This document shows, one piece after another, positions 1 to 64,000 of a stretch of DNA of 64,000 bases. The position numbers and the translations under genes are program-made. The stretch covers positions 32,001 to 96,000 of the IMG/VR virus record IMGVR_UViG_3300005274_000001. One strand, written 5' to 3'. This DNA is from a virus. Positions within the stretch are counted from its first letter, which is position 1; each line of letters starts with the position of its first letter. Under the pieces are notes generated by a model. It did not search any database and was not told where the DNA came from. It worked only from the letters and a program-made list of their open reading frames with translations.

Positions 1-379
1 TATCAATAGGATCGAAAGACCAAACAAAAAGGGACATCTTAAACTCTTCTATAAAACCATAAATATCCTTTTTCAAAACATTGCCTATAAACCTCTTACT
101 TCCTTGACTATCTAAAGCAATGTTTATACCTCTTTTAAACAAAAATTCGTTGTCGTTATTAGCATTTTTCAATGTTGTGAAGTAAGTAGCAGAAGGAAAA
201 GCAGTAGTTATGCTGAGTTTATTTCTTAGGTTCAATTGATTAAAAATGTTTTTAAAGTAGTCTACAAAAACTAGTTTTGGGTTTGGATAAGAAGGTATAG
301 GCAAATCGCTATTTGGAACATAGTTCTGAGCAATAGTTAGAAACTCTAAATCGTTTGTTAGATCGCTAAAATTTGACAT
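1..379 (-). CDS. Partial ORF (runs off left edge), probable virion head/neck/tail-completion protein
   Basis: ATG at 379 preceded by GGAG; reading (MSNFSDLTNDLEF...WSFDPID) continues to the window edge; lies in the structural cluster. Confidence 0.7.
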   Translation of the reverse strand, partial: MSNFSDLTNDLEFLTIAQNYVPNSDLPIPSYPNPKLVFVDYFKNIFNQLNLRNKLSITTAFPSATYFTTLKNANNDNEFLFKRGINIALDSQGSKRFIGNVLKKDIYGFIEEFKMSLFVWSFDPID

Positions 380-381
380 AT

Positions 382-1044
382 CTACTGCTCCTTGTTAACT
401 GCATCAATAAAAATGTTCTTTAAAATATCTTCTATTTCCTCATTTTTGGCATTAAGAACATTAACCGATTCTACGACTTCTGTATAACTTGAATTGTCAA
501 ATCTAACATCTTCCTTACCCAAAGCAGTTCTTGCAGATAGATAGTGTGTAGAAACTTTAAAAGATTTATATAACATTCCAGCTAACCAAATGTCTTTTGG
601 CTCAGAATCTACATAAACACTTGTATAAAGTGTACCATTAGCAGAGTAAATATCGAACCTATCTCTTATAAAGAACAATCTACCCTCTTCTTGGAGTTTT
701 AAAAGTTTTACTGGAATTTCTGGTTTGGTTACCATTCTAAAGTTGTCCATAAAAAACACACCTTCACGCCTTCTTTGCGGGGCATTGGGATTATCTATTA
801 CTATAGCAATAGTTTCTATTGGATCTTTATAAACAACACCGCTACCACCACAAACAGGGCAATTTATTGAAGGACTTAGTGTTCTTTTATCAAAACAGGC
901 TTTGCCGTCTGGAAAACGATAATTACAAAGTTCAGCCTCATAATATAAAACTTTATAACCGCCCATAAAAAAGGCTTTCTCTACTATATTTTTTGCTATA
1001 GAATATAACCTTGTTGAAGGATACTCATTAAATTTAAATTTCAT
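382..1044 (-). CDS. Putative head-completion/neck protein with Zn-finger
   Basis: 220 aa; C..C..CPVCGGSG motif; two genes downstream of the major capsid gene. Confidence 0.5.
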   Translation of the reverse strand: MKFKFNEYPSTRLYSIAKNIVEKAFFMGGYKVLYYEAELCNYRFPDGKACFDKRTLSPSINCPVCGGSGVVYKDPIETIAIVIDNPNAPQRRREGVFFMDNFRMVTKPEIPVKLLKLQEEGRLFFIRDRFDIYSANGTLYTSVYVDSEPKDIWLAGMLYKSFKVSTHYLSARTALGKEDVRFDNSSYTEVVESVNVLNAKNEEIEDILKNIFIDAVNKEQ

Positions 1045-1054
1045 CTTCCATTAT

Positions 1055-1570
1055 TTAGAATACCTCAATCTTTTCAAGATTTCTTATGAAAGAAGTTTGT
1101 TGAAGTTCGCCCAAAGTCTTTTCTTTAAAAAATCCACTTTTCATTTTAAATACATAAAGTTCGCTTTCCTTAAAATTCAATAAATCGTTTTTGTTAAAGA
1201 AAATAATCGTATGCGAAAAAGAATAGTTTACTCTTGAAGCTAAGTTATACCTGTATATTCTGTACACATTAGTTAGGTAAATTATTTTTTCCTGTATTAG
1301 TTGCTTTAGTGTTTCTATTGATAGAGTAAATGACTTTTTGCTGTTTCTGAATAGAGAAATTTTTATCATTGAATTTTCACCAGCAAAAATGATTTCGTTA
1401 GCATCTAGAAATCTTAAAAAATCAACAGTACTTACATAAAAAATATTTGTCGAAATCTTGCTTTTTCCTAGATTAATGTAACACTTCAGGTTAAATTTTC
1501 TAAAGTTAAAATTTCTTTGAAGATACTCTTCATAACGCTCAATGGTTTTTAGCTTGTTCAAAAGACTCAT
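1055..1570 (-). CDS. Hypothetical protein, outlier member of the EVF-tail family
   Basis: 171 aa, basic/aromatic, ends KIEVF; own extended -10 promoter (TGtTATAAT, 1580-1588). Confidence 0.75.
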   Translation of the reverse strand: MSLLNKLKTIERYEEYLQRNFNFRKFNLKCYINLGKSKISTNIFYVSTVDFLRFLDANEIIFAGENSMIKISLFRNSKKSFTLSIETLKQLIQEKIIYLTNVYRIYRYNLASRVNYSFSHTIIFFNKNDLLNFKESELYVFKMKSGFFKEKTLGELQQTSFIRNLEKIEVF

Positions 1571-1586
1571 GCTAGCCTCATTATAA

Positions 1587-1619
1587 CAAAAAAAAGAATG
1601 CCCCCAATAAATGGGGGCA
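1587..1619 (-). terminator. Rho-independent terminator after major capsid gene
   Basis: TGCCCCCA-TTTAT-TGGGGGCA hairpin followed by a T-tract on the - strand. Confidence 0.85.
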
Positions 1620-1641
1620 CATGTTTAGTTTGCTTTAAGCT

Positions 1642-3054
1642 TTATACAACGGGTTCCTGACCAACATTGACGATGAGGAAGTTGAATTCTGGAGCCCTAG
1701 AGAATACAGAAGCTACCTTCCAAATTACATAATCGTGAGTTAGAGCGGGAGGTAGTCTGTAAAGTTCCATTCCGATCCATACAGCCATAGTAGTTACATT
1801 TGGATCTATGCCCACTACTACACCAGTTCCAGGAATCTTCTTCCATCTATAGACACCGGAAGGAGTAGTAACGGTTTCATGACCATCGTCTAACCAAGTG
1901 AAATCGCCGTTTACAGTAGATACCTTAACACGCTTGTAGAACTTGAATTCTTGAGAACCTGGATCCTTTCTGTAAACATCAAGCCACTTTACATTAACAA
2001 GACCTTGGAATTGGAATTGAACACCCTTACCAGCATCAGCAGTATCAATAGGTACATCTACATACTTAGCAGCACTTTCGCCATAGAAGTTTGCGGCCTT
2101 AAAAGCGTAGCTGTAAACTGTTGCATTATTAGGATCGCCAAGACCACTATCGTAGGGAAGAGTTACGAAAGTAACTGTGCTGTTGACAGTCCAAGAGTTG
2201 GAAGGAGCAGCAAAATCGCCTACTTCGGCACCGAAGCGGGCAGGGTTAAACTTATGGAAATCACCAAGGAACTGAGAAGGATAAAGAGAGTGTTCACCAC
2301 GAACGCCGATATAGGACTGAGCATCTGCACCAAGCAGACCAGCCCTTCTATCGGCAGTAGTCATTACTCTAGCAATTTGGTAGAAAGAAGCTTGTAAGTT
2401 AAGCTTGTCAACATAGCTGATGAATACAGCAGTAGGATTAGCGAAAGCCTGTGTGGATACTACTCTACTTTCGGCTTCCCAAAGGAGATCAATAGAAAGA
2501 GGTTTGCCCTGAGCGTCAAGAACATTTTGAGGGGCACCACGCTTAATTATGTTAATAATGCCGTCCTGTTGCAGGTTGTTGGGGCTACCAGGAGCATCAT
2601 CACCAAGAAGGTTATCGCCATAGAAAGCGAGATATTCAAATTCGTTTGCTACAGCAATCATCTTTTCACGCTTTACAAGCTCATCGATTTGCATTACGCC
2701 GTTTTGAGTGGTCCTGGTAGCAAGCTCGGTAACTGTGATTCTGTGCCCGACAAGCATTGGCCTAATGCGTCTACGGGCAACATTGACCTCTACAGTCCTA
2801 GGAAGACCACCTTCACGGAAAGCAGCATAACCAATCTTATCATGACGAGCGGTTACGACATTGTATTCGTGCTCATAAGCCTTTGCCTTTACAGCGTACT
2901 TGGAAAGAAGATCAGTAAGTGGAGTATCAAGAACGTTGAGTTGGGTTAGTTCAGGCTCCAAATCCTCTCTCTCTAAAGACTCAGCAACTTGACCAGCTGC
3001 GTTTAGTGCTTTTAGTGTGGCTTCATCTAAGTGCTTCAAATGTTCGTATGGCAT
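1642..3054 (-). CDS. Major capsid protein
   Basis: 470 aa; N-terminal SLEREDLEPELTQL, HEYNVV, FREGG and E..AFYGD...QDGI motifs typical of SPO1/Twort-like capsid proteins; strong AGGAGG SD; follows protease gene; LKA|L putative processing site. Confidence 0.88.
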   Translation of the reverse strand: MPYEHLKHLDEATLKALNAAGQVAESLEREDLEPELTQLNVLDTPLTDLLSKYAVKAKAYEHEYNVVTARHDKIGYAAFREGGLPRTVEVNVARRRIRPMLVGHRITVTELATRTTQNGVMQIDELVKREKMIAVANEFEYLAFYGDNLLGDDAPGSPNNLQQDGIINIIKRGAPQNVLDAQGKPLSIDLLWEAESRVVSTQAFANPTAVFISYVDKLNLQASFYQIARVMTTADRRAGLLGADAQSYIGVRGEHSLYPSQFLGDFHKFNPARFGAEVGDFAAPSNSWTVNSTVTFVTLPYDSGLGDPNNATVYSYAFKAANFYGESAAKYVDVPIDTADAGKGVQFQFQGLVNVKWLDVYRKDPGSQEFKFYKRVKVSTVNGDFTWLDDGHETVTTPSGVYRWKKIPGTGVVVGIDPNVTTMAVWIGMELYRLPPALTHDYVIWKVASVFSRAPEFNFLIVNVGQEPVV

Positions 3055-3089
3055 ATTTGTTTTACCTCCTCTTCAAATCATATAATAGC

Positions 3090-4733
3090 TTATTGGCTAA
3101 TTTTACGATTATTCTTGTATTGCCTGTAGATAAGCTCGAATTCTTCAGGTTCTAGACCAAATTCTTCTTTTGCATAGTTGTAAAGTTCCATTTTCTTTTC
3201 ATTAAGCTGAATTGGAGTTCCTTTGTAAGTTAGATATTCTTGTATTTTTTCCTCTAAGCTCTTTAGCTTAGTCTTGTTAGCTAGGATAGACTTTAACTTT
3301 TCTTGAAAACCACTTTCAAATGTACCCGCTTGAGGATGCACCTCAGCGTTTACACCAAGCTTAGGAGCATTGCTAACGCTGTTTAGGGACTTAGTTGTAG
3401 ATTCAAGCTTTTCGTTGACTTCTTTGTAAAGATTTTCAAATGAAGAAAGAGATTTTTCTACACTTTCAATTTTTTCGTTATAGGCTTCAAGTTTGTTAAG
3501 AACAGACTTTAGTTCTGCAAAGTTTTCAAGACTAGCCTCAACGATGTCCACAATGTAGTTAACCCTGTTTTCCAGAGAAGCTACCTTAGCCTCAACAAAG
3601 GACTTAAGCTCTGCAAGCGAACTAGAAACGACTGCATTTTCGCTTTCTTCTTGTGGAGCCCTAGAAGAAAGCATAGAAATAACTTCAGAAAGTTTTTCCT
3701 CTAGGAAGTCTAGTTTATCGAGGATGTAATTAAATGTTTCCTTGTCTTCCTTTTTGTGTTCTTCTACCTCTTCTTGAACTAAAGCAACTTCGTCTTGCGC
3801 TTCATCACTTTGAACTTCTGAAGCGCCCTCTTCTTTAGCTTCTTCAGAAACTTCAGAAGCTTCTTCAGAGGCTTCTCCTTGTAGATCGCCTAAGTCTAAG
3901 ACCTGAGCTTCATCTTGCTTCATTTCTTGTTCTTCTTCAGAAGCATCCTCTGAAGTAGCCTCTGGAGTTTCTTCCCCCAAGGCTTCAAGAACATCTTCTT
4001 GCTTTTCTTCTTCTAGGTTTTTTAGGTCTTTTGCCATAGTATCTTCCTCCATAGCTTTTTCTATACTATTATAAACTAGACTTTTTAAGACTTTAACAAA
4101 GGTATCAATATTTATTGGTTGTCCAGTAATAGAAACTTCATATAAGCGCATTTTGGGAGGTACATTTACATACATTCCATTGACAACCTTTGTTTGTGAT
4201 TTGCCGATAGGTATAGCTCCTATAGATAGACCAATTTTATTAGTAAATCTATCATCAGCAGATTGAAGATGTTTATAGACTTTTTGCGCAAGTTCATGAT
4301 TCTTGTCTAACAATATCCAAACATAAAGCTTGTTGTCATAAATTTCTGCTGCAATAGGAATTCCAATAGGAACATCTATGTCAGGATGTTTTGAAGGATT
4401 TCCAGCGTGCTTATAGCCGTGCTCATAGAAAATTCTTCCTGAATTCACAAATTCTTCTAAAGAATCTCCAAAAGTGTATTTAACATCTAGAATCGCATCA
4501 TTAACTAAATCAATGCTAGGTGTAGAGGCTACGCCAAATATTACCCAATCACCAGGCTTTAGATCAAGATTTTTTCTCTTTACAAAAAATTCTCCTTTGA
4601 TAGGTTTTATTTCTGGAACTTTATCAGCAAAAAGTTCTGCACCACTAGGCGTTGTATAGACATGTGTGCTTTTTATTACTTCAAATGTTGTTTCTAATGG
4701 AATATTAAGCACTTCCTTCATGGCTTTACTCAT
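3090..4733 (-). CDS. Prohead protease with C-terminal acidic/coiled-coil scaffold
   Basis: FGVASTPSIDLVND, FYEHG, PIG, GLSIG, LYEVSITGQPIN motifs of HK97-type prohead proteases; likely start ATG 4733 coupled to upstream stop. Confidence 0.85.
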   Translation of the reverse strand: MSKAMKEVLNIPLETTFEVIKSTHVYTTPSGAELFADKVPEIKPIKGEFFVKRKNLDLKPGDWVIFGVASTPSIDLVNDAILDVKYTFGDSLEEFVNSGRIFYEHGYKHAGNPSKHPDIDVPIGIPIAAEIYDNKLYVWILLDKNHELAQKVYKHLQSADDRFTNKIGLSIGAIPIGKSQTKVVNGMYVNVPPKMRLYEVSITGQPINIDTFVKVLKSLVYNSIEKAMEEDTMAKDLKNLEEEKQEDVLEALGEETPEATSEDASEEEQEMKQDEAQVLDLGDLQGEASEEASEVSEEAKEEGASEVQSDEAQDEVALVQEEVEEHKKEDKETFNYILDKLDFLEEKLSEVISMLSSRAPQEESENAVVSSSLAELKSFVEAKVASLENRVNYIVDIVEASLENFAELKSVLNKLEAYNEKIESVEKSLSSFENLYKEVNEKLESTTKSLNSVSNAPKLGVNAEVHPQAGTFESGFQEKLKSILANKTKLKSLEEKIQEYLTYKGTPIQLNEKKMELYNYAKEEFGLEPEEFELIYRQYKNNRKISQ

Positions 4734-4992
4734 TATAGTTTTTGTTGTAAAATTTTTCAGCTTCTCGCCAAAGAAGTTCAAGAAACCAATTTTCAAAGGT
4801 ATCTAGGTGAAAATAATCTAAAATCTCTTCCTCTTTAATATCGAATAATTTTATGGTATCAATGAAAGCTTTTACTGCTTCGTCAATAAGCCTTTGTTTT
4901 TCTTCTTTATCGTCTGTGTTGTTAGCCTCTTGTAACCTGGATTTCATAAATAATGTTGTGATAGCTGCAATAAGTTGTTTACTTAGTTTCAT
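4726..4992 (-). CDS. Hypothetical protein
   Basis: 88 aa ORF overlapping both neighbours (translational coupling). Confidence 0.7.
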   Translation of the reverse strand: MKLSKQLIAAITTLFMKSRLQEANNTDDKEEKQRLIDEAVKAFIDTIKLFDIKEEEILDYFHLDTFENWFLELLWREAEKFYNKNYNE

Positions 4993-7900
4993 CCTCTTTC
5001 TCCTTTTCTAAGGCGAGTTTATAGTCCTCTATCAATCGTTTTATCATCGGATAATAAGTTGGATATCTGTTTTTAAATTCTTCTTCGCCATAAAGGAAAT
5101 AAAATTCTAAAGCAGTCGAAGGAACTTCTATGATGTTGAAGAAAGAGTAGAAGTTCATTATTTCGTATTCCTTCATCATTTCATCTAATTTTCTTTCAAA
5201 TTCTTCGCCGTTTTCTGATATTTTTTTCTGAGCGTCTTCGAGAAACTTGTAATAGTTTGAATATAGAACTTGAAGATCGCTATTTAAATTTGTTGATGTT
5301 ATTTGAATTCTATCTAACAAGTTTTTATCTAGTCCCAACTCGTCTACTGCTCTTTTTGTAAACTCAACTATTCTAGGTCTTTGGTATTTAAGAAAAGTCA
5401 AAGTGATAAAATCTGGAATTTCTTTAGACATCTCTTGAATTTCTCTAGGATCAAACCTTTCTTTTTCACTTTCTCTTTCAATGATATTTTCTATAGTGTC
5501 GTTTATATCTATTTTTACATCGTCTTCTTCTGATATATGAGTGTCTACTTCGTCTTCTTTTCCTCTTACTAAATCTTTTATTTGATGATATGCGTTTGCT
5601 AGCGCATGACCAACTTCGTGCATTAAAGTGGAAGTAAAAGCTTGTACTATTCTAGTGTACATACTTTCTTCTTTATTTTGTGTCGTTATTTCTTTTTGAT
5701 AATCATGTAAGGTGTCAAATGTTCTTTTTTTAAGTGTTGCAGCGGCCTTTATTCCTCTCAACATCATGCTGATAGAAGGTCTTGGAAGCTGTTTTGTTAA
5801 TAGGTAAGCTATTGGATTTATGTTGATTGTATTTCCTAACGCATAATACCAACCATTAGGATTAATGACAATATTTATGTACTTTTCAGATAATTCTTTA
5901 ACGAAATTAAACCAATCTTCACCCAACAAAGGTTTTGCTTTTTCTAACATTTTGCTAAACATTAAAGAAGACATAGGGGTATCAAAGGGTGAATGGTATC
6001 CAACTAGAGATTCACCAAGACCTTGTGCATTAACAGATTCAGGCGGTGGAGGACTTGTTCTTATGTTGTCTTCATTAGACAAGGCGACTGAACTTTTTCC
6101 TTCTGTTGAAAGCTCGATAGCGCTCTTTATTAAGAATTTTACAAAAGCATTTTTATCTATTCGATTGTTAAACCACTTAAAAAATTTATTAAGAGTTAGC
6201 CTTTCCTTTAAGTCTTCTTGTGCATCTGTTAGAAAGTTGTTGAAAGAATCCAACTCGTCAATAATTTCTTCCTCGCTTTTCCCAATAGAATGTAAGTACT
6301 CTACAAGCGCATGCATGTACACATGAAAACCTAAATCTCTTACTGAAACCTTATAAACATTTTTTCCAATTCTAACTTTTGCTGACAACTCTAGTCCTCT
6401 TATTTTATCGTTAGTCGTGTAGTCAACAACTTCAAAATTTTGCAAAGAAAGTCTTAGTTTATCTAAAGTACTCATTTTTTCTTTTGACGAAAGCGCTTTT
6501 CTTAATTCGCTAACTTTGCTAGAAACAAAGCCCTCTAAAGCTTTGCGTCTAGAGTAGCTATCTTTGGGCAAAAAGTAAGCTCCACCTCTACCAATAAAAG
6601 CTAAAGTCATTGCTTGCAAATCGCTTGGAGATAGGAAATTTGGATCGTTTATTTGGTATAAGAATGTATGATCTAAACTTCTTAAAGCAAGTTCTTTTGG
6701 AAGAATTTCAAGAAGGCCATATGTTTCAGGATTTTTGTCTAGCAACTCCTCAAGAGTCTTTTCAAAGAAAAATTCTTTCATTTCTTCGATGTGAACAAGT
6801 TCATAAAAATGCTCAGAATTCTTTTTTATGGAAAACTCTGGAGAAGGAATTCTCACTCTTAACGCTGGCTTTCCTGATGAATTTACAATTCTTACAAAAT
6901 CTAATTTCTTTTTTCTGTCTATAATGCCACTTTCATCAACGCTGTAAAGCGAAAGAAAGTTCTTCTCTTCCTTTTCTGTGTAAATCAAATCAGAGTTTTC
7001 TACTAACCTCCTCATTGCATCAACGATAATTGCCTTATATCTAGAAGTTAAAAATGCAGGAAACTTTTCAGGTTTCTCTTTTTCAAAAATTCCAATTAGA
7101 GAGTTTGCCATCAAATTATTTCTCATTGCAAATAGAGATGTGTAGACTTTTTTGTATTCTTTTTGTATCTCACTTATTTCTTTGCTGAAAGTTTCTAAAA
7201 CACTTTTATCGCTTCCAACGAAATACATTAAGTCTTCTCGTATGAAGTGTTCCAAGTAATACATCATTGATTCTAGCGATGCAATAGTTCTCTTTGTGAT
7301 TCTTTTATTTTTGTCAATATCATTTAGCATTTTGTTGATTGACGAAACGACATTTTCTATTCCTTTTAGAATATCTGCTTTCTGCTCAACAGAAATAGAA
7401 GAAATTTTACTTAGTAGATTAGTGATGTTTTGATAAGACTTTATAATTGATTCAAAATGTTCTCCAGAAGTAACCTTAAAATACTCAGCTAAAGTTGAAG
7501 GGTTTGCTAGGTATGTCAGAAGATTTGTAGCAGCTATTCTATACATTAGTTTCTTTTCACCTGAAGAACTCAGTTCCTTTTCAACGATTTTGTCGTATGC
7601 ATATATCATATAATCTGTAAAGTCAGCTACTGCGCCAATTGCACTAAGATTATTTGGCTCTGCAACATAAGGCAATCTTTTTGTAGAAATATCTGTAAGA
7701 AACTCTACAAATCCTTTTACAAAGTCAGCTACTTCAAAAAGTTTTTCTGGAGAATTTTCATACTTTTCTATGATTGCCTTTATGATTGGAAAAACTTTTT
7801 CTGTTATAAGAGATTCGCTTTTGTTATGATGTCGACTGAGTAGTGTGTTTATAATGTCTACAACATATCTCAGTTCTGGTATATCTTCAGAAGGCTTTCT

Positions 7901-9553
7901 CTGAGAAAACGCCTCTAGAATTCTGTACAAGTTGTCGTCTTCAAGCATTTCTTTTATTCCTTCAGGATCAAATTGTATTTCTCTAGCCAAAATAGAAGTA
8001 TCAGTATATTTAGCTAGTTCTGGAGAAATTAAAGTAGCAATTTTTGCATCTGCAAAAAAGTCAGCTAAATCTGAAGCAACATCAGAATCTTTGTAAGGAT
8101 CAAGAAAGAATCTCCTTATATAAGTTGATGCAGGTATGTTCTCTGAAAGTAAGTTTATTTCCTCAGAAAACACATGTTCTAGAAAGGTTTCTTTATAAGA
8201 GCGCTCACTAGGTAAGAAGAAAGACAAAAACAAAGTCAGACTATGCACATCATCTTCTTTTAATATGGGGTCTTTAGAAGAAAAAGAAACAACCTGCTCA
8301 GTTGCAAAGTCTAGAAGTTTGTTTAAAGACTCTTTGTATCTTGCTTCATGTACTGCTATTTCAACATCGTTAGAAGAGTCGTATGCTTCTTCTAACGCAC
8401 CAAGATTTTTCATAGATTCTGCAATTAGTTCTTTTAGCTTAAAGTAAGAACCTTCTTCTGATGATTGGTCTAATGACGCAAACAAGGCAAGCGCAGATAG
8501 TATAACTTCTCCTTTAGAATTTACAAACTCTTTAAAAGTTTTTTGAATGGTAAGAGGAGCCAATATAGCTTTATCTGATCTAGGTGTTACTTCTAGAAGA
8601 ACTTCAAAAAAAGAACTTAGATAATTTTTGATGTTTTCTGGAGAAGAGAGGTCAAATCCATATAAGTTTCTTTGTAAGAAATTGTTTATATCAAGCATGA
8701 CTTTTACTAAGCTCTTTTTAGACATTATTTCTTCAACTGTAAGCTCTATAAGCGCCTTTGGCGATAAGGCGTAAATTAAATTTCTTTCTATATCGTAAAG
8801 ATCTATTCGTGCTTTTGAAAAGTATATTCCTTTTAGCCTGTCTTTGTATAGGTTATAGAAAGACAAAAACCAATTAGCGTCTACATCTATTTGAACGCCG
8901 TTGTATTTTGAAACAACTAAATAAGTAAGAACATTTAAAGCGCCATCAGAAATATCGTGCAAGTAGTTAGACAAAAACTTCTTTAGCTCTTGAAAAACAC
9001 CTTCCTGCTTAAATACAAATGTTATGTCTTCTTGTCCTATCAAATCGTACTTGTCTAAATAGCCCTTTTCTAACAAAAAACCAATTGCTAAAGAAGTCAT
9101 CAAAGTAAAAAATCCTGATACTGGCTTAAATTCACGAAGAACTTCCCAATTTTCATCAATTCCTAAAATGTTGTTTAATTCAATTATATTTCCTTCACTA
9201 GCATCTATATCAAAAACGCTTTCGTCTAGCTTTTCTACAAATTCTTCTACATAGTTACTTTCTTCTTCTTTTTCGGATTCCTGAAAATTTTCTTCTCTAT
9301 AGCTTTCATAAACCTGTTGTCCTTGCGCAACTTGATATTTTTGTGCATATTTTTCGTATTCTTCTAGTATCCAGTTAGAATCAGGTTGATTTACAATAAC
9401 GCCGTTCTTAGGTTTAATTACTTGTCCTTCAAAAAATACAAAGGTAGTTGGATAATCTTTGTGATAAAGAACAAATCCTTCAGGAACCCTTTTTACGACA
9501 TCATAATCTTTTTCTGTCGTAATAGGACCAGTTACTGAGTAAAAAGTGCCCAT
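4979..9553 (-). CDS. Large putative internal virion protein with C-terminal zincin metallopeptidase
   Basis: ~1524 aa; LMHEVGHAL (HExxH) plus downstream YSFFNIIE...YPTYY motif; N-terminal module shared with neighbours. Confidence 0.7.
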   Translation of the reverse strand: MGTFYSVTGPITTEKDYDVVKRVPEGFVLYHKDYPTTFVFFEGQVIKPKNGVIVNQPDSNWILEEYEKYAQKYQVAQGQQVYESYREENFQESEKEEESNYVEEFVEKLDESVFDIDASEGNIIELNNILGIDENWEVLREFKPVSGFFTLMTSLAIGFLLEKGYLDKYDLIGQEDITFVFKQEGVFQELKKFLSNYLHDISDGALNVLTYLVVSKYNGVQIDVDANWFLSFYNLYKDRLKGIYFSKARIDLYDIERNLIYALSPKALIELTVEEIMSKKSLVKVMLDINNFLQRNLYGFDLSSPENIKNYLSSFFEVLLEVTPRSDKAILAPLTIQKTFKEFVNSKGEVILSALALFASLDQSSEEGSYFKLKELIAESMKNLGALEEAYDSSNDVEIAVHEARYKESLNKLLDFATEQVVSFSSKDPILKEDDVHSLTLFLSFFLPSERSYKETFLEHVFSEEINLLSENIPASTYIRRFFLDPYKDSDVASDLADFFADAKIATLISPELAKYTDTSILAREIQFDPEGIKEMLEDDNLYRILEAFSQRKPSEDIPELRYVVDIINTLLSRHHNKSESLITEKVFPIIKAIIEKYENSPEKLFEVADFVKGFVEFLTDISTKRLPYVAEPNNLSAIGAVADFTDYMIYAYDKIVEKELSSSGEKKLMYRIAATNLLTYLANPSTLAEYFKVTSGEHFESIIKSYQNITNLLSKISSISVEQKADILKGIENVVSSINKMLNDIDKNKRITKRTIASLESMMYYLEHFIREDLMYFVGSDKSVLETFSKEISEIQKEYKKVYTSLFAMRNNLMANSLIGIFEKEKPEKFPAFLTSRYKAIIVDAMRRLVENSDLIYTEKEEKNFLSLYSVDESGIIDRKKKLDFVRIVNSSGKPALRVRIPSPEFSIKKNSEHFYELVHIEEMKEFFFEKTLEELLDKNPETYGLLEILPKELALRSLDHTFLYQINDPNFLSPSDLQAMTLAFIGRGGAYFLPKDSYSRRKALEGFVSSKVSELRKALSSKEKMSTLDKLRLSLQNFEVVDYTTNDKIRGLELSAKVRIGKNVYKVSVRDLGFHVYMHALVEYLHSIGKSEEEIIDELDSFNNFLTDAQEDLKERLTLNKFFKWFNNRIDKNAFVKFLIKSAIELSTEGKSSVALSNEDNIRTSPPPPESVNAQGLGESLVGYHSPFDTPMSSLMFSKMLEKAKPLLGEDWFNFVKELSEKYINIVINPNGWYYALGNTININPIAYLLTKQLPRPSISMMLRGIKAAATLKKRTFDTLHDYQKEITTQNKEESMYTRIVQAFTSTLMHEVGHALANAYHQIKDLVRGKEDEVDTHISEEDDVKIDINDTIENIIERESEKERFDPREIQEMSKEIPDFITLTFLKYQRPRIVEFTKRAVDELGLDKNLLDRIQITSTNLNSDLQVLYSNYYKFLEDAQKKISENGEEFERKLDEMMKEYEIMNFYSFFNIIEVPSTALEFYFLYGEEEFKNRYPTYYPMIKRLIEDYKLALEKEKEDETK

Positions 9554-9574
9554 ATTCAAAATTTATTTTATCAT

Positions 9575-10093
9575 CTACCTTGCTATCTCTACAAAAGCCT
9601 TTATAATTTCATCTAAAATGAAAGACTCAGAAGCTTCTACGCCAATTTTAGACAAAGCATCTTTTACTATTCTCTTAAAATCTTCAACGACTGAAGCTGA
9701 TAGGTTGCTCTTGTTTACTTTGTGTTGATAGGCATCAATCTTATCAGGAAAATCTAGACCTTCAACCAAAGAAGACAGGTCTTCTTCACTTAAGTCATAA
9801 ACAGCCACAATTTTAGGTATTAGCGATTTCACAAGTTTTTCTTTAAATCTATTTCCAGAGTAATTCTTTATAACATCTCTAGCAGGAACTCTAAGTTCTT
9901 TGTCTTCAGGCTTTTCTTGAAGCACAAATTCTAAAAGCGCATCAAGAATTTCGTTTGTGTCAGAATAGTAAACTAATCTCTTGTCTTCTGAGATTCTAGC
10001 TTTCTCTTTTTCGATGTTTTCTGCTATTTTTTCAGCATCTTTGAGAAGTTCTTCATCTTTTTTATAAGGAAGAGAAGGAAGGTTGAACTTTTT
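9575..10093 (-). CDS. Probable frameshifted C-terminal part of the upstream 1604-aa protein
   Basis: Frame open from 10093 with no start codon until GTG 9925; overlaps the end of the upstream ORF at an A7 run. Confidence 0.65.
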   Translation of the reverse strand, partial: KKFNLPSLPYKKDEELLKDAEKIAENIEKEKARISEDKRLVYYSDTNEILDALLEFVLQEKPEDKELRVPARDVIKNYSGNRFKEKLVKSLIPKIVAVYDLSEEDLSSLVEGLDFPDKIDAYQHKVNKSNLSASVVEDFKRIVKDALSKIGVEASESFILDEIIKAFVEIAR

Positions 10094-13000
10094 TTAGCAC
10101 ACGATTTGTCAAGCTAACGATTGCTTTATCAGGTGAAGCGTCAACTTCTTCTTGCTGTATAAGTCCTTGTTCATCTTCTGTTTGAACTGTTGTTTGTATT
10201 CCTTCGTCTGTTATTTTTGCATCTACAACCTCTTTCTTGCCTTTTGGCTTTTTCTTGGATTTTGATTTCTTTTTATCTTTCTTCTGCTTTTCTTTCTTTG
10301 TTTCACTAGATTCTTGTTGTTCTTCTTTTTGAGCTTCAGTTGTTTCTTCTTCTGTAATTGTTTCAGTTTCTACGTTGGGACGCAAAGTATCAACAATCGC
10401 AAAAGCCTCTGCAAGAAAATCTGAAGTCTTAGAGAATACCTTTGTCTTTTCGCCTTCTCTTATGTAATAGAATCCTCTTTCTCCTAAAGACTTTTTGCCA
10501 AAAGAAAAGCTTTCTAACGAAAACTCAAAATCATCTTCAGAAAGAATTTTTGAGAAGTAAGGAAGATAGACTGCAACATTAGGATTTTCTAAAGCTGCAT
10601 AAATAATGAGAAGGTTATCTGAAAGGAGAGGATTGTCAATATCGTCTAAAGTTAGATAATGTTCATTTTCTTCACTTTCTACAAACTTAAAAGTAGCTAC
10701 ATCTGGTTTTCCTTCTTCACCTGTGATAACTTCAAGCGAAATTTTGTCAGTTAAAGGCATTTCAATGTATTCATTAGACTTTGATATTTGTTCAAAAAGT
10801 TTTGTGTAAGTTTCGTTTCTAATCTTCTTCTTAAGTCTATCGCTAATGTAGCTTTCATCAGAAGTTCTTTGAAGTATTGTTTGAGCAACACTCCTAGCTA
10901 AAGGATTTTTTGATTGTTTGAAAACCTTTTCAGCAACTGAGCGCAAAGACTCTTTCTTTGTTGAAGATGTGTATTCATCGAGAACGTCATAAGAAACATC
11001 AACCAACTTTTTAAAGTCTTTGTCTTCGTTATAAGCTTTTTCAAAATCTGCTAGATAAGCATATGCGTTATCTATACTTACGAAGTAAGGCGATACTTTG
11101 TCTAAGTTTTCAGGCTTGAAGATGCCAAAGTAAATTAAACCCTTTATGTCTTTTTCTACTTCAGGATCAAAGTCAACAGCTTGTTGAATCGCCTCAGCAA
11201 CATAAGAAATTGTTGAAGGTGAAGAGAAAAGGTTTATTAAGTTCGAGTAATACTCTTCTTTCTCAGCAGAAAGGCTTGTTTCAACTTCTTCAACAGCTTC
11301 TTTCTTTTCTTCTTCTAAAACAATTTCGCTAGCTTGTTGTTCAAGGTTTTCTTTAACTTCTTCTTTATCTTCTTCTTTGATTGTTTCTTTTTGGTTTTTA
11401 GAAGATTTCTTATTTGTCTTTTCTGATTCTTTTTTGTCAGATTTAGCCTTCTTCTTAGAAGTTTTTGTTTCAGATTCTTTAGCTTCTGAAGAAACTTCAG
11501 TTGTAGGAGAAGGCTCAGAAGTTTCTTCAGTTGAAGAAGTAGATTCAGGAACTTCTTCAGTTTGAGAAGGTATTTCAGTAATTTCTTCTGTTCTTGTTTC
11601 TTCAGAAGGCTTTTCTTCTTTTTCTTTGGTTTTCTTTTTGGACTTCTTTTTGGCCTTCTTTTTAGACTTCTTCTTCTCTTTTATAGCCTTGTTAAGTTGC
11701 TCAATAGACGAATTCAGAAGTTTATCTTGCGAGGTTGCCTCAGAAATAGTTTCAAAAGCTTCATCAACTGCTGTCTTAAAGTCTTTTCCTAACTTCTTTA
11801 AGTCTTTCAGTTGTAGAGTTCCTAAAGTCTTATTTCCAGACCTGAATGCGCAAGATAGCCTATTGCCTATTTTTTTAATTTCAACTTCTTTGTCTTCATC
11901 TACATAAAGAGTCAAAGATTCATTTTCATCTAATGTTTCTTTAAGATTTTCTAAGTCTTCAAAAGTAACTTCGCTATAACTTATCTTTTCTAAAGGAACT
12001 TCAGATTCTGTAGCTGATTCTTCAGTTAAAGAAGCTTGCTCTTCTTCACCTATGATAGGTATTTCTTCATCAAAACTTATGGGCGGAGTTTGTGTGTGTA
12101 TTACATTAGGCGAAAAGTTGTCAAAGAGGTATAAAGGATTTTCTTTTGGCACTTTTGTCTTTAAGATATCGAGAATTGCATCTTCATAATTTTCAAATTC
12201 GCCATAAGAAACTGTGTCTTCAAACTTGTTGGAGAAAGAGTATTCTTTTGTGCCATTATATTCACCAAAAACTTCTTTCATGAAAGCATTTATTTTGTAA
12301 GCATAAGGCGCTGTGCCAATTACAAGTGCATCTAAGTCTTCTTTTGTTTCTATATCACTAAAGATGTTTGAAAGTTCGCCTAAGACTTCATTCAATCTTA
12401 CATCATCCTCTACGCCTTCATGTTCTTGTTCTAGATATACATCAAGAGGCATTCCTTTGGTTTGTTCTATTTCATCAATTTTCTTAGCTAGTTCTTCAAC
12501 ATTAGGATTGTATTGATCAAAAAGATGATAAGCAATAAGAGAAGAAGCTAAATTTCTAAATCTTATTACAAAGCTATCTAAGTGAGATTCTACATCCCAT
12601 TCCTTATTTAGTTCTGAGTGATTCTCATATATTATGTTTCCAAGCTCATCAGTTTTTAGATTTTGTGCATCAAAACGTTTTCCTTCTTTAGGAAGAAAAG
12701 CTAAATTTCTAACAGCCTCTTTAACTCTACTCAATAGTTCTGTATGAAGTCTGTTTTTACATACCTCTTCAGATTCTCCTTCTGCACAAGCATAGCTGTC
12801 TGTTAGTGTTTTTAAGGCTGCTGCAAAAACTTGCTTATCAAAATCTTTAACACTCTCTGCTTTGGCCTTAAGCTGAGTTGAATATCTTTCTTTAATTGCA
12901 TCCAAATAAGTTGAAGCTTGATACAAAAGGCCACTCAATGCACGATCTGTGTCGTCATTTAAAACTACCTTTAAAGTTCCATCGAGTCTGTCAAACATTC

Positions 13001-14876
13001 CTGCAAGAAGTGCTAGATTTACTAAGTTTTCTTCTGTGTTACCAATTCCTACTTTTGCTTCAGGCGAGTGATTTATAAGTTCTCTTACAGCAGAAGGAAA
13101 GTCTTCAAACAGATTTTTGAGTTTTTCTGGAAGCCTTATATTTTCTGACAATTCTTTTATTTGCTGTTCTTCAATTTGTCTTTCTATCTCAACTTGTTTT
13201 AAAAATTCTTCGTGCTCTTTTTCTTTTTCTTCTAGCATTCGCTTGATAAGCGAAGACCTCACTAGAGGATTAAACATTTGCCTAGGAATGTCTTTTTGAT
13301 CAGCAAGATTTGCTAGTTCATTTGATGTGTGTTGTAAGACTTTGTTTATATTTGGCACAAATCTAAAGTAGCCGTGAACAAGTTGAGTTTCGTATTGAGG
13401 AAGAAAAGCGTCAATGAAGAAAGCTAGACTTCCTAGCTTATTTTCGCAAATTTCTGACGCACCTTTTACTTCTTCTTTAAAAGATTGATAGCCTCTTTTT
13501 GAATACTCTAAATCTACACTATAAGAAACACAGAGATTTTGAAGCAGTTCATAGGTCTTACCTTTCTTAGAAAAATCTTTCATTAACTCTAGTGCTTGAT
13601 AGATATCTAGAGGCTCAAGGTTGTTGTCTAAAGCTAAGATACCTGCAAATGTGTTTGCTAACGCAGTAAGTGTGCGCTCAAAGCCTAAAGATTCTACATT
13701 TTTCATTAAGGTAGAAAAATTAAAATCAGAAAAAGATTGTCCCAAGAAAAATCTTGTTATTTTGTCAATATGTTCTTTGTAATCCCCTTGGCTTTTTTCT
13801 AGATACTCTATGCTTTCTTGATAAAGCTTTTCAGGTGAAGCCTCTTTTGTTTCTAAAACTTTATCAAGCGCTTCATCAATTAGCGCTTCTTTAACTTCTT
13901 CAGATAAGTCTTGTGCGCTAGCAAAAGTTTCTTTAAATTCATCAAACTTTTCTTTAGCTAAATTAATAAGCCTTCCTAAATCTTCTTCATTAAAAAGTTC
14001 GCTTAAACCTAGTAAGGCTTCTTTTGTTTTGTCTAGCGCATTTTCTAACTTTTCTAAGTTGCTTTCTTTGTCTTCATCTAAGTCGTTAGGAAAGAATTGT
14101 TCTACAAATTCATCAAACTTGTTTTCTATCAGCCTTCTATTCGCTTCAGAAATTAGGTCTTCTAAAGTAAAGAATTCTCTAAGCTCGTCTAAAACTTCTC
14201 TTGATTTTTTATCAAGACTTTCATAAAGCTCTTTCGCTTCTGAAAGCTTAAGAGGATTGCCCTCTTTTAATCTTTCTTCTGCTAGCTGTGAAATTGTTTC
14301 AAGAAGATCATTTTTTATCGCTTGTGCTTCTAATAATCTTTGGTTTTCTAAAATCTCAGCTTCTTTTGGCGAAATTTCTTTGTCTTCTAGCTCTTCTGAT
14401 ATTTCTTCTAAAGCTTCTGAGCTTTCTTCAAGCTGTTCTTCTAGAACATCTATTACTTCTTCAGCTTTTTCTTCTACTAACTCTTGTTGTAATTCTTGAA
14501 CTTCTTCTTGGCGCTCAACAGAAACTTCTTCTTGTTGCTCAGTAACCTCTTCTTCTGTTCTTGTTTCTTCAGGTAAAGCTTCTCCTTGTTGTAGATATTG
14601 AGAAACATCTATGTTGTATATCTTTGAAATAGTATTTAGCTGCTTTTCATCTAGCGAATTTCCAAAGTTGTTTAAGTATTCTTCAACATCTACTAGGTGC
14701 CAACCGTTTTCAGTTTCTATTGCAATGCCGTGTTTTGTGGTTTTTTGGCCTTGAAAATAGACACTTCTAGTTGGATTAGACTCCTTATATAAAACCTTTC
14801 CTTCAGGTACTACCTTAACCTTATCAAAAGGTGAGTTATCAGTATAAGTATTGTTGTAATCGTATACAAGGCCCAT
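10062..14876 (-). CDS. Very large acidic putative internal virion protein
   Basis: 1604 aa (1766 aa if fused to downstream frame); E-rich with poly-K patches; TAGAAT-6nt-ATG leaderless start. Confidence 0.8.
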   Translation of the reverse strand: MGLVYDYNNTYTDNSPFDKVKVVPEGKVLYKESNPTRSVYFQGQKTTKHGIAIETENGWHLVDVEEYLNNFGNSLDEKQLNTISKIYNIDVSQYLQQGEALPEETRTEEEVTEQQEEVSVERQEEVQELQQELVEEKAEEVIDVLEEQLEESSEALEEISEELEDKEISPKEAEILENQRLLEAQAIKNDLLETISQLAEERLKEGNPLKLSEAKELYESLDKKSREVLDELREFFTLEDLISEANRRLIENKFDEFVEQFFPNDLDEDKESNLEKLENALDKTKEALLGLSELFNEEDLGRLINLAKEKFDEFKETFASAQDLSEEVKEALIDEALDKVLETKEASPEKLYQESIEYLEKSQGDYKEHIDKITRFFLGQSFSDFNFSTLMKNVESLGFERTLTALANTFAGILALDNNLEPLDIYQALELMKDFSKKGKTYELLQNLCVSYSVDLEYSKRGYQSFKEEVKGASEICENKLGSLAFFIDAFLPQYETQLVHGYFRFVPNINKVLQHTSNELANLADQKDIPRQMFNPLVRSSLIKRMLEEKEKEHEEFLKQVEIERQIEEQQIKELSENIRLPEKLKNLFEDFPSAVRELINHSPEAKVGIGNTEENLVNLALLAGMFDRLDGTLKVVLNDDTDRALSGLLYQASTYLDAIKERYSTQLKAKAESVKDFDKQVFAAALKTLTDSYACAEGESEEVCKNRLHTELLSRVKEAVRNLAFLPKEGKRFDAQNLKTDELGNIIYENHSELNKEWDVESHLDSFVIRFRNLASSLIAYHLFDQYNPNVEELAKKIDEIEQTKGMPLDVYLEQEHEGVEDDVRLNEVLGELSNIFSDIETKEDLDALVIGTAPYAYKINAFMKEVFGEYNGTKEYSFSNKFEDTVSYGEFENYEDAILDILKTKVPKENPLYLFDNFSPNVIHTQTPPISFDEEIPIIGEEEQASLTEESATESEVPLEKISYSEVTFEDLENLKETLDENESLTLYVDEDKEVEIKKIGNRLSCAFRSGNKTLGTLQLKDLKKLGKDFKTAVDEAFETISEATSQDKLLNSSIEQLNKAIKEKKKSKKKAKKKSKKKTKEKEEKPSEETRTEEITEIPSQTEEVPESTSSTEETSEPSPTTEVSSEAKESETKTSKKKAKSDKKESEKTNKKSSKNQKETIKEEDKEEVKENLEQQASEIVLEEEKKEAVEEVETSLSAEKEEYYSNLINLFSSPSTISYVAEAIQQAVDFDPEVEKDIKGLIYFGIFKPENLDKVSPYFVSIDNAYAYLADFEKAYNEDKDFKKLVDVSYDVLDEYTSSTKKESLRSVAEKVFKQSKNPLARSVAQTILQRTSDESYISDRLKKKIRNETYTKLFEQISKSNEYIEMPLTDKISLEVITGEEGKPDVATFKFVESEENEHYLTLDDIDNPLLSDNLLIIYAALENPNVAVYLPYFSKILSEDDFEFSLESFSFGKKSLGERGFYYIREGEKTKVFSKTSDFLAEAFAIVDTLRPNVETETITEEETTEAQKEEQQESSETKKEKQKKDKKKSKSKKKPKGKKEVVDAKITDEGIQTTVQTEDEQGLIQQEEVDASPDKAIVSLTNRVLKKVQPSFSSL

Positions 14877-14888
14877 ATATGTATTCTA

Positions 14889-15263
14889 CTATTCGCTTTC
14901 TTCTTCTTTTTCCTCTTCAGGTGTACAGTAAATTTCTTTTAAAGCATTAATGGGATCTTCATCTACACCGTATTTACTGAGGTATTTGATAGCTAAATCT
15001 AAATGATAACAGGACTGAAATTTATCATCATTTTGTTCAAATTCTACTAAAGCTGCAAGGCCACTAAGGTATTCAGCAAATTTTTTGCCGCTATAATCTT
15101 CTTCTAAAGAAGGAGTTTTTTCATACAAAACATTGGCCCAATCCCAAGATAAGTGCGGTAAAAAAAGCGCTAAAAATTTACTCACATAATTTCTTCTTCT
15201 TTCGGTATCCATTTCTTTACACATTTCAAGAAGCTCTTTGGGCATTTGTTCTTCTGTGGTCAT
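14889..15263 (-). CDS. Hypothetical protein
   Basis: 124 aa, GGAGG SD. Confidence 0.8.
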   Translation of the reverse strand: MTTEEQMPKELLEMCKEMDTERRRNYVSKFLALFLPHLSWDWANVLYEKTPSLEEDYSGKKFAEYLSGLAALVEFEQNDDKFQSCYHLDLAIKYLSKYGVDEDPINALKEIYCTPEEEKEEESE

Positions 15264-15272
15264 TTTATCCTC

Positions 15273-18200
15273 CTACTTTATTTCTATCTTAACAGGGGTG
15301 ATGATATTAGCTAAAGCATCAGCTACTTTTCGATAGAATGCCTCTTCTCTTTCCTGCATGATAGCCTCGTATTCTGCTTCTTCATCTTGTTCAAGAATTG
15401 GTGTATTGTCAGCAAGAAGTTTTTGTGTGTCAAAAATTTTCTTAACTTCAAATGACTTCAATCCTAGAACAGCAGCAACACTTTGAGGAAGAACAATTGA
15501 AGCATCTACTTTACCTCTTTGTTTTCCACCAGGACGAAAAGCTCTACCTAACATTTGCAAAATTGTTTCATAAGAGAAAGTAGCGCCATGAACAACAATC
15601 CTTTGTGAAGGCATGTTTACACCTCTAGCTAGCGCTCTTGAGAGAACAGTTATAGAAGGTTTGTTGTTGGCATTGTGGCTTTCAATAATCTTCATTCTAT
15701 CAGCCATATCAGTTTCACCAGTAACTGACCCATTGTAGTATCGCTTAAGTGCCTCAACAACACCTTTATCGCCAAATATAGGTACCAAATTCCTAAACAT
15801 TCTTCCTAACGGTGTATTTCTTCTAATGTTGTCAATGACAAAATCTAAAGCCTTTACAAAAGCTGTGCTAGGAGAGGTGATAAGAATTTTTCTTCCTAAA
15901 TTGTTAGAAGCTTTATCTGCTGTTGAAAAGGGTTTTAAAGCTTCTTCTACTACTCTTTTAAACTGCTCAGTAGTTGCAATTGCGTTATAAGAGGCTCTGT
16001 CAAGTTCCTTACCAATTTGTTCACCAATTGTGTCTAGTGTAATATCGTTACCTTCACTTTGTCTAATTGTAAAGTTTTCGTTTAGAGTTCCATCCTCATT
16101 CAAGAAAGGTGCCGCTTTAGGATCATTTCTATCAACAAGTGTTCTTACGCCTGTTTGAAGGTCTTGTTTAACTAAGCGAATTTTAAACTCACCTTGTGCT
16201 GTGTTTTGAATTACTGGATAGTAAAGGTACTTATTATCAGAAAGCATAGGTGTAATGAAGAAAGTATACTTCATCATTTTGTTTCTTGTTTCGATAGAAA
16301 TCTTTCTTTCACTTCCTGTTTTTTGCTTCTTTTGTTCTAACGCACCGCTAACGCCTGTCCTTCTTTGTAAAGTTCCAGATTTTTCTTGCTCTTTGTCAAT
16401 CTTTTTGTTCCAAGCATAACCTGGAAATCTAATTTTGAATCCCTTTTTAAACTTTTGCTGCTTCTTTTCTCTAGAAGCATTTACATCTACATCAAATTCA
16501 ATCTCAGCAGAACCTAGACCGTGAGTTACTACATTTTCAAATCCCAAACTGAGCAAATCAGCAAATGTGTATTGTGTGTTGCCAAAAGAAACTACAGGAA
16601 CTTTTGTTGCCAAATCAAGAATTTCTCTTTTTAATCTAGCTTTCTTCTCACCCTCTGCACTTCTATATTCTTTGATTTTAGGAATCAAATCTTTTAAGAC
16701 ATTGTTACTACCAAACCTGTCTAAAATATTTGGACTAATTGACGCTAAAGTGTCAACAAGGCTTCTTATCGCAATCTCTCTAACTGAAGCGTTTTTAGGC
16801 TTGTTGTCTTCATCAATAATTATGAATGGACCTTCTTCATCAAAGCTAGTAAAGCCATACTCTAGTGCACGCTCCCAAGTGAAAGCACCACCCTGAACAT
16901 AGCTAAATAAGGTAGCAAAACCAGGAACATACATTTCGTAGAACAGCTTAGAATCTACTTCTTTTCTTGACTGCGTAACAGGATCGTAGATTGTTGTCAT
17001 TACATGTCTGTCTTCTTTATACAGCTTAGCTATCTGATAAATAGTTGAAGCTACAGTTAGGAACATTTCTTCAAACTTTTGTTTTGTTTTTTCTGGTTCT
17101 CTAACTAGAGGATCATCAGAAGATAGCTTTTGAGGATCAACTGGAGAAGTAGGCCAAGCTAGAGGATCATCAGTCTTTATATCAAGTTCAATTCCCTTTA
17201 GTTCAAGGTCAGTAGAACCTACAACATCAAGATAAGTTGCAGAGGCTCTAAGCATATCTTCATTAATTACTGGACCACCAGGTGTTTTAATTACAGGATC
17301 GCCAAGAATTCTTCTGAATAAATGGCCCTGATAAAACATCATTTCCATTGCTGAGGAGAAGTCCCTTGGGCTGTTAGACATTGCAGTAGCGTTAAGCAGC
17401 AATGTATAGCCACGATTCGCATCTGAAGTAATAGAGTCTGATATATCTTCAATGTGCCTTCTTCTAGCTGAGCTTTTTGAGAAAATTGTAGAAGCTTCGT
17501 CTACAAGAAGCATTCCAAACATTCCAAAAGGAACTGCTAGTTTTTGTCCTTTGTGGGAAATAATTGAAGGACCAGAAAGAAGATTTAAGAAATATTTATC
17601 AGCTTCATCTTCTGCACTAGCAGATTCCATTTTTTGGAATGTAGAAAGCTTCATGATTACCATTTTGGGAAGATTTACTTTTTCTCCTCTGTTTGCTCTA
17701 GCCCATAAATCAAGTAATTGACTCCATTTTTCTCTTCTTTGTTGCGGATTACCTTCAATTACAAATATATCTTGACCTACTTTCCAGCCAAACAATGTTT
17801 CAGCATCATCAATCCAGCCTTTTGCAATAGATTCAGGCATTACTGCTAAAGCAGGTCTTTGATCAAAAGTAATCTCCTTATTATCTCTTTTATAAGAAAC
17901 TTTATGAAGACCAAGATTTGTTGCAAATGCGTATGCTAGAAGACCAGTAAAAGTTTTTCCTAGACCAGTAGCGTGAGCAATAAACATTCCTACTTTTTGC
18001 AGATTTTCTAACTTAGAAGTGTGTCTTAGGTAGTGAGGATGCAAAAACTTAAGAAGTGCTTGAACCTGATAAGGTTGCAAAGAAATTTTCGGATCTGCAA
18101 ACTTTATTCTTTCGTTGTAAGAAATTGGCCCAATTTTAGAGTTGTATCCTATAATGCCGAATTTATGTAATAGTAAAGGCATCCACCTTAGAGGAAATTT

Positions 18201-19844
18201 TTCGCCAAAGTTTCCTTTAGGGACAGGTAAAACTTCTTTGTTGTTGCCGTCAATTCTTATTAGGTTCCCTTTAGGATCCTTTTTTATGTTTAATAAAGCC
18301 CAAAGATCATCGAGTTCTTCTTTAAATTTGCCGCCTTTAATGAAAAGGTTAAATAATTCTCTATGGTAATCTTTTTCATCAGGCGGAAAAAGTTTATCAA
18401 TAACGCTAGGATCTTCTTCAGCACTAGGAATATTTTCTCTTACTCCTCTTTCAAAAATTCTTGCAGAAATGTCTTTTTTGAGAATTTTTTCGGCTTCTTC
18501 AATTGCAGAGGAATCAATATTTTGATAAAGAGGATGTAAGTATTTTTGTCTGCCTACTGGAAGTCCAAATATCCTTGCAGTATCATCGTCTAGCTTGATA
18601 ATATTTCCTGTAGGTATATCTAAAACGCCCGCAGGTATTATTGCATTGCTACCTAGTATTTCTGCTACTAACGCATCGATATCTGTTTGCGCAGCACCTC
18701 TTCTGTTTAGTAGTTTTGGATTTTGTATTACTTCAGTAAGCAAGTTGTCAAGAATTCTTTCATATTCTTCGCTGTCAATTTTCAGCAGTCTTTTTAATTC
18801 TGTAAACAATGCTGAACTGCTAGCACCTTGAGAACGAAGTTTTAGAAGGTTATCAGTAAAGAAAACCTCTTTTCCAGAGAATTGGTCTTTTGTAGCTAAA
18901 TATGTTGAAAGGTTTGTAAGATACTTGTTTTCTGGATCGTAAACATAAACATAATCAAAATTGTTTCTTTGTCCTTGTGTTGAAAGCTTCTTTTCTTGTT
19001 GCAGATACTTCTTTGCGTCAGAGTCTACTGCTTGAAGTAAGTCTTTTAGAAGTTTCTTTTTAGCCTCTGTAATTCCTCTAAAGTAGATTCCTTCTTTTAG
19101 AATTTCATCAATTAAGCCTTCGTCTTGCTTTTTCTTTTGCAAAGAAGCTTCAATTAATCCAGCAACATCCTCTTTTGAAGCTTTTCCTGATTGAACCCTA
19201 GAAAGCGCTTGTGCAGTATTCTTGTTTGAAGGTATGAGCATCCAAGGTCTTCCTTCTTCAAGCTGTTCTACTTTTACACCTAAGAACTTTCCTCCAGTTA
19301 AAACACGACCATCCTCAACATTGTAAGCAATATAACCTGCAGGAACTTTTTCTACAATACCTTTTTCATTAGCAAACTGAGAATAGTTAATGGACTTAGT
19401 AGTAGCCAAAAGAATAATGTCTTTGCTTCTTTCATGAAAGCTAAACAGAATATCCTCAATAGACTTTATGTAGTTTTTCATATCCACCTCATCCTCTTCT
19501 GTTTCTAATTGTATATCTTCTAAAAGCGAAAGTGATTTTAATGTTCTGTCAGAGATTTTTTCTACTTTTTCTATCTTGAAGCCATGCCAAACGAGAATTC
19601 CGGGTAAAACGAAAAAAGCTTCTTCTTCTTTTATTTCTAAACCAACAAATACTTGAACACTAAATTTTCCGTTCTTTTTTGAAACAGGATAAAAAATTTC
19701 TCTCTCCAAAATTTGTTCTAGCGCAAATTTCACATTGTCGTTAGATGATTTTATGTAGTAATCTTGTATTTTATTTTTTGCTAGGATAAAGTGAACTTCT
19801 GCAGTATTATCTCCTTGAGAGAGATGATAAACAACTTTCTTCAT
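15273..19844 (-). CDS. SNF2/SF2 helicase-domain large protein (probably virion-packaged)
   Basis: QPYQ, AHATGLGKT (I), VDEAS (II), LNATA (III), RGVNM (V), QMLGRAFRPG (VI). Confidence 0.85.
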   Translation of the reverse strand: MKKVVYHLSQGDNTAEVHFILAKNKIQDYYIKSSNDNVKFALEQILEREIFYPVSKKNGKFSVQVFVGLEIKEEEAFFVLPGILVWHGFKIEKVEKISDRTLKSLSLLEDIQLETEEDEVDMKNYIKSIEDILFSFHERSKDIILLATTKSINYSQFANEKGIVEKVPAGYIAYNVEDGRVLTGGKFLGVKVEQLEEGRPWMLIPSNKNTAQALSRVQSGKASKEDVAGLIEASLQKKKQDEGLIDEILKEGIYFRGITEAKKKLLKDLLQAVDSDAKKYLQQEKKLSTQGQRNNFDYVYVYDPENKYLTNLSTYLATKDQFSGKEVFFTDNLLKLRSQGASSSALFTELKRLLKIDSEEYERILDNLLTEVIQNPKLLNRRGAAQTDIDALVAEILGSNAIIPAGVLDIPTGNIIKLDDDTARIFGLPVGRQKYLHPLYQNIDSSAIEEAEKILKKDISARIFERGVRENIPSAEEDPSVIDKLFPPDEKDYHRELFNLFIKGGKFKEELDDLWALLNIKKDPKGNLIRIDGNNKEVLPVPKGNFGEKFPLRWMPLLLHKFGIIGYNSKIGPISYNERIKFADPKISLQPYQVQALLKFLHPHYLRHTSKLENLQKVGMFIAHATGLGKTFTGLLAYAFATNLGLHKVSYKRDNKEITFDQRPALAVMPESIAKGWIDDAETLFGWKVGQDIFVIEGNPQQRREKWSQLLDLWARANRGEKVNLPKMVIMKLSTFQKMESASAEDEADKYFLNLLSGPSIISHKGQKLAVPFGMFGMLLVDEASTIFSKSSARRRHIEDISDSITSDANRGYTLLLNATAMSNSPRDFSSAMEMMFYQGHLFRRILGDPVIKTPGGPVINEDMLRASATYLDVVGSTDLELKGIELDIKTDDPLAWPTSPVDPQKLSSDDPLVREPEKTKQKFEEMFLTVASTIYQIAKLYKEDRHVMTTIYDPVTQSRKEVDSKLFYEMYVPGFATLFSYVQGGAFTWERALEYGFTSFDEEGPFIIIDEDNKPKNASVREIAIRSLVDTLASISPNILDRFGSNNVLKDLIPKIKEYRSAEGEKKARLKREILDLATKVPVVSFGNTQYTFADLLSLGFENVVTHGLGSAEIEFDVDVNASREKKQQKFKKGFKIRFPGYAWNKKIDKEQEKSGTLQRRTGVSGALEQKKQKTGSERKISIETRNKMMKYTFFITPMLSDNKYLYYPVIQNTAQGEFKIRLVKQDLQTGVRTLVDRNDPKAAPFLNEDGTLNENFTIRQSEGNDITLDTIGEQIGKELDRASYNAIATTEQFKRVVEEALKPFSTADKASNNLGRKILITSPSTAFVKALDFVIDNIRRNTPLGRMFRNLVPIFGDKGVVEALKRYYNGSVTGETDMADRMKIIESHNANNKPSITVLSRALARGVNMPSQRIVVHGATFSYETILQMLGRAFRPGGKQRGKVDASIVLPQSVAAVLGLKSFEVKKIFDTQKLLADNTPILEQDEEAEYEAIMQEREEAFYRKVADALANIITPVKIEIK

Positions 19845-20704
19845 AGTTCCTCCAAGAACTTTTCTAGATTTCTCATGTATGCGAAGACTTTAGGGAATTG
19901 TTGAAGATAATTTCTGTGGAAAAAGTAGAAAACAAAAGCCTCTATAAAATCTTCTTTTGGCCCAAGTGTAGATTCTAAGCTGATAACCTCATCGTTATCA
20001 TGATACAAATTTTTATTCAGTTTTAGACCGAAAAACTCGCCAGCTCTTAAATCTTCTTCAGAAAGTTTTTCTCTTTTCCAGCCCCTCAAAGATATAAATT
20101 TTTCAATTTGCTCAGGAAAAGAAGCAGAAAGCTTTTGAAAAGTAATATTTGCAATTTCCTTAGCAGTAGCTAGAGAAGCTACTGAAATTCCTTGAGTAAA
20201 GTTAGGTACTCTTCTCACTACGGGAACAGTTAGATAGAGGTAATAAGGCTGAAAAACATGAAGATAAATTTTGTCATGCGAGAAACTAGAACCTATAATT
20301 GCCAAATCAGGATCAAAGTCTACAAGTTCTCTAATCTCACTTTTTTTGTGCCAATAGACTTTTGTGATTTTGAAGAGATTAAACACAATTTCTACTTGCT
20401 TGAAAACAGCACGAAGATTCAAAAGCGCATAAAAAGGAATTACATTATCTACTACTAGCGCTGCAAAACTTAGAAGCTCTTCTTTGTTCAACCTAGCAAC
20501 TTTGTTTTCGTCAATATTTCCTTCGTCATCGTAGATATCGATAGTAGGATCATAAAACAAACCTTGGTCTTTCGCTTCTAAAAGTCTTAAAGCAGATAAA
20601 GTTGAATCGCTAGGAGAATATTGTCCTACTTCATAAAAATTGTTTGAAAAAGGAACTGGATAATTTGGCGCAATTAAAGGATTATCTTCGCTAATTCTTG
20701 CCAC
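19841..20704 (-). CDS. Hypothetical protein, possible catalytically dead zincin-like fold
   Basis: 287 aa; PKEDFIEAFVFYF...FPKVFAYM tail; AKEIAN at the expected HExxH position; TGtTAAAAT-6nt-GTG leaderless start. Confidence 0.6.
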   Translation of the reverse strand: MARISEDNPLIAPNYPVPFSNNFYEVGQYSPSDSTLSALRLLEAKDQGLFYDPTIDIYDDEGNIDENKVARLNKEELLSFAALVVDNVIPFYALLNLRAVFKQVEIVFNLFKITKVYWHKKSEIRELVDFDPDLAIIGSSFSHDKIYLHVFQPYYLYLTVPVVRRVPNFTQGISVASLATAKEIANITFQKLSASFPEQIEKFISLRGWKREKLSEEDLRAGEFFGLKLNKNLYHDNDEVISLESTLGPKEDFIEAFVFYFFHRNYLQQFPKVFAYMRNLEKFLEEL

Positions 20705-20755
20705 AAGACTATTTTAACATTTGTTTTGTGTTTGGTATTTAAAATACTTTTATTG

Positions 20756-22618
20756 TTACATGGCAACGCCACCCCCACCTGCTTGAGGTAGTTCGCTGTA
20801 AACATACACAGAATAGTGTAATCTTTTTTGATTGTCAAAGAAAATTTGTGGAATATGTACAGAAGCGCCTCTATTGCGATAAGTATCACTAGGAGAAGTT
20901 ACATAAAGCGGTGCAGCATCTAGTATTTTATATTCTTTTACAAGATTTCCTTGCTCATCAAAAGAAAATCTGAACAAAACGATAACTAAATATTCTTCTA
21001 TTGGGGAGTCGTTTGGAACAGATCCTGAATCGTTTTGTGTAGCCAAAAACCTAAAAGCAGCTACCATCGATAAACTACACCCATCGCTAAAACTTTGTAC
21101 TGCATTTAATAGCTGAATAAACTCATCACCTGTGCGTGTGAAATAAACATAGTCTATGTAATAAAGCCATAGAGAAGAACAGTCAGAGATTGCATATTTG
21201 TAAGATAAAATTTGACATATATCTGACTTCGCTGAGTTATTTACAAATACTCCATAAGGAGTTGCTGGATTTGTTGTTTTTTCTTCGAAAATTGGCAAAG
21301 CACTATTAAAAAAGAAATAGTCAAAATCCCAACTGTTGTCTTCGCTTACGCCAGTAAAATAAATTTCATTAAAAACAAATTTTAGATTTACCTCATCAAA
21401 GTCATAGACAACAAAGGTTGCTGGAATTCTCAAATCAAAATCAGTATAGTGCGACATTGCTACATTTGTTTTACCAATATCTGGTAAATCTTCTATCGTT
21501 AAGTAATCAATTGTTCCCACCAGAACAACTTTGTTGCCAATTTTGAAAAACTTACCATCAATAAAATCGCTATGGTTAACATATGTATTACTTACATTAA
21601 GTAGATTTGTAAGAAGAATGTTCAGATCACTATAAAGGGCTGGAGTGTAAAAATCGGATATTGTTAAACCATTTTGATTAGAAAACTTAATAACTTTTAA
21701 TAGTAATGGTTCAAATTCGACACTAAACCCACTAGTATCATTGTAAAAATCAAAGTAAAGATGCGTTCCTAGAACAAACAAATCATCAGAATTATACACA
21801 GGATACAAAACGTAGTCGTTTACTTGAAATGTATATGGATCCAAAGTGCTTATTCCATAATCTGAAGGGTTTGTAGAAAATGACAACTGCTGTTGTGCAA
21901 GTATACTCCTTTGACCACCTTGCGTATCTAATGAATACATCAAAAGTTTAGGCATGTAGATATCTGATGCAGAGCTTATTCCTGCATATAAAAATAAGCT
22001 ATTTCCTTTATACTTCAAAAATCCTTGTTCATTTGTTGCGCTATTTGGTAGACAACCTCCAAGGGCTGCATGTTCCAAAATTGGAATTTCTATTCTTTCT
22101 AAAGTCATTGAAGTAGGAGAAATCCTAAAAATAAGATAGATATCGAAGGAAGATAAAATGTAGATGTTAAAAGAATTAATAGTTCTAAACAGGGAATTTT
22201 TTACTTTAATAACCGCCAAATATTCATCAGAACTTACTTGTTGAAGGTCATAAAAATATATTCTATCACCATCAATATAAAGTTTATAGATTTGTTCATC
22301 ACCTACGACATTGCACAAATGTGGCATAAGAGCGTTAAGAATTTCACTATCTACATAAGTTAAGTCAATTGATGATACAACGCTGCAGACATCTTCATAA
22401 CAACTTGTTTCATCTACAAGTTTTGCCTCAACTACATAGTTTTGAATTACTTCATCATATCTTCTTGCAAAATAAAAAAGATAGTTTTTTCCGTTTATAG
22501 GAAACTTAAACGAGGAATAAATATTATTTTCATGAAAATAGGAAGGTAGCAACTCATCAATAAATTCGTTAAAGTTTGGTTCTTGTGTTTGATTTATGTT
22601 TACGCAATCTATTCCCAT
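20756..22618 (-). CDS. ~600-aa paralog family member 1 (putative virion/receptor-binding protein)
   Basis: 620 aa, Y/F/D-rich, Cys near N-terminus, SALPIFEEK..P.G..DICQ and KILDA motifs; TATAAT-7nt-ATG. Confidence 0.75.
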   Translation of the reverse strand: MGIDCVNINQTQEPNFNEFIDELLPSYFHENNIYSSFKFPINGKNYLFYFARRYDEVIQNYVVEAKLVDETSCYEDVCSVVSSIDLTYVDSEILNALMPHLCNVVGDEQIYKLYIDGDRIYFYDLQQVSSDEYLAVIKVKNSLFRTINSFNIYILSSFDIYLIFRISPTSMTLERIEIPILEHAALGGCLPNSATNEQGFLKYKGNSLFLYAGISSASDIYMPKLLMYSLDTQGGQRSILAQQQLSFSTNPSDYGISTLDPYTFQVNDYVLYPVYNSDDLFVLGTHLYFDFYNDTSGFSVEFEPLLLKVIKFSNQNGLTISDFYTPALYSDLNILLTNLLNVSNTYVNHSDFIDGKFFKIGNKVVLVGTIDYLTIEDLPDIGKTNVAMSHYTDFDLRIPATFVVYDFDEVNLKFVFNEIYFTGVSEDNSWDFDYFFFNSALPIFEEKTTNPATPYGVFVNNSAKSDICQILSYKYAISDCSSLWLYYIDYVYFTRTGDEFIQLLNAVQSFSDGCSLSMVAAFRFLATQNDSGSVPNDSPIEEYLVIVLFRFSFDEQGNLVKEYKILDAAPLYVTSPSDTYRNRGASVHIPQIFFDNQKRLHYSVYVYSELPQAGGGGVAM

Positions 22619-22691
22619 ATTTGGTATTATAAATAACTTTTCTCGTTTTTACATATTTGTATGAGATTTTGTTATACGAAAAACTCAACTA

Positions 22692-24638
22692 TTACTGAGG
22701 AGGATATACACTATATGGGTTTTTAATGTACAAAAACATAAAATCTTTCACAAAATCCGATTCAGTAAACATTTGGCGCAAAACAATAGAATTTCTTCTG
22801 TTAAAATAGTTATCTTGGTAGTATTCGTTTGTTGGATCAATTGTGTATAACTTATCAGCGTCTAGGATTTTTACTATAACTTCGTTTGATGAATCGTCTA
22901 GATTTACATATAAAGCAATAGTAATGTAAAATTCGTCTACAAGAATACTTCCGTATCTTTCTTGGCTTTGATTACCTTGAAGACCAGGATTTTTAGCTAC
23001 AGGAATAGTAAAAACAATTCCAGCAATACAATCGTTGTAAAATTCTACAAAACCAACAGAAAAATCGTTGCTTTCGTAGTATATGGATTTGTAAAAGCGA
23101 TAAGACAAACATTCTGTATAATCAATGTCTGAATGTTTAGAAGATAAAATTGAACAAATGTCTGCATTAAAGTCTTGTTTTATAACCAAACCTGGAGGAC
23201 TTTCAGGGGAAGAAGATTGTTTTTTGTCTTCAAATAAAGGAAGTTCGCTATTGTAAAATTCTATGTTTCCTGAAGATGTCTGAAATGTAAAACAACCGCT
23301 CTTTTTAGCCGTATTTAAAGTATACTTAGTTCCATTTTTTGTAAAAATCATTACACTAGGCGGAGGAGAACAGAAATTCAAGTCATCGTTTCCTGTTAAA
23401 GCAGAGTTTGTTGATCCACCATAAGAAGATGTGTCAAAAATATCACTAAATTTTGGATATGCAAAAATAACTAACTTATTATTTTTTTCTTTTGCAAAGA
23501 ACAAGTTTTTCTTATAAAAAAGCCTATAGTGCAATATGTCATCATAAATATATACAAAATCAGTATATATACTACTTGAACCGAGAGAAGACAAATAAGA
23601 AGATTTGTAAAATTCTTTTGGATTTTCTCTCACAAATGGAAAATAATTAGAAAAAGAGAAATTGAAATTTTCATCAAGACTAACAACTCTAATGTATACC
23701 AAGTAAAGAGTTATATATTGTCCATTAGCATAAGTAGAAACATAAAAAGCAATGGGTTCTAAAAATTCCATTTTGTCTGAATATATTTTCCTAATTGGTG
23801 AGTCTGGAATAAAAGGCAGTACACTATAATCTCTATCATAAACATCTAAATCAATAGAAAAGTTTTCCAAAAGATGAGAAGTATCGGTAAGATAATTTTC
23901 TGTTATCGTTTCTACTTTAATTGTTGTTATACTTGGTTGTCCGTTTGAAAAGCCAACAGAAAAAACATGATAAGTATGATACCAAGTAAAACTTTCGCTA
24001 CTGTAATCATAGTCTAAATAAGAAACCAAAAATACATTATCTTTTAAATGAACTATTCCCATTGGCTCAATATCGGGTACTTGTGGATAAAATGAAAGGG
24101 GGTGATAAATTCCTTCTAAAACAATAGTTTCATGATTTACTTTGTAAATGAAGTACACACTAGAGGTAAACAAACGAACAGTTGACCACTCTACTTGTTT
24201 TGCAACCTCAATAAAAGCTTCTTCAACAAAGTAAAAACCATCTGTTGTTTTAAAGATTATATTTTTGTCGTGGTTATAGCTAGACCTATATCTAACCGTA
24301 ATGTCTGTTTCATTTGAAAAAAGGGGGTGAGAAAGAAATTCGTTGATAACATTCAGCATATCGTTAGTAGGATTGTAGGCGAAAATTGTTTCAAGACAAT
24401 CGCCGCTGTCTAAGGTACAGCCATCAAGAATTTTGTATAACTTCAATCTATATTCAAAACTACCCAACTGAGAATTGCGGTTTAAGTATTCACTTTGAAG
24501 TAAATACAGCTCGTTGTTGTTTTCCCAAAATGCATTTATTTGATAATATGGTTGCCATCTTCCATCTTCAGAAACTCGCCAATAAGTTAATTCTGTATTT
24601 TTTTGTTCGCTTTGTTTTTGTATGCAATTTGTAGCCAT
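22692..24638 (-). CDS. ~600-aa paralog family member 2
   Basis: 648 aa; SELPLFEDK..PPGLVIKQD..ICS and KILDA motifs. Confidence 0.75.
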   Translation of the reverse strand: MATNCIQKQSEQKNTELTYWRVSEDGRWQPYYQINAFWENNNELYLLQSEYLNRNSQLGSFEYRLKLYKILDGCTLDSGDCLETIFAYNPTNDMLNVINEFLSHPLFSNETDITVRYRSSYNHDKNIIFKTTDGFYFVEEAFIEVAKQVEWSTVRLFTSSVYFIYKVNHETIVLEGIYHPLSFYPQVPDIEPMGIVHLKDNVFLVSYLDYDYSSESFTWYHTYHVFSVGFSNGQPSITTIKVETITENYLTDTSHLLENFSIDLDVYDRDYSVLPFIPDSPIRKIYSDKMEFLEPIAFYVSTYANGQYITLYLVYIRVVSLDENFNFSFSNYFPFVRENPKEFYKSSYLSSLGSSSIYTDFVYIYDDILHYRLFYKKNLFFAKEKNNKLVIFAYPKFSDIFDTSSYGGSTNSALTGNDDLNFCSPPPSVMIFTKNGTKYTLNTAKKSGCFTFQTSSGNIEFYNSELPLFEDKKQSSSPESPPGLVIKQDFNADICSILSSKHSDIDYTECLSYRFYKSIYYESNDFSVGFVEFYNDCIAGIVFTIPVAKNPGLQGNQSQERYGSILVDEFYITIALYVNLDDSSNEVIVKILDADKLYTIDPTNEYYQDNYFNRRNSIVLRQMFTESDFVKDFMFLYIKNPYSVYPPQ

Positions 24639-24715
24639 ATCTGTTTATAGTATATAAAAAAATAAAGCTTTTTCAAAACAAAGTCTTGTTCTCTATTTTC
24701 TTCGTCTGATACATG

Positions 24716-24745
24716 TTGACAGGTTTTCTGAAGAGGGTGTATTAT
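24716..24745 (+). promoter_or_regulatory. sigma70-type promoter reading into the mini-IS
   Basis: TTGACA(24716)-18 nt-TATATT(24740), ATG 6 nt downstream. Confidence 0.6.
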
Positions 24746-24782
24746 ATAAGCATGAAGCGCAAGCGTTTTAACTTGTGTTGTG

Positions 24783-24994
24783 CAAGAAGTCCTCATCTTC
24801 TAAAGATGGAGATGAATTGCACTTAACGAAAATTATCATTTTGCTATACAATATACCTGTATCGCAACGATAATCAAGTTGCGATACAACTATCGAGTAG
24901 GGCTGGAACGGTCCGAATTTACGCCTGTGGAGATCGCTAGTAAGCGGTCGATGAAGCAGGAAGCTACCACTTCTATAAGTGAGTAGCAGTTCAC
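24783..24994 (+). mobile_element. Non-autonomous IS200/IS605-family element (no tnpA/tnpB) retaining left-end hairpin and TnpB omegaRNA-like right end
   Basis: Starts CAAGAAG + CATCTT/AAGATG hairpin after TTGTG; ends ...ACGCCTGTGGAG...GATGAAGCAGGAAGCTACCACTT-CTAT-AAGTGAGTAGCAGTTCAC (subterminal hairpin + TCAC); no terminal IRs or target duplication. Confidence 0.75.
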
Positions 24995-25012
24995 TATCTG
25001 TTTATGAGAGAG
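24890..25012 (+). ncRNA. Putative TnpB omegaRNA (reRNA) scaffold plus flank-derived guide
   Basis: Right-end scaffold ending TCAC (24991-24994); following flank TATCTGTTTATGAGAGAG would be the guide; 5' boundary approximate. Confidence 0.5.
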
Positions 25013-25020
25013 TTCATTTT

Positions 25021-26862
25021 TTACATAGGTATAAGAGGTTCATGATTTAATAGCAAAAATCTTTTTGTAGAACTCGGAGTACTGTTAACATTTAATACCT
25101 CAAAAGTTTTTACAAAATCGGGGTCAGAAATTGGACCAGCGTCAACAATTTTTGTGCAAATAGGATAGCTTTCATCTTGTAGATCTATTGAAAATAGAGC
25201 TATAATATAGTACTCCTCTTGAGCATCAGAAATATTTGGAGCTACAGTAAACTTATACCACAGATAAAGTTTTCCATTGTTTACTAAAGCTGCATAATCT
25301 CTTGGTTTATACCGAGAATAAAATCTATCGTAAACGGGATCTTTGTAAAAAGTGTTATTTAAGCAAGCTTGAAAATCAATACTACTATCTTTTTCTGCTA
25401 TCTTTTGGCAAATTTGTTGGTTATAGTCTTGTTTTACAACTAAACCTGGAGGATTACCAGGAGAAGGAACATCTTTTTTAGAAACAAACAAAGGTAAATC
25501 GCTATGAACAAAGTGATAATAATCTCCACTACCGCCTATTTCATCTGTCCAAAATTCTGTCCAAAAAGATCTGTATTTTTTAGATAACACAAAATTTCCA
25601 TCTTCTGTTTTTTCATAAATTAAGATATTTGGAGGATGTGTTCTAAAATATCCATCATCGGGCGCTGTATAAAAAAGAACATTTTCTGCACCTAAGTCTA
25701 AAAGATCAAATGTTTCAGCTGCCGAATAATGTCCAACGAGTATAAGCTTGTTATCATAGTAGAAAGAAAAAAGTTCGTAGGGTTCATATATAAACATATA
25801 TGTAAAATATTCTGTATTAGCCAATGATTGTATAGAATTTACTGAAAACAAATCTGGAGAATTATTTAACAGAAATGGTTTAGATATTGAAAAATTGTAA
25901 TTATCGTCTATAGATATTTCTTTTAAGAATAAAGGTTGAGATTCGAGATAAAAGCTTCCAATTTCTGCATAGAAGTCGTACAAATAAAAACTATCAAGAA
26001 CCCTCACTTGGCCGTTTTCTATTCTAGTAGAAAAGTTTTCAAAGTTTTCACTTCTAAAGCCATTTGCGTAATAATAGGAAAAACCAGAAACATCCAAACC
26101 TAATTTGTTTAACCAATCCGAAACATCATTAATATTAAGAGTAAAGGGCTCTTCTTGGTAGGTTGTAATCAAAGAATTTGTTTCAACATCATAGACATGA
26201 TAAACATTGTAAATATACGCAGTATAGTCGTCCAAATGATCACTATAAGTATTTGTGATGAGAAATTTATTATCTTTTAAATATTCAACATAAGTTGGCG
26301 CATAAATTGGACACATATCCTGAATCCATGATAATTCAAGAGGAATTGAAAACACTTCAATTCCACTATTTGAAATTTTATAAATCAAGTGTACCCTATG
26401 ATAAAAAGGATAGATATAGTACCATCCATCAAGTATTGTCCTACCTACAATTGAGATTTGCGGCAATTGTGGTATATAAAAGATTCCATCATTTGTTTTA
26501 TATACTTTAGCAGGAACGTTACCAGAATCACGAATTTGTAGATAAAAAACTTCCAAGTTGTCTATGTTAGAAAAACACGGATGCTGCAGCAAAGAATTTT
26601 TTAATTCTATAACAACATTTGTGGGATCAGCAGTTTCAATTACTGTGTAACTTTGTGGATTCCAAGGATTTACGCTTCCTTCGATTTTTAATAAAGTCGG
26701 AACATAAATCCTAAAACCTAACTCAGAAAAATACACGTAATCTCTTCTTACTGCATATAATTCCCCATTAACTTCAAAAAAGGCCTCTAAATCAAGTAAA
26801 TCTGAAGATGTAAAAATAGAGGGCTTTTGTTCCTTAGTTAATTCTGAGCAATATAGTTCCAT
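25021..26862 (-). CDS. ~600-aa paralog family member 3
   Basis: Likely start MELYC at 26862 (TATAAT-6nt-ATG); SDLPLFVSKK..PPGLVVKQD..ICQ and KIVDA motifs. Confidence 0.75.
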   Translation of the reverse strand: MELYCSELTKEQKPSIFTSSDLLDLEAFFEVNGELYAVRRDYVYFSELGFRIYVPTLLKIEGSVNPWNPQSYTVIETADPTNVVIELKNSLLQHPCFSNIDNLEVFYLQIRDSGNVPAKVYKTNDGIFYIPQLPQISIVGRTILDGWYYIYPFYHRVHLIYKISNSGIEVFSIPLELSWIQDMCPIYAPTYVEYLKDNKFLITNTYSDHLDDYTAYIYNVYHVYDVETNSLITTYQEEPFTLNINDVSDWLNKLGLDVSGFSYYYANGFRSENFENFSTRIENGQVRVLDSFYLYDFYAEIGSFYLESQPLFLKEISIDDNYNFSISKPFLLNNSPDLFSVNSIQSLANTEYFTYMFIYEPYELFSFYYDNKLILVGHYSAAETFDLLDLGAENVLFYTAPDDGYFRTHPPNILIYEKTEDGNFVLSKKYRSFWTEFWTDEIGGSGDYYHFVHSDLPLFVSKKDVPSPGNPPGLVVKQDYNQQICQKIAEKDSSIDFQACLNNTFYKDPVYDRFYSRYKPRDYAALVNNGKLYLWYKFTVAPNISDAQEEYYIIALFSIDLQDESYPICTKIVDAGPISDPDFVKTFEVLNVNSTPSSTKRFLLLNHEPLIPM

Positions 26863-26900
26863 AAAAATATTATACATTTTTGAAGACAATAACTTGAAGT

Positions 26901-28664
26901 TTACATTGGTACTCCAGAGAAGAATTGCTTAAAGAAGAAAATTTTGTCTTCGTGAGTTAGAAAGTATTTTTCCCAATCATAATCTTGATCTTCAGAAATT
27001 GCTATGACTTCCTTAAGTTCAGCATTTAGCTTATTGTCTACTATTGGATTTTCTTTATCCACCACAAAAACAAAGGCGAAAGCAATAGGAGTCCTTGGAT
27101 GATTTGAATTTATTGTGTAATCATACTTATATTCATTAGTTGTAGCATCATAAAATTCAACAGACAAGAATGCAATGTATACAATAAAGCAATCCTTTTC
27201 AATCAGTTTCCAAGAAAATGGAAGTAAATAACCAGCATCTGATTTTCCAGTAATTTCTAATTTTGTATTGGTAGTACAGTATAAAATATCGTCAATAAGC
27301 TGCTTTTCATACATTTCTTGACATACTTTAGAAATCAAATTTTGATCTGTACTAAAGTATGTTTGGTAATATTTAGCTCCGTTATTACCAATAAATTCTT
27401 CCAATTGTGCGAAGTTTACATTGAGTCTTGTAGAAGGGTCATAAATTTTTCCTGAGAAAGAACTTTGTCCAAAAAAATCAATAAATTGTATGTTTTGCAT
27501 ATTTGGTACATCGAAAACTAATAAACACCCGTCATCGCAGTTCACTACATCCAAACTATTAGAATTGAAATTTGGTACCAAAAAAGCTGATCCCGTTGAA
27601 AGAACAAATAATTTATTATCAAAAAAGGTTGCACTCCTAATTCTCGAAGACCATTCCAGGACATTGTAACCCCAATCTGTACTAAGAGAAATTGTTAGTA
27701 AATCTTGATAATTTCCGTTAATAAATGTTTTGCTGCACGATATATTAAGATTTTCGTCAAAATAACAAACTTTGTACATATTAATATAATTACAACTACT
27801 TTCACGAACAGCTAGTAAAAAATGGTTTGGTTTATTTTCAATTTTAACGACATGGGAATGATAAACCCACGGATTATTATAGTTAAGATCTGCTGTTCCT
27901 TCGTATAAACAATTAAAAAACTCTGGATGTTGAGTGTAATCCAGAAAGTTAATAAATTGTTGTTTTCTTAAAAAGAAATTGTTGTTTTGATCTATCTCAT
28001 AAATAGTAACAAGAACCCCTTTGTTTAAATTTTGATCAGCCGAGTAATCCCATTCAGTAAGGCTAATTAGATATTTGTCATCTATTAAAGAAAACATTCT
28101 TTGATCATCTATGTATCTACTCCAAAAATTTATAGCTCTATGAACACAAAGATCTTCAGAAAGTCCAAGGTACAAAGCAGGTTCATCTATATCTAAAACA
28201 ATAGTAAACCTGTCATTTTCAAATTTAAATACAACTGTACGAACCGTTTCAGAATATAGCGTAGATGTATCTTGCTTATACCTTCCCTCAAGAAAAACTT
28301 TTACTGCTAAAAATAAGGTGTTATTAACTATGAAGGGGTAAAAAATAGTATCTACCCAACTATTGAGTTGTACTCCACTTTTTCCGACCAAAAAGCTGCA
28401 AACACTTTCATTAAACAAATTTGTATAGTCTACTATTAAATTTCCAGAATTATAACTTGGAGCAAAGGGCGTGTCGTCATAGATTAGTTGTCCTGTTTCT
28501 CCATCTTGAATTTGCACTCCAAAATTTCTTATATCTGTAAAATAGTAGTTATAAAAATCTAAGTATTTTAAAGAATTGTTATCAGTAGATAGAACAAACG
28601 TTGTTTCACTAATACTAAGATTCGAAGATCTTTCAGTTTTATTTGGGGTACAGTCTGGTATCAT
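26901..28664 (-). CDS. ~600-aa paralog family member 4 (most divergent)
   Basis: 587 aa; MIPDC N-terminus, KVCQ..C motif, ends VPM; TATAAT-8nt-ATG. Confidence 0.7.
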   Translation of the reverse strand: MIPDCTPNKTERSSNLSISETTFVLSTDNNSLKYLDFYNYYFTDIRNFGVQIQDGETGQLIYDDTPFAPSYNSGNLIVDYTNLFNESVCSFLVGKSGVQLNSWVDTIFYPFIVNNTLFLAVKVFLEGRYKQDTSTLYSETVRTVVFKFENDRFTIVLDIDEPALYLGLSEDLCVHRAINFWSRYIDDQRMFSLIDDKYLISLTEWDYSADQNLNKGVLVTIYEIDQNNNFFLRKQQFINFLDYTQHPEFFNCLYEGTADLNYNNPWVYHSHVVKIENKPNHFLLAVRESSCNYINMYKVCYFDENLNISCSKTFINGNYQDLLTISLSTDWGYNVLEWSSRIRSATFFDNKLFVLSTGSAFLVPNFNSNSLDVVNCDDGCLLVFDVPNMQNIQFIDFFGQSSFSGKIYDPSTRLNVNFAQLEEFIGNNGAKYYQTYFSTDQNLISKVCQEMYEKQLIDDILYCTTNTKLEITGKSDAGYLLPFSWKLIEKDCFIVYIAFLSVEFYDATTNEYKYDYTINSNHPRTPIAFAFVFVVDKENPIVDNKLNAELKEVIAISEDQDYDWEKYFLTHEDKIFFFKQFFSGVPM

Positions 28665-29060
28665 GATAATTTATTATAAAAATTTTGTATTAACAATTAG
28701 TCATATACAGCCAAATTTGCCACAAATTTGATCTTCAACTAGAAAGCGTTTACTTCTATTTCGCTTTCACTCTATACACACGCTTATTTTGGAAGGAAAA
28801 TCATTTATTTGTATTTCGATCCTATTCCATATATAAACTTATTCCTATTTCGCACTTTATCCAAAACAAAAGCTATTCCAATATTTCCTAGCACAACACA
28901 ATGTATTTAGATGGCGTTTATCTATTTTTGCGTGAAGCTAGAAGTAAGAATGGCTCCAAACACAAAAAATAAAAATAACTCTACACACTAAAAGTACTTC
29001 AAAAAAGAAAAGGGGGGGGCAAGTAAGCCCCCCTTTACGCCCGCCTACTCCTAAGTCAAC

Positions 29061-29093
29061 AAAAAAAATAAGGCCCCCTTTACGGGGGCCTTA
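29061..29093 (-). terminator. Rho-independent terminator (second hairpin at 29001-29036) closing the early region
   Basis: TAAGGCCCCC-GTAAA-GGGGGCCTTA + T8 on - strand. Confidence 0.85.
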
Positions 29094-29100
29094 CCTTATC

Positions 29101-29427
29101 CTACTCAAGCTTTAACTTGAGTAGGATTAACTGATGGACATACCACTTTCCACCCTCCTTTTTTCTCAGGGCAAGCGTATTACCACCCCTATCCTTGATT
29201 CTTATCACTTCGGCCTTTTCGTCAAACTCGAAGTAGACCTCGCCTACCCTCACTACTTCGTGTTCAAAGTCAAGGATAATGGGGCCGGTGAGGTTAAGGG
29301 ACTTGAGGAGAGAAAGAATCTCCGAGTCAGAGTAGGAAGTAGGCTCGTAGACAGCCCTGAGCTTGGGAGTCTGAGCTTCAGTCTTTGCGCCGAAAATCTT
29401 GGAGAACAGAGTGAAGATAAACTTCAT
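29101..29427 (-). CDS. Early hypothetical protein
   Basis: 108 aa from ATG 29427 after GGAGGTG; own promoter and terminator. Confidence 0.8.
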   Translation of the reverse strand: MKFIFTLFSKIFGAKTEAQTPKLRAVYEPTSYSDSEILSLLKSLNLTGPIILDFEHEVVRVGEVYFEFDEKAEVIRIKDRGGNTLALRKKEGGKWYVHQLILLKLKLE

Positions 29428-29678
29428 CTTACTCACCTCCACCCTTATAGTACTTTATTTTACTCCATTTGTCAACCCCCCCTACTTTGCGCCTAGCATG
29501 CGTGTATGCAGCGTGTAAAAGTCGTTTGTGCTTAAGTGCGAGTGCATTAGGAAAACATACACGCTGAAACGCTAATACACAAAATGTAACTTTTCTTTAC
29601 CCCCCCTTGGCGTTTACTTGTTTTGTAGAAAAAAAGATTAAAGGGGGGCTCACTTGGCCCCCCCTAACCTATGCCCCT

Positions 29679-29912
29679 CTAATCCTCAACTTCCTCACCT
29701 TTAGGATAAAGCCTAAAGGCGTACTCCATCATGTATGGGATGAAGGGGCATTCCCAAACTTCAGCATAATCCCCGTCATCAAGCTTGACGAAGAGGCTAC
29801 AAGGACGAGGAGAGATCTCCTTAGCGCCAATGTGGTCCAAGATAGCCTCGATCTCCTGGGAGTCCTGAACCAAGATGTAGTCATCCCCAAAGTCCTTGAT
29901 GAGCTTCTTCAT
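29679..29912 (-). CDS. Early hypothetical protein (paralog of 30342-30548)
   Basis: GGAGG SD; EVWECPFIP..EYAFRL. Confidence 0.8.
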   Translation of the reverse strand: MKKLIKDFGDDYILVQDSQEIEAILDHIGAKEISPRPCSLFVKLDDGDYAEVWECPFIPYMMEYAFRLYPKGEEVED

Positions 29913-30341
29913 GCTCATCACCTCCACCCTCATCATACCCTATTTGTGCCTATTTGTCAAGCCCTATTTGCCGTTAGCGTTCGCTTAGCGTTGAGGCAAG
30001 TGGGAAGTAGGCGTTGAGGAGAATGGCCTAAGTTATAAACGCATAAACGCTAAACGCAAAATCACAGACTTTTGTTTATCGAGGATATGATATGATTGTG
30101 TTTATTTAGTTTTTATTTAATAGGCCCAAACAAAAATCTAATATAAACACCATACAAAAAACGCTTAAAGCTGTAAACTTTTTTATTTGGGACAAAATAA
30201 AGTTGCTTCAACTTATGTGCTATAACACTAGCTATATGTGGATAGCGTTTAGCTCTTTTTTGTATGGGGCTTGTGGTAAGAATATTTTCAAAGAGTAATA
30301 GGGGGGCCTCACTTGGCCCCCCCCCACATTCCCTTTCTCCC

Positions 30342-30548
30342 CTACTTTAGCCTATAGGCATATTCCGTTGCGGGGAGGAAGGGTATTTCCCAAACCTCAA
30401 TGTATTTTGCACCCTCTTTCTTGACGATAAGGGCTTCTACATGGCGATCCTCAGCGCCAATAGTCTTAAGAATGCTCTCTATGACTAACGGATTAAGAAC
30501 GAGAACATAACCCACTTCACCCCAAAACTCCCCAATTGGCTTCCTCAC
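30342..30548 (-). CDS. Early hypothetical protein (paralog of 29679-29912)
   Basis: GGAGGTG SD; EVWEIPFLPATEYAYRL. Confidence 0.8.
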   Translation of the reverse strand: MRKPIGEFWGEVGYVLVLNPLVIESILKTIGAEDRHVEALIVKKEGAKYIEVWEIPFLPATEYAYRLK

Positions 30549-30782
30549 TTCACTCACCTCCACCCCCATAATACCCTATTTAATCCTTTTTGTCAAGCCA
30601 CCACATTTAGCCCCCATGCGTAACATGCGTGTATTCGGCATGTGGGGGGCTTGTAGACTTGAGTGAGGGTGTGTTAGGAAAATATACACGCTGAAACGCT
30701 AACGCACAAATGTAGCTTTTTTATTTTTCCCCTTAGCGTTTAATTATTTTTGTATGCCCCCCTTCAATGGGGGGCGTGCAAG

Positions 30783-30932
30783 CTAACCTTCTATGATCTC
30801 TCCTCCAATGGTGAATACTATTTTCCCGCCCCTTTTATCCCTAGCTTCTAAGGCGAATCCCGACAACCTTATTTCTTCAGCGTACCTGATGAAGTGTAGA
30901 AGATTTTCAATGAACCTGATGACTTTGCTCAT
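30783..30932 (-). CDS. Small early protein (49 aa, not in ORF track)
   Basis: Promoter (-35 at 30974), GGAGGTG SD, MSKVIRFIENLLHF...EIIEG*, hairpin downstream. Confidence 0.75.
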   Translation of the reverse strand: MSKVIRFIENLLHFIRYAEEIRLSGFALEARDKRGGKIVFTIGGEIIEG

Positions 30933-30987
30933 GGTTCACCTCCCAACACTAAGATACCTCTTTTAGTCTATTTTGTCAAGGGGGGGT

Positions 30988-31019
30988 AAAAAGAAAAACC
31001 TCCCCTTTACGGGGAGGTT
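30988..31019 (-). terminator. Rho-independent terminator
   Basis: AACCTCCCC-GTAAA-GGGGAGGTT + T-tract. Confidence 0.85.
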
Positions 31020-31033
31020 AAGGTTAAGGGGGC

Positions 31034-31264
31034 TTACTTAAACTCCTTTACATAAGGAGCCTCAAGCCCCCTTTGCCTGATTAACAAGGCCTTATCAGGG
31101 AAAATGGCAAGGCTATGATGAACAAACTCTAACTTGCCTAGAGTTTCGGAGAAGTCCAAAAGAAGGACTTCACCAAAGTTTTCATCCTCCAAGATTTTTG
31201 CCGAGATTCCGAGGTTGAGGGACTCAAGGAACTCTTTCAACGCTTCTTTCTCTTGCCTAGTCAT
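31034..31264 (-). CDS. Early hypothetical protein
   Basis: 76 aa, promoter + GGAGGTG SD + terminator. Confidence 0.8.
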   Translation of the reverse strand: MTRQEKEALKEFLESLNLGISAKILEDENFGEVLLLDFSETLGKLEFVHHSLAIFPDKALLIRQRGLEAPYVKEFK

Positions 31265-31288
31265 TGTTCATCACCTCCACCCCCATCT

Positions 31289-31765
31289 TAGCACCAGAAA
31301 ATAAGTGTGTCAAGAGGCATTAGCGTTTACTTAGCGTCTTAAAAAAGAAAAAAACCTCCCCGAAAGGGGAGGTTACACTTCCTCTACCATTTCCACTTAA
31401 GACCAACGTATTTCACGTTATCCCCGTAATGCCACGTACTAACTACGTAATGCCACATACTAACTACTTTACCCTTGTCGGTAACTACCACATTTACTCC
31501 ACCAGCCGGATTGTTGAGGTTAAAGTAGATGTCGTATGTTAGACCATCCTCATCTTTAGCGATGATGTGTAAGAGATCATCGCCGTCCACATAGACTTTC
31601 TTCACTTTCTTCCTGACCAAAGACCCGTTTAGCAAGTCGTTTAGTACCTTTCCTACCATCTCCTTCACCTCCACCTTTATCATAGCACCAGAAGATAAGT
31701 GTGTCAAGGGGCATTAGCGTTTACTTAGCGTCTTAAAAAAGAAAAAACCTCCCCTTTCGGGGAGG
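31289..31765. repeat. ~85-bp near-identical terminator-motif-promoter direct repeats (31289-31372, 31683-31765) flanking one gene
   Basis: TAGCACCAGAA.ATAAGTGTGTCAAG.GGCATTAGCGTTTACTTAGCGTCTTAAAAAAGAAAAAACCTCCCC....GGGGAGG in both. Confidence 0.85.
31384..31659 (-). CDS. Early hypothetical protein
   Basis: 91 aa from ATG 31659 after GGAGGTGAAGGAG. Confidence 0.8.
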   Translation of the reverse strand: MVGKVLNDLLNGSLVRKKVKKVYVDGDDLLHIIAKDEDGLTYDIYFNLNNPAGGVNVVVTDKGKVVSMWHYVVSTWHYGDNVKYVGLKWKW

Positions 31766-31779
31766 CATACTTGCATGGA

Positions 31780-32019
31780 TTACTCTATGAGGATCTTGCG
31801 AATCTTCCCCCCTTTTTCCTCAACCCTCACCTTGCCATACTTGGTATCCTCGTATCCGACAACCCTCCATGTAGTATTCTTGCGGCAATCTTCACAATGC
31901 TTGGGTGGCCTCGTCTTTGCCTCAGCAATAAACTCCTTGCCACACTTAGCGCAGGTGAGGATGATCTTTTTGGCGCTTGGAGCCTTCCTAGCCTCTTTTT
32001 TTGCCGTGTTCTTTCCCAT
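31780..32019 (-). CDS. Basic Zn-ribbon protein (copy 1)
   Basis: 79 aa; CAKC...CEDC; AGGAGG SD. Confidence 0.8.
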   Translation of the reverse strand: MGKNTAKKEARKAPSAKKIILTCAKCGKEFIAEAKTRPPKHCEDCRKNTTWRVVGYEDTKYGKVRVEEKGGKIRKILIE

Positions 32020-32227
32020 CTTGCACCTCCTTATCCCCTTTACGGGGACACTTTCACTATACCCCACATCTCCTCTTTTGTCAAGACCTATCTAGGGGGG
32101 TGATTTTGGGGGGGGGCAAAGCGTGTAGATTTGATGATTGTCGCGGGATGTTGAAGATAGTTGTGTGTAAACGCTAAAGCATAGATTGGGGGGGGTTTAA
32201 TGAAAGTAAACGCTAGGGGATAGATTT

Positions 32228-32962
32228 TTAAAAGGTTTCTTTTATTTTTCCCTCCAAAAGAATGCCGTAAAACTTTCTTATTGTAGAGATTTGTGTAATT
32301 TCTATGTCCTCTTTTGGCCCGTAAAAATCAGATATTTTTTCAATAAAGGAAAATAGAAACATATTACTAGCAAAAGAAAATAAAAAGGAAAAGATGGGAA
32401 CAAAAACGAAGATTTCTTCTCTTTCATAGATTTCAATGATTTTTGTGATTTTTTTAAGTGTGTGTAAATGAATAGTGAATGGTATTGCTGTGTTGTATTT
32501 GTAGAGCGTGAATTTTTTTACTTCTTTTTCTCTTGCAAATTCAAAGTCTTCTTCTAGAGATTCTAAAATGTGAAGTTTCGTATACTCATGAAAGTTTTCA
32601 AAGAAATTTTTCAGTTTGTCTTTTAAATCTTCTTTTCTTTCTACAATAGAAATAAGTGTATCTTGTTCTGGGCTGCCGCTATAGAAAGCTTTGCTGATAT
32701 ATCTCTTATCGTTTTCGTATCTTTCGCTATAGTCATTTCCTTCATATAGTGCGACAAAATTCACTTTTAACTCTAGCCACAAAATATGATCGTTTATAAA
32801 GTTTATTAGCGTTTCTTCTATAGATTTGAGAAAACTTTTTTGTGGACAAAAAATTTCTTGTGTTAAGTTTGGTTTCACTTGATTGATTTTTTCTATTGCT
32901 TCTTCAAAATTTTTGCTTTCTTTGACTATGTTTATTAGAGCAACTTTTTCTACCTCTTTCAT
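32228..32962 (-). CDS. EVF-tail family protein
   Basis: Ends KETF; extended -10 TGcTATCAT upstream. Confidence 0.75.
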   Translation of the reverse strand: MKEVEKVALINIVKESKNFEEAIEKINQVKPNLTQEIFCPQKSFLKSIEETLINFINDHILWLELKVNFVALYEGNDYSERYENDKRYISKAFYSGSPEQDTLISIVERKEDLKDKLKNFFENFHEYTKLHILESLEEDFEFAREKEVKKFTLYKYNTAIPFTIHLHTLKKITKIIEIYEREEIFVFVPIFSFLFSFASNMFLFSFIEKISDFYGPKEDIEITQISTIRKFYGILLEGKIKETF

Positions 32963-33053
32963 GTTTTGAACATGATAGCACAAAACGCAATGAAGAGATA
33001 AGGAAAGCGTTTACTTGTTTTTGCACAAAATAAAAAACACAAAACATTCTTTC

Positions 33054-33533
33054 TTAATCGTAAACAATCAAAATAGCATTCTTTGATATTCCTAGTTTAA
33101 TAGCTTCATCATATGTGTCAACTACAATATCTGCTGATCTTTTGTATCTAGCATTCATTGTGTCATAAATGACACCTTCAAAGATTCCTAAATCTGAGAT
33201 GATTTTAGCTTTTTTGCCGCAAAGATATTTTCTACGATTTTTGTCAAAGAACAAATCTTGTGAGATTGCTATGATTGTTTCTTTAACTTTCTTTATTGGG
33301 CCACAAGAAGCAATATCTGGAGTACTATCGGTTTGATTTTTTGTTAAGTTATAGAAAGATAATCTTTCTAGCTTATAAGCTTTTACGCCAAAATCTTCTT
33401 TGCTTTTTTCTCTAATGTAAAAATTTTTTGCGATTTCATATTTCTTAGAGATAAGATTTTCTTTCATGTTTTGATAATCATTAATCATTATTGGACCCAA
33501 AAGCAAGAAACTTATAGCCAAAATCCTTTTCAT
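33054..33533 (-). CDS. 3D-domain (double-psi barrel, lytic-transglycosylase-like) protein with N-terminal signal/TM
   Basis: YN..QTDSTPDIASCG, IAISQDL, YDTMNARY..DI motifs. Confidence 0.7.
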   Translation of the reverse strand: MKRILAISFLLLGPIMINDYQNMKENLISKKYEIAKNFYIREKSKEDFGVKAYKLERLSFYNLTKNQTDSTPDIASCGPIKKVKETIIAISQDLFFDKNRRKYLCGKKAKIISDLGIFEGVIYDTMNARYKRSADIVVDTYDEAIKLGISKNAILIVYD

Positions 33534-33652
33534 CGGCACCTCCCCAAGGCACTATAGCAGGACAAGGCTTTTTTGGCAAGCCTTAAAAGGCTATAAGTGT
33601 ATCGCCTCTTCCATAGAAAGAAAGCAAAGAAAGCGTTTACTTATAAAGGCAT

Positions 33653-33690
33653 AAGAAGAAAACCTCCCCAAAAGGGGAGGTTTTCTTCTT
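33653..33690. terminator. Bidirectional terminator
   Basis: Perfect 17-bp inverted repeat AAGAAGAAAACCTCCCC-AAAA-GGGGAGGTTTTCTTCTT. Confidence 0.85.
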
Positions 33691-33702
33691 CAAGTATGTA
33701 GA

Positions 33703-34074
33703 TTAACCTACATACCTGAACACGGGCACTACGCTAGGGTGGGGGACTACCTCAATGATGAGCCTTTTGTTGTCCCAAGAACTGATGATTAGCCCATCAT
33801 CAAGGTAGAGATAAATGTTCTTATCTCCCCTTGGGACGACAAAGAAGTTAGCCCACCTTCCCTGAAACTCTTCAGGGACACCCCTAAGGCTAGGGCCAAT
33901 ATACTCCACCAGGATGCGCCTAATGCTAGAAACCTCCACAAAGGCCCTAACGCTAAGCGCATCCTCGCCTTTCTTGACATTCCCGCCAATCTTCACATCA
34001 GCAGGAATGCCCCACTTCCCAAGGTACCCCTTGACCTCTTCCAGAATCTTGTCCCTAAGCTCTTTCTCCACCAT
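33703..34074 (-). CDS. Early hypothetical protein (relatively GC-rich)
   Basis: 123 aa; promoter, 5' hairpin, AGGAGG SD. Confidence 0.8.
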   Translation of the reverse strand: MVEKELRDKILEEVKGYLGKWGIPADVKIGGNVKKGEDALSVRAFVEVSSIRRILVEYIGPSLRGVPEEFQGRWANFFVVPRGDKNIYLYLDDGLIISSWDNKRLIIEVVPHPSVVPVFRYVG

Positions 34075-34282
34075 CTCACACCTCCTCCTAAAGCATACTT
34101 CCGTATGCTTTAGGCACCTTTAGCATAGCACACCCCTCGCCTTGTGTCAAGCCCCCCCCTGCCCTAAGCGTTTCCGTGATGTTTTCGTGCGCTTGAGCGA
34201 GAAAGGCGAGTTGTAAACGCTTTGTGGGAAATAAACGCTGAAACGCTTAATCAGAAAATGGGGTATTTTATTTTTTGGGGGA

Positions 34283-34882
34283 TTAAAAATTTTCTTCTAT
34301 CTCAAAAAGAACGCAAATATAGCTTCTAAAAACGACAATACTTTCTTTTTTATTTGATAGCGAAACTTGGGAGATTAAAGGAAAGTATATTTCTCTTTCT
34401 TTGGCGAAATCTTCTTCTTTTGCCGGATAAAAGAAAATGTTTTTGCTTTCTATTGTTTGATAGGATCTCGTTATTGGGCTGTAAAATTTTTGTTGTACTG
34501 TTTTTATCTTCATGAGAAAAGGCTTTGTTGATTTAATGAGGTATCTCTTTTCTTCATCGTTAACATAGTTTGTATACATGCTTTCAAAAAATACATCTAA
34601 AAATTCTTCTAAGCCGCTTTCTAAATCTTCTTTACTTGGAAACATATCAAAAGTTTTTCTTAGGTAAAAGAAAGGCTTATTTACAGCTTCTAAATGAGAG
34701 AAAGAGTTATCTAATCTTTTTTCCTTTAGCTGAAAAAGCATAGATTTTCTAAAAAGCTTTGGTTTTCTAAGAAAAAGAAGCTCTTTGTTTTGTTCAAGGA
34801 TTTTTTCAACTTCTTCGTAAATCATTGAACTAACCTCTTCTAAATCAAAACTTCTATCTAACAAGACAAGCTCCGTCTGCAT
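34283..34882 (-). CDS. EVF-tail family protein
   Basis: 199 aa, ends EENF; leaderless. Confidence 0.8.
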   Translation of the reverse strand: MQTELVLLDRSFDLEEVSSMIYEEVEKILEQNKELLFLRKPKLFRKSMLFQLKEKRLDNSFSHLEAVNKPFFYLRKTFDMFPSKEDLESGLEEFLDVFFESMYTNYVNDEEKRYLIKSTKPFLMKIKTVQQKFYSPITRSYQTIESKNIFFYPAKEEDFAKEREIYFPLISQVSLSNKKESIVVFRSYICVLFEIEENF

Positions 34883-34988
34883 ACCTTAAGATTAGCAAAG
34901 CCTTACAGCGGTGTCAAGAGTTAAAAGATGAAGATGGCGTTTATTTGTTTTTTCGCAAAAAAGTGAAAAAATCAAAAACAAACACTTC

Positions 34989-35408
34989 TTAATACACATC
35001 AACTAACCTAACATACTCAACTTCACCAAAGAATATATAAACCAAATCTTTTTTGTTGTGAAAACCTAGTATTGGTTTGTGAACCAAAACATTAGAATCT
35101 ACATCCTTTCTCAAATAGTGCACTATTAAGTCTTTATAACTAGCGATTGACATCATATAAGTAACTGTTTGTATTCTAAGACTTTCAAAGTCTTCTTCGC
35201 TTAACATTGTTTCCAAAACAAACATTTTATCTTCAGACCAACGAGTTAACGCATGTTTATAAATGCCAAACTCTTTCTTGTAGGCAGAAAAGGCGTTTTC
35301 AAAGTTTTTATAGTAGCGGATTTTGTAAGTGTAACTCCGCAAAGCATATTTTGGATCATAAAAGGGCTGTACAAAGAAATACTTCTTTTTCTTAATGTCC
35401 AAAATCAC
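34989..35408 (-). CDS. EVF-tail-like protein
   Basis: 139 aa, ends VDVY; GGAGGTG SD. Confidence 0.75.
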   Translation of the reverse strand: MILDIKKKKYFFVQPFYDPKYALRSYTYKIRYYKNFENAFSAYKKEFGIYKHALTRWSEDKMFVLETMLSEEDFESLRIQTVTYMMSIASYKDLIVHYLRKDVDSNVLVHKPILGFHNKKDLVYIFFGEVEYVRLVDVY

Positions 35409-35532
35409 GGCTCACCTCCTAGCCCCCAAGCTAACACAAGGGGTGATAAAAGGCAAGAGGGGGCCTTGGTATGGGGGGGTATTAAAATAGGGAGCCCAAA
35501 AATATGTGGATAGCGTTTACTTAGTTTTGGGT

Positions 35533-35564
35533 AAAAGAAAAACCTCCCCTTTCGGGGAGGTTTT
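35533..35564 (-). terminator. Rho-independent terminator
   Basis: AAAACCTCCCC-GAAA-GGGGAGGTTTT + T-tract. Confidence 0.85.
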
Positions 35565-35576
35565 GTGTGCTTCTTG

Positions 35577-35816
35577 CTATTCAATCAAGATTTTCCTTAT
35601 CTTACCATTCCTTTCCTCAACCCTAACCTTACCATATTTAGTATCCTCGTAGCCAATCACTTTCCATGTAGTATTCTTGCGGCAATCTTCACAATATTTA
35701 GGAGGCTTTGTAGCAGTTTCTGCTACAAACTCCTTTTGGCACTTTTGGCAGACAATCAGAACTTTCTTAGTAGAAATCCTACGGGTTTTGGTGCCGTTTT
35801 TGCTGATCCTGCTCAT
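35577..35816 (-). CDS. Basic Zn-ribbon protein (copy 2)
   Basis: 79 aa; CQKC...CEDCRKNTTW..GYEDTKYGKVRVEE nearly identical to copy 1. Confidence 0.8.
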   Translation of the reverse strand: MSRISKNGTKTRRISTKKVLIVCQKCQKEFVAETATKPPKYCEDCRKNTTWKVIGYEDTKYGKVRVEERNGKIRKILIE

Positions 35817-35964
35817 ATCTTCACCTCCACCCCCAGGATACCACAAAAAAAGATGATTGTCAAGGGGGGGTGAGAGGGTTTACCTCGGTTGGACTGGTTT
35901 TGCGTGAACTTCAGACTGCAAGGTTGCGAAGTTTGGAAGGGGATTGTTAAAAATAAACGCTTAA

Positions 35965-36372
35965 TCATAAATTGTCAGTTTCTTTATTTTCTTCTAGTTC
36001 CCTCATCTTTTTAGCATAAAAACACTCTAAGAAGATGATAAAAAGTGTGTTAAATAGGAGATAAAGAACTAAGTCATTTGTATAAATCTTTTTTGTTATC
36101 ATTTCTGTGGCAAAAAGAAAAATAAATTGAATTACAATGAAAGCTAATATTAAAATCCTTAAAAGAGAAATATTTTTGAAATCTGGATAAGTTTTCAAAT
36201 AAGAATCCTCAGATTTTTTGCCAAAATTCATCATGAATATCGCAAACAAAATATAAAATTCCTTTTCGCTTGAAGCTAATAATTTTGCAACAATAAAAGA
36301 AAATGCATTATAGATTAAATAGAAAAACATTGACATCCGTAATACATAGATGTGTGTTTCGTACCTGCTCAC
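35965..36372 (-). CDS. Membrane protein (~4 TM)
   Basis: 135 aa with four hydrophobic stretches. Confidence 0.7.
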   Translation of the reverse strand: MSRYETHIYVLRMSMFFYLIYNAFSFIVAKLLASSEKEFYILFAIFMMNFGKKSEDSYLKTYPDFKNISLLRILILAFIVIQFIFLFATEMITKKIYTNDLVLYLLFNTLFIIFLECFYAKKMRELEENKETDNL

Positions 36373-36382
36373 TTTTCACCTC

Positions 36383-36922
36383 TCAGAAAGAAATGTTCTT
36401 TTTCACAATATAAGCGTCTGCATATACTCTAAAAACATTATCTACCTTATCTTTAAACTCTACCTCAATTTTGAAAATCTTTATTGGCACCAAAAGATAA
36501 GCTGGTACTCTTTGTAAAACTTGCAAATCATCACATGCTCTAAAAAGTTCTTTAAAAGACCTAAAGAAAAACGCATGATTCTCTGCCTTTTTTAAATTTT
36601 TCAAGTCTTCTAAGAAGTCATAAACTTCTCTATTTATAAAAGCTTTTCTCACTACGCTAACAGGATAAAGTAGCCAATATATGTCTTTCAAATCCACATT
36701 TTCTACCGAAACAATTTTAAGGTCTTTTAGTTTTAATATTTTTGGTCCTAATCCTTTGTTCAACCTTTGAAAATCTTTTTCTATTTGAGAAAAATCGTCT
36801 TTGAAAACAATATTGTTATGGATAACTGAAAACAATTTTTCTGACATCTTTTGAATATGATCTTTTTCATTAAAGACTGCATATCGTTTATGTAAAACAT
36901 CTAAGAATGGTGGTACTTCCAT
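36383..36922 (-). CDS. EVF-tail family protein
   Basis: 179 aa, N-term PPF, ends NISF. Confidence 0.75.
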   Translation of the reverse strand: MEVPPFLDVLHKRYAVFNEKDHIQKMSEKLFSVIHNNIVFKDDFSQIEKDFQRLNKGLGPKILKLKDLKIVSVENVDLKDIYWLLYPVSVVRKAFINREVYDFLEDLKNLKKAENHAFFFRSFKELFRACDDLQVLQRVPAYLLVPIKIFKIEVEFKDKVDNVFRVYADAYIVKKNISF

Positions 36923-37035
36923 TTAGGTTCACCTCCCCCAAGGGGAGTGTAACGCAAGCCTAGGCGCTTGTCAAGGGTGCTTAATGAATATAAAGGTGCT
37001 TGCTCTTGTAATAGGTAGAATTTTCTTATTTTTGC

Positions 37036-37707
37036 TCAGAAAATTTCTTTAAAAACCACATAAAAGGTGAGGCCAAATATAGTTTTCCTTCTTATAAAGA
37101 CATTCTCATCTTGTTTGATTTTTGTTAATGAGTAAAACATAGGAATTAATACACAAGTAGAAGCAACCTCTGGTTTTTTAACAGAAATAAACAAGTCTTT
37201 TATAAGATTTTCTCTTGTAGTTGGTCTTAAGTAAAACCATTCATTAAAAATTCGATTTGTTTTAGGGGGTTTGGGGCCTTTTTCAACAATAAAGATTTTC
37301 GTTTTGTCAAAAAGTTTTAACTCCACTTCAAAAGATTTTATTTCACCAAGATACTTTTTGAATAAATCCACCTCCGCTTCTATGGTGTGAAAAAGATTTG
37401 ATTTTACATTACGATGTATCATTTCAAATTCTACATTTTTTGAAACCCTATTAAGTTCAAAATATTCGCTATGAACTCTTTTCTTTAATGTTTCTCTAAA
37501 ACCAACTTTACTCTGCATTATATATTCCCAAAAACAGAAACTTTGACGATCAAATAAAAAGGGTACATATTGTCCTTTTTTAAGTTTTTTAATGAAGCCA
37601 ACGCTTTCTAAATAAAAATCCTTTAGTTGGTGGGGATTGGAGAAAAAGTGATTGACTTTTTTAAACTGCTTCTCTTCTTCAATCGTTCTTTTTTGACGCA
37701 CCCTCAT
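37036..37707 (-). CDS. EVF-tail family protein
   Basis: Ends KEIF; leaderless start 37707. Confidence 0.8.
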   Translation of the reverse strand: MRVRQKRTIEEEKQFKKVNHFFSNPHQLKDFYLESVGFIKKLKKGQYVPFLFDRQSFCFWEYIMQSKVGFRETLKKRVHSEYFELNRVSKNVEFEMIHRNVKSNLFHTIEAEVDLFKKYLGEIKSFEVELKLFDKTKIFIVEKGPKPPKTNRIFNEWFYLRPTTRENLIKDLFISVKKPEVASTCVLIPMFYSLTKIKQDENVFIRRKTIFGLTFYVVFKEIF

Positions 37708-37816
37708 AGCCAAAGCATAGCAAAGAAGGCCCCTTCAGTCAAGGTAAGTTCACCGAGGATAAAATATTAGGATAGCGTTTACTTGTTTTTAACGAATTAA
37801 AAAATCAAGAGCTTCA

Positions 37817-38359
37817 TTAGAAAACCTCGTTAAGCCTATAAAAGCAAATCTTTCCTAGCATTGCAGAAACCTCTATTTTTAGAGAGGTTTCTTCAGGTTT
37901 TGTATTTTCAAAGGTTATATAGTAATCGGGAATAAAGATTTGACCTTTTTTAAAATCAAAGATGTTGTCAATAGCGTAAAAGTATTTCTTGCTTACAACT
38001 TTAACTCTTATTTTGTCGCTATAAAGTCCACTTATTCCATTTGATGGAATAGCATAATCTGCTATGTAAAAAGCTATATCGTTTTTAAAAGTTTTTATTT
38101 TTTTTATCGCAAATTTGTCAAGAAGCGATTCAAAAGGTGCAGATCTATAGTGATAAAGATTTTTAACAAATAAAGTTCCCAGATCAAGAATTGTGTCTAT
38201 ATCATATTTGTCTTCCTCAAAAATCATCATTGGAAACCTTTTCTTTTCATTAAAGTCAAACTTATTTCCATTTTGAGTAATATAGTATCTAAACACTACA
38301 AGCGCCTCGTCAATGAAGATTTTCTCAAAAACTTCTGTATCTATCACTTTTCTAATCAT
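37817..38359 (-). CDS. EVF-tail family protein
   Basis: 180 aa, ends NEVF. Confidence 0.8.
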   Translation of the reverse strand: MIRKVIDTEVFEKIFIDEALVVFRYYITQNGNKFDFNEKKRFPMMIFEEDKYDIDTILDLGTLFVKNLYHYRSAPFESLLDKFAIKKIKTFKNDIAFYIADYAIPSNGISGLYSDKIRVKVVSKKYFYAIDNIFDFKKGQIFIPDYYITFENTKPEETSLKIEVSAMLGKICFYRLNEVF

Positions 38360-38889
38360 CAGAACACCTCCTCTATTTCGTATTCATACAAAGTTCCGAT
38401 TAGTCCTTCTATCATTCCAGAAAGTTCATCTGTATCTTTCAAAAGTATTTTCCTTTGCGCAGCAAATAAAGTATCGCCTTCTATTACTTCTTTTAAATTT
38501 TTTATCTCTTCTATTTGAGAAGGCCTAAGATAAACAATAGACATTTTGTAGTCATTAATAACATGTTCGCTATAATCATCAATAAAAACCGAGAAATACT
38601 TTTTTTCAATGGCTTTGCTACAAATAACCTTTGTGCTGAAAGTTTTCAACAAATCTCTCTCAAGAGATAAACACGACAAGTTGTTGTAAAAATACTCAAT
38701 TGATCTGTAAAAAGTTTTGTTGTCTACGAAATCACAAATAATGAAAGATTTGTACAAAGAAAACTCTCCTACTATTTCGTCAGCAAAGCGATTGTTTTTG
38801 CTGGGATAATAGTCTAGTTCTAGATATGCTTTATATCTCTTCAAGATTTTAAAGGACTTTGACTCCAAGAAACCTTCTATTGCTTTCAT
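38359..38889 (-). CDS. EVF-tail family protein (paralog of 39601-40122)
   Basis: Ends EEVF; YLRPSQIEEIK..DTLF..SGMIEGLIGTLY. Confidence 0.8.
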   Translation of the reverse strand: MKAIEGFLESKSFKILKRYKAYLELDYYPSKNNRFADEIVGEFSLYKSFIICDFVDNKTFYRSIEYFYNNLSCLSLERDLLKTFSTKVICSKAIEKKYFSVFIDDYSEHVINDYKMSIVYLRPSQIEEIKNLKEVIEGDTLFAAQRKILLKDTDELSGMIEGLIGTLYEYEIEEVF

Positions 38890-38933
38890 TCTAACCCCCC
38901 CCTTTCTTAAAAACATAATCATATCAATGAAAC

Positions 38934-39440
38934 TTAAAAAATCTCTTCACGATACTTTACTCTATATATTCTTCCAACAAAACATTTTTCAATGAGTTCC
39001 ACCCTTTTAAACCATCTGCCTTCTCTAAAGGACTCAACAACAGAATCAACAATAAGCAAGTAAACTTCAGGAAAAAGTATTTCTAAATCTTTTATTTTCT
39101 CTCCTATGTGATTTACTTTTGAAATCTTCATTCTATCGTAAACATAAGGTGTGAGAATTCCTCTTTTGTTAGAAATAACCTTTTCATTACCACTACAAGC
39201 TATAACATAGCAATCATACTCAGGGTCAAGAACTTGGTAAAAATAAATGTATTTGCGTCCTATCTTGTCAGTTGTTAGCTTAGATATCTTTTTCAAGTAT
39301 TCCTCTTTGTTCAAAATCTTCACTTCTCTATATACGCCTCTAGAGAAAAAGTAGTTGGCATTTAAGATTTCTAAAAAAGGCAAAAAGTTTTTGAGGCTTT
39401 TGTAATCTTCTAGTTCTTTAATAATGCTTTCCCCCACCAT
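38934..39440 (-). CDS. EVF-tail family protein (paralog of 40777-41283)
   Basis: 168 aa; FLPFLEI...GRIYRVKY, ends EEIF. Confidence 0.8.
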   Translation of the reverse strand: MVGESIIKELEDYKSLKNFLPFLEILNANYFFSRGVYREVKILNKEEYLKKISKLTTDKIGRKYIYFYQVLDPEYDCYVIACSGNEKVISNKRGILTPYVYDRMKISKVNHIGEKIKDLEILFPEVYLLIVDSVVESFREGRWFKRVELIEKCFVGRIYRVKYREEIF

Positions 39441-39600
39441 GACACCTCCCCGATTAAAGACTACTGCTAAGGCCCTAGAAAGTCAAGAGGAGAGAGGCAG
39501 GGCTTTATGAAGCACAAAAGCTAGTGGGGGGGGAGATATGTTTAGGATAGCGTTTACTTATTTTTAATAAAACTGGGACTATTCACTATGTCTTTAATCA

Positions 39601-40122
39601 TCAAAACACCTCATTAACCTTATATGTATACAAAGTGCCCACTAACCCTTCTATTATTCCTGAATATTCATCAACATCATCTAGAAATACTTTTCTTTTT
39701 GCAACAAATAAAGTATCAGCATCTAGCAAATCTTTCACATCTTTTATTTCTGTTATTTGCTGTGGCCTAAGATAAGCAACACGTACCCATAAACTTTCTT
39801 CAAGAGTTGGATAAATGCTAAATACGATTGAATAATACTCTTTGTTTATTTTTTCCTCACCCAAAAATCCTACATCAAATTCCTTTGAACCACCTCTTTT
39901 AACAGGAACAGATAAGAATCTATTGTAAAAATGTTCAATGCGCTTATAAAAAACTTGGTATTTCTCAGAATAATCACAAGTAATAAGTGTTTTATAGGAT
40001 TCAAAACTAGAAACTATTTCTTTAGCAAAAATATTTCTTTCGCTAGGATGATAAGTAACTTCCATATAAGCCTTCTTTTTGCTAAGAATTTCAAATGGGG
40101 CTGCTTTTAGAAATCTTTCCAT
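39601..40122 (-). CDS. EVF-tail family protein
   Basis: 173 aa, ends NEVF. Confidence 0.8.
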   Translation of the reverse strand: MERFLKAAPFEILSKKKAYMEVTYHPSERNIFAKEIVSSFESYKTLITCDYSEKYQVFYKRIEHFYNRFLSVPVKRGGSKEFDVGFLGEEKINKEYYSIVFSIYPTLEESLWVRVAYLRPQQITEIKDVKDLLDADTLFVAKRKVFLDDVDEYSGIIEGLVGTLYTYKVNEVF

Positions 40123-40137
40123 CCCATCACCCCCTTC

Positions 40138-40644
40138 TCAAAACTTGTAATCGTAGGTAATAAGACATCCTAAACCTACAATATTGTGTATCTTTTTTAG
40201 TTTACTGAAACCTGAGTTATTCAAGAAAAACTCATCAAGCTCAACAATTGGAAAAAACATGAAATCTGTAAAATAGTCTTCCAGGTTAGGTTTTATAAAT
40301 GAGAAAATGTTTCGCTCATTTATCTCTTTGAAAATAACTTTTCCATTTTCATCATTAGTTACATAGAGTATTTTTTCTTCTTCGTAAAATTTAACATTTT
40401 TTATTTTTCTGTTGGCATCTTCGTGCAAAGAAGATTTTATTGCACTTTCTACATATATTTCAAAGGAGCTTTTTCCTACATCTGTTTCATATATGTGAGA
40501 GATTGTTGAAAAAACTTCATCTCCGAAATAATAGTTTTTGATTATTACGATAGAAAAATAGCTCGGTCTAATAAGATTACTAATGTTTGCAATCTTTTCT
40601 TTTGTTAGACTAACATAGTCTTTTTTTACACTTACCTCTTTCAT
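40138..40644 (-). CDS. EVF-tail family protein
   Basis: 168 aa, ends DYKF. Confidence 0.75.
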   Translation of the reverse strand: MKEVSVKKDYVSLTKEKIANISNLIRPSYFSIVIIKNYYFGDEVFSTISHIYETDVGKSSFEIYVESAIKSSLHEDANRKIKNVKFYEEEKILYVTNDENGKVIFKEINERNIFSFIKPNLEDYFTDFMFFPIVELDEFFLNNSGFSKLKKIHNIVGLGCLITYDYKF

Positions 40645-40776
40645 GCCTTCACCTCCTCTCCCTAGTTTAAAGGAGTGAGCGCCTTAGGTCAAGTGGAGCG
40701 CAATCGTTCAGGTGCATGTAAATAAAAGATAGCGTTTATTTGTTTTTCCTAAATAAGCATAGGAAATAAATTGATT

Positions 40777-41283
40777 TTAAAAAACTTCTTGACAATATTT
40801 GACTCTATAAATTCTTCCAAAAGTAGGTTCTGCAATAAGTTTTACTCTTTTTGTCAACACATTTTCCTTATAGGCGGCAATCCGATAATCAAGTACCAAA
40901 AGGTAAACATTAGGATAAAACTTGCCAAGAAACTCTATTTCTTTTTTAAAGTATTCTATCTCGCTAAGATTAAACCTAGCAAATGTATAAGAAGGAAGGT
41001 GTTTTGCAACATTGGAAAAAACTTTACTTTCTTTATACTCATGAGCCACAAAGTAGTATTTTATTTCGGGATCAAAAACTTGGTGGAAAAAAATGTATTC
41101 TTTGTCTTTTTTGTCAACTGCTAAGCGAGATATCATTCTGAGATAGTCTTCCTTTTCTATCATTCTTATTTCATTAGCAACGCCTTTCTCCGAATAAAAA
41201 TAGCTTGCTTCAATGATCTCCAAAAACGGAAGAAAGGATTTAATATCTTCAAAATCATTTAGATTTTTTATCAGACTTTGCAT
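40777..41283 (-). CDS. EVF-tail family protein
   Basis: 168 aa, ends QEVF. Confidence 0.8.
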   Translation of the reverse strand: MQSLIKNLNDFEDIKSFLPFLEIIEASYFYSEKGVANEIRMIEKEDYLRMISRLAVDKKDKEYIFFHQVFDPEIKYYFVAHEYKESKVFSNVAKHLPSYTFARFNLSEIEYFKKEIEFLGKFYPNVYLLVLDYRIAAYKENVLTKRVKLIAEPTFGRIYRVKYCQEVF

Positions 41284-41531
41284 TCGCTCACCTCCTCCTC
41301 TCCCCTAAAGCCTACTACTAAAGCCTTATAAGGTCAAGGGGGGAATAGGAAAAGGCCTTGTGGGGATAGAGAGGGGGGACAAGATTTTACGAGGGAAAGG
41401 CTAGCAGGGAAATATATATTTAGAGGATAGCGTTTACTTGTTTTCTCTTTAAGTTTTAAAAAATAAAAAAACATTGGAAAGGAAGGTTTGTGAGGAGATT
41501 TAAGGAAGATTTGTGAGAGGATTTGTGGAAA

Positions 41532-43190
41532 CTATTCCAAATCTTCCATTTTAACGATTGTGTATCCTTTACTCAACAAATCATTGAATGCTTGAGTACT
41601 ATAATCTTTTGTAGCGATTACAACAGCATCCCTAGGAAGTTTTTCTAACCCATAAATGTACAAATCTGTAATCACAATACCAGGAATATTCTTTTTGGCA
41701 ACATGCTCAAAAACTTTGTCAAAAACACTTCCTCCACCGCCATTAATACCATTTTTCACGGCTTTGTGAAGCTTTGCTACACTATTAACATTCTCTATCT
41801 CTTGAAAATCAACATCATTGAAATAGAGGAACACATTTGCATTATTCTCTACCAAAAACCTCAATAGCTTCATTGATTTTTCCAAATCTTCACCGCCCAT
41901 TGAACCTGAAGTATCTACGATAACATACATTTCAAGGCCAAAGTATTTTTTCTTTCCTAAGACTAGACCATCATTGCTCTTAAAGGATTTCTTGGGGTAC
42001 ACAATCCTATGCCTAAAATATCCTCCACGATAAAGGCGATTAAATAACTGGAGAACAAACTGAGGAATCTTTATTTTCTCATTAGTAAGGAGAATATTTC
42101 TTAGGAAGCCGTGTGCAGTACCGATATGCTTTTTATTTTTCTCAAAAAATCCTTCAAGTATTCTCCTGTTCTTTTCGTCATCATAATCACTAACTTCATT
42201 ACCCTCGCCAATAAGTTGACGAATGATTTCATCTTTAATGGCATTATCTAATGGGCCAAATGAGGAAGCATTTGCAAGATTATTTTTGAAATCCTGATCA
42301 TTTTTTGCCTTTTCCCTTATCTGATTAGCTACATCATTGAAGATATTGTTCACCAAATCAAAGAAGTTACCATAAGAATCTCCATTTTGTGAGCCGTTAT
42401 TAGATTGAGAATCTTGTTCTTGTTGATTATTTTGTCCACCTTGTTGATTACTATTGTTTTGTTCACCCTGATTCTGTTGACCATTTTTGTTTTGATTGTT
42501 ATTTTGATTTTGTTGGCTACCTTGATTATTTAGATGTTTATCAATAGTTTCACTAATCATTTGCGAAATCTCCTTTGCTACGGGTTCAAACAAATCAAAG
42601 AAGAACTCTATTAGTTCATAATCACTCATTTTCTTTAGTTGTTCAATATCAACACCTTTAAGATTTGGTTTAAGTTGCATTCCTAGAGTATTAACTCCAC
42701 TACGAATAGTTTTTTCAAAGTTTTCAAAGCATACACTATTCTCCTTGATTTCTTTGGGATCATCAATGAACTGATAGACGATTTCTTGAATGAACAAGTC
42801 TAAGACAAAGTTAGTAAGCATTGGATTCCTCTTAAAATAATGTTCAAATCTTCTAATGTGAGATAATCTCTGGTGTAGTATTTCATGGAATAAAGTAGCA
42901 CCAACAGCATTATAAACAGGAGTATATTTGGTGAAAAGCTTTTCATTAAGATAAATCACAGGCTTGTTTCTCTCATAGGTAGTGAAACCATACATACCAA
43001 CATTTTGACCATTAATCTCATCGGGGAATATATAAATATCTGCCACAAGTAAATCTTCATAACCATTGAGAGTATAAAGTAGAGGTTCTTTATTTTTGGT
43101 ACGATTTGGAGCAAAAAGGATTACTTTAAAGATATCCAAATATTCAGTATCTTCAATCTTTTTGGCTGCGGCTTTAATGATATCAGTCAT
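41532..43190 (-). CDS. Metallopeptidase-vWA protein (DUF2201-like)
   Basis: FHEILH zincin motif, Q/N-rich linker, MIDAS VDTSGSM, GGGGS, ITD. Confidence 0.85.
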   Translation of the reverse strand: MTDIIKAAAKKIEDTEYLDIFKVILFAPNRTKNKEPLLYTLNGYEDLLVADIYIFPDEINGQNVGMYGFTTYERNKPVIYLNEKLFTKYTPVYNAVGATLFHEILHQRLSHIRRFEHYFKRNPMLTNFVLDLFIQEIVYQFIDDPKEIKENSVCFENFEKTIRSGVNTLGMQLKPNLKGVDIEQLKKMSDYELIEFFFDLFEPVAKEISQMISETIDKHLNNQGSQQNQNNNQNKNGQQNQGEQNNSNQQGGQNNQQEQDSQSNNGSQNGDSYGNFFDLVNNIFNDVANQIREKAKNDQDFKNNLANASSFGPLDNAIKDEIIRQLIGEGNEVSDYDDEKNRRILEGFFEKNKKHIGTAHGFLRNILLTNEKIKIPQFVLQLFNRLYRGGYFRHRIVYPKKSFKSNDGLVLGKKKYFGLEMYVIVDTSGSMGGEDLEKSMKLLRFLVENNANVFLYFNDVDFQEIENVNSVAKLHKAVKNGINGGGGSVFDKVFEHVAKKNIPGIVITDLYIYGLEKLPRDAVVIATKDYSTQAFNDLLSKGYTIVKMEDLE

Positions 43191-43207
43191 CTTCCTCTAC
43201 CCCCTTT

Positions 43208-44251
43208 CTAAACACCTTTCTTAGAGATATTCTGCAGATACTTGCTCAGCGCACTATTCTTGTGAGTATGAGCATATTCATATACATTGGCCTTCCATTC
43301 ATTACCATTTACTAGTGCAGTATAGGAGAGCATGTAGTGATCGTACTTTTTGTGATTTTTGTGAATGTATTCAAAGATCTCATTAAACTTGTTCAAATCA
43401 ATCATTCCCCTTTTTACAAGATCTGCTACATCTACGATTAGCGAAAGAACCTCGCTATCATTACGAGGATAATCACCTTTAGCATAGTTTTTGAAAGAGT
43501 AATATCTGCCTTGAATAATATAGTTTTTGAAGGCCAAGTATACTTTCTTTCCAGAAGATCCAGAGATGATGATATCAAGCTCGCTATCAATAGACATAAC
43601 ATAATCTTCATTTCCTACCATTTCGTTATTGATTAAATCCTTTAAAAGGATAGCAGTACGAGTATTATTTCTTGGGGAAGGATATTGGTTTAGGTCGTCA
43701 TCCTTGGGTTCTTCATAAAACATATGATCTGGACTATTAAGAATGAAAGATACAAAAAGAGGATTTCCGCCCCTACTCATCGTATATGAAGCCCATTCCT
43801 CCTTGGAAGGAATGGGAAAATCTATAACCACAAACCTTTCTACTAATGGACGAGGGATTATTGTAGCTACTGAAGATTGTTCAGGTTTATTGCCTGTAGC
43901 AATAAAGTAAATATTTTCAAACCTTTTGTCGCCAATCCTCTTATCAAGAACAAGGGATTGCAACAAAGAATGCATATCAGGATTTCTGTTAGTTAGCTCA
44001 TCAAGGATTACAACCTTATTATTAAGATCAAAAGTGATGAAGTGAAGCATCTCCTCTTTAACCTGGGGGAAAGAGATATTTTCAGGGAACATTTGCGAAA
44101 CATTAAGATAGAACACATCTAAACCCATTTCTTTTGCGATTTCCCAAGCGATACTAGTTTTTCCTATTCCCCTATCGCCGAGGAATAGGACAGGAAACCC
44201 ATTGCTAAGAATCCTTTTAGCGATGTTTTTGACCTTTCCTACTTTCTCCAT
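43208..44251 (-). CDS. MoxR/AAA_5-type ATPase
   Basis: GDRGIGKT Walker A, ILDE Walker B, ATGN sensor I, PLVERF R-finger, PSPR sensor II. Confidence 0.88.
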   Translation of the reverse strand: MEKVGKVKNIAKRILSNGFPVLFLGDRGIGKTSIAWEIAKEMGLDVFYLNVSQMFPENISFPQVKEEMLHFITFDLNNKVVILDELTNRNPDMHSLLQSLVLDKRIGDKRFENIYFIATGNKPEQSSVATIIPRPLVERFVVIDFPIPSKEEWASYTMSRGGNPLFVSFILNSPDHMFYEEPKDDDLNQYPSPRNNTRTAILLKDLINNEMVGNEDYVMSIDSELDIIISGSSGKKVYLAFKNYIIQGRYYSFKNYAKGDYPRNDSEVLSLIVDVADLVKRGMIDLNKFNEIFEYIHKNHKKYDHYMLSYTALVNGNEWKANVYEYAHTHKNSALSKYLQNISKKGV

Positions 44252-44382
44252 CTTTACCTCCCTTGCCCCACTAGAGGGGCACTCCTAGCCTATCACAAGG
44301 CCATAGGTTTGGTCAAGCGCCTCCTTGCAAGTGAATGCGCTAAGCGCAACAATAAAAATAGGATAGCGTTTATTTATTTTCC

Positions 44383-45078
44383 TCAAAAAACTTCTTCAAG
44401 AAAAATGTTTAGCGAAAAGTGGTAGTTAAAATAAAACACTCTGTCATTTATTCGTTCACCAGAAAGATAAAACTTGTGATTTAGTGTCTTTGAGAGATTG
44501 TAGAGGATTTTTTCTTCATTTATTTCTCTTGGCGCTGAAATCAGGTTTTCAAAAAAGACTTCCTTCAAAACATTGCTGTAAACGCTTGGATTGCTACGAT
44601 AATAGTAAGCATCTTTTATTGTTGCGAAGTGCAAATAAACGATTGTGTCGTAGTTTGAGGGGAGTTTGTATAGCTTATCTTCGTTTTCTAGTTCTATTGA
44701 TAGGAGATGATACTTTTCCTTGATTTTCTTTTTTATTGGGTTTTGTTGAAATGCTAGGCGATAAATCTTTTTCTTACTCAAAAATTTTTTAAACTTGTGA
44801 GCTACTTGTTTTACAAAGCTATCAAAATCATTGGGGGTTGTATAGTATTTTTCAAATCCTCTTTTTACTTCAAATCTTAGCGTTGAGGTTTTGTATTGAA
44901 CAATAAAAAATTTTGAGGATTCTTCTATTTCTGTTTTTAGCGATGCCAACCTTTTTTCAAATATTTTTAAAAAGTCTTCTTGTGAAAATATAGACAAAGT
45001 TTTTGTTTTAATCTTATACTTTAAATTATTTTTGGGCCTATAAAGAGTAATCGTGATTAGCTTAGCATCAGCAGACAT
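44383..45078 (-). CDS. EVF-tail family protein
   Basis: 231 aa, ends EEVF. Confidence 0.75.
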   Translation of the reverse strand: MSADAKLITITLYRPKNNLKYKIKTKTLSIFSQEDFLKIFEKRLASLKTEIEESSKFFIVQYKTSTLRFEVKRGFEKYYTTPNDFDSFVKQVAHKFKKFLSKKKIYRLAFQQNPIKKKIKEKYHLLSIELENEDKLYKLPSNYDTIVYLHFATIKDAYYYRSNPSVYSNVLKEVFFENLISAPREINEEKILYNLSKTLNHKFYLSGERINDRVFYFNYHFSLNIFLEEVF

Positions 45079-45100
45079 ATCTCATTTTTGCAAAACGAAA

Positions 45101-45136
45101 AGAAAACTTCACTACCCCAAAGCGGGGTAGTGAAGT
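45101..45136 (-). terminator. Rho-independent terminator
   Basis: ACTTCACTACCCC-GCTTT-GGGGTAGTGAAGT + T-tract. Confidence 0.85.
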
Positions 45137-45147
45137 CTAAATATTGC

Positions 45148-45900
45148 TTAGAACAAGCTCATGATGTTGTATTTATCTACGAGGATTTTAGTGAACTCTT
45201 CAGATGTGCTTACCAATCCCTTAACAGCATTCAAGGACTCATTATTCTTTTCTACGATATCAATAGCTAGCTGAACCATATCCCTAACATTCGTGATGTA
45301 GCTCTTTAGAAACTCAACATTAATCTCACTCTCTTTAGCTACACTATTTAGGGCTTTTTTAACTACTCTTGGCCCAAAAGCTTTCAAGAACCTTTCAATG
45401 TCTTTATCATCAACCTCTTGTTCTAGGAAAGTATTGGCAACATCCCTATTCTCCTCAAGAATGTTGATGATTTTGTAGACATCACGCTTCATAATATTCC
45501 CCTTTGTATGTTTATTGGAGAAGTTTAATAGAAGAGGTTTGTAAATAATATTTTCCTTAAACATACCGGAATAGGAGTTTACATAGTAAATAGCATCATT
45601 CTTTGTGAGAAAATAGTAGCGAGAAATATACACAGGATTATCAGGTTCAAACATTGGATTAATGCTGTCAAGTTCAGAGAACTTGAAAACGCCATAACGA
45701 GAAGTAACATAGTTAAAGAAGAGTTTTTCGGTTTCATGGGCCAAAATGTATTCATCGCTAAAAAGATTAATGAGGACCAAATCATTTTCAAAATCCTTAA
45801 CATTATTTACCCTAAGAACATAGAAAAAGCTTTTACGAAGATTTTCCACAAGATTAACTGCTTCGCCTAACTGGTAGATCTTCATCTCTTTCTCCTTCAT
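45148..45900 (-). CDS. Hypothetical protein, possible partner of the AAA/vWA pair
   Basis: 250 aa, ends MSLF; same promoter-hairpin-GGGAGGTAA leader as the ATPase gene. Confidence 0.8.
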   Translation of the reverse strand: MKEKEMKIYQLGEAVNLVENLRKSFFYVLRVNNVKDFENDLVLINLFSDEYILAHETEKLFFNYVTSRYGVFKFSELDSINPMFEPDNPVYISRYYFLTKNDAIYYVNSYSGMFKENIIYKPLLLNFSNKHTKGNIMKRDVYKIINILEENRDVANTFLEQEVDDKDIERFLKAFGPRVVKKALNSVAKESEINVEFLKSYITNVRDMVQLAIDIVEKNNESLNAVKGLVSTSEEFTKILVDKYNIMSLF

Positions 45901-46077
45901 CTCTTACCTCCCCGCCTAACCCTATGGGTAGGGCTAGGCTACCCCTAGCCTAACACTAAAGCGTTGTTTAGTCAAGAGGGGGGGTAATGGGTAGTGAGCA
46001 GAATGGGGCGCACTAAAGAATAGGATAGCGTTTACTTATTTTTGAGCGATTAAAAAAAATAAACGAAAGCATTTTTC

Positions 46078-46470
46078 TTAAAACAAATCTCTAAACACTA
46101 CTCTATCTTCAAGATTTATGTAGAACCTTACTAAGTCTTCTTCAAGAAATCCATAAAAACTAATGCTTGCAAATATGTGATAGTCTTTGTCTAGGTTTTC
46201 TGTATTTTTGTTTTCAACGATTTTGTAAAGAAACTTTTCGTTGCGAATATCAGTATTTTTTGAGGCGATTTTTTTATCATTGAAAAGAATGTCTATTTCT
46301 ACTTGGTGTATTTTGCTCACTTGAGAAAGGATTTTTCTATTAAACTTTCGCCAAAAAGGAATAAGACTAGAATGTTCTTTCATGCGATAAATAACTTCAT
46401 CAGATACTCTGCATTGCGAGAGATTTTGCAAAGATACAATAACTTTAGTAAAAACTTCTTTTCTTTTCAA
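46078..46470 (-). CDS. EVF-tail family protein
   Basis: 130 aa, ends RDLF. Confidence 0.75.
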   Translation of the reverse strand: MKRKEVFTKVIVSLQNLSQCRVSDEVIYRMKEHSSLIPFWRKFNRKILSQVSKIHQVEIDILFNDKKIASKNTDIRNEKFLYKIVENKNTENLDKDYHIFASISFYGFLEEDLVRFYINLEDRVVFRDLF

Positions 46471-47003
46471 ATCACCTCCTCTTTCATGTGAAGCTTCAAA
46501 ACAATGTCTAAAAGTATGTATTCGTAAAAAGAATCAGAATATTCTTCGTATTCATCATCATCAGCGTCAACTTTTCTTTTTCTATAGATTGAAGCATAGA
46601 TACTTGCTTTCCTAGCATTACTCTTTAAAAGATCGGGCAACGATTTCTTAAAAAGCTCATTAATGTTTCTAAGCAGAAAATCTGAATAGTTTTCATTATC
46701 TTTCAAAGAAAACTTAAAAGCCCTTATGTTAAAAGGTTCTTCATGAGTACTTGATTCAATAAACATATACAACACATCTTGCTCATTAGGCAAAAATGTG
46801 TGCAAATAACGATATAGGTTTTCAGCGTGCTCTAAAGCTTTATAAAAGTCTTCAAACTTAGGATTTGAAACTATTCTAGTTTCAAAGAAATCGTAAACTT
46901 CTTTAGATCCTTCTCTATCTTCTTCGTCTATGCAATAGTGTGAGCTATTAATATAGTATTCTTCAAGGTTAGCTATCATTTCCCATTTCCAAACTTCTTT
47001 CAT
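46467..47003 (-). CDS. EVF-tail family protein
   Basis: 178 aa, ends EEVI; paralog of the next two (MKE.W..., NP.FE.FY). Confidence 0.8.
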   Translation of the reverse strand: MKEVWKWEMIANLEEYYINSSHYCIDEEDREGSKEVYDFFETRIVSNPKFEDFYKALEHAENLYRYLHTFLPNEQDVLYMFIESSTHEEPFNIRAFKFSLKDNENYSDFLLRNINELFKKSLPDLLKSNARKASIYASIYRKRKVDADDDEYEEYSDSFYEYILLDIVLKLHMKEEVI

Positions 47004-47515
47004 TAGAACACCTCCTTTATTGTTAGAAACAACTCTACTTCAAGAGTTGCGTGTTGAGTGTATATGAAATCTAGTTCATAAATGTGAGATATCACTTGTT
47101 TTCTTTCAATACCGAAGTGTATTCTTATCTTCTTTGTGTTCCTTGAAATGATCTCTTTAACAATATCCTTAAAGTATTGATTTAGCTCAAACATAAGGTA
47201 ATCTGCATAGCTTCTGTAAACTTTCACTTTCTTTGTGTGCTCAGGGTGTAAAAGATTTATATTTTCTAAGTAAGATCTGATAAAAAACCTCTCATCCTTA
47301 CTATTAAAATCTTCCACAAGATACAAATAAAAATCTTCACCTTCTTTAAGTAGCTCATAAAACCTTTCAAAGGTTGGATTTTTTACGATTTTTTTAGAAA
47401 AGTCATCAAACATGTCAAAATCACCTACATCACCACCATCGTCCATAATATAGGCGTAACTTTTTACAGACATTCTTTCTATGCTAGATATTTGGCTCCA
47501 CAAAATCTCTTTCAC
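47003..47515 (-). CDS. EVF-tail family protein
   Basis: 170 aa, ends KEVF. Confidence 0.8.
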   Translation of the reverse strand: MKEILWSQISSIERMSVKSYAYIMDDGGDVGDFDMFDDFSKKIVKNPTFERFYELLKEGEDFYLYLVEDFNSKDERFFIRSYLENINLLHPEHTKKVKVYRSYADYLMFELNQYFKDIVKEIISRNTKKIRIHFGIERKQVISHIYELDFIYTQHATLEVELFLTIKEVF

Positions 47516-47599
47516 GGCTCACCTCCTAGGGCTAGGATAAAGCTCAAGGGGGGGCTAGTCAAGCCTCCCTTTCTAAAAAAGTTTTAAAGATTTAGATTT

Positions 47600-48115
47600 T
47601 CAAAAAAACTTTTCAAAAGGATTGTCTTCAAGCATTAAGTACAAGTATGCCTCTACTTTACCTACATCCTCATAATCAAACCTTCTACTACTTCTTTTCA
47701 GTTTTACTACAATCCTTAAACTTTTTATTTCGTTTTCAACAACATGACGAAAGCACTTTGCTTCTCCTATCGCTATATTTTCTTGTATTATAGACATTAT
47801 AGAGTTACAATCTACTTTTTTATCTTTAGGAATACTATGACTTCTTTGCATTAACTTTTCATTCTTTTTGCCTAACTTCTCAATAGCAACATAAATCATC
47901 TCATCGCCATCAAAAATATTTTTCGTGAAGTTGTAAACATCTAAAGACTCTCTTAAATGTCTGTAAAAGTTATCAATTGTTGCATTAAACTTACCATTTC
48001 GCCTATAAGAATCATGTTCATAAGTTTCTACTATATTGCCTTGATTGTCGTACTTTTGTGTTAAGTAAAATGAGTTTATTGTGTACTTTTTTACACTTGT
48101 TATCAACTCCCACAC
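47600..48115 (-). CDS. EVF-tail family protein
   Basis: 171 aa, ends EKFF. Confidence 0.75.
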   Translation of the reverse strand: MWELITSVKKYTINSFYLTQKYDNQGNIVETYEHDSYRRNGKFNATIDNFYRHLRESLDVYNFTKNIFDGDEMIYVAIEKLGKKNEKLMQRSHSIPKDKKVDCNSIMSIIQENIAIGEAKCFRHVVENEIKSLRIVVKLKRSSRRFDYEDVGKVEAYLYLMLEDNPFEKFF

Positions 48116-48259
48116 GCCGCTCTCTCCTTTTTGGATTGCGTTTATTTATCCCCCCTTGAAACTTTCAGACATTCTCAGAAACTTGCGTTTTTCAAGTAAA
48201 CGCTTAATCATAGTTTGCGAAAAAATAAAAAATCATTAGAAGGAGAATTTCTTATAATT

Positions 48260-48502
48260 TCAGGAAATTTTTAGATGTTCCTCTTGGTTCCAATCGTTTC
48301 TCAAAACCAAAACGCTTAGATTTGGATTATTCTTTAGCAGAGGCTCAATGGGAATTCCAAAGTATTTTTCAAAGACATCTTTAAACTTTTTATGTAAATC
48401 TACATCATCAACATACTTGTCATTAATGAAAAGATCATAGTCATAAATGTTCTTAAAGAATTCCTTTACACTCTTATTTGCAGCCTCTTCGAGAGTCCAC
48501 AT
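48260..48502 (-). CDS. Early hypothetical protein
   Basis: 80 aa, promoter + GGAGG SD. Confidence 0.75.
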   Translation of the reverse strand: MWTLEEAANKSVKEFFKNIYDYDLFINDKYVDDVDLHKKFKDVFEKYFGIPIEPLLKNNPNLSVLVLRNDWNQEEHLKIS

Positions 48503-48558
48503 ACCTATCGCCTCCGATGCTCATGTTAGCAGGTAGGTATCCTTTTGTCAAGCTCCCC

Positions 48559-49035
48559 CTAAAAAACCTCACTTTTTTCGTATTCTGCTCCGATATATAG
48601 TTCATATTTGACATTATTGTTATCGCTTTTGTTATTCGCTACGATTCTAAAAACCAAAACAAAAGTATGATCTGAAAGAGATTCGCTAAACTTTAAAAGC
48701 TTCTTGTAGGTCTTTAAAACATATTCTTCATCTTGCTTGTAGTCAAAATTCAATATCAATTTTTTACTCGTTGTTGTCTTTAGCGTTCTTTCTTTCGTGG
48801 TTATATCTCTTTTGCCTGTAGCTTCAAAGTGAACTTTCATTGATGCTTTTGTATTCTCTTTGGAGATAGAGTTTTTGAGGATTTTAAAATATTTTGTAAA
48901 AAATCTTTCAATTTCGTTAAACCTTCCTTCTCTGAAATCAATTAGGAAAGCGATATTCTTTTTTACTTCATCCTTTCCTTTATTTGCGACAACAGAAAAT
49001 ATTAAGTGATATTTCTTTGGTGTGAAGGGTATCAT
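48559..49035 (-). CDS. EVF-tail family protein
   Basis: 158 aa, MIPF start, ends SEVF; leaderless. Confidence 0.8.
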   Translation of the reverse strand: MIPFTPKKYHLIFSVVANKGKDEVKKNIAFLIDFREGRFNEIERFFTKYFKILKNSISKENTKASMKVHFEATGKRDITTKERTLKTTTSKKLILNFDYKQDEEYVLKTYKKLLKFSESLSDHTFVLVFRIVANNKSDNNNVKYELYIGAEYEKSEVF

Positions 49036-49129
49036 GTCTATAAGCTAGCATGAGAGTGAATCGTTGTCAAGCGTTGGTACACTATTATAAGTCTGGAAAG
49101 CAGAGATACTATTCAAAACACAGCACAAG

Positions 49130-49636
49130 CTATACATAAGGAAAGGTTCTCCTAAATTTGGTCTTTAGTGAAAATTCAATAGTCTTCTCACCAGTAAAGA
49201 AGTGGATTCCTAAAGAGAAGAAGAAGCTTTTGGCATCTTTGTTTTTGAAGATTCTGTCTTGCGCTTTTTTAGTTTTTAGATAGAAATCTTCAAGTAATGT
49301 GTTTATTTCTTTTGGTGAGCTTAAGGTTTTGTATTCGATATGTGAGGCGTATTGGTTTAGTTTGAAGTTCGTGTCGAAAAAGGTTTCTTCATAAATGCTA
49401 AAGATTAGTTTTGTTGGCAAAAATTTATTAAACAAGTCTAAGAAAAGATTGTAAGTTCTAAAAACTTCATCGCTATACAAATGAAAAGTATACAAATGTT
49501 TTGTAGACTTATTTTTGAAGTTTATTGATTTGTTTATCTTTTTAAGATTACTCTCCTCTAGCGTAAGAATAACTTCTACTAATTCGAAGGCGGGATGACA
49601 ATAAATTTTTACTTTATTCTCTTTTATGTTGTTCAT
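49130..49636 (-). CDS. EVF-family-like protein (atypical tail)
   Basis: Leaderless start 49636; HPAFEL N-term; ends RRTFPYV. Confidence 0.7.
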   Translation of the reverse strand: MNNIKENKVKIYCHPAFELVEVILTLEESNLKKINKSINFKNKSTKHLYTFHLYSDEVFRTYNLFLDLFNKFLPTKLIFSIYEETFFDTNFKLNQYASHIEYKTLSSPKEINTLLEDFYLKTKKAQDRIFKNKDAKSFFFSLGIHFFTGEKTIEFSLKTKFRRTFPYV

Positions 49637-49676
49637 GTCTTTAGTGTATGCTAGCTGCACTTTGTTGTCAAGTGTG

Positions 49677-50222
49677 TCAGAAAACTTCTTCTACTCTGCT
49701 AAAAATCAGAGATGCTTTTAAGGCATAGTAAAACTGCTTTGCCTCTTCTCTTGTTGGTTTAAGAAGTAAGTAATTTTCTGAGGTAAGTATTATCGCATTG
49801 CGCACGATTGCTTGTCTTAGAACTTCGTTTAGGTTTTCATTTATTTTTGCAGAAAACAAACCTAAATCTAATCTTTCAATGCAATCTCTTTGTCGTTTGT
49901 ATTCTACTTCTTGCAAATAAGAGTTTTCTAATTCAAAGCCTTTGATTCTGGTAAAGAATGTAGTTTGTGAATTTATTTTCTTATGCGAAGAAAATCTTTT
50001 AAATAGTTTTATCGCCTCGCTACTTTCTTTTAGCAAAAAAGTATCGTTTTTGCTGTTGTATTTAAAATCATCTTTTTTAAATTCCAACATTTTAGATTCG
50101 TCAACAAAAGAACTGTCTATCAATTCTTCTTCTGGTTTATCTTCAGAGGAATAACCGAGATAAAAGGATAGTGTGAAATCCTCTATCTCATAAGGATAAA
50201 TGTTTTTCACTTTAAAAGACAT
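49677..50222 (-). CDS. EVF-tail family protein
   Basis: IYPYEI N-term, ends EEVF. Confidence 0.8.
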   Translation of the reverse strand: MSFKVKNIYPYEIEDFTLSFYLGYSSEDKPEEELIDSSFVDESKMLEFKKDDFKYNSKNDTFLLKESSEAIKLFKRFSSHKKINSQTTFFTRIKGFELENSYLQEVEYKRQRDCIERLDLGLFSAKINENLNEVLRQAIVRNAIILTSENYLLLKPTREEAKQFYYALKASLIFSRVEEVF

Positions 50223-50784
50223 CTTTGCACCTCTCAAAAACAAGTGTTACTCTAAACAGATTTTTTGAGTACAATGTACCTTTTCTGGTTTTTTGTTTGT
50301 GTTTGTAGGAAAAATAAGATATAACTTCAAACTCATTGGCTTCAAAGCGAAATGCTTTAGGCAATCCTTGTACAATGTATTTGTTTATGTTTTCACTAAG
50401 AATATAAAGTGAAAATTCCTCTGTTGGAACTTTCATTTGCAGCAGTTCGTGTTCGTCTACGTATTCCGATGTTGAAGGACATGTCATTTCAAAGTAAAAG
50501 AACTGGTCTTTAACAGACCTTTTGTTTCCTGAGGAATAATCTTTGATGAAGTCTTCAAACATGTCATAAATTTTTCCTCTTTTCTCTAAGACAAACAAAT
50601 TTCTTTTTTCGTCAAAATCAATAATATTTTTCCCTAGCTCTATGTAGCTATCAATAGCGCCAAGTTTCACATACTCGTTTTTGATTATTAAATAAAGATT
50701 TGAAAACAGCTCAATTTTTGCGTTTGCAAGAGTGAAAGGAAAAAAGTTAGAAATTTCAATCGCATGATTTTTTTTCTTCTTCAT
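50212..50784 (-). CDS. EVF-tail family protein
   Basis: FFPFTL N-term, ends KDVF; GGAGGTG SD. Confidence 0.8.
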   Translation of the reverse strand: MKKKKNHAIEISNFFPFTLANAKIELFSNLYLIIKNEYVKLGAIDSYIELGKNIIDFDEKRNLFVLEKRGKIYDMFEDFIKDYSSGNKRSVKDQFFYFEMTCPSTSEYVDEHELLQMKVPTEEFSLYILSENINKYIVQGLPKAFRFEANEFEVISYFSYKHKQKTRKGTLYSKNLFRVTLVFERCKDVF

Positions 50785-50825
50785 GCTCACCTCCTCAGAA
50801 GAGATCATCTCAGAAGAGATCATCT

Positions 50826-51344
50826 CTAGAATGGATCATCTCTAACTATACGAATTGTCATTTCTAAATTCGTTTTTAGATCAGTTTCGTAATTACTATC
50901 TACTGAGTCATAAGTTAGGTAAAACGACCAAGAAATCTCATGAAAGGTAGGAACTTCCTTTATTGTTTTCTCAACAATTCTTTTCAAGACCAACTTAATG
51001 TTTAAAAAGTTCAAATCCTCAATTTTGTAGAAAACTGGTTCAAATTGATAAAAATCTCTATCTGGTCGATTTGATAAAGGATCCTTAGTATAAAAGTAGA
51101 CAGAGTAGAAAGAGTAAGCATTAAAACTAAATCTCGCTAGTTCTTCTTTCTGCTTCAAAAGTTTCAAGTGATTAACCTCTTTAGTTATCCTCTTATGAAG
51201 CAAATTGAAAGCATTGATAACTTCAGAGAGATTTGAAGTGTATAGATAGTAGTTTTCATGAGATGATTCGCTGTCTTTGCACCTAGCAAATCTATCATAA
51301 GTAAGCTTTGCGCTATGTACTTTTGCGTAGCTCGTCAACTTCAT
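50826..51344 (-). CDS. EVF-tail family protein
   Basis: 172 aa, ends DDPF. Confidence 0.8.
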   Translation of the reverse strand: MKLTSYAKVHSAKLTYDRFARCKDSESSHENYYLYTSNLSEVINAFNLLHKRITKEVNHLKLLKQKEELARFSFNAYSFYSVYFYTKDPLSNRPDRDFYQFEPVFYKIEDLNFLNIKLVLKRIVEKTIKEVPTFHEISWSFYLTYDSVDSNYETDLKTNLEMTIRIVRDDPF

Positions 51345-51509
51345 TGCTCACCTCCTCCTATAGTCTAGGCGCTAAAAGGCGTTTTGTCAAGGGGGGGCTA
51401 TATTTTGTACTAGGAAAGCGTAGCAAGGCTTTTATCTTTAATGCAAATCTTGTTTAAGCATTTTAGGTGGTACACTATTACCTAAGTCTGGAGGGACAAA
51501 CAAACAACG

Positions 51510-52025
51510 CTAGAAAACCTCATTACCCTTCTTGTATTCAAACTTCACTACAAGAAGTTTTTCTATGCTTTCAACTTCTTTGTTTGCTAGTAGTCTTTGT
51601 AGAAGCGTAGGAAACTTGATGATAGCTGCATTAAAGCGAAAATAGTAAGTAATGCTCTCCATTCCTTCTCTTAGAGCTTTTATTGTGATAGGTTTTCCAA
51701 ATAGGTTTATCATTGAAGCGAATTCGTTTTCATTAAAGTTTGCAATTATGTCGTTTTCTTTCTCAATGTAAATCGGCAGAGAAACTAGTTTGTAAGATGA
51801 GAACATTAAATAGGAGAACTCAAAAAGTGATTCTATTTTTACTGATTTGGGCTTTGCAAAAAAATCTTTCTTAAAATCTTGCAAATAGTTTTTAACTTCT
51901 TTACAAAAATCGTAAAAATCAAAGAATTCTTCATAAGAAGATTTATGCACAATTTTCTTACCTCTTTCTTCTTTGTAGATAATTGATATCGAACTTAGAG
52001 AGTAGGGAAGAAAAGCTTTAAGCAT
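51510..52025 (-). CDS. EVF-tail family protein
   Basis: FLPYSL N-term, ends NEVF. Confidence 0.8.
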   Translation of the reverse strand: MLKAFLPYSLSSISIIYKEERGKKIVHKSSYEEFFDFYDFCKEVKNYLQDFKKDFFAKPKSVKIESLFEFSYLMFSSYKLVSLPIYIEKENDIIANFNENEFASMINLFGKPITIKALREGMESITYYFRFNAAIIKFPTLLQRLLANKEVESIEKLLVVKFEYKKGNEVF

Positions 52026-52159
52026 GTTCCTCTCCTCTGCATTACCTTTCTTACTTACTTTAAAGTAACCCAGGGCGTGGTACACTATTACCTAAGTCTG
52101 GAAGATGACTACTAACAACAAAAGATAAACAACTTCTTTTGTTGTAAACACTCACGTCC

Positions 52160-52657
52160 TCAAAACAAGGTATTAAAATCAAATGAAGCTTCTATGCGCA
52201 AATCTTGTGAAAGTGTCGTTTCATTGATTTTTAACTCGACAAAAGATACAAAGAAAACATTGAGTGTTTTTTCTTCTTTAATCGCATATTTATAGCGTTT
52301 ATTTATCTCACGCTGCATTAGGCTAAAAATCTTTTGTTCACTAAATTCTTCTAGACTAAGAAATCTTTTTCTTAAGCGTTTTCTTAGCTCTTTGTAAGGC
52401 ATATCAAAATAGTAATCATTTGCTAATGAGGATACAATTGTAAAGCGTCCTAATTCGAAAAAAGGAGATTTGAAAAATCTTTTTAGAATCTCAAAGTTTC
52501 TTGAAAAATCAGTAAACGCTTTATCAAAGAATTCGCTTCTTTCTTCTTCAAAAAACTCAGTCTTCCTAGTTGAAAGAAGGCTGTCGTTAATCAAATATTC
52601 TTTTAAAAACCTCAGACTTTTAGGTTTTTGTAGTGAAAAAAGCTCTTCGATGTTCAT
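52160..52657 (-). CDS. EVF-tail family protein (paralog of 53710-54216)
   Basis: 165 aa, ends NTLF; KRF..S..F..G.F, EEFSE.K shared. Confidence 0.8.
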   Translation of the reverse strand: MNIEELFSLQKPKSLRFLKEYLINDSLLSTRKTEFFEEERSEFFDKAFTDFSRNFEILKRFFKSPFFELGRFTIVSSLANDYYFDMPYKELRKRLRKRFLSLEEFSEQKIFSLMQREINKRYKYAIKEEKTLNVFFVSFVELKINETTLSQDLRIEASFDFNTLF

Positions 52658-52665
52658 GTTTTCAC

Positions 52666-53136
52666 CTAAAAGACTTCTTTTCTTTCTAAATTAGCTTCTA
52701 CTTCTAGAACAACTTTGTCAAGGTTTCTTGTTAGATAATTTAGCTCTATAAAAATTGTTATTGCAGAAACTTCTTTTTCGTTCTTAAGCGCTTTGTTATA
52801 AATTTGACTAATGTTTTCTTCAATAACTCTTAAAACTGTTTTAGGATTAACAAAGGAAGTATTTTTAACACCTATGTCTTCGAATCTAGGTGTTCCAGCT
52901 TTTGTATTTGTAATCAACGCATAGTTAATCTTTAAAATGTCTTGTACGACATCACCTTCAGAATTTTTTACTTGCTTATAATATTTTGAAACAAAACTTC
53001 TAAGGTGCTTATAAAAGTCGTTAGCCTTTTCTTCTTTCAATATTTTTTTAAATGAAAAATTGTTTTCTTCACCTTTTGAGTTTTTAAAGTATTCGAAGTT
53101 AAACTTCGCTTTTGTGAATTCAAAAGGCGCTAGCAT
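52666..53136 (-). CDS. EVF-tail family protein
   Basis: 156 aa, MLAPFEF start, ends KEVF; leaderless. Confidence 0.8.
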   Translation of the reverse strand: MLAPFEFTKAKFNFEYFKNSKGEENNFSFKKILKEEKANDFYKHLRSFVSKYYKQVKNSEGDVVQDILKINYALITNTKAGTPRFEDIGVKNTSFVNPKTVLRVIEENISQIYNKALKNEKEVSAITIFIELNYLTRNLDKVVLEVEANLERKEVF

Positions 53137-53200
53137 AGCTTGATGCTAGCACGACAGGCTAAGCGTGTCAACTTGGCGCACTATTATCTGGGTCTGGAAA

Positions 53201-53698
53201 CTATAAGATGTCGTAATAGTAGACAACCTCTAGTGATGCGTAGTAATTCCTATGAGGTGTGTAGTAATTCCTATGAGGATGGCCTTTAGTGAGCATTAAA
53301 GAAACGAGAATATAGTCTTTTTTACCAACACCTTTTAATTTTAAAAACTTTGATAATGTTTTATCTCTCTCTTTGATGATTGTATTAAACACCTTTTTAG
53401 GATTTATATCGTATCCCAAAATTTTAATTTTTTCTGCAAAGTCTTCTTGTTTAATATTATTATTAATTGTCAAATAGAAAGGTTCCTCTTCTTTGCTTTC
53501 AAAACTTTTTTCGATGTCGATTGTTTGTTTTATAAACTTTAACATTAATTGATTTGCTCTTTTTTCTAACTCTAACGCTTCAGTATTTTTGTTGAAAGTA
53601 AATTTGTATTTATTCTCTAAAGCTTTTAAGAGTTCTTTTGATGCACCCAAAGGCTCTTGCAAGTAGAAAATTTCGATTTCTCTGAGTTTCAGTTTCAT
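53201..53698 (-). CDS. EVF-tail-like protein
   Basis: Ends YDIL. Confidence 0.75.
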   Translation of the reverse strand: MKLKLREIEIFYLQEPLGASKELLKALENKYKFTFNKNTEALELEKRANQLMLKFIKQTIDIEKSFESKEEEPFYLTINNNIKQEDFAEKIKILGYDINPKKVFNTIIKERDKTLSKFLKLKGVGKKDYILVSLMLTKGHPHRNYYTPHRNYYASLEVVYYYDIL

Positions 53699-53709
53699 CG
53701 CTTCCCCCT

Positions 53710-54216
53710 TCAAAAAACGCCATGTAGAGAGTAGTGCATTTTTAAAAATAGCTTTTTTACAACCAAAGATTTCTTTATCTTTAATGAAACGAAGAATATA
53801 GATTCTACTGATAGATTCTCTTGGTTTATTAAGGCTTTTCTATATTTTTTGTAAAAAGCTTCTTCTACTAAACGCATAAATTTCTCTTCACTAAATTCTT
53901 CAATTCTATAAACTCTTTCAGGAAATCTAGTTAGCAAGCTTTTTTCTTCTCTATAAATATCAAAGTATTCTTCAGAAATATTACATAAAGAAAAAACAAC
54001 AAAATAACCTTTGTAAAAATATTTTGACGACACAAATCTTTTGACAATGTTTAAGTGTTTCAAAAATATGTCGTTAAAATTTTTAATTTCTTCTTCTTGG
54101 GAATTGTAATAATATTTACGCTTTCTAGCTTTAGTAAACACCTGTTTGACGAAGTGTTCAGTTGACACTTCTACGAAAAATATTTCGTGTGTTTTAATTA
54201 AGTCTTCAATGCGCAT
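53710..54216 (-). CDS. EVF-tail family protein
   Basis: 168 aa, ends HGVF. Confidence 0.8.
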   Translation of the reverse strand: MRIEDLIKTHEIFFVEVSTEHFVKQVFTKARKRKYYYNSQEEEIKNFNDIFLKHLNIVKRFVSSKYFYKGYFVVFSLCNISEEYFDIYREEKSLLTRFPERVYRIEEFSEEKFMRLVEEAFYKKYRKALINQENLSVESIFFVSLKIKKSLVVKKLFLKMHYSLHGVF

Positions 54217-54222
54217 AGCACC

Positions 54223-54741
54223 TCAAAAACTAGGAAGAACAATGTCATTTATGTCTATAGTGTAAGGAGGTCTTAAAGAGAAAATGTGTTCTATTTCTAC
54301 TAGACAAACTTTTTCGACTTTTTTTATTTCAAAAACTATTCTTGACATTATGGAGATTGGGTAATTGTTTAAGCTTTTAATATTTCTGCTCAGTTCGTTT
54401 AGTGTTTTTTCTGTGTTTTCAATCATTTCGCAAGCTTTTTCTCTGAGAAAAAATGACATATTCTTTTTCTTCTCTGACAGAGTTTCATCATTTTTTAAGC
54501 TTTTTATATCTTTGAAATAAAGCTTTGTCCTTCCTAAAGCATAGCCTCTATAGTTAACAAACATATAAATAGAGATTGTTTTTACATCTTGTTTTAGTGA
54601 TTTTAATACAAAACTGTCAAGCGCTTTAATCAGTTTATCTTTTTCGTTTGCAGAAAAGACGATATTTGAAGTATCTGTGTAGCTAAAGAAAGATTTGTAT
54701 ATTCCCTTTTTCGTAGTTAAATGAAGCTTTTCTAGCCTCAT
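54223..54741 (-). CDS. EVF-tail-like protein
   Basis: Ends LPSF. Confidence 0.75.
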   Translation of the reverse strand: MRLEKLHLTTKKGIYKSFFSYTDTSNIVFSANEKDKLIKALDSFVLKSLKQDVKTISIYMFVNYRGYALGRTKLYFKDIKSLKNDETLSEKKKNMSFFLREKACEMIENTEKTLNELSRNIKSLNNYPISIMSRIVFEIKKVEKVCLVEIEHIFSLRPPYTIDINDIVLPSF

Positions 54742-54870
54742 CTCTTCTCCCCCAGAAGACACCATAGAACACAAACCTTAGGCTGTCAAGCGTTGGTACA
54801 CTATTATAAGTCTGGAAGGTGTAGAAGAATGACGCTTGAAGATTGAAGGTCTATATGCTAGTATATAGCT

Positions 54871-55407
54871 ATGCAGACGCAAGGAGGTTGGCTTTTTGAT
54901 AAATCTGTTTTCTTAAGAAGAGCCTTTACACGTTATTTGTATGTTGACAGTAATAATGTGGCTCACAATTACCAAGAAGAAATTGAAAACTTAGAAGGAT
55001 TAGAAAATATTGTTCAATTGGCAAAAGAAAAATTAAAAGAATACGAAAAAGAATTAAGAGAAGCGATTATGTTTGGATTAAAAATTGAAGAAAATTTTCA
55101 ATTAATTGCTATAGCAAACTTTTATAAAGCATCAGTAAGGCATCAGTATTATAAAAAATTAACTCTTAACGAAGCGATGTCTTTTTCTTTTAGAGATGCA
55201 ATCGATGAGGCTATATCTCACTTCTTGAGATTTTGTGAAATTGAAGATTTATCGTTGATTTTAAGTTTAAGTTTTCCTTTTTTATCAGCATATAAATCTC
55301 TATGCAGTTCTGGAAATTACAATTGCTATGCGTTAATTCCTGACCCTCCGCAACTCTTTCACATTATCGCTGAATTTTTGGTTGATAAAAATTTACTTGT
55401 TTTTTAG
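54871..55407 (+). CDS. EVF-tail-like protein in inverted orientation
   Basis: 178 aa, ends LLVF; TTGAAG-17-TAGTAT-6nt-ATG leaderless promoter. Confidence 0.75.
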   Translation: MQTQGGWLFDKSVFLRRAFTRYLYVDSNNVAHNYQEEIENLEGLENIVQLAKEKLKEYEKELREAIMFGLKIEENFQLIAIANFYKASVRHQYYKKLTLNEAMSFSFRDAIDEAISHFLRFCEIEDLSLILSLSFPFLSAYKSLCSSGNYNCYALIPDPPQLFHIIAEFLVDKNLLVF

Positions 55408-56039
55408 AATGTTTCTTTTATCTCAGCAAACAAGGAGTAGTTGAACAAATTTGGCTTGCTCAAAATTTTTATCATTTCCTTAGTATGTTTGTCAAGTGTT
55501 TTAGCGTTTATCTTTTTTGCACCTACCGAATAAAGATTTGATGAAGTTTCTTCTTCATGAAAATCTAACCAAAAATCAAACTTAAATTGAAAGGAAATTT
55601 TTGACATTAGACCAAACTTTTTAAGAAAATAAAGCGTTGATCTTTCTAATTCTCTTTTGAGGGACAAAGAGGGTATTTTAGAAAGTTTATATTCCTTTTT
55701 CCAATTAAAACCTTTAGCACCTTCATAGAAAGCTAAGGCGTTGAGTTCTAAGACTTCATAAACAATAACCCTTCTTAGCGTGCTTCCACTTTGATTGTTT
55801 ATTAGTTGTTGTATATTATTTAGCCCACTAGTGAACAATTTAACTCTATCTTTGGCGAGATGAAAAAAGTTTTTCACTTCTTCAAACACATCATAATCGT
55901 TTGAAAAGTAGTGAATCAATTTTACTTCATTAAGCTCATTAGTTTCCTTTTTACTTTTTGTCTTATCAAAGTAGCGTATATAGACTGAGCCTCTTGTAAA
56001 GCTTAGTATGTCAAAGGCGCTAAAGGACACTTTAAGCAC
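55404..56039 (-). CDS. EVF-tail family protein
   Basis: 211 aa, ends KETF. Confidence 0.8.
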   Translation of the reverse strand: MLKVSFSAFDILSFTRGSVYIRYFDKTKSKKETNELNEVKLIHYFSNDYDVFEEVKNFFHLAKDRVKLFTSGLNNIQQLINNQSGSTLRRVIVYEVLELNALAFYEGAKGFNWKKEYKLSKIPSLSLKRELERSTLYFLKKFGLMSKISFQFKFDFWLDFHEEETSSNLYSVGAKKINAKTLDKHTKEMIKILSKPNLFNYSLFAEIKETF

Positions 56040-56152
56040 CCCCTTTTCTGTTTGCCCAGCTTAGTGTATGAGCACAAGCCTGTCAAGCCTCTATTTAAAA
56101 GAAAATCTTGTTTAAGCGAAGAGAATTTCTTCGCTAAGGCGTTGGTACACTA

Positions 56153-56689
56153 TTATAAGTCTGGAAGGTCTAGTAGAGGTTGCCTAAAGTCTACAGCTTT
56201 GTACTCTAGTTTGAAGGTAGAACTATGCAGAATTTTGTATTTCGACTTTTCGTGAACTAATTGGCTAATAACGAACTCGAATCTAGTTAAAGGAATTCCT
56301 GGTCTTAATCTGAAGAATTCAATTAATGATTCTATCGAATCCTCGATGAAAAAATAAAACGCATTTTTTATTCTCTTCTCACTTGGTGTTATTAGTCTTA
56401 TAAATTCGTGAGGTTTAGACATCTCTAAATCCAACTTGTATTCTTTATTTTTTCTTAACTCATAAGCGTCTATACTTTTTGAGAGTCTAAATTCAAAGTC
56501 TTTGTTAATTATAGCTTTTGCTAATACCTTTTCTATCAATCTCTCTAAAGAATTTTTACTTTTTGTTGGCATTTTAGTTAAATAGTGAAACCTTACTTCT
56601 TTAGAATCTTTCTCATTGCAGTACTCATAGTTTACTTCTATCTGCCTAAGCAGAAAAAGCTGCTTGTTCACTCTAATGAGTTCTCTCAT
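56153..56689 (-). CDS. EVF-family-like protein; C-terminus reads into the 26-bp repeat
   Basis: 178 aa, ends LPDL encoded by the repeat. Confidence 0.75.
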   Translation of the reverse strand: MRELIRVNKQLFLLRQIEVNYEYCNEKDSKEVRFHYLTKMPTKSKNSLERLIEKVLAKAIINKDFEFRLSKSIDAYELRKNKEYKLDLEMSKPHEFIRLITPSEKRIKNAFYFFIEDSIESLIEFFRLRPGIPLTRFEFVISQLVHEKSKYKILHSSTFKLEYKAVDFRQPLLDLPDL

Positions 56690-56698
56690 CTTTAAATC

Positions 56699-57199
56699 CT
56701 ACATCGTTTCGTTTTTGAAATATGTTACAAACCAAATAACATATTCGAAGTTTGCAACAATTCTCTGTGTAAGGCAAATTTTCAAAACTTTGTTTTTATA
56801 TATACAATTCGCAAATTGATAGTTTGTAATTATTTCTTCTATTCTTTCAAAGAGAATTTTTGATAGATCTATTTTGCTAGCGTCTTCAATGAATTCTCTA
56901 TTTGAGCCTAAAAGATTCGTCAAATCTTTTATTCTTTTTTTCTTTTTTCTTTGCGCTTCAATTTCAATGCGATTAGTAATTAGGACATCTAAATTTTCTT
57001 TTTTAATTTCTTTGAATGTTTTAGCAAGAAACTTCTTTACAGCTTCAAAGTTCTCTGAAGAAAAGTGTTTTTGTTGGTTGAACATTTCGCTTGTAGAGCC
57101 ATTAAAATCAATTCTTCTATAAATGCTAACTTTATACTGTTGAAGCGAAAATTTTTGATGACCAAAATCCTTGTTGTAAAAAAGAAGTTCTTTTTTCAT
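56699..57199 (-). CDS. EVF-tail-like protein
   Basis: Ends NETM; GAGGTG SD. Confidence 0.75.
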   Translation of the reverse strand: MKKELLFYNKDFGHQKFSLQQYKVSIYRRIDFNGSTSEMFNQQKHFSSENFEAVKKFLAKTFKEIKKENLDVLITNRIEIEAQRKKKKRIKDLTNLLGSNREFIEDASKIDLSKILFERIEEIITNYQFANCIYKNKVLKICLTQRIVANFEYVIWFVTYFKNETM

Positions 57200-57207
57200 C
57201 CTACACC

Positions 57208-57630
57208 TCATGTGTAATCTTTGAACATCTCCTCTTCTAACGCTCTTTTAAACTCCTCTTTAGTGAGCGTTGTAATCTTTCCTTCTTCAAAAAAGTGAAT
57301 GCGTTTAAAGTCTAGCTCATTTAATATACTTGCGCAATACAAACAGGGCCTAGTGTTTTTCAGAAGGCTTTTTCTGTAGCCAAAAACAAAAATATCACTA
57401 GGATAGAAACGCTCCTTTTTAGCTTTGTGAAAAAAGTCTAACTCAGCGTGAAGCGCTGCAAAATTAGGATAATCGTATTTAACTTGTTTGCTAACGATGT
57501 ATTTATTTTCGCCAATTAAAATTTCCTTTTTACTAATACCAACACAATACATCTTTACTTTGCCTTTTGGTGTATTCGTTTCTCTTTCCAATAAAATATT
57601 CATTAACCTAAGTAAACGCTCAACCCTCAT
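57208..57630 (-). CDS. Zn-dependent cytidine/nucleotide deaminase-fold protein
   Basis: LHAE and RPCLYC motifs; leaderless start 57630. Confidence 0.8.
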   Translation of the reverse strand: MRVERLLRLMNILLERETNTPKGKVKMYCVGISKKEILIGENKYIVSKQVKYDYPNFAALHAELDFFHKAKKERFYPSDIFVFGYRKSLLKNTRPCLYCASILNELDFKRIHFFEEGKITTLTKEEFKRALEEEMFKDYT

Positions 57631-57637
57631 GTAAGGC

Positions 57638-57680
57638 ATAATAGCATGAGCTTGACAGGCTGTCAATCGCTTGCTATGAT
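57638..57680. promoter_or_regulatory. Overlapping palindromic divergent promoters
   Basis: TTGACAG-G-CTGTCAA palindrome; + TTGACA-17-TATGAT and - TTGACA-17-TATTAT. Confidence 0.85.
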
Positions 57681-57700
57681 GAGGAATGCAATGAGGGGAG

Positions 57701-58402
57701 GTGTCTTTCGTGCTAAAGGTTTGCGCATTGGACCTAGGCTCAAGAAGGCAGGTTGCAGTAAAAGGAGTGATTGATGACGATATTCTGAGAATTAAGGACT
57801 ACAAATATACTTACATTGAAGAGGAAAACATAAAAGAGAAAATTAAAAAGCTAAATGAGTTTTTAGAGAAGAATGTTTTAAGCGAGGAGTTTGATTTTGT
57901 GATTTTAGAAAAAAAATTTAAGAGCACAAAAAAGACAAAATTAAAGGTATCGCATTCAGAATACAAAGCTTTTGTAATGCTAAATGAACACGCAAAAAAT
58001 AAACTTTTAAGCGAAGGCATTAATCTGTTGACTGTAGTGTCAAGCAACATTGAAGCTTTTTTTGTAAACTCAAAAAGAAGCAACTACTTTGTTCCTGGTT
58101 GGAAGCAAGTTCTTACTGGTATTAATAAACCTTCAGATAAGGACATTGAAGAAGCATTAAAAACTTTGTTAAAAGAAGGAAAAATTGTATACGAAGCAAA
58201 CACAAGTGAACTGACGCAAAATAAAAAAAGGTTTTATGTAGACTTTAATGACGCTGTAGGAATGCTTTATGCGTATATTCTAAGGCCAGAAATTTTTGTT
58301 TTAGAGGAGGCACCAAAAGAAGATGATGACAACAAAAATGACTTCTACGATGAGATTACAAAAGAGCTGCTAGAAAAATTTCTTGGCCCAATAGTGTCTT
58401 GA
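57701..58402 (+). CDS. RuvC-like (RNase H fold) Holliday junction resolvase/nuclease
   Basis: ALDLGS, VILEK, PGWK, DFNDAVG catalytic pattern. Confidence 0.65.
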   Translation: MSFVLKVCALDLGSRRQVAVKGVIDDDILRIKDYKYTYIEEENIKEKIKKLNEFLEKNVLSEEFDFVILEKKFKSTKKTKLKVSHSEYKAFVMLNEHAKNKLLSEGINLLTVVSSNIEAFFVNSKRSNYFVPGWKQVLTGINKPSDKDIEEALKTLLKEGKIVYEANTSELTQNKKRFYVDFNDAVGMLYAYILRPEIFVLEEAPKEDDDNKNDFYDEITKELLEKFLGPIVS

Positions 58403-58933
58403 GTGAAATAATACTCTTTTTGTGTTTAATGAGATTAAGAATTTTTTTGTGTTTCTTTTTATCTCATTGCTAATAACGAAAGCGTTTATTTCTTTGTAGT
58501 ACTTATAAGCGAACCTAGCGTCCTCATTAAAGTCTGCAACAAAAAGAATTAAGTCTTCTAGGTAATAAGAATTCACGATGTAGTTTTTTATTGTCTTGTA
58601 ATCTTCCTTTGTCTTTATGTAATAGAAGTCAAAAACTTCTTCAACTTCAATGAATTTTTTATACGCCTTATACAAAGGCAAAGGATTTTGCAGGAAGTAA
58701 AAAAACAAATATCTAGAAAAAGTTTCTAAATAGTTAGTACTAAAACGATATCTTTCAAACTCTGAAATCCTTTTTATAGACTTGTATTGTTTAACAAAAG
58801 CGAACTCTCTTAGTATCTTTTTTCTTATAGGACTTATGTCAAAGATAATCCTGTCAATAAAGTAAACGCTTCGAGCGTTTCTCTTAAAAGCTTCGCTTGC
58901 TCTTAGAATTGGAAACGATAGATTAGTGTTCAC
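58370..58933 (-). CDS. Hypothetical protein, possibly EVF-family
   Basis: 187 aa, ends KKFF; extended -10 TGcTATAGT. Confidence 0.65.
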   Translation of the reverse strand: MNTNLSFPILRASEAFKRNARSVYFIDRIIFDISPIRKKILREFAFVKQYKSIKRISEFERYRFSTNYLETFSRYLFFYFLQNPLPLYKAYKKFIEVEEVFDFYYIKTKEDYKTIKNYIVNSYYLEDLILFVADFNEDARFAYKYYKEINAFVISNEIKRNTKKFLISLNTKRVLFHSRHYWAKKFF

Positions 58934-59004
58934 TCTTTATTCACTATAGCACAAGACCTTTATATCGTCCTGCACGCAAAAATTGATATTTTAAAAGCGA
59001 AACC

Positions 59005-59231
59005 TTGATTTTTGGTCAAAATTGAGGGTTTTATTTTCTTATATCGATTTTCCTATAGGCGAAATAAAACTTTAGGTGGTGTGAAAATAAAAATCTTTGA
59101 ATTTTGCGCAAAATTGAAGGTTTTAAAATTTCATAAGGTTTTGCCATAGGCAAAATAAAAAACTGAAAGAACAAAAAACTAAAATCTTTGATTTTTGGGC
59201 GAAATTAAAAGTTTTAAGATTTTATAAGGTT
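59005..59231. repeat. AT-rich ~91-bp imperfect tandem repeat (~2.5 copies)
   Basis: TTGA.TTTTG..C.AAATT.A..GTTTT...TATAGGC/CATAGGC.AAATAAAA recurring at ~59005, 59097, 59188. Confidence 0.7.
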
Positions 59232-60836
59232 TTATAAGGGGTCAGATAAAACATAAACAAAATTTCCAGCAGTAGGAACTTTCATATAGCCATTAGCTTT
59301 CATGATTTCGCTTTCAGATAAATTTTCGTCAAAGAAATTTATTTCGTATTTATTTTCTTTGTAGTAGTCTTTTAACTTATGTTTTTGAAAAAGTTCTCTA
59401 GGATAAAGCTCTCTTCTGTTCTTTGTATAAAAGTATCCAGGTTTTGTTATCCCAATTCTTTTAAATCCAAGTTTCTCGTAAACCTTGCCACTAGAATACA
59501 TAAGGTCAGCATAAGAGATTAAGTTTTTAGGAGAGAAGTGTTTTATTATCTTTCCTAATGCGCCAACAACAAGCGTGTTTTTCTTTGAGGCAAATCTTAT
59601 TAGCTCCCAAGAAAAGTTTTCGTTGTATCTAGGTTTTGCAAAAGAAGCTGCTGCTACGAGTTCATCATCGTAATACAAACCAAAAGCGTACTTAAAGCTT
59701 GCACCTCCAGAGATGTGATTTTCTTCAAAAAATTCGTTTGCAGTAGTGTAGTCAACTTCTTCAATTCTTGTCTTCCTAGCAAAAATTCTTCTTTCAAAAA
59801 GTCCCAGCTTTGCTTTTACTAGCGATTTGACGATATCTAGTTTTTGGTAAATAATAGGTTCGTAGAAGAATAGAACATCAATTCCTTTATCAAGGAATAA
59901 CAATTTTTTCTTTTGCAGATGATTAAAAGGCTTCTTTTCTTCTGAGTGCCAATAAGTTCCGTTAAGCTCTATAGCTAGATTTTTGGCTGGAATAAAAAAG
60001 TCTAATTCTAGTTCATCTCTATAACGAAACTCATAAGGAAAAGAGATGTCTTTTAAAACTTCATTTTCAAAAAATTCTTCAAGCGTGCTTTTCTTTATTC
60101 TGCAACTAGGACAAGAGGTAACGTTGTATTGAATTAGAGAATTCAGGTGATATTCAAAGACATTTCCACAAGAACAAAGAAGAGTAACTTTAGAACGCAT
60201 TTTGTAATCTTTAGGCAAGATTTTTAAGTTGGCGCTAGTTAAAAAGTCTTCTACTTTTTGCTTTACTCCTACTTGCTTTTCAATTCTTCTTTTAATCTTT
60301 TCTTCTTTTTCATCTATTTTTCTTTTCTTCTCCTCCACCAAAAAGGAAAACCTTTCTTTCTTCTTGAGATAGACATCTCTCAGCGTTGAATACTTCAATC
60401 GCCAAATTTCTTGGTTTTTATAAGTAAGAGAAAACTCTAAACTAGACAAATCTAAAACAGCCTCAATTGAGTAATTTTTTTCTGCTTCTTCTACAAGATG
60501 CAAAATTTGCGGCAAATGAATAAAAAACTTCATGCTATTCAAAAATTCAAAAAACGCCTCCTCAAAAGAAATTTCTTCAAAATTTTCTACAAGTCTATAG
60601 TGCCTCTTTGTTTCCAGGTTATAAACTAAGCTCTTTCTAGCCTTATGAGGATGTGTAGCTTTTCTATAGAGAGAAGAATATGGAACAAGAAATTTGTCTT
60701 CTTTATAAAAAACAACTACGCCATCCTTAGAAAATTTTTTCTCAAAATTTTCAACAAAAGAAAGCATTTTGTCAAATCTTTTCTTCGCTTGAAGAACTTT
60801 TTTGTTTTCAATTTGGTCAGGTAGGACAATTCTCAT
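59232..60836 (-). CDS. Hef-like free-standing homing endonuclease (Zn ribbon + PD-(D/E)xK/Vsr-like domain)
   Basis: CSCG...CPSC, ELDFFIPAKNLAIELNGTYWH, RIFARKT..FFEENHISG, WELIRFA, SYADL..G..YEKLGF. Confidence 0.75.
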   Translation of the reverse strand: MRIVLPDQIENKKVLQAKKRFDKMLSFVENFEKKFSKDGVVVFYKEDKFLVPYSSLYRKATHPHKARKSLVYNLETKRHYRLVENFEEISFEEAFFEFLNSMKFFIHLPQILHLVEEAEKNYSIEAVLDLSSLEFSLTYKNQEIWRLKYSTLRDVYLKKKERFSFLVEEKKRKIDEKEEKIKRRIEKQVGVKQKVEDFLTSANLKILPKDYKMRSKVTLLCSCGNVFEYHLNSLIQYNVTSCPSCRIKKSTLEEFFENEVLKDISFPYEFRYRDELELDFFIPAKNLAIELNGTYWHSEEKKPFNHLQKKKLLFLDKGIDVLFFYEPIIYQKLDIVKSLVKAKLGLFERRIFARKTRIEEVDYTTANEFFEENHISGGASFKYAFGLYYDDELVAAASFAKPRYNENFSWELIRFASKKNTLVVGALGKIIKHFSPKNLISYADLMYSSGKVYEKLGFKRIGITKPGYFYTKNRRELYPRELFQKHKLKDYYKENKYEINFFDENLSESEIMKANGYMKVPTAGNFVYVLSDPL

Positions 60837-60861
60837 GGCACTAGTATAACAAAAAAAATTT

Positions 60862-60938
60862 TGGTGGGGCGTGTAGGACTCGAACCTACAACCTACCGGT
60901 TATGAGCCGGCTGCTCTCACCAGTTGAGCTAACGCCCC
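60862..60938 (-). tRNA. tRNA with CAT anticodon (elongator Met or, more likely, Ile2)
   Basis: 77 nt cloverleaf GGGGCGT/ACGCCCC-A-CCA, loop CT-CAT-AA, GGTTCGAGTCC; paired 1-72 so not fMet. Confidence 0.92.
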
Positions 60939-60950
60939 ACGATTATTATT

Positions 60951-61027
60951 TGGCGAGGGGTGCAGGACTCGAACCTGCAACCTAGGGCTTAGAAGGCCCT
61001 TGCTCTGTCCTGTTGAGCTAACCCCTC
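60951..61027 (-). tRNA. tRNA-Arg(TCT)
   Basis: 77 nt cloverleaf GAGGGGT/ACCCCTC-G-CCA, loop CT-TCT-AA. Confidence 0.95.
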
Positions 61028-61039
61028 AAACACAAGTCT

Positions 61040-61068
61040 AGTATAGCACACCTTCACAAGTCTGTCAA
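61040..61068 (-). promoter_or_regulatory. sigma70 promoter for tRNA operon
   Basis: TTGACA-17-TATACT with TG extension. Confidence 0.85.
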
Positions 61069-61616
61069 GCCTGTGTGTCAGGCTCTAAGACTACCTCTTC
61101 AACAATTTCGCCCAATAAAACTTCATAAAATTTAGAGAATTCCTTATAACCGGGCGCACGAACTTTTAGTGTCATTCCTAGTCTAGCAATGTCTTCAATT
61201 ACAATAACTTCGCCCTCTTGAATGTTGTATTCAACAAGATTTTCACCTTCTTGTCTTTGCATTGAGCACCTAGCGAAAACAGGATTACCTTGTTGATCTT
61301 TAATGATTAGCGTCAGTTTAAAATTAGTCTTTATTTGTCCACCAAGAACGCCATAGATACCAGCCTCTAGCATCTTACCTATAGTACAAGTATCAACACC
61401 AAGGTCTTCTTTTGTGAGCTGCATTAAAACAAAAACAGGTTCTCCTTCTATGACTACATTACCCGTTTCTAATGTATACCACTTACCTTCTTTATAAAAA
61501 CCGTCAGCGTATTCAATTATTACTCTTAAAGATTCTGTTGCAAAATCTCTTTCTATGTGAAAGCTTTTGTGTCTTCTCTCTATTTTTGTTTGAACCTCTC
61601 CTATCTCTAAAGGCAT
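61065..61616 (-). CDS. Hypothetical late protein with C-terminal PEGA/Ig-like strand pattern
   Basis: 183 aa; LKVRAPGY; TAAAAT-6nt-ATG leaderless start. Confidence 0.7.
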   Translation of the reverse strand: MPLEIGEVQTKIERRHKSFHIERDFATESLRVIIEYADGFYKEGKWYTLETGNVVIEGEPVFVLMQLTKEDLGVDTCTIGKMLEAGIYGVLGGQIKTNFKLTLIIKDQQGNPVFARCSMQRQEGENLVEYNIQEGEVIVIEDIARLGMTLKVRAPGYKEFSKFYEVLLGEIVEEVVLEPDTQA

Positions 61617-61791
61617 AATTATATTTTACAACAAAACCTTTTTGTGGTATGATGTGTGTATGGAAATTTACTACAAGCTAAAAGGTAAATTTGATTTTGG
61701 GTATTTTATTAAGATTAAGTTTGATGCAAAAAATTTGTTTTTTGTTAGCGCAACAAATCTTGAAGAAAAATTTTGCGAAATAAAAAACACT

Positions 61792-64000
61792 CTACTTCTT
61801 GATAATATTCAAATTTCTTATAAACTCCTCTAAAGGAACTGAAGAAATACTTCCTTCTACAATAATCACATGTGTTCCTCTAACTCCAGAAGATGTTTGT
61901 AAAGAAGGTGTTGTAGTAGTAGTAGACGAAGCAATAGAAACACTAGAAGAAGTAGTAGTTGAAGGAATGTTTTCAATATTTCTTCTCATTTCATCAATGA
62001 TTCTCTTTGATTCGGGGCTTAGATTGAGATACTTGTAAAGAAAATCAGTTCCTCCTTCTATAGCTTCAGATGTTAGATTTATTATTCCTTTTCCTAGGGG
62101 CTCACTAAGTTTTAGTGTGATTGCAGCTAGAGTAGTGATGTTTTTATTTAGACTTACGACTGCTTGAGAGTTTTCTTTAAAAGTGTCAATAAGAAGTTGG
62201 AAAGAAGAATTTAATACATCTAATTGCTTAGCGAAAACTTCATCTGGTGTCTTTGTAGTTGGCATTCCTTTTCCTAGCTCTGTTTCTACAATCCTTCTAG
62301 CTCTTGTAATATCACCAGTAATAGAAGCTGCGATTAGTGTTCTAAACACTTCTGGAGAAATGTTAGTAAGACCTAAGACTTGCTGCATTATAGGAATTAA
62401 AAAATTCTCTGCTTGCGCTGTAAATCTTCCTCCAGTAAACTGACTAACTAATCCAGTTTCTATAGAAAGTCTTCTTAAAACTTGAATTAAGTTTTCAGGA
62501 GTAGCACCTCTTTGTAAATCTAAAGGCGTTAAGCCTGCACGAATACCAATTCCTAAAGCTATAGGATTTCCACTTAAGCCGCTTCTAATAAATTCGTTAA
62601 AAGTAGAAACAGCTTGTTGAACTATTTCAGGATTTCTTTCAGCTAATCTAGCGATTTGATAATTTGAAAAATTGCGCAAAACAGTTTGCGCTGCTAAGAA
62701 AGTATTAAAGTAATCATAAGGATTCAATCCTTGTCTAATAGCAATTGAAGTAGAAGCGTTAATCAAAGCTTCACTAAAAGCTTTAGTAAACGCTGAATAC
62801 TCACTTCCTACTAAGAAAGCTCCTCTTATTGCTCTTCTTTCATCTATTAACGCTCTTCTAGAAGTAGCTACAAGATTAACAGCCTCAGCTATAGATGTGC
62901 CAAATAAGTTTGCTACTCTAGCGCTATTTAATAAAGCAGAAGAAAAATTATCTACACTTCTACTTAATCCGCCGATAGATGCAAATAATCTAGCTGATGT
63001 ACCTAGATATTCTTCAGGTGAAAATCCTTGATTTACAGGAAATACTCTTCCTCCAAAAGTAAATTGTCTAGAAACACTAGCTACATCTCCTCCTAACTGC
63101 TCACGAATTTGCTGAGGAAGAAGTCTTATTTGTGTAAAGCGACTATAAAAAGTATCATAAGCTTTATTTACGCTCTGCAAATAGAAATCAGTAAGAAACG
63201 CTGCTGAACCTGCTAGAACACCTGCGCCTACACTAGCTGCTGATGTAGCTATGTTTCTTCCTACTATATTGTTAGCAGATAAAGAAGCTGCTATACCTAG
63301 TGAACCTACTGAAGTTGCTGCTAAGTTTGTAGCAATAGAAAATTGATTTAGATTTTTTGAGGCTTCAAAAATATATTGTTTAACTTCTTCTCTTTCTCTA
63401 GGAGGAAAAAGTCTATCTAAAAGTAAATTAGTTCCTACACCTGCTGCTACGCCAAGTATAGGATTAAAAATTCCTGCGATAGCGCTTACTGCGAAAGATG
63501 CACCTGTTTTTAAGATATTTTCAATAGTAAAAGTTCTTCTTAATCCTTCACCTAAATCTCCAGCTTCTAAAGTATTTAGAACAGCGTCTAAGCCTATGCC
63601 AAATAAAGCACCTGTTGCACCTACTCTTAAACCTCTAGAAAGGTTTGTAGGAGTTCTACTAGTAGTAGGTCTATTCGTAGGAACAGGTGTAGGAGTCCTG
63701 TTAGTAGGAGGAGGTGTTGTTGTAGGAATTCTATTTAGAGGAGGAAAGTTTCTAGCTAACAAATTATCTACTGCGTTAAATACATTTGTGCCTATTAGGA
63801 AACCTTGTCTAAGTGAAGAAGCAAATATATCTACAAAAGGATTTCTTGTTGTTGAAAAAATGTAATCGAATTCTCTAAATGAGAAATTTTTTAATGCGCT
63901 AAAAAGTTCTCTTAGTTCTTTGTTTGCTTCGTTTCTTATCTTTAATTCTTCTGCGTATAGTTGTGTTAGAGATTTGAGGTAGTTAAATCTTTCTTCTTGA
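61792..64000 (-). CDS. Probable tape measure protein, 5'-truncated by window
   Basis: Frame open to window edge (no stop 63763-64000); Ala/Gly-rich helical and hydrophobic segments. Confidence 0.6.
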   Translation of the reverse strand, partial: QEERFNYLKSLTQLYAEELKIRNEANKELRELFSALKNFSFREFDYIFSTTRNPFVDIFASSLRQGFLIGTNVFNAVDNLLARNFPPLNRIPTTTPPPTNRTPTPVPTNRPTTSRTPTNLSRGLRVGATGALFGIGLDAVLNTLEAGDLGEGLRRTFTIENILKTGASFAVSAIAGIFNPILGVAAGVGTNLLLDRLFPPREREEVKQYIFEASKNLNQFSIATNLAATSVGSLGIAASLSANNIVGRNIATSAASVGAGVLAGSAAFLTDFYLQSVNKAYDTFYSRFTQIRLLPQQIREQLGGDVASVSRQFTFGGRVFPVNQGFSPEEYLGTSARLFASIGGLSRSVDNFSSALLNSARVANLFGTSIAEAVNLVATSRRALIDERRAIRGAFLVGSEYSAFTKAFSEALINASTSIAIRQGLNPYDYFNTFLAAQTVLRNFSNYQIARLAERNPEIVQQAVSTFNEFIRSGLSGNPIALGIGIRAGLTPLDLQRGATPENLIQVLRRLSIETGLVSQFTGGRFTAQAENFLIPIMQQVLGLTNISPEVFRTLIAASITGDITRARRIVETELGKGMPTTKTPDEVFAKQLDVLNSSFQLLIDTFKENSQAVVSLNKNITTLAAITLKLSEPLGKGIINLTSEAIEGGTDFLYKYLNLSPESKRIIDEMRRNIENIPSTTTSSSVSIASSTTTTTPSLQTSSGVRGTHVIIVEGSISSVPLEEFIRNLNIIKK

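Follow-up and report, generated by a model that had tools for sequence, protein, structure and literature searches.

A tandem array of small Thermus myophage proteins with a conserved [E/D]-x-F tail and an apparently common fold

Why should some 30 small, fast-diverging proteins encoded in tandem end in the same acidic-x-Phe tripeptide? The question is raised by positions 32228-58933 of the window, i.e., the whole 64,000-nucleotide stretch of viral DNA that was analysed (IMGVR_UViG_3300005274_000001:32001-96000), which belongs to a phiYS40/TMA-like Thermus myophage. The array occupies about a fifth of the 157,225-bp genome. An earlier note had proposed a diversified repertoire in which variable bodies share a common docking tag. 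Our analysis indicates that the array and its tail pattern are real and were not described before, and that the approximately 30 proteins appear to adopt one common, previously undescribed fold.

Gene content and promoters of the array

Unless the plus strand is stated, all features lie on the minus strand. The array opens with a 251-aa member ending in KETF (32228..32983), whose TMA ortholog keeps ETF, and a 199-aa member ending in EENF (34283..34882), whose phiYS40 ortholog keeps ENF. These are followed by a 139-aa member ending in VDVY (34989..35408; its phiYS40 paralogs end in EVF), a 179-aa member with an N-terminal PPF motif and the tail NISF (36383..36922), and members of 225 aa (KEIF; 37036..37713) and 180 aa (NEVF; 37817..38359). 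The next five members are of 187 aa (EEVF; 38359..38922), 168 aa (EEIF; 38934..39440), 173 aa (NEVF; 39601..40122), 168 aa (DYKF, with YMF and YSF in orthologs; 40138..40644) and 168 aa (QEVF; 40777..41283). In every relative examined, two non-members sit in the middle of the array: a protein carrying a zincin-like HExxH domain (HEILH), a linker rich in Q/N and a vWA domain whose MIDAS motif, DTSGS, is intact (41532..43190; DUF2201_N/DUF2201), and a MoxR-like AAA+ ATPase (43208..44251; phrog_1297), relatives of which occur in N4-like phages and others.

Downstream in window coordinates lie members of 231 aa (EEVF; 44383..45078) and 250 aa (MSLF; 45148..45900), both with the tail kept in 6/6 orthologs, and members of 130 aa (RDLF; 46078..46470), 178 aa (EEVI, with EVI in 7/7 orthologs; 46467..47003), 170 aa (KEVF; 47003..47515) and 171 aa (EKFF; 47600..48115), the last being a distant paralog of the two preceding ones. 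A 158-aa member (SEVF; 48559..49035) adjoins a tail-less protein of the same predicted fold, 176 aa long and ending in TFPYV (49130..49660). Further members are of 188 aa (EEVF, KDVF in orthologs; 49677..50243), 203 aa (KDVF; 50212..50823), 172 aa (DDPF; 50826..51344), 191 aa (NEVF; 51510..52085), 165 aa (NTLF; 52160..52657) and 156 aa (KEVF; 52666..53136). A 170-aa variant ending in YDIL (53201..53713) has TMA and phiYS40 orthologs with an extra ...LPDxxNSVPS extension, and is followed by members of 168 aa (HGVF; 53710..54216) and 183 aa (LPSF; 54223..54774). The 178-aa ORF on the plus strand (LLVF; 54871..55407) is Phe-ended and conserved in TMA and phiYS40, and its membership is uncertain. 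The array closes with a 211-aa member (KETF, EFF in orthologs; 55404..56039), a 178-aa variant without a Phe tail that ends in LPDL and whose orthologs continue into NSVPTPHPSV (56153..56689), a 170-aa variant ending in NETM (56699..57211), and a 187-aa member ending in KKFF (58370..58933).

Sites matching TTGAC[AT]-N16-18-TAnnnT occur 19 times in the 27-kb array and 32 times in the other 130 kb, and most of those in the array are intergenic, on the coding strand, and 1-48 nt upstream of array ORFs. These host sigma-A-type promoters suggest that the array genes are early. Large lytic phages offer a parallel in their host-takeover clusters, among them the SPO1 host-takeover module and the Twort-like terminal-repeat genes, whose small orphan early genes are likewise densely packed behind strong host-type promoters; these clusters, however, are not known to form one structural superfamily that shares a terminal motif.

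The promoters also bear on an improbable explanation of the tail, namely that it is a packaging or turnover tag, either a procapsid address for ejection into the next host or a C-terminal degron by which early proteins would be removed. In favour of such a tag, a 171-aa ORF (1055-1570) that lies immediately downstream of the gene for the major capsid protein also ends in IEVF (KIDVF in phiYS40), and short terminal tags on diverse cargo are well established for T4 internal proteins and encapsulins. However, host-type -35/-10 promoters are expected of early rather than late genes, and ORF 1055-1570 has no sequence link to any array family. The T4 and encapsulin peptides resemble the array tail in being short terminal peptides on otherwise different proteins of one phage or operon, but they sit on proteins whose bodies genuinely differ, occupy the N-terminus in T4, and serve late capsid assembly, whereas the array combines a shared predicted fold with early-looking genes.

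Enrichment, conservation and coding of the tail

Tail counts were made on greedily chosen, non-overlapping ORFs of at least 90 aa. Within 32228-58933, 27/41 ORFs end in Phe, compared with 8/116 in the rest of the genome (Fisher p 2e-13), and an [E/D]-x-F end is present in 18/41 and 2/116, respectively (Fisher p 1.4e-10). The 18 ends (ETF x2, ENF, EIF x2, EVF x10, DLF, DVF and DPF) match the earlier census exactly, and the strong enrichment answers the comparison with the rest of the genome that had been proposed along with it. Composition gives the same picture: with 8.5% Phe and an [ED]xF frequency of 1.65% per position in the array itself, the binomial p is 1e-19 for terminal Phe and 1e-21 for [E/D]xF. 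The enrichment was replicated in phiYS40, where terminal Phe is found in 33/49 array ORFs versus 9/104 elsewhere (p 1e-13), while the pattern is absent from the negative control, the unrelated Thermus myophage phiLo (8/161). Support was weaker for an N-terminal P-[F/Y] motif, which the earlier note had ascribed to many members: it is present in 13/41 array ORFs and 19/116 ORFs elsewhere (p 0.04), and is thus only partly confirmed.

In a C-terminus-anchored alignment of 36 members, the information content is 2.2 bits at -1, 1.25 at -2 and 1.3 at -3, and a Gly stands out at -12. The last residue is F in 27 members, L in two, and I, Y, M and V in one each; an acidic E/D occupies -3 in 23/36. As a counter-point to a structural role of the tail, we observe that Phe specificity with an acidic -3 fits a recognised peptide better than a generic position in a hydrophobic core.

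The earlier note had held that loss of the tail from the orthologs of related phages would speak against its proposal; instead, the tail is kept in six relatives (TMA, phiYS40 and four metagenomic relatives), even where the bodies are only 40-60% identical. Identity within families is 95% at the terminal residue and 70% over the body.

Could the tripeptide be a by-product of the nucleic acid, i.e., of a conserved gene junction (a GAGGTG Shine-Dalgarno sequence, a T-rich spacer and a stop codon overlapping the next ATG) copied with each duplication? In three pairs (38359, 46467 and 47003), GAGGTG is indeed the Shine-Dalgarno sequence of the overlapping downstream gene: the junctions read GAG GTG TTC/ATT TRA TG, the next start overlaps, and in 38359..38922 the end GAG GTG TTC TGA doubles as Shine-Dalgarno sequence and overlap. 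In addition, GAG accounts for 48% of the Glu codons found at -3, versus 26% in gene bodies, although the members are not independent. Against this, each of the 18/18 [E/D]xF tails has a different codon and stop combination, many are encoded by GAA GTT or GAA ATT and make no Shine-Dalgarno sequence, and 10/15 Glu tails lie at least 100 nt from the next gene. The most conserved residue, Phe, falls in the spacer and switches freely between TTT and TTC, and Asp variants (GAT) are kept too. The by-product reading is therefore largely refuted by codon diversity, and we regard it as very unlikely. The use of GAGGTG as a downstream Shine-Dalgarno sequence and the excess of GAG at -3 place part of the E-V preference at the RNA level; this role probably adds to the preference for E-V, but cannot account for the Phe. 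Protein-level selection on the tail, as originally claimed, is borne out by the varied codons, the uncoupled genes and the conservation in orthologs.

Sequence relations and predicted fold

Using BLAST, HMM or hhalign comparisons, we identified only five small paralog groups, i.e., 38359/39601, 38934/40777, 46467/47003/47600, 52160/53710 and 49677/50212 (the last an hhalign link with 77% probability), in agreement with the description of the bodies as divergent apart from local paralog pairs. As in a tandem multigene family, adjacent members are thus detectably paralogous. Copy number and content differ between related genomes: neither 37036 nor 47600 has an ortholog in TMA or phiYS40, and phiYS40 has six additional Phe-tailed members. 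Cross-family HMM matches at E<0.05 are only about two-fold above reversed-sequence decoys, and hhalign probabilities are <10% except for two pairs; for most families, sequence profiles do not establish common ancestry.

Structural models connect more of the array. We obtained AF2 models for 47003-47515 (model 1; pLDDT 84.8, pTM 0.81) and for 38934-39440 (model 2; pLDDT 68.7), which belong to families with no sequence link to each other. The predicted elements of model 1 (H5-8, E10-25, E33-43, H49-69, E75-83, E87-96, H103-124, E129-145, E150-166, coil tail) and model 2 (H13-19, E23-33, E40-43, H45-56, E64-71, E76-82, H109-122, E125-141, E147-163, tail) follow the same order: short helix, beta-hairpin, helix, beta-hairpin, helix, long beta-hairpin and a tail of 4-5 residues. 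A typical member would thus be an alpha+beta domain of ~170 aa whose final hairpin has strands of ~17 residues and whose chain ends 3-5 residues past the last strand in [E/D]-(V/I/L)-F-COOH. In both models, the tail begins 1-3 residues after a long sheet strand with no disordered linker, which supports the earlier observation that it follows a beta-strand; over the last ten-residue block, pLDDT averages 82 in model 1 and 71 in model 2.

In Foldseek searches against BFVD, nearly everything matched by either model was a further array protein from phiYS40-like phages. At E<=1e-4, model 1 has 13 matches, all in the accession series of phiYS40, TMA and a sister phage, and eleven of them lie outside its own family with 5-12% identity. 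For model 2, 12/13 best matches are in the same series, among them the family of model 1 itself (A0MND2, E 2.9e-3) and proteins from the other sub-array. UniProt accessions were mapped to genes from accession order and length. On this basis, model 1 matches 48559..49035 (A0MND4, YS40_116; E 1.8e-6), 49130..49660 (F9VHX1, TMA_114; E 3.7e-6) and, weakly, 34989..35408 (F9VHU8, TMA_091); model 2 matches 36383..36922 (F9VHV1, TMA_094; E 1.7e-4); and both match 50826..51344 (A0MNE0, YS40_122). The TM-scores obtained with other families range from low to moderate (0.27-0.62), and BFVD models of orphan proteins may be poor. No convincing structural match to the array fold was found in the PDB or the ESM Atlas. 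We speak of the same fold because of the element order and 3Di similarity across approximately eight mapped families and several unmapped ones, not all 30; one fold is indicated for the sequence-unrelated families examined, and about half of the families are individually covered.

Three members carry a database label of "glycosyltransferase" (YS40_112-114, TMA_110/111 and phrog_17351, which we take to correspond to 46467-48115). No such Pfam family was detected at E<=0.1 for 46467-47003, 47003-47515 or 47600-48115, and an exhaustive HMMER search with the profile of this family returned only the family itself. Model 1 comprises three antiparallel hairpins and two helices in 170 aa, and glycosyltransferases are absent from the Foldseek/VIA PDB match lists, an absence that does not exclude a GT-A/GT-B fold. 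In these searches, the label found no support. An outer-membrane-protein beta-signal, in which a terminal Phe follows an alternating strand, was rejected: inspection by eye of the N-termini of the Phe-tailed members displayed revealed no obvious hydrophobic leader, and the predicted domain is alpha+beta, not a barrel.

Origin and presumed role of the tail

The two models and their reciprocal Foldseek matches alter the earlier proposal. Its diversified repertoire is supported, whereas a reading in which unrelated, variable bodies carry one tag is not, since one shared fold is indicated. One outcome named in advance as contrary to that proposal was a terminal Phe that is only a buried structural residue of a single fold, and the shared-fold half of this outcome is what the models indicate. 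If the fold is shared, the simplest account of the tail is inheritance from one ancestral protein, and it does not have to be an address label that was added on.

A tag that docks in trans, with the paralogs as adaptors or effectors whose variable surfaces bind different targets while [E/D]-x-F-COOH inserts into the pocket of one shared hub, is possible but, in our judgement, doubtful. The hub could be a host protease, chaperone, clamp or SSB-partner-type pocket, or the MIDAS of the phage vWA protein, where the Glu would complete metal coordination. The tail is the sole conserved element across otherwise unalignable families, and its sharp residue identity and protein-level selection are as such a tag would have them. 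Known C-terminal docking tails, such as bacterial SSB (...D-I-P-F), PDZ class III ligands, Hsp70/90 EEVD and proteasomal HbYX, likewise show an acidic, then a hydrophobic, then a terminal aromatic residue with a free carboxylate, a pattern also recalling CAP-Gly EEY/F ligands. Nevertheless, those tails have flexible linkers and defined receptor pockets, whereas the array tail abuts a beta-strand and no receptor was found. Nor is the tail obligatory for the fold: the 49130 family ends in FPYV, the 46467 clade keeps EVI with I in place of F, and two families have lost or extended the tail end. The presence of the MoxR ATPase and vWA protein in mid-array in every relative examined would favour them as hub; however, at least 132 phage records from other groups, in which no such array is known, also contain the module, and this wide distribution makes the pair a weaker candidate for a dedicated hub. 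No SSB-family match was found among the phage proteins. Mimicry of the SSB tail itself, which would call for ...D-[IL]-P-F on a disordered acidic linker, appears unlikely, as a Pro at -2 is confined to the 50826 family (DDPF) and the tail adjoins a strand in both models.

The explanation towards which we lean, at somewhat better than even odds, is a single superfamily confined to phiYS40-like Thermus myophages, amplified in tandem and diverging very fast, with an inherited tail integral to the domain and a host-interaction repertoire. The array would have been built by segmental duplications, as in the A-B / A'-B' pattern at 38.4-41.3 kb and the 46.5-48.1 kb triplet, together with gains and losses of genes from phage to phage; the adjacency of paralogs and the differing copy numbers of the phages speak for this. 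The tail of the founder would have been inherited, with purifying selection on the protein keeping it while nearly all else drifted beyond sequence recognition. Judging from the models, the tail most probably belongs to the domain itself, as a clasp or interface element at its end, and is less likely to be a free address peptide on a linker. Since the last strand comes immediately before it and no flexible linker intervenes, the tail may hold the long C-terminal hairpin in place or contribute a conserved patch to the surface.

One-fold multigene families with almost no sequence similarity are known from the poxvirus Bcl-2-like immune-evasion proteins and the African swine fever virus MGF. The array resembles them in that its tandem or clustered paralogs have diverged rapidly while apparently keeping their fold and vary in number between strains, and in its putative early expression and presumed host-interaction role, but differs in belonging to a bacteriophage of a thermophile, in lacking a convincing PDB match and in its conserved C-terminal tripeptide signature. 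The array proteins would be host-interaction binders, for take-over or anti-defence, built on one scaffold.

Prevalence and conservation of the C-terminal tail

The window spans bases 32001-96000 of a record of 157,225 bp with 33% G+C, and its positions 41000-46000 are, over their full length, 82-84% identical in nucleotide sequence to the Thermus phages TMA and phiYS40. Its landmarks, among them an SU10-type major capsid protein (1642-3054) and three proteins of ~1,500 aa, fit a large myophage. The array of small proteins under study (32228-58933) covers ~27 kb, or ~17% of the genome, and is present in every known phiYS40-like phage.

Among non-overlapping ORFs of at least 90 aa, 27 of the 41 inside the array end in Phe, compared with 8 of 116 in the rest of the genome (Fisher p 2e-13); for the complete tail, [E/D]-x-F-COOH, the counts are 18/41 and 2/116 (Fisher p 1.4e-10). 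Set against the amino-acid composition of the array itself, the binomial p values are ~1e-19 for terminal Phe and ~1e-21 for [E/D]-x-F. The pattern is thus confirmed and statistically overwhelming, which bears out the earlier note's observation of Phe ends, and an independent ORF count reproduced exactly its list of 18 tails (EVF ten times, ETF and EIF twice each, and ENF, DLF, DVF and DPF). The complete phiYS40 genome has the same pattern, with 33/49 Phe-ended ORFs in the homologous region vs 9/104 elsewhere, and phiLo, an unrelated Thermus myophage of the same host, gives a baseline of 8/161. When sequences are anchored at the C-terminus, the information content is 2.2 bits at the last residue, -1 (F in 27/36), 1.25 at -2 (V in 16) and 1.3 at -3 (E in 17, D in 6), with weaker signals from Gly at -12 and from a hydrophobic preference at -13 and -14.

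Similar ends were also seen elsewhere in the genome. A 171-aa ORF directly 3′ of the major capsid protein gene (1055-1570, minus strand) ends in KIEVF, and its phiYS40 ortholog, 75% identical, in KIDVF; its product has no sequence link to the array families, and it could be an outlying array member or a hint of a capsid connection. Outside the window, a 212-aa ORF (C1:119278-119916, minus strand) ends in KVEFF (KVELF in phiYS40) and a 171-aa ORF (C1:137767-138282) in KKIF (RKIF in phiYS40).

In TMA and phiYS40 orthologs, the tail is kept even at 40-60% body identity. For example, EEVF of 49677-50243 corresponds to KDVF at 48-50% identity, and EEIF of 38934-39440 to KEVF at 39% identity. Protein-identity look-ups found the same ends in four more relatives (an 82.9-kb ENA contig, a 19-kb NCBI contig and two Logan contigs), and six extra phiYS40 members without a counterpart in the window end in NFPF, LSVF, EDLF, DELF, FPYF and REVF. 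Over 23 families, the last residue has a mean pairwise identity of 0.95 and the -3 residue one of 0.80, vs 0.70 across all columns.

The 18 tails of the window are written in 18 distinct combinations of codons and stop, and for 10 of the 15 Glu tails the next gene lies at least 100 nt away; therefore, the constraint acts on the protein, as the earlier note had proposed from varied codons and uncoupled genes. A secondary nucleic-acid component may underlie part of the E-V preference, since three overlapping junctions read GAG GTG TTC/ATT TRA TG, where Glu-Val doubles as the Shine-Dalgarno sequence for the gene that follows, and GAG makes up 31/65 Glu codons at -3 vs 26% in gene bodies. This component leaves unexplained the Phe, for which TTT and TTC are used interchangeably.

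An intergenic repeat, CCAGAC(N4-5)TAATAGTG, was found 3′ of several array genes (51469-51492, 52079-52102, 53179-53197 and the 3′ end of 56153-56689). Translation continues through this repeat in TMA and phiYS40 members of two separate families, which thereby share a second C-terminal extension, ...LPDxxNSVP(T)S.

Predicted fold of the array proteins

BLASTP, iterated HMMs and hhalign linked array members into only five small groups (named by window start: 38359/39601, 38934/40777, 46467/47003/47600, 52160/53710 and 49677/50212). Cross-family HMM hits exceeded reversed-sequence decoys only ~2-fold, too weak an excess to claim homology across families. The bodies have no match in Pfam, and PHROGs places every family in a separate group confined to phiYS40 and TMA. 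Three members of 310-352 aa (P0058, P0105 and P0101), seemingly fused from adjacent array genes, are spurious: with the code chosen automatically on this low-GC DNA, gene calling took the TGA stop for Trp (...EEVI-W-MKRK..., ...DYKF-W-EGG...).

Two families without detectable mutual sequence similarity, one from each half of the array, were modelled with AF2. Model 1, of the 47003-47515 product (22 sequences; tail KEVF), is confident (pLDDT 84.8, pTM 0.81), and its elements are H5-8, E10-25, E33-43, H49-69, E75-83, E87-96, H103-124, E129-145 and E150-166, followed by the KEVF coil. Model 2, of the 38934-39440 product (tail EEIF), is of moderate quality (pLDDT 68.7, pTM 0.67), with H13-19, E23-33, E40-43, H45-56, E64-71, E76-82, H109-122, E125-141 and E147-163, followed by REEIF. 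The order of elements is identical in the two models and their spacing similar. A home-made amphipathicity/propensity predictor of secondary structure, intended for all families, failed on the two AF2 models and was discarded.

The key test was a Foldseek search of BFVD, because proteins of phiYS40 and TMA are represented in this library of viral models. Model 1 gave 13 hits at E<=1e-4, every one from phiYS40 (A0MN..), TMA (F9VH..) or two sister accession series; the eleven outside its own family share 5-12% identity with it and are 130-185 aa long. Among the 13 top hits of model 2, 12 came from phiYS40, TMA or the sister series, and these include the family of model 1 (A0MND2, E 2.9e-3; F9VHW7) as well as proteins from the other array half (A0MNE0, A0MND8). 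Mapped by accession order and checked against annotated lengths, the hits correspond to orthologs of 48559, 49130, 50826, 36383 and 34989 and to YS40_120. Against the other families, TM-scores are modest (0.27-0.62); the shared-fold claim accordingly concerns a predicted common order of elements and local structure, with no tight superposition.

The array bodies are thus unrelated by sequence and alike in predicted structure. The earlier note's view of a diversified repertoire with a tail under protein-level selection holds, but its variable bodies are predicted, from the two models and Foldseek, to have a common fold, which would make the tail a family signature inherited by descent.

Beyond these phages, Foldseek against the PDB gave no convincing match (best E 0.018), and a shape search of the ESM Atlas with model 1 gave nothing interpretable, the best hit being an unnamed viral cluster (TM 0.51). 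The Atlas model of 52666-53136 is of low quality (pLDDT 0.44), with uninformative neighbours. Searched exhaustively with HMMER, 1.84 billion representatives gave the family profile no hit beyond the family itself, and the full texts searched contained no description of the family or motif. The superfamily is restricted to phiYS40-like phages and has a fold without a convincing known match. The inherited "glycosyltransferase" label on YS40_112-114, TMA_110/111 and phrog_17351, carried in GenBank and PHROGs by the three paralogs (window 46467-48115, TMA 22769-23793, and 22532-24108 of a further sequence, L002), has no support from Pfam or the predicted fold.

Genomic setting and probable transcription of the array

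Host-type promoters (exact or near-exact TTGAC[AT], a spacer of 16-18 nt and TAnnnT, often with TG) number 19 in the 27-kb array vs 32 in the other 130 kb, a threefold density. On the minus strand of window 32000-59200, perfect TTGACA occurs and the -10 is often extended; most of these promoters lie between genes on the coding strand, with an array ORF starting 1-48 nt downstream. Several -10 elements end 7 nt before the ATG (e.g., 34889-34917, 49042-49070 and 53143-53171), implying leaderless mRNAs. Judged from sequence, this pattern fits early transcription of the array by the host RNA polymerase. Seven more host-type promoters lie at 29.4-32.1 kb, ahead of very small ORFs.

In every relative examined, the array encloses a pair of genes for a MoxR-like AAA+ ATPase (43208-44251) and an adjoining protein (41532-43190, minus strand) with an HExxH domain, a Q/N-rich linker and a vWA domain bearing a DTSGS MIDAS motif. 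The low-complexity linker (~60 residues, ~220-275) differs in length among relatives. The ATPase belongs to phrog_1297, with relatives in at least 132 records from other phage groups, N4-like phages and cyanophages among them, and the vWA protein matches phrog_1314; the pair is thus a widespread module, not specific to the array.

IS200/IS605-type transposase and TnpB genes interrupt the array in TMA (34651-36673) and in a metagenomic relative (L007 4608-6132), so insertions are tolerated. The DNA of window 44300-54200 occurs in compost metagenome runs, three of which may be its source; 74% of its sampled words were recovered in one independent study, and contigs 90-99% alike come from three further compost runs. 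Three compost runs labelled metatranscriptomic and flagged as probably DNA contain related contigs spread evenly over the array. A scan of viral and metagenome contig collections anchored on the ATPase returned only phiYS40 and one identical 4.7-kb contig.

Candidate roles of the tail

In both models, the tail starts 1-3 residues past a sheet strand of ~17 residues, and the last ten-residue blocks have a mean pLDDT of 82 (model 1) and 71 (model 2), unlike a free, flexibly linked peptide. As modelled, the fold can lack the tail or carry an altered one: the family of 49130, with FPYV at its end, is still found by Foldseek at E 3.7e-6, EVI is present in 7/7 orthologs of the 46467 clade, and in two families the C-terminal end is truncated or extended. 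Together, these features somewhat favour a role intrinsic to the domain, in which the tail would act as a clasp or as a conserved surface or interface element.

A docking element would account for the specific conservation of Phe over hydrophobic residues in general, and of an acidic residue at -3, where nothing else is conserved; the position directly after a strand, the ordered last blocks and the tolerance of tail loss argue against it, and we consider it rather unlikely. Only tentatively can [E/D]-x-F-COOH be proposed as a trans-acting address, the ~30 surface-diversified copies of one new fold forming an adaptor library on one hub pocket, which could lie in a host protease, chaperone or DNA-metabolism protein or in the phage capsid or vWA machine. 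A complex prediction for the vWA/peptidase protein with Mg and the 47003-47515 family scored 0.28, with the mark at 0.32, and speaks neither for nor against binding; the Pfam SSB family has no match in the phage genome. A packaging or degron tag is improbable.

If the tail is a trans-acting address, phiYS40-like phages would possess a modular system that delivers or recruits many host targets, a kind of phage effector-addressing not described so far; as a docking tag, it would represent a new principle by which early phage proteins are addressed. PHROGs and GenBank present these proteins as ~30 unrelated orphan families, three with the unsupported label. Their union into one structural superfamily with a signature C-terminus turns dark matter into a tractable system, with thermostable proteins from which a new fold can be solved and a natural series of surface variants on a single scaffold. 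Thermus thermophilus is a genetically tractable host with several CRISPR types and an Argonaute, and in it the tail provides a simple experimental handle.

Follow-up and report, generated by a model that had tools for sequence, protein, structure and literature searches.

Layout, promoters and conservation of the locus

What might a Thermus phage do with an AAA+ ATPase and a fused metallopeptidase-vWA protein whose genes lie in the middle of an array of genes for proteins that end in phenylalanine? The window analysed here, a 64-kb stretch of DNA, is from a phiYS40/TMA-like Thermus myophage. A first-pass annotation had suggested that the Glu or Asp of the EVF-type tails could engage the MIDAS Mg2+ of the vWA protein, which would make the locus an unfoldase/protease served by some 30 exchangeable substrate adaptors. 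The ORF listing of the window contains the ORFs named there at exactly the same positions, together with a 231-aa ORF that it had not named, and the features of the locus are as follows:

41532-43190, minus strand: zincin-vWA protein of 552 aa, N4 gp25-type, with HExxHxxxxH and MIDAS motifs, a Q/N-rich linker and about 100 extra residues
43208-44251, minus strand: MoxR-like AAA+ ATPase of 347 aa, N4 gp24-type
44252-44286, minus strand: 5' leader of the ATPase gene, with a predicted hairpin and a GGGAGGTAA Shine-Dalgarno sequence
44284-44316, minus strand: sigma-A-type early promoter of the ATPase-vWA operon, TTGACC ... TAGGCTAGG
44357-44372, minus strand: TAAACGCTATCCTATT motif, 5' of the ATPase-vWA promoter, with an exact second copy at 46019-46034
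44383-45078, minus strand: 231-aa protein with C-terminal EEVF (phrog_37975), between the ATPase and 250-aa genes
45104-45138, minus strand: intrinsic terminator, a 16-bp stem and T run, 3' of the 250-aa gene
45148-45900, minus strand: third partner of 250 aa with C-terminal SLF, predicted to have an N-terminal beta domain, a C-terminal helical bundle and a DUF932-like fold
45901-45946, minus strand: 5' leader of the 250-aa gene, with a predicted hairpin and a GGGAGGTAA Shine-Dalgarno sequence
45944-45975, minus strand: sigma-A-type early promoter of the 250-aa gene, TTGACT ... TAGGCTAGG

The stop of the ATPase gene and the start of the adjoining vWA partner gene are 17 nt apart. The arrangement TTGAC[CT]-N-TAGGCTAGG has just two sites, the two promoters listed above (0 expected), and each is followed downstream by the GGGAGGTAA Shine-Dalgarno sequence, while the TAGGCT -10 element is not exclusive to the module, since the next array gene (41309-41337) has it too. 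The predicted 5' hairpins were no better than those of shuffled sequences (-12.4 kcal/mol with z -1.5, and -19.1 kcal/mol with z -1.7 for the leader of the 250-aa gene). With these two qualifications, the leader architecture earlier ascribed to both the ATPase and the 250-aa gene is borne out. The TAAACGCTATCCTATT motif is present in 10 copies with up to three mismatches, every one on the minus strand (0.9 expected). For the 231-aa gene, a search 5' of the start gave no Shine-Dalgarno sequence. Sigma-A-type -35/-10 promoters precede the module and recur across the array, together with Shine-Dalgarno leaders of the same form, and this promoter form is reportedly the early class of phiYS40. The ATPase and zincin-vWA genes would form one early-expressed operon, with a twin promoter driving the gene of the DUF932-like third protein.

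Identity to the TMA and phiYS40 counterparts is 93-95% for the ATPase, 90% for the 250-aa protein, 84% for the vWA protein and 96% for the 231-aa ORF, which is known from the phiYS40 lineage only; many array genes are just 48-70% identical. Judged by these identities, the module evolves slowly and forms an island inside a fast-evolving early array, an observation that is new here.

The ATPase and the zincin-vWA protein

The ATPase matches Pfam AAA with 36 bits and AAA_5 with 23.0 bits, just above the cutoff of 22, and has no match to the Pfam AAA_3 model (MoxR proper). It is a full-length match to PHROG 1297 (E=6.4e-64; residues 4-341 on profile positions 11-355 of 356), and tblastn retrieves the homologues of N4 (gp24), LUZ7 and roseophages; further relatives are found in rV5-like, jumbo and cyanophage records. 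Across 18 sequences there is no variation in Walker A (GDRGIGKT; G25-K31-T32), Walker B (ILDE; D84-E85), the sensor 1 residue N121 or the arginine-finger positions R134/R139, in line with the intact AAA_5 ATPase described at first. The best relatives of solved structure are the midasin AAA modules, with a match that spans the P-loop region only. MoxR-type ATPases are known as remodellers and are not known to be threading unfoldases. When the alignment of 18 relatives was inspected by eye no aromatic pore-loop motif was evident, and the name "unfoldase" is unsupported.

The 552-aa protein carries the motifs HEILHQRLSH and DTSGS. Among 16 sequences with identity down to 21%, H102, E103, H106 and H111 are conserved to at least 90% and the MIDAS residues D426, S428, S430, S488 and D509 are invariant, in keeping with the fusion of a metallopeptidase-like domain with a MIDAS-bearing vWA domain described at first. 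The protein matches PHROG 1314 (E=9e-14). The Pfam scores are just below the gathering cut-offs (DUF2201 25.6 against 26.4; DUF2201_N 16.1 against 23.2), most close relatives carry a precomputed PF09967 annotation, and the protein can be aligned with N4 gp25 and phiFa_30, both of which are strong DUF2201_N and DUF2201 matches, with all motif residues invariant. The putative zincin domain is weakly similar to the minigluzincin MJ1213 and to BepA (E 0.02-0.06).

The third partner

The 250-aa gene had been put forward as a partner of the ATPase, and its distribution substantiates this: a homologue lies directly upstream of the ATPase gene in a 49%-identical relative (L012), and the family has 10 diverged representatives from different lineages, its members always ending in two hydrophobic residues. 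The confident AF2 model (pLDDT 88.9) gave no significant structural match in the PDB, and Foldseek against BFVD retrieved several DUF932/TIGR03299 models (E 8e-5 to 7e-4, probability 0.94-1.0) with a TM of only 0.30-0.44. The likeness to this family of "phage/plasmid-like protein" lies in the predicted fold; none of 11 family members has a Pfam match, and at the sequence level no match to DUF932 was obtained. By hhalign, no homologue of the third partner was found beside the pair in phiFa, APECc02 or ABPH49, and the upstream gene of another relative (L010) is not homologous to it. We conclude that the 250-aa protein is a true, clade-specific third partner with, on the model, a possibly DUF932-like fold, which is new here.

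The Phe-tailed array

Of the 42 ORFs between 32228 and 58933, 27 have a terminal F, compared with 8 of 131 in the rest of the genome (p=3e-14); a C-terminal [ED]xF is found in 18/42 and 2/131, respectively (p=4e-11); E or D occupies position -2 in 24 of 38 array proteins. The Phe ends are far beyond chance. In three divergent lineages the module lies within a tail-sharing array, an embedding that had been noted at first for the window. The terminal F is retained while the rest of the array protein diverges past detection by BLAST or hhalign (the latter for part of the pairs). BLASTP among the array proteins gave just four small paralog groups, and hhalign of shallow family profiles, covering part of the pairs, gave nothing above 7% probability; a single superfamily of array proteins did not emerge. 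No usable AF2 model was obtained for the family 38934/40777 (pLDDT 43.6), and no usable ESM Atlas match for 39601-40122. The tail extends an amphipathic beta-strand (alternation 2.26 vs 1.10 +/- 0.17) and is not preceded by a flexible linker (flexible residues 13% vs 24%); such a tail is unlike the extended peptide of a MIDAS ligand.

The codons of the tail F, V and E vary, as do the stop codons, with a modest excess of GAG and with GTA absent; since synonymous codons of the tail vary, selection acts on the protein. A nucleotide-level origin of the tail, from a terminator T-run or Shine-Dalgarno overlap, was rejected as the main cause on this variation of tail and stop codons, and only three tails (38359 and 47003, EVF; 46467, EVI) run into a Shine-Dalgarno sequence that serves a coupled start downstream. 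A defence-system reading was also rejected, as PADLOC gave weak AAA matches only; NCBIfam gave no specific match.

A metagenome scan for relatives yielded at least three useful loci. Three lineages with ATPases 49-54% identical all hold the module within tail-sharing arrays, and the tails are lineage-specific: EVF in the window, [K/R]-Y-F in L012 and x-L-[LI] in L010. In the L012 array an acidic residue stands at -2 in 1/26 proteins and a basic one at -2 or -3 in 16/26, while the tails of the L010 array are purely hydrophobic, with an acidic -2 in 1/5; the MIDAS is intact in L012 and unchanged in both. These two distant relatives, with the same layout and different array tails, are new here. 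The pair without any array is found in four other lineages, namely N4, phiFa (also a Thermus phage), S-TIM5 and ABPH49, the ATPase and vWA genes being nearly adjacent in phiFa and adjacent in the other three; middle and replication genes surround the pair in N4 and phiFa.

Relation to known systems

The ATPase/zincin-vWA pair itself has been published for N4-like and jumbo phages. N4 gp24/gp25 were reported as middle genes, and the gp24/gp25-type pair is counted among the core genes of N4-like phages (PMC4193335). In jumbo phages, Iyer et al. 2021 (PMC7824862) described a MoxR ATPase paired with a metallopeptidase-vWA protein. Coliphage N4 gp24 and gp25 are of the same families as the pair in the window (PHROG 1297 and 1314), in the same order of ATPase followed by zincin-vWA, share the HExxH...H and DxSxS...D motifs and likewise form a non-structural early/middle pair. 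However, the sequences are very diverged (about 21-24% identity), the vWA protein of the window is about 170 aa longer than gp25, with its Q/N-rich linker and extra region, and only the pair of the window has a DUF932-like third gene and a Phe-tail array as its setting. [quoted passage not shown] In CbbQ/CbbO, NorQ/NorD, RavA/ViaA and ATV p618/p892, as by analogy in the module, an AAA+ ring is combined with a vWA adaptor that holds the client through its MIDAS. They differ from the module in having no fused zincin; the clients of these cellular and ATV pairs are known metalloenzymes or the virus tail.

Possible function of the module

We consider it probable that the phiYS40 clade has in this locus its own version of the widespread N4 gp24/gp25 module, with a clade-specific third protein, which by analogy would remodel clients and which keeps its place in a hypervariable early region. 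By analogy with CbbQ/CbbO, NorQ/NorD and RavA/ViaA, the metal of the vWA MIDAS would grip a carboxylate on a client protein and the ATPase ring would remodel the bound client, which the zincin domain may cut. The module would have held its position in this hypervariable stretch of early genes ever since the clade's common ancestor, and its placing among Phe-tailed proteins is then most simply inherited synteny and no proof of an adaptor role. As a counterpoint to synteny, three divergent lineages keep the module in arrays that share hydrophobic ends, which could reflect function.

The mechanism proposed at first, in which the tail Glu/Asp engages the MIDAS, is very improbable on our data. It is consistent with the intact, invariant MIDAS, with the acidic -2 residue in most array proteins of the window (24/38), and with the binding of acidic ligands or peptides by MIDAS sites (PMC7159879). 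The idea is weakened because acidic residues at -2 are so rare in L012, where basic ones dominate, while the MIDAS is invariant, and the hydrophobic tails of L010 point the same way. In addition, the tail is not a free peptide, the pair occurs in four lineages without an array, and no pore-loop motif is evident in the ATPase alignment read by eye; the "about 30 interchangeable adaptors" were pure inference. A modified form, which we regard as unlikely, takes the array proteins as clients or adaptors recognised by their free C-terminal carboxylate and terminal hydrophobic or aromatic side chain, with each lineage's tail fitted to a receptor of its own, be it the vWA protein, the ATPase ring or the DUF932-like partner. 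The co-location of module and array in three lineages, each with its own tail, agrees with this, as do the retention of the terminal F, the protein-level selection indicated by synonymous codon variation, the hydrophobic ends of the 250-aa partner proteins, and the larger vWA protein of array-bearing lineages (about 535-550 aa, vs 380 aa in N4 and phiFa). On the other hand, the tail resembles part of a fold, being a strand continuation without linker, the pair does exist without an array, and separate expansions of one founder gene can also yield lineage-specific tails.

A role as a virion-assembly chaperone and processing protease is quite unlikely. Such a role was proposed for the homologous jumbo-phage pair (Iyer et al. 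2021, PMC7824862), and the MoxR/vWA proteins of Acidianus two-tailed virus (ATV) were shown to act in tail assembly (Scheele et al. 2011). In contrast, the module of the window has early neighbours, its sigma-A-type promoters and Shine-Dalgarno leaders look like those found throughout the presumed early array, the structural genes are far from it, and the N4 and phiFa pairs have their middle and replication gene surroundings.

Implications

It is a doubtful possibility that the partner, the ATPase and the zincin-vWA protein form a tag-addressed machine. It would recognise some 30 rapidly diverging early proteins by the hydrophobic C-terminal end and its free carboxylate, through tails that have co-evolved in each lineage (EVF, KRYF or xLL), for the timed maturation, loading or removal of these host-takeover proteins. 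If the link between module and array fails, the result still eliminates an attractive but wrong Glu-to-MIDAS mechanism. The phiYS40 clade gives two handles on the module, a conserved third protein and, as candidate clients, neighbouring proteins with lineage-specific C-terminal ends, and the thermophile system is tractable, with proteins whose stability suits them to biochemical and structural study. If the tag-addressed reading is true, it would provide the first clients for the orphan N4 gp24/gp25 family.

Organisation of the module region

The four minus-strand ORFs of the module region were confirmed, three of them (all but the 231-aa gene) as named in the first-pass annotation, and a linker was located within the first of them:

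41532-43190, minus strand, gene of the 552-aa zincin-vWA protein
42365-42520, Q/N-rich low-complexity linker between the zincin and vWA domains (residues ~224-275 of the vWA protein)
43208-44251, minus strand, gene of the 347-aa ATPase
44383-45078, minus strand, 231-aa gene
45148-45900, minus strand, gene of the 250-aa partner

The assembly consists of one 157-kb contig with ~32% G+C, and the DNA of 41532-45900 is 85-87% identical to Thermus phages TMA and phiYS40, the TMA counterpart (TMA_105-108) being annotated as 'hypothetical' and 'ATPase'. Two proteins, P0005 and P0024, clearly belong to phiYS40-like phages, and their records, on 33-38 kb contigs, bear the title 'MAG: Candidatus Aenigmatarchaeota archaeon'. 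The contigs probably come from phages and were mis-binned into MAGs of DPANN archaea, which could lead readers to take such arrays for archaeal.

The ATPase and peptidase-vWA pair

The earlier AAA ATPase and HExxH-vWA domain calls are borne out, the first by Pfam and PHROG matches and both by motifs that are invariant or at least 90% conserved in relatives. The 347-aa protein is an AAA+ ATPase with Pfam matches to AAA and AAA_5 (the latter marginal) and a full-length match to PHROG 1297 (E=6e-64). Its Walker A and Walker B motifs, the Asn of sensor 1 and the conserved arginines do not vary among 18 relatives, down to 31% identity. By sequence, the closest solved structures are those of midasin AAA modules and of ClpA D2, matched over the P-loop core only. 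A tblastn search with the ATPase gave 732 phage records, including N4-like, rV5-like and RaK2-like jumbo phages and cyanophage S-TIM5, and many of the weaker matches are annotated as cyanophage clamp-loader subunits.

The 552-aa protein contains the motifs HEILHQRLSH and DTSGS, which align with the equivalent motifs in N4 gp25 and phiFa_30, both strong DUF2201_N + DUF2201 proteins. In a set of 16 sequences with identities as low as 21%, the MIDAS residues D426, S428, S430, S488 and D509 do not vary, and HExxHxxxxH shows conservation of at least 90%. The N-terminal domain bears a weak likeness to minimal gluzincins. The Q/N-rich linker and ~100 extra residues are present in the window's protein and in its clade and absent from N4 and phiFa. 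A linker of different sequence stands at the equivalent place in the vWA proteins of L010 and L012, two metagenomic loci of distant relatives.

At the level of sequence, the pair is a module of the N4 gp24/gp25 type. The peptidase-vWA gene adjoins the ATPase gene in N4, S-TIM5 and ABPH49 and lies three genes from it in Thermus phage phiFa. The MoxR and metallopeptidase-vWA pair itself has already been described, in jumbo phages, with a suggested role in virion assembly (Iyer et al. 2021, PMC7824862), and its N4 counterparts are reported as middle genes (PMC4193335). We found no experimental function for the gp24/gp25-type pair in the literature.

The partner protein and the 231-aa gene

That the 250-aa gene is a partner of the pair is upheld by a homologue immediately upstream of the ATPase in L012 (36% identity, 139 residues). 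An exhaustive profile search returned only 10 diverged representatives, which fits a protein confined to the phiYS40-type clade; every member ends in two hydrophobic residues. The AlphaFold model built with these representatives is confident (pLDDT 88.9, pTM 0.86) and shows a beta domain at the N terminus, followed by a helical bundle at the C terminus. It gave no significant match to solved structures, the best VIA-align Z (6.0, to death-fold helical bundles) being within helical-domain noise. Against viral models it matched several DUF932/TIGR03299 proteins (E 8e-5 to 7e-4, TM 0.30-0.44). Since nothing was found at sequence level, the modelled DUF932 likeness is a fold-level lead, and membership is not claimed.

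The 231-aa gene, 96% conserved and with EEVF as the end of its product, is known from the phiYS40 lineage only. It begins directly after the strong intrinsic terminator that lies 3' of the 250-aa gene, and has no Shine-Dalgarno sequence; within 45079-45103 an A/T-rich -10-like element, gcAAAAATgagatATG, immediately precedes its ATG. This upstream region resembles the leaderless middle/late promoters that have been reported in phiYS40, so expression of the gene may differ in timing from that of the genes around it.

Promoters and leaders

The ATPase-vWA operon and the 250-aa gene both begin with TTGAC[CT]-N-TAGGCTAGG, followed by a G+C-rich leader and then GGGAGGTAA, and their unusual -10, TAGGCT, is common to both module promoters and one more array gene. 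The proposed common leader architecture stands for the promoter and GGGAGGTAA; the 5' hairpins predicted in the module's two leaders were no better than those of shuffled sequence. Across the array there are ~35 minus-strand TTGACA-N17-TAnnnT promoters. Sigma-A-type early promoters were reportedly described in phiYS40 by Sevostyanova and colleagues in 2007, and the array promoters fit this class. Ten copies of a 16-nt motif, TAAACGCTATCCTATT, were counted at <=3 mismatches (0.9 expected) between 25159 and 46034, all on the minus strand. Early promoters follow 40-85 nt downstream of the copies examined (41421, 44357, 46019), and the motif may act as the site of a regulator or as an UP-like element.

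The array and its tails

The Phe-tail enrichment among the early genes around the module is very strong, and since the tail codons vary it acts at the protein level. Kinship among the array members was mostly undetectable by BLASTP, and by hhalign on part of the pairs. The array proteins diverge much faster than the module between sister phages, yet the terminal Phe is kept. In the ten residues that precede the tail, hydrophobic residues are enriched, flexible ones are depleted and there is a strong period-2 alternation (observed value reached by 0/2000 random windows), which argues that the tail would be the last part of a beta-strand rather than a loose peptide.

Among tail codons GAG is over-used (7/15 versus 21%) and GTA is absent for Val (0/13 versus 37% genome-wide). 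At 38359-38365, 47003-47009 and 46467-46473 the stop codon is shared with the start of the downstream gene (as TGATG or TAATG), and the Glu-Val tail codons, GAG-GTG, also serve as its Shine-Dalgarno sequence. A 171-aa protein ending in KIEVF (1055-1570, minus strand) is encoded among large conserved genes at a distance of 30 kb from the array, so the tail is not confined to the array. The gene at 57701-58402 is one of the few on the plus strand in the array. Its homologue in L012 (5636-6346; 33% over 102 residues) lies upstream of the module in a comparable position, and the gene is a second conserved island within the hypervariable region.

Relation of the tails to the module

Three metagenomic loci among the matches listed, with ATPases 49-54% identical to that of the window, keep the order array, ATPase, vWA protein, array, with different tails. 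Of the 26 array-size ORFs in L012, 22 have F, L or I as the last residue, preceded by a hydrophobic one; 14 carry Tyr at -1, 16 have a basic residue at -2 or -3, and a single one is acidic at -2. In L010 the last residue of all five array ORFs is Leu or Ile. Neither locus shows any change in the MIDAS. The idea that the conserved tail Glu/Asp engages the MIDAS, making the ~30 array proteins interchangeable substrate adaptors, is weakened by these tails, which suggest that the acidic residue cannot be a general MIDAS ligand. A looser model, in which the hydrophobic C-terminal end and its carboxylate form a lineage-specific handle for the module, gains interest from the three-lineage pattern of a module inside lineage-specific tails, although we consider it unlikely; around the pair in N4, phiFa, S-TIM5 and ABPH49 there are neither flanking paralogs nor a C-terminal bias.

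The occurrence of different array tails around a kept module in the metagenomic relatives is the key new result. The best-supported reading is that of a known, uncharacterised remodeller and peptidase module with a clade-specific partner, which has stayed conserved as an island within a hypervariable early region.
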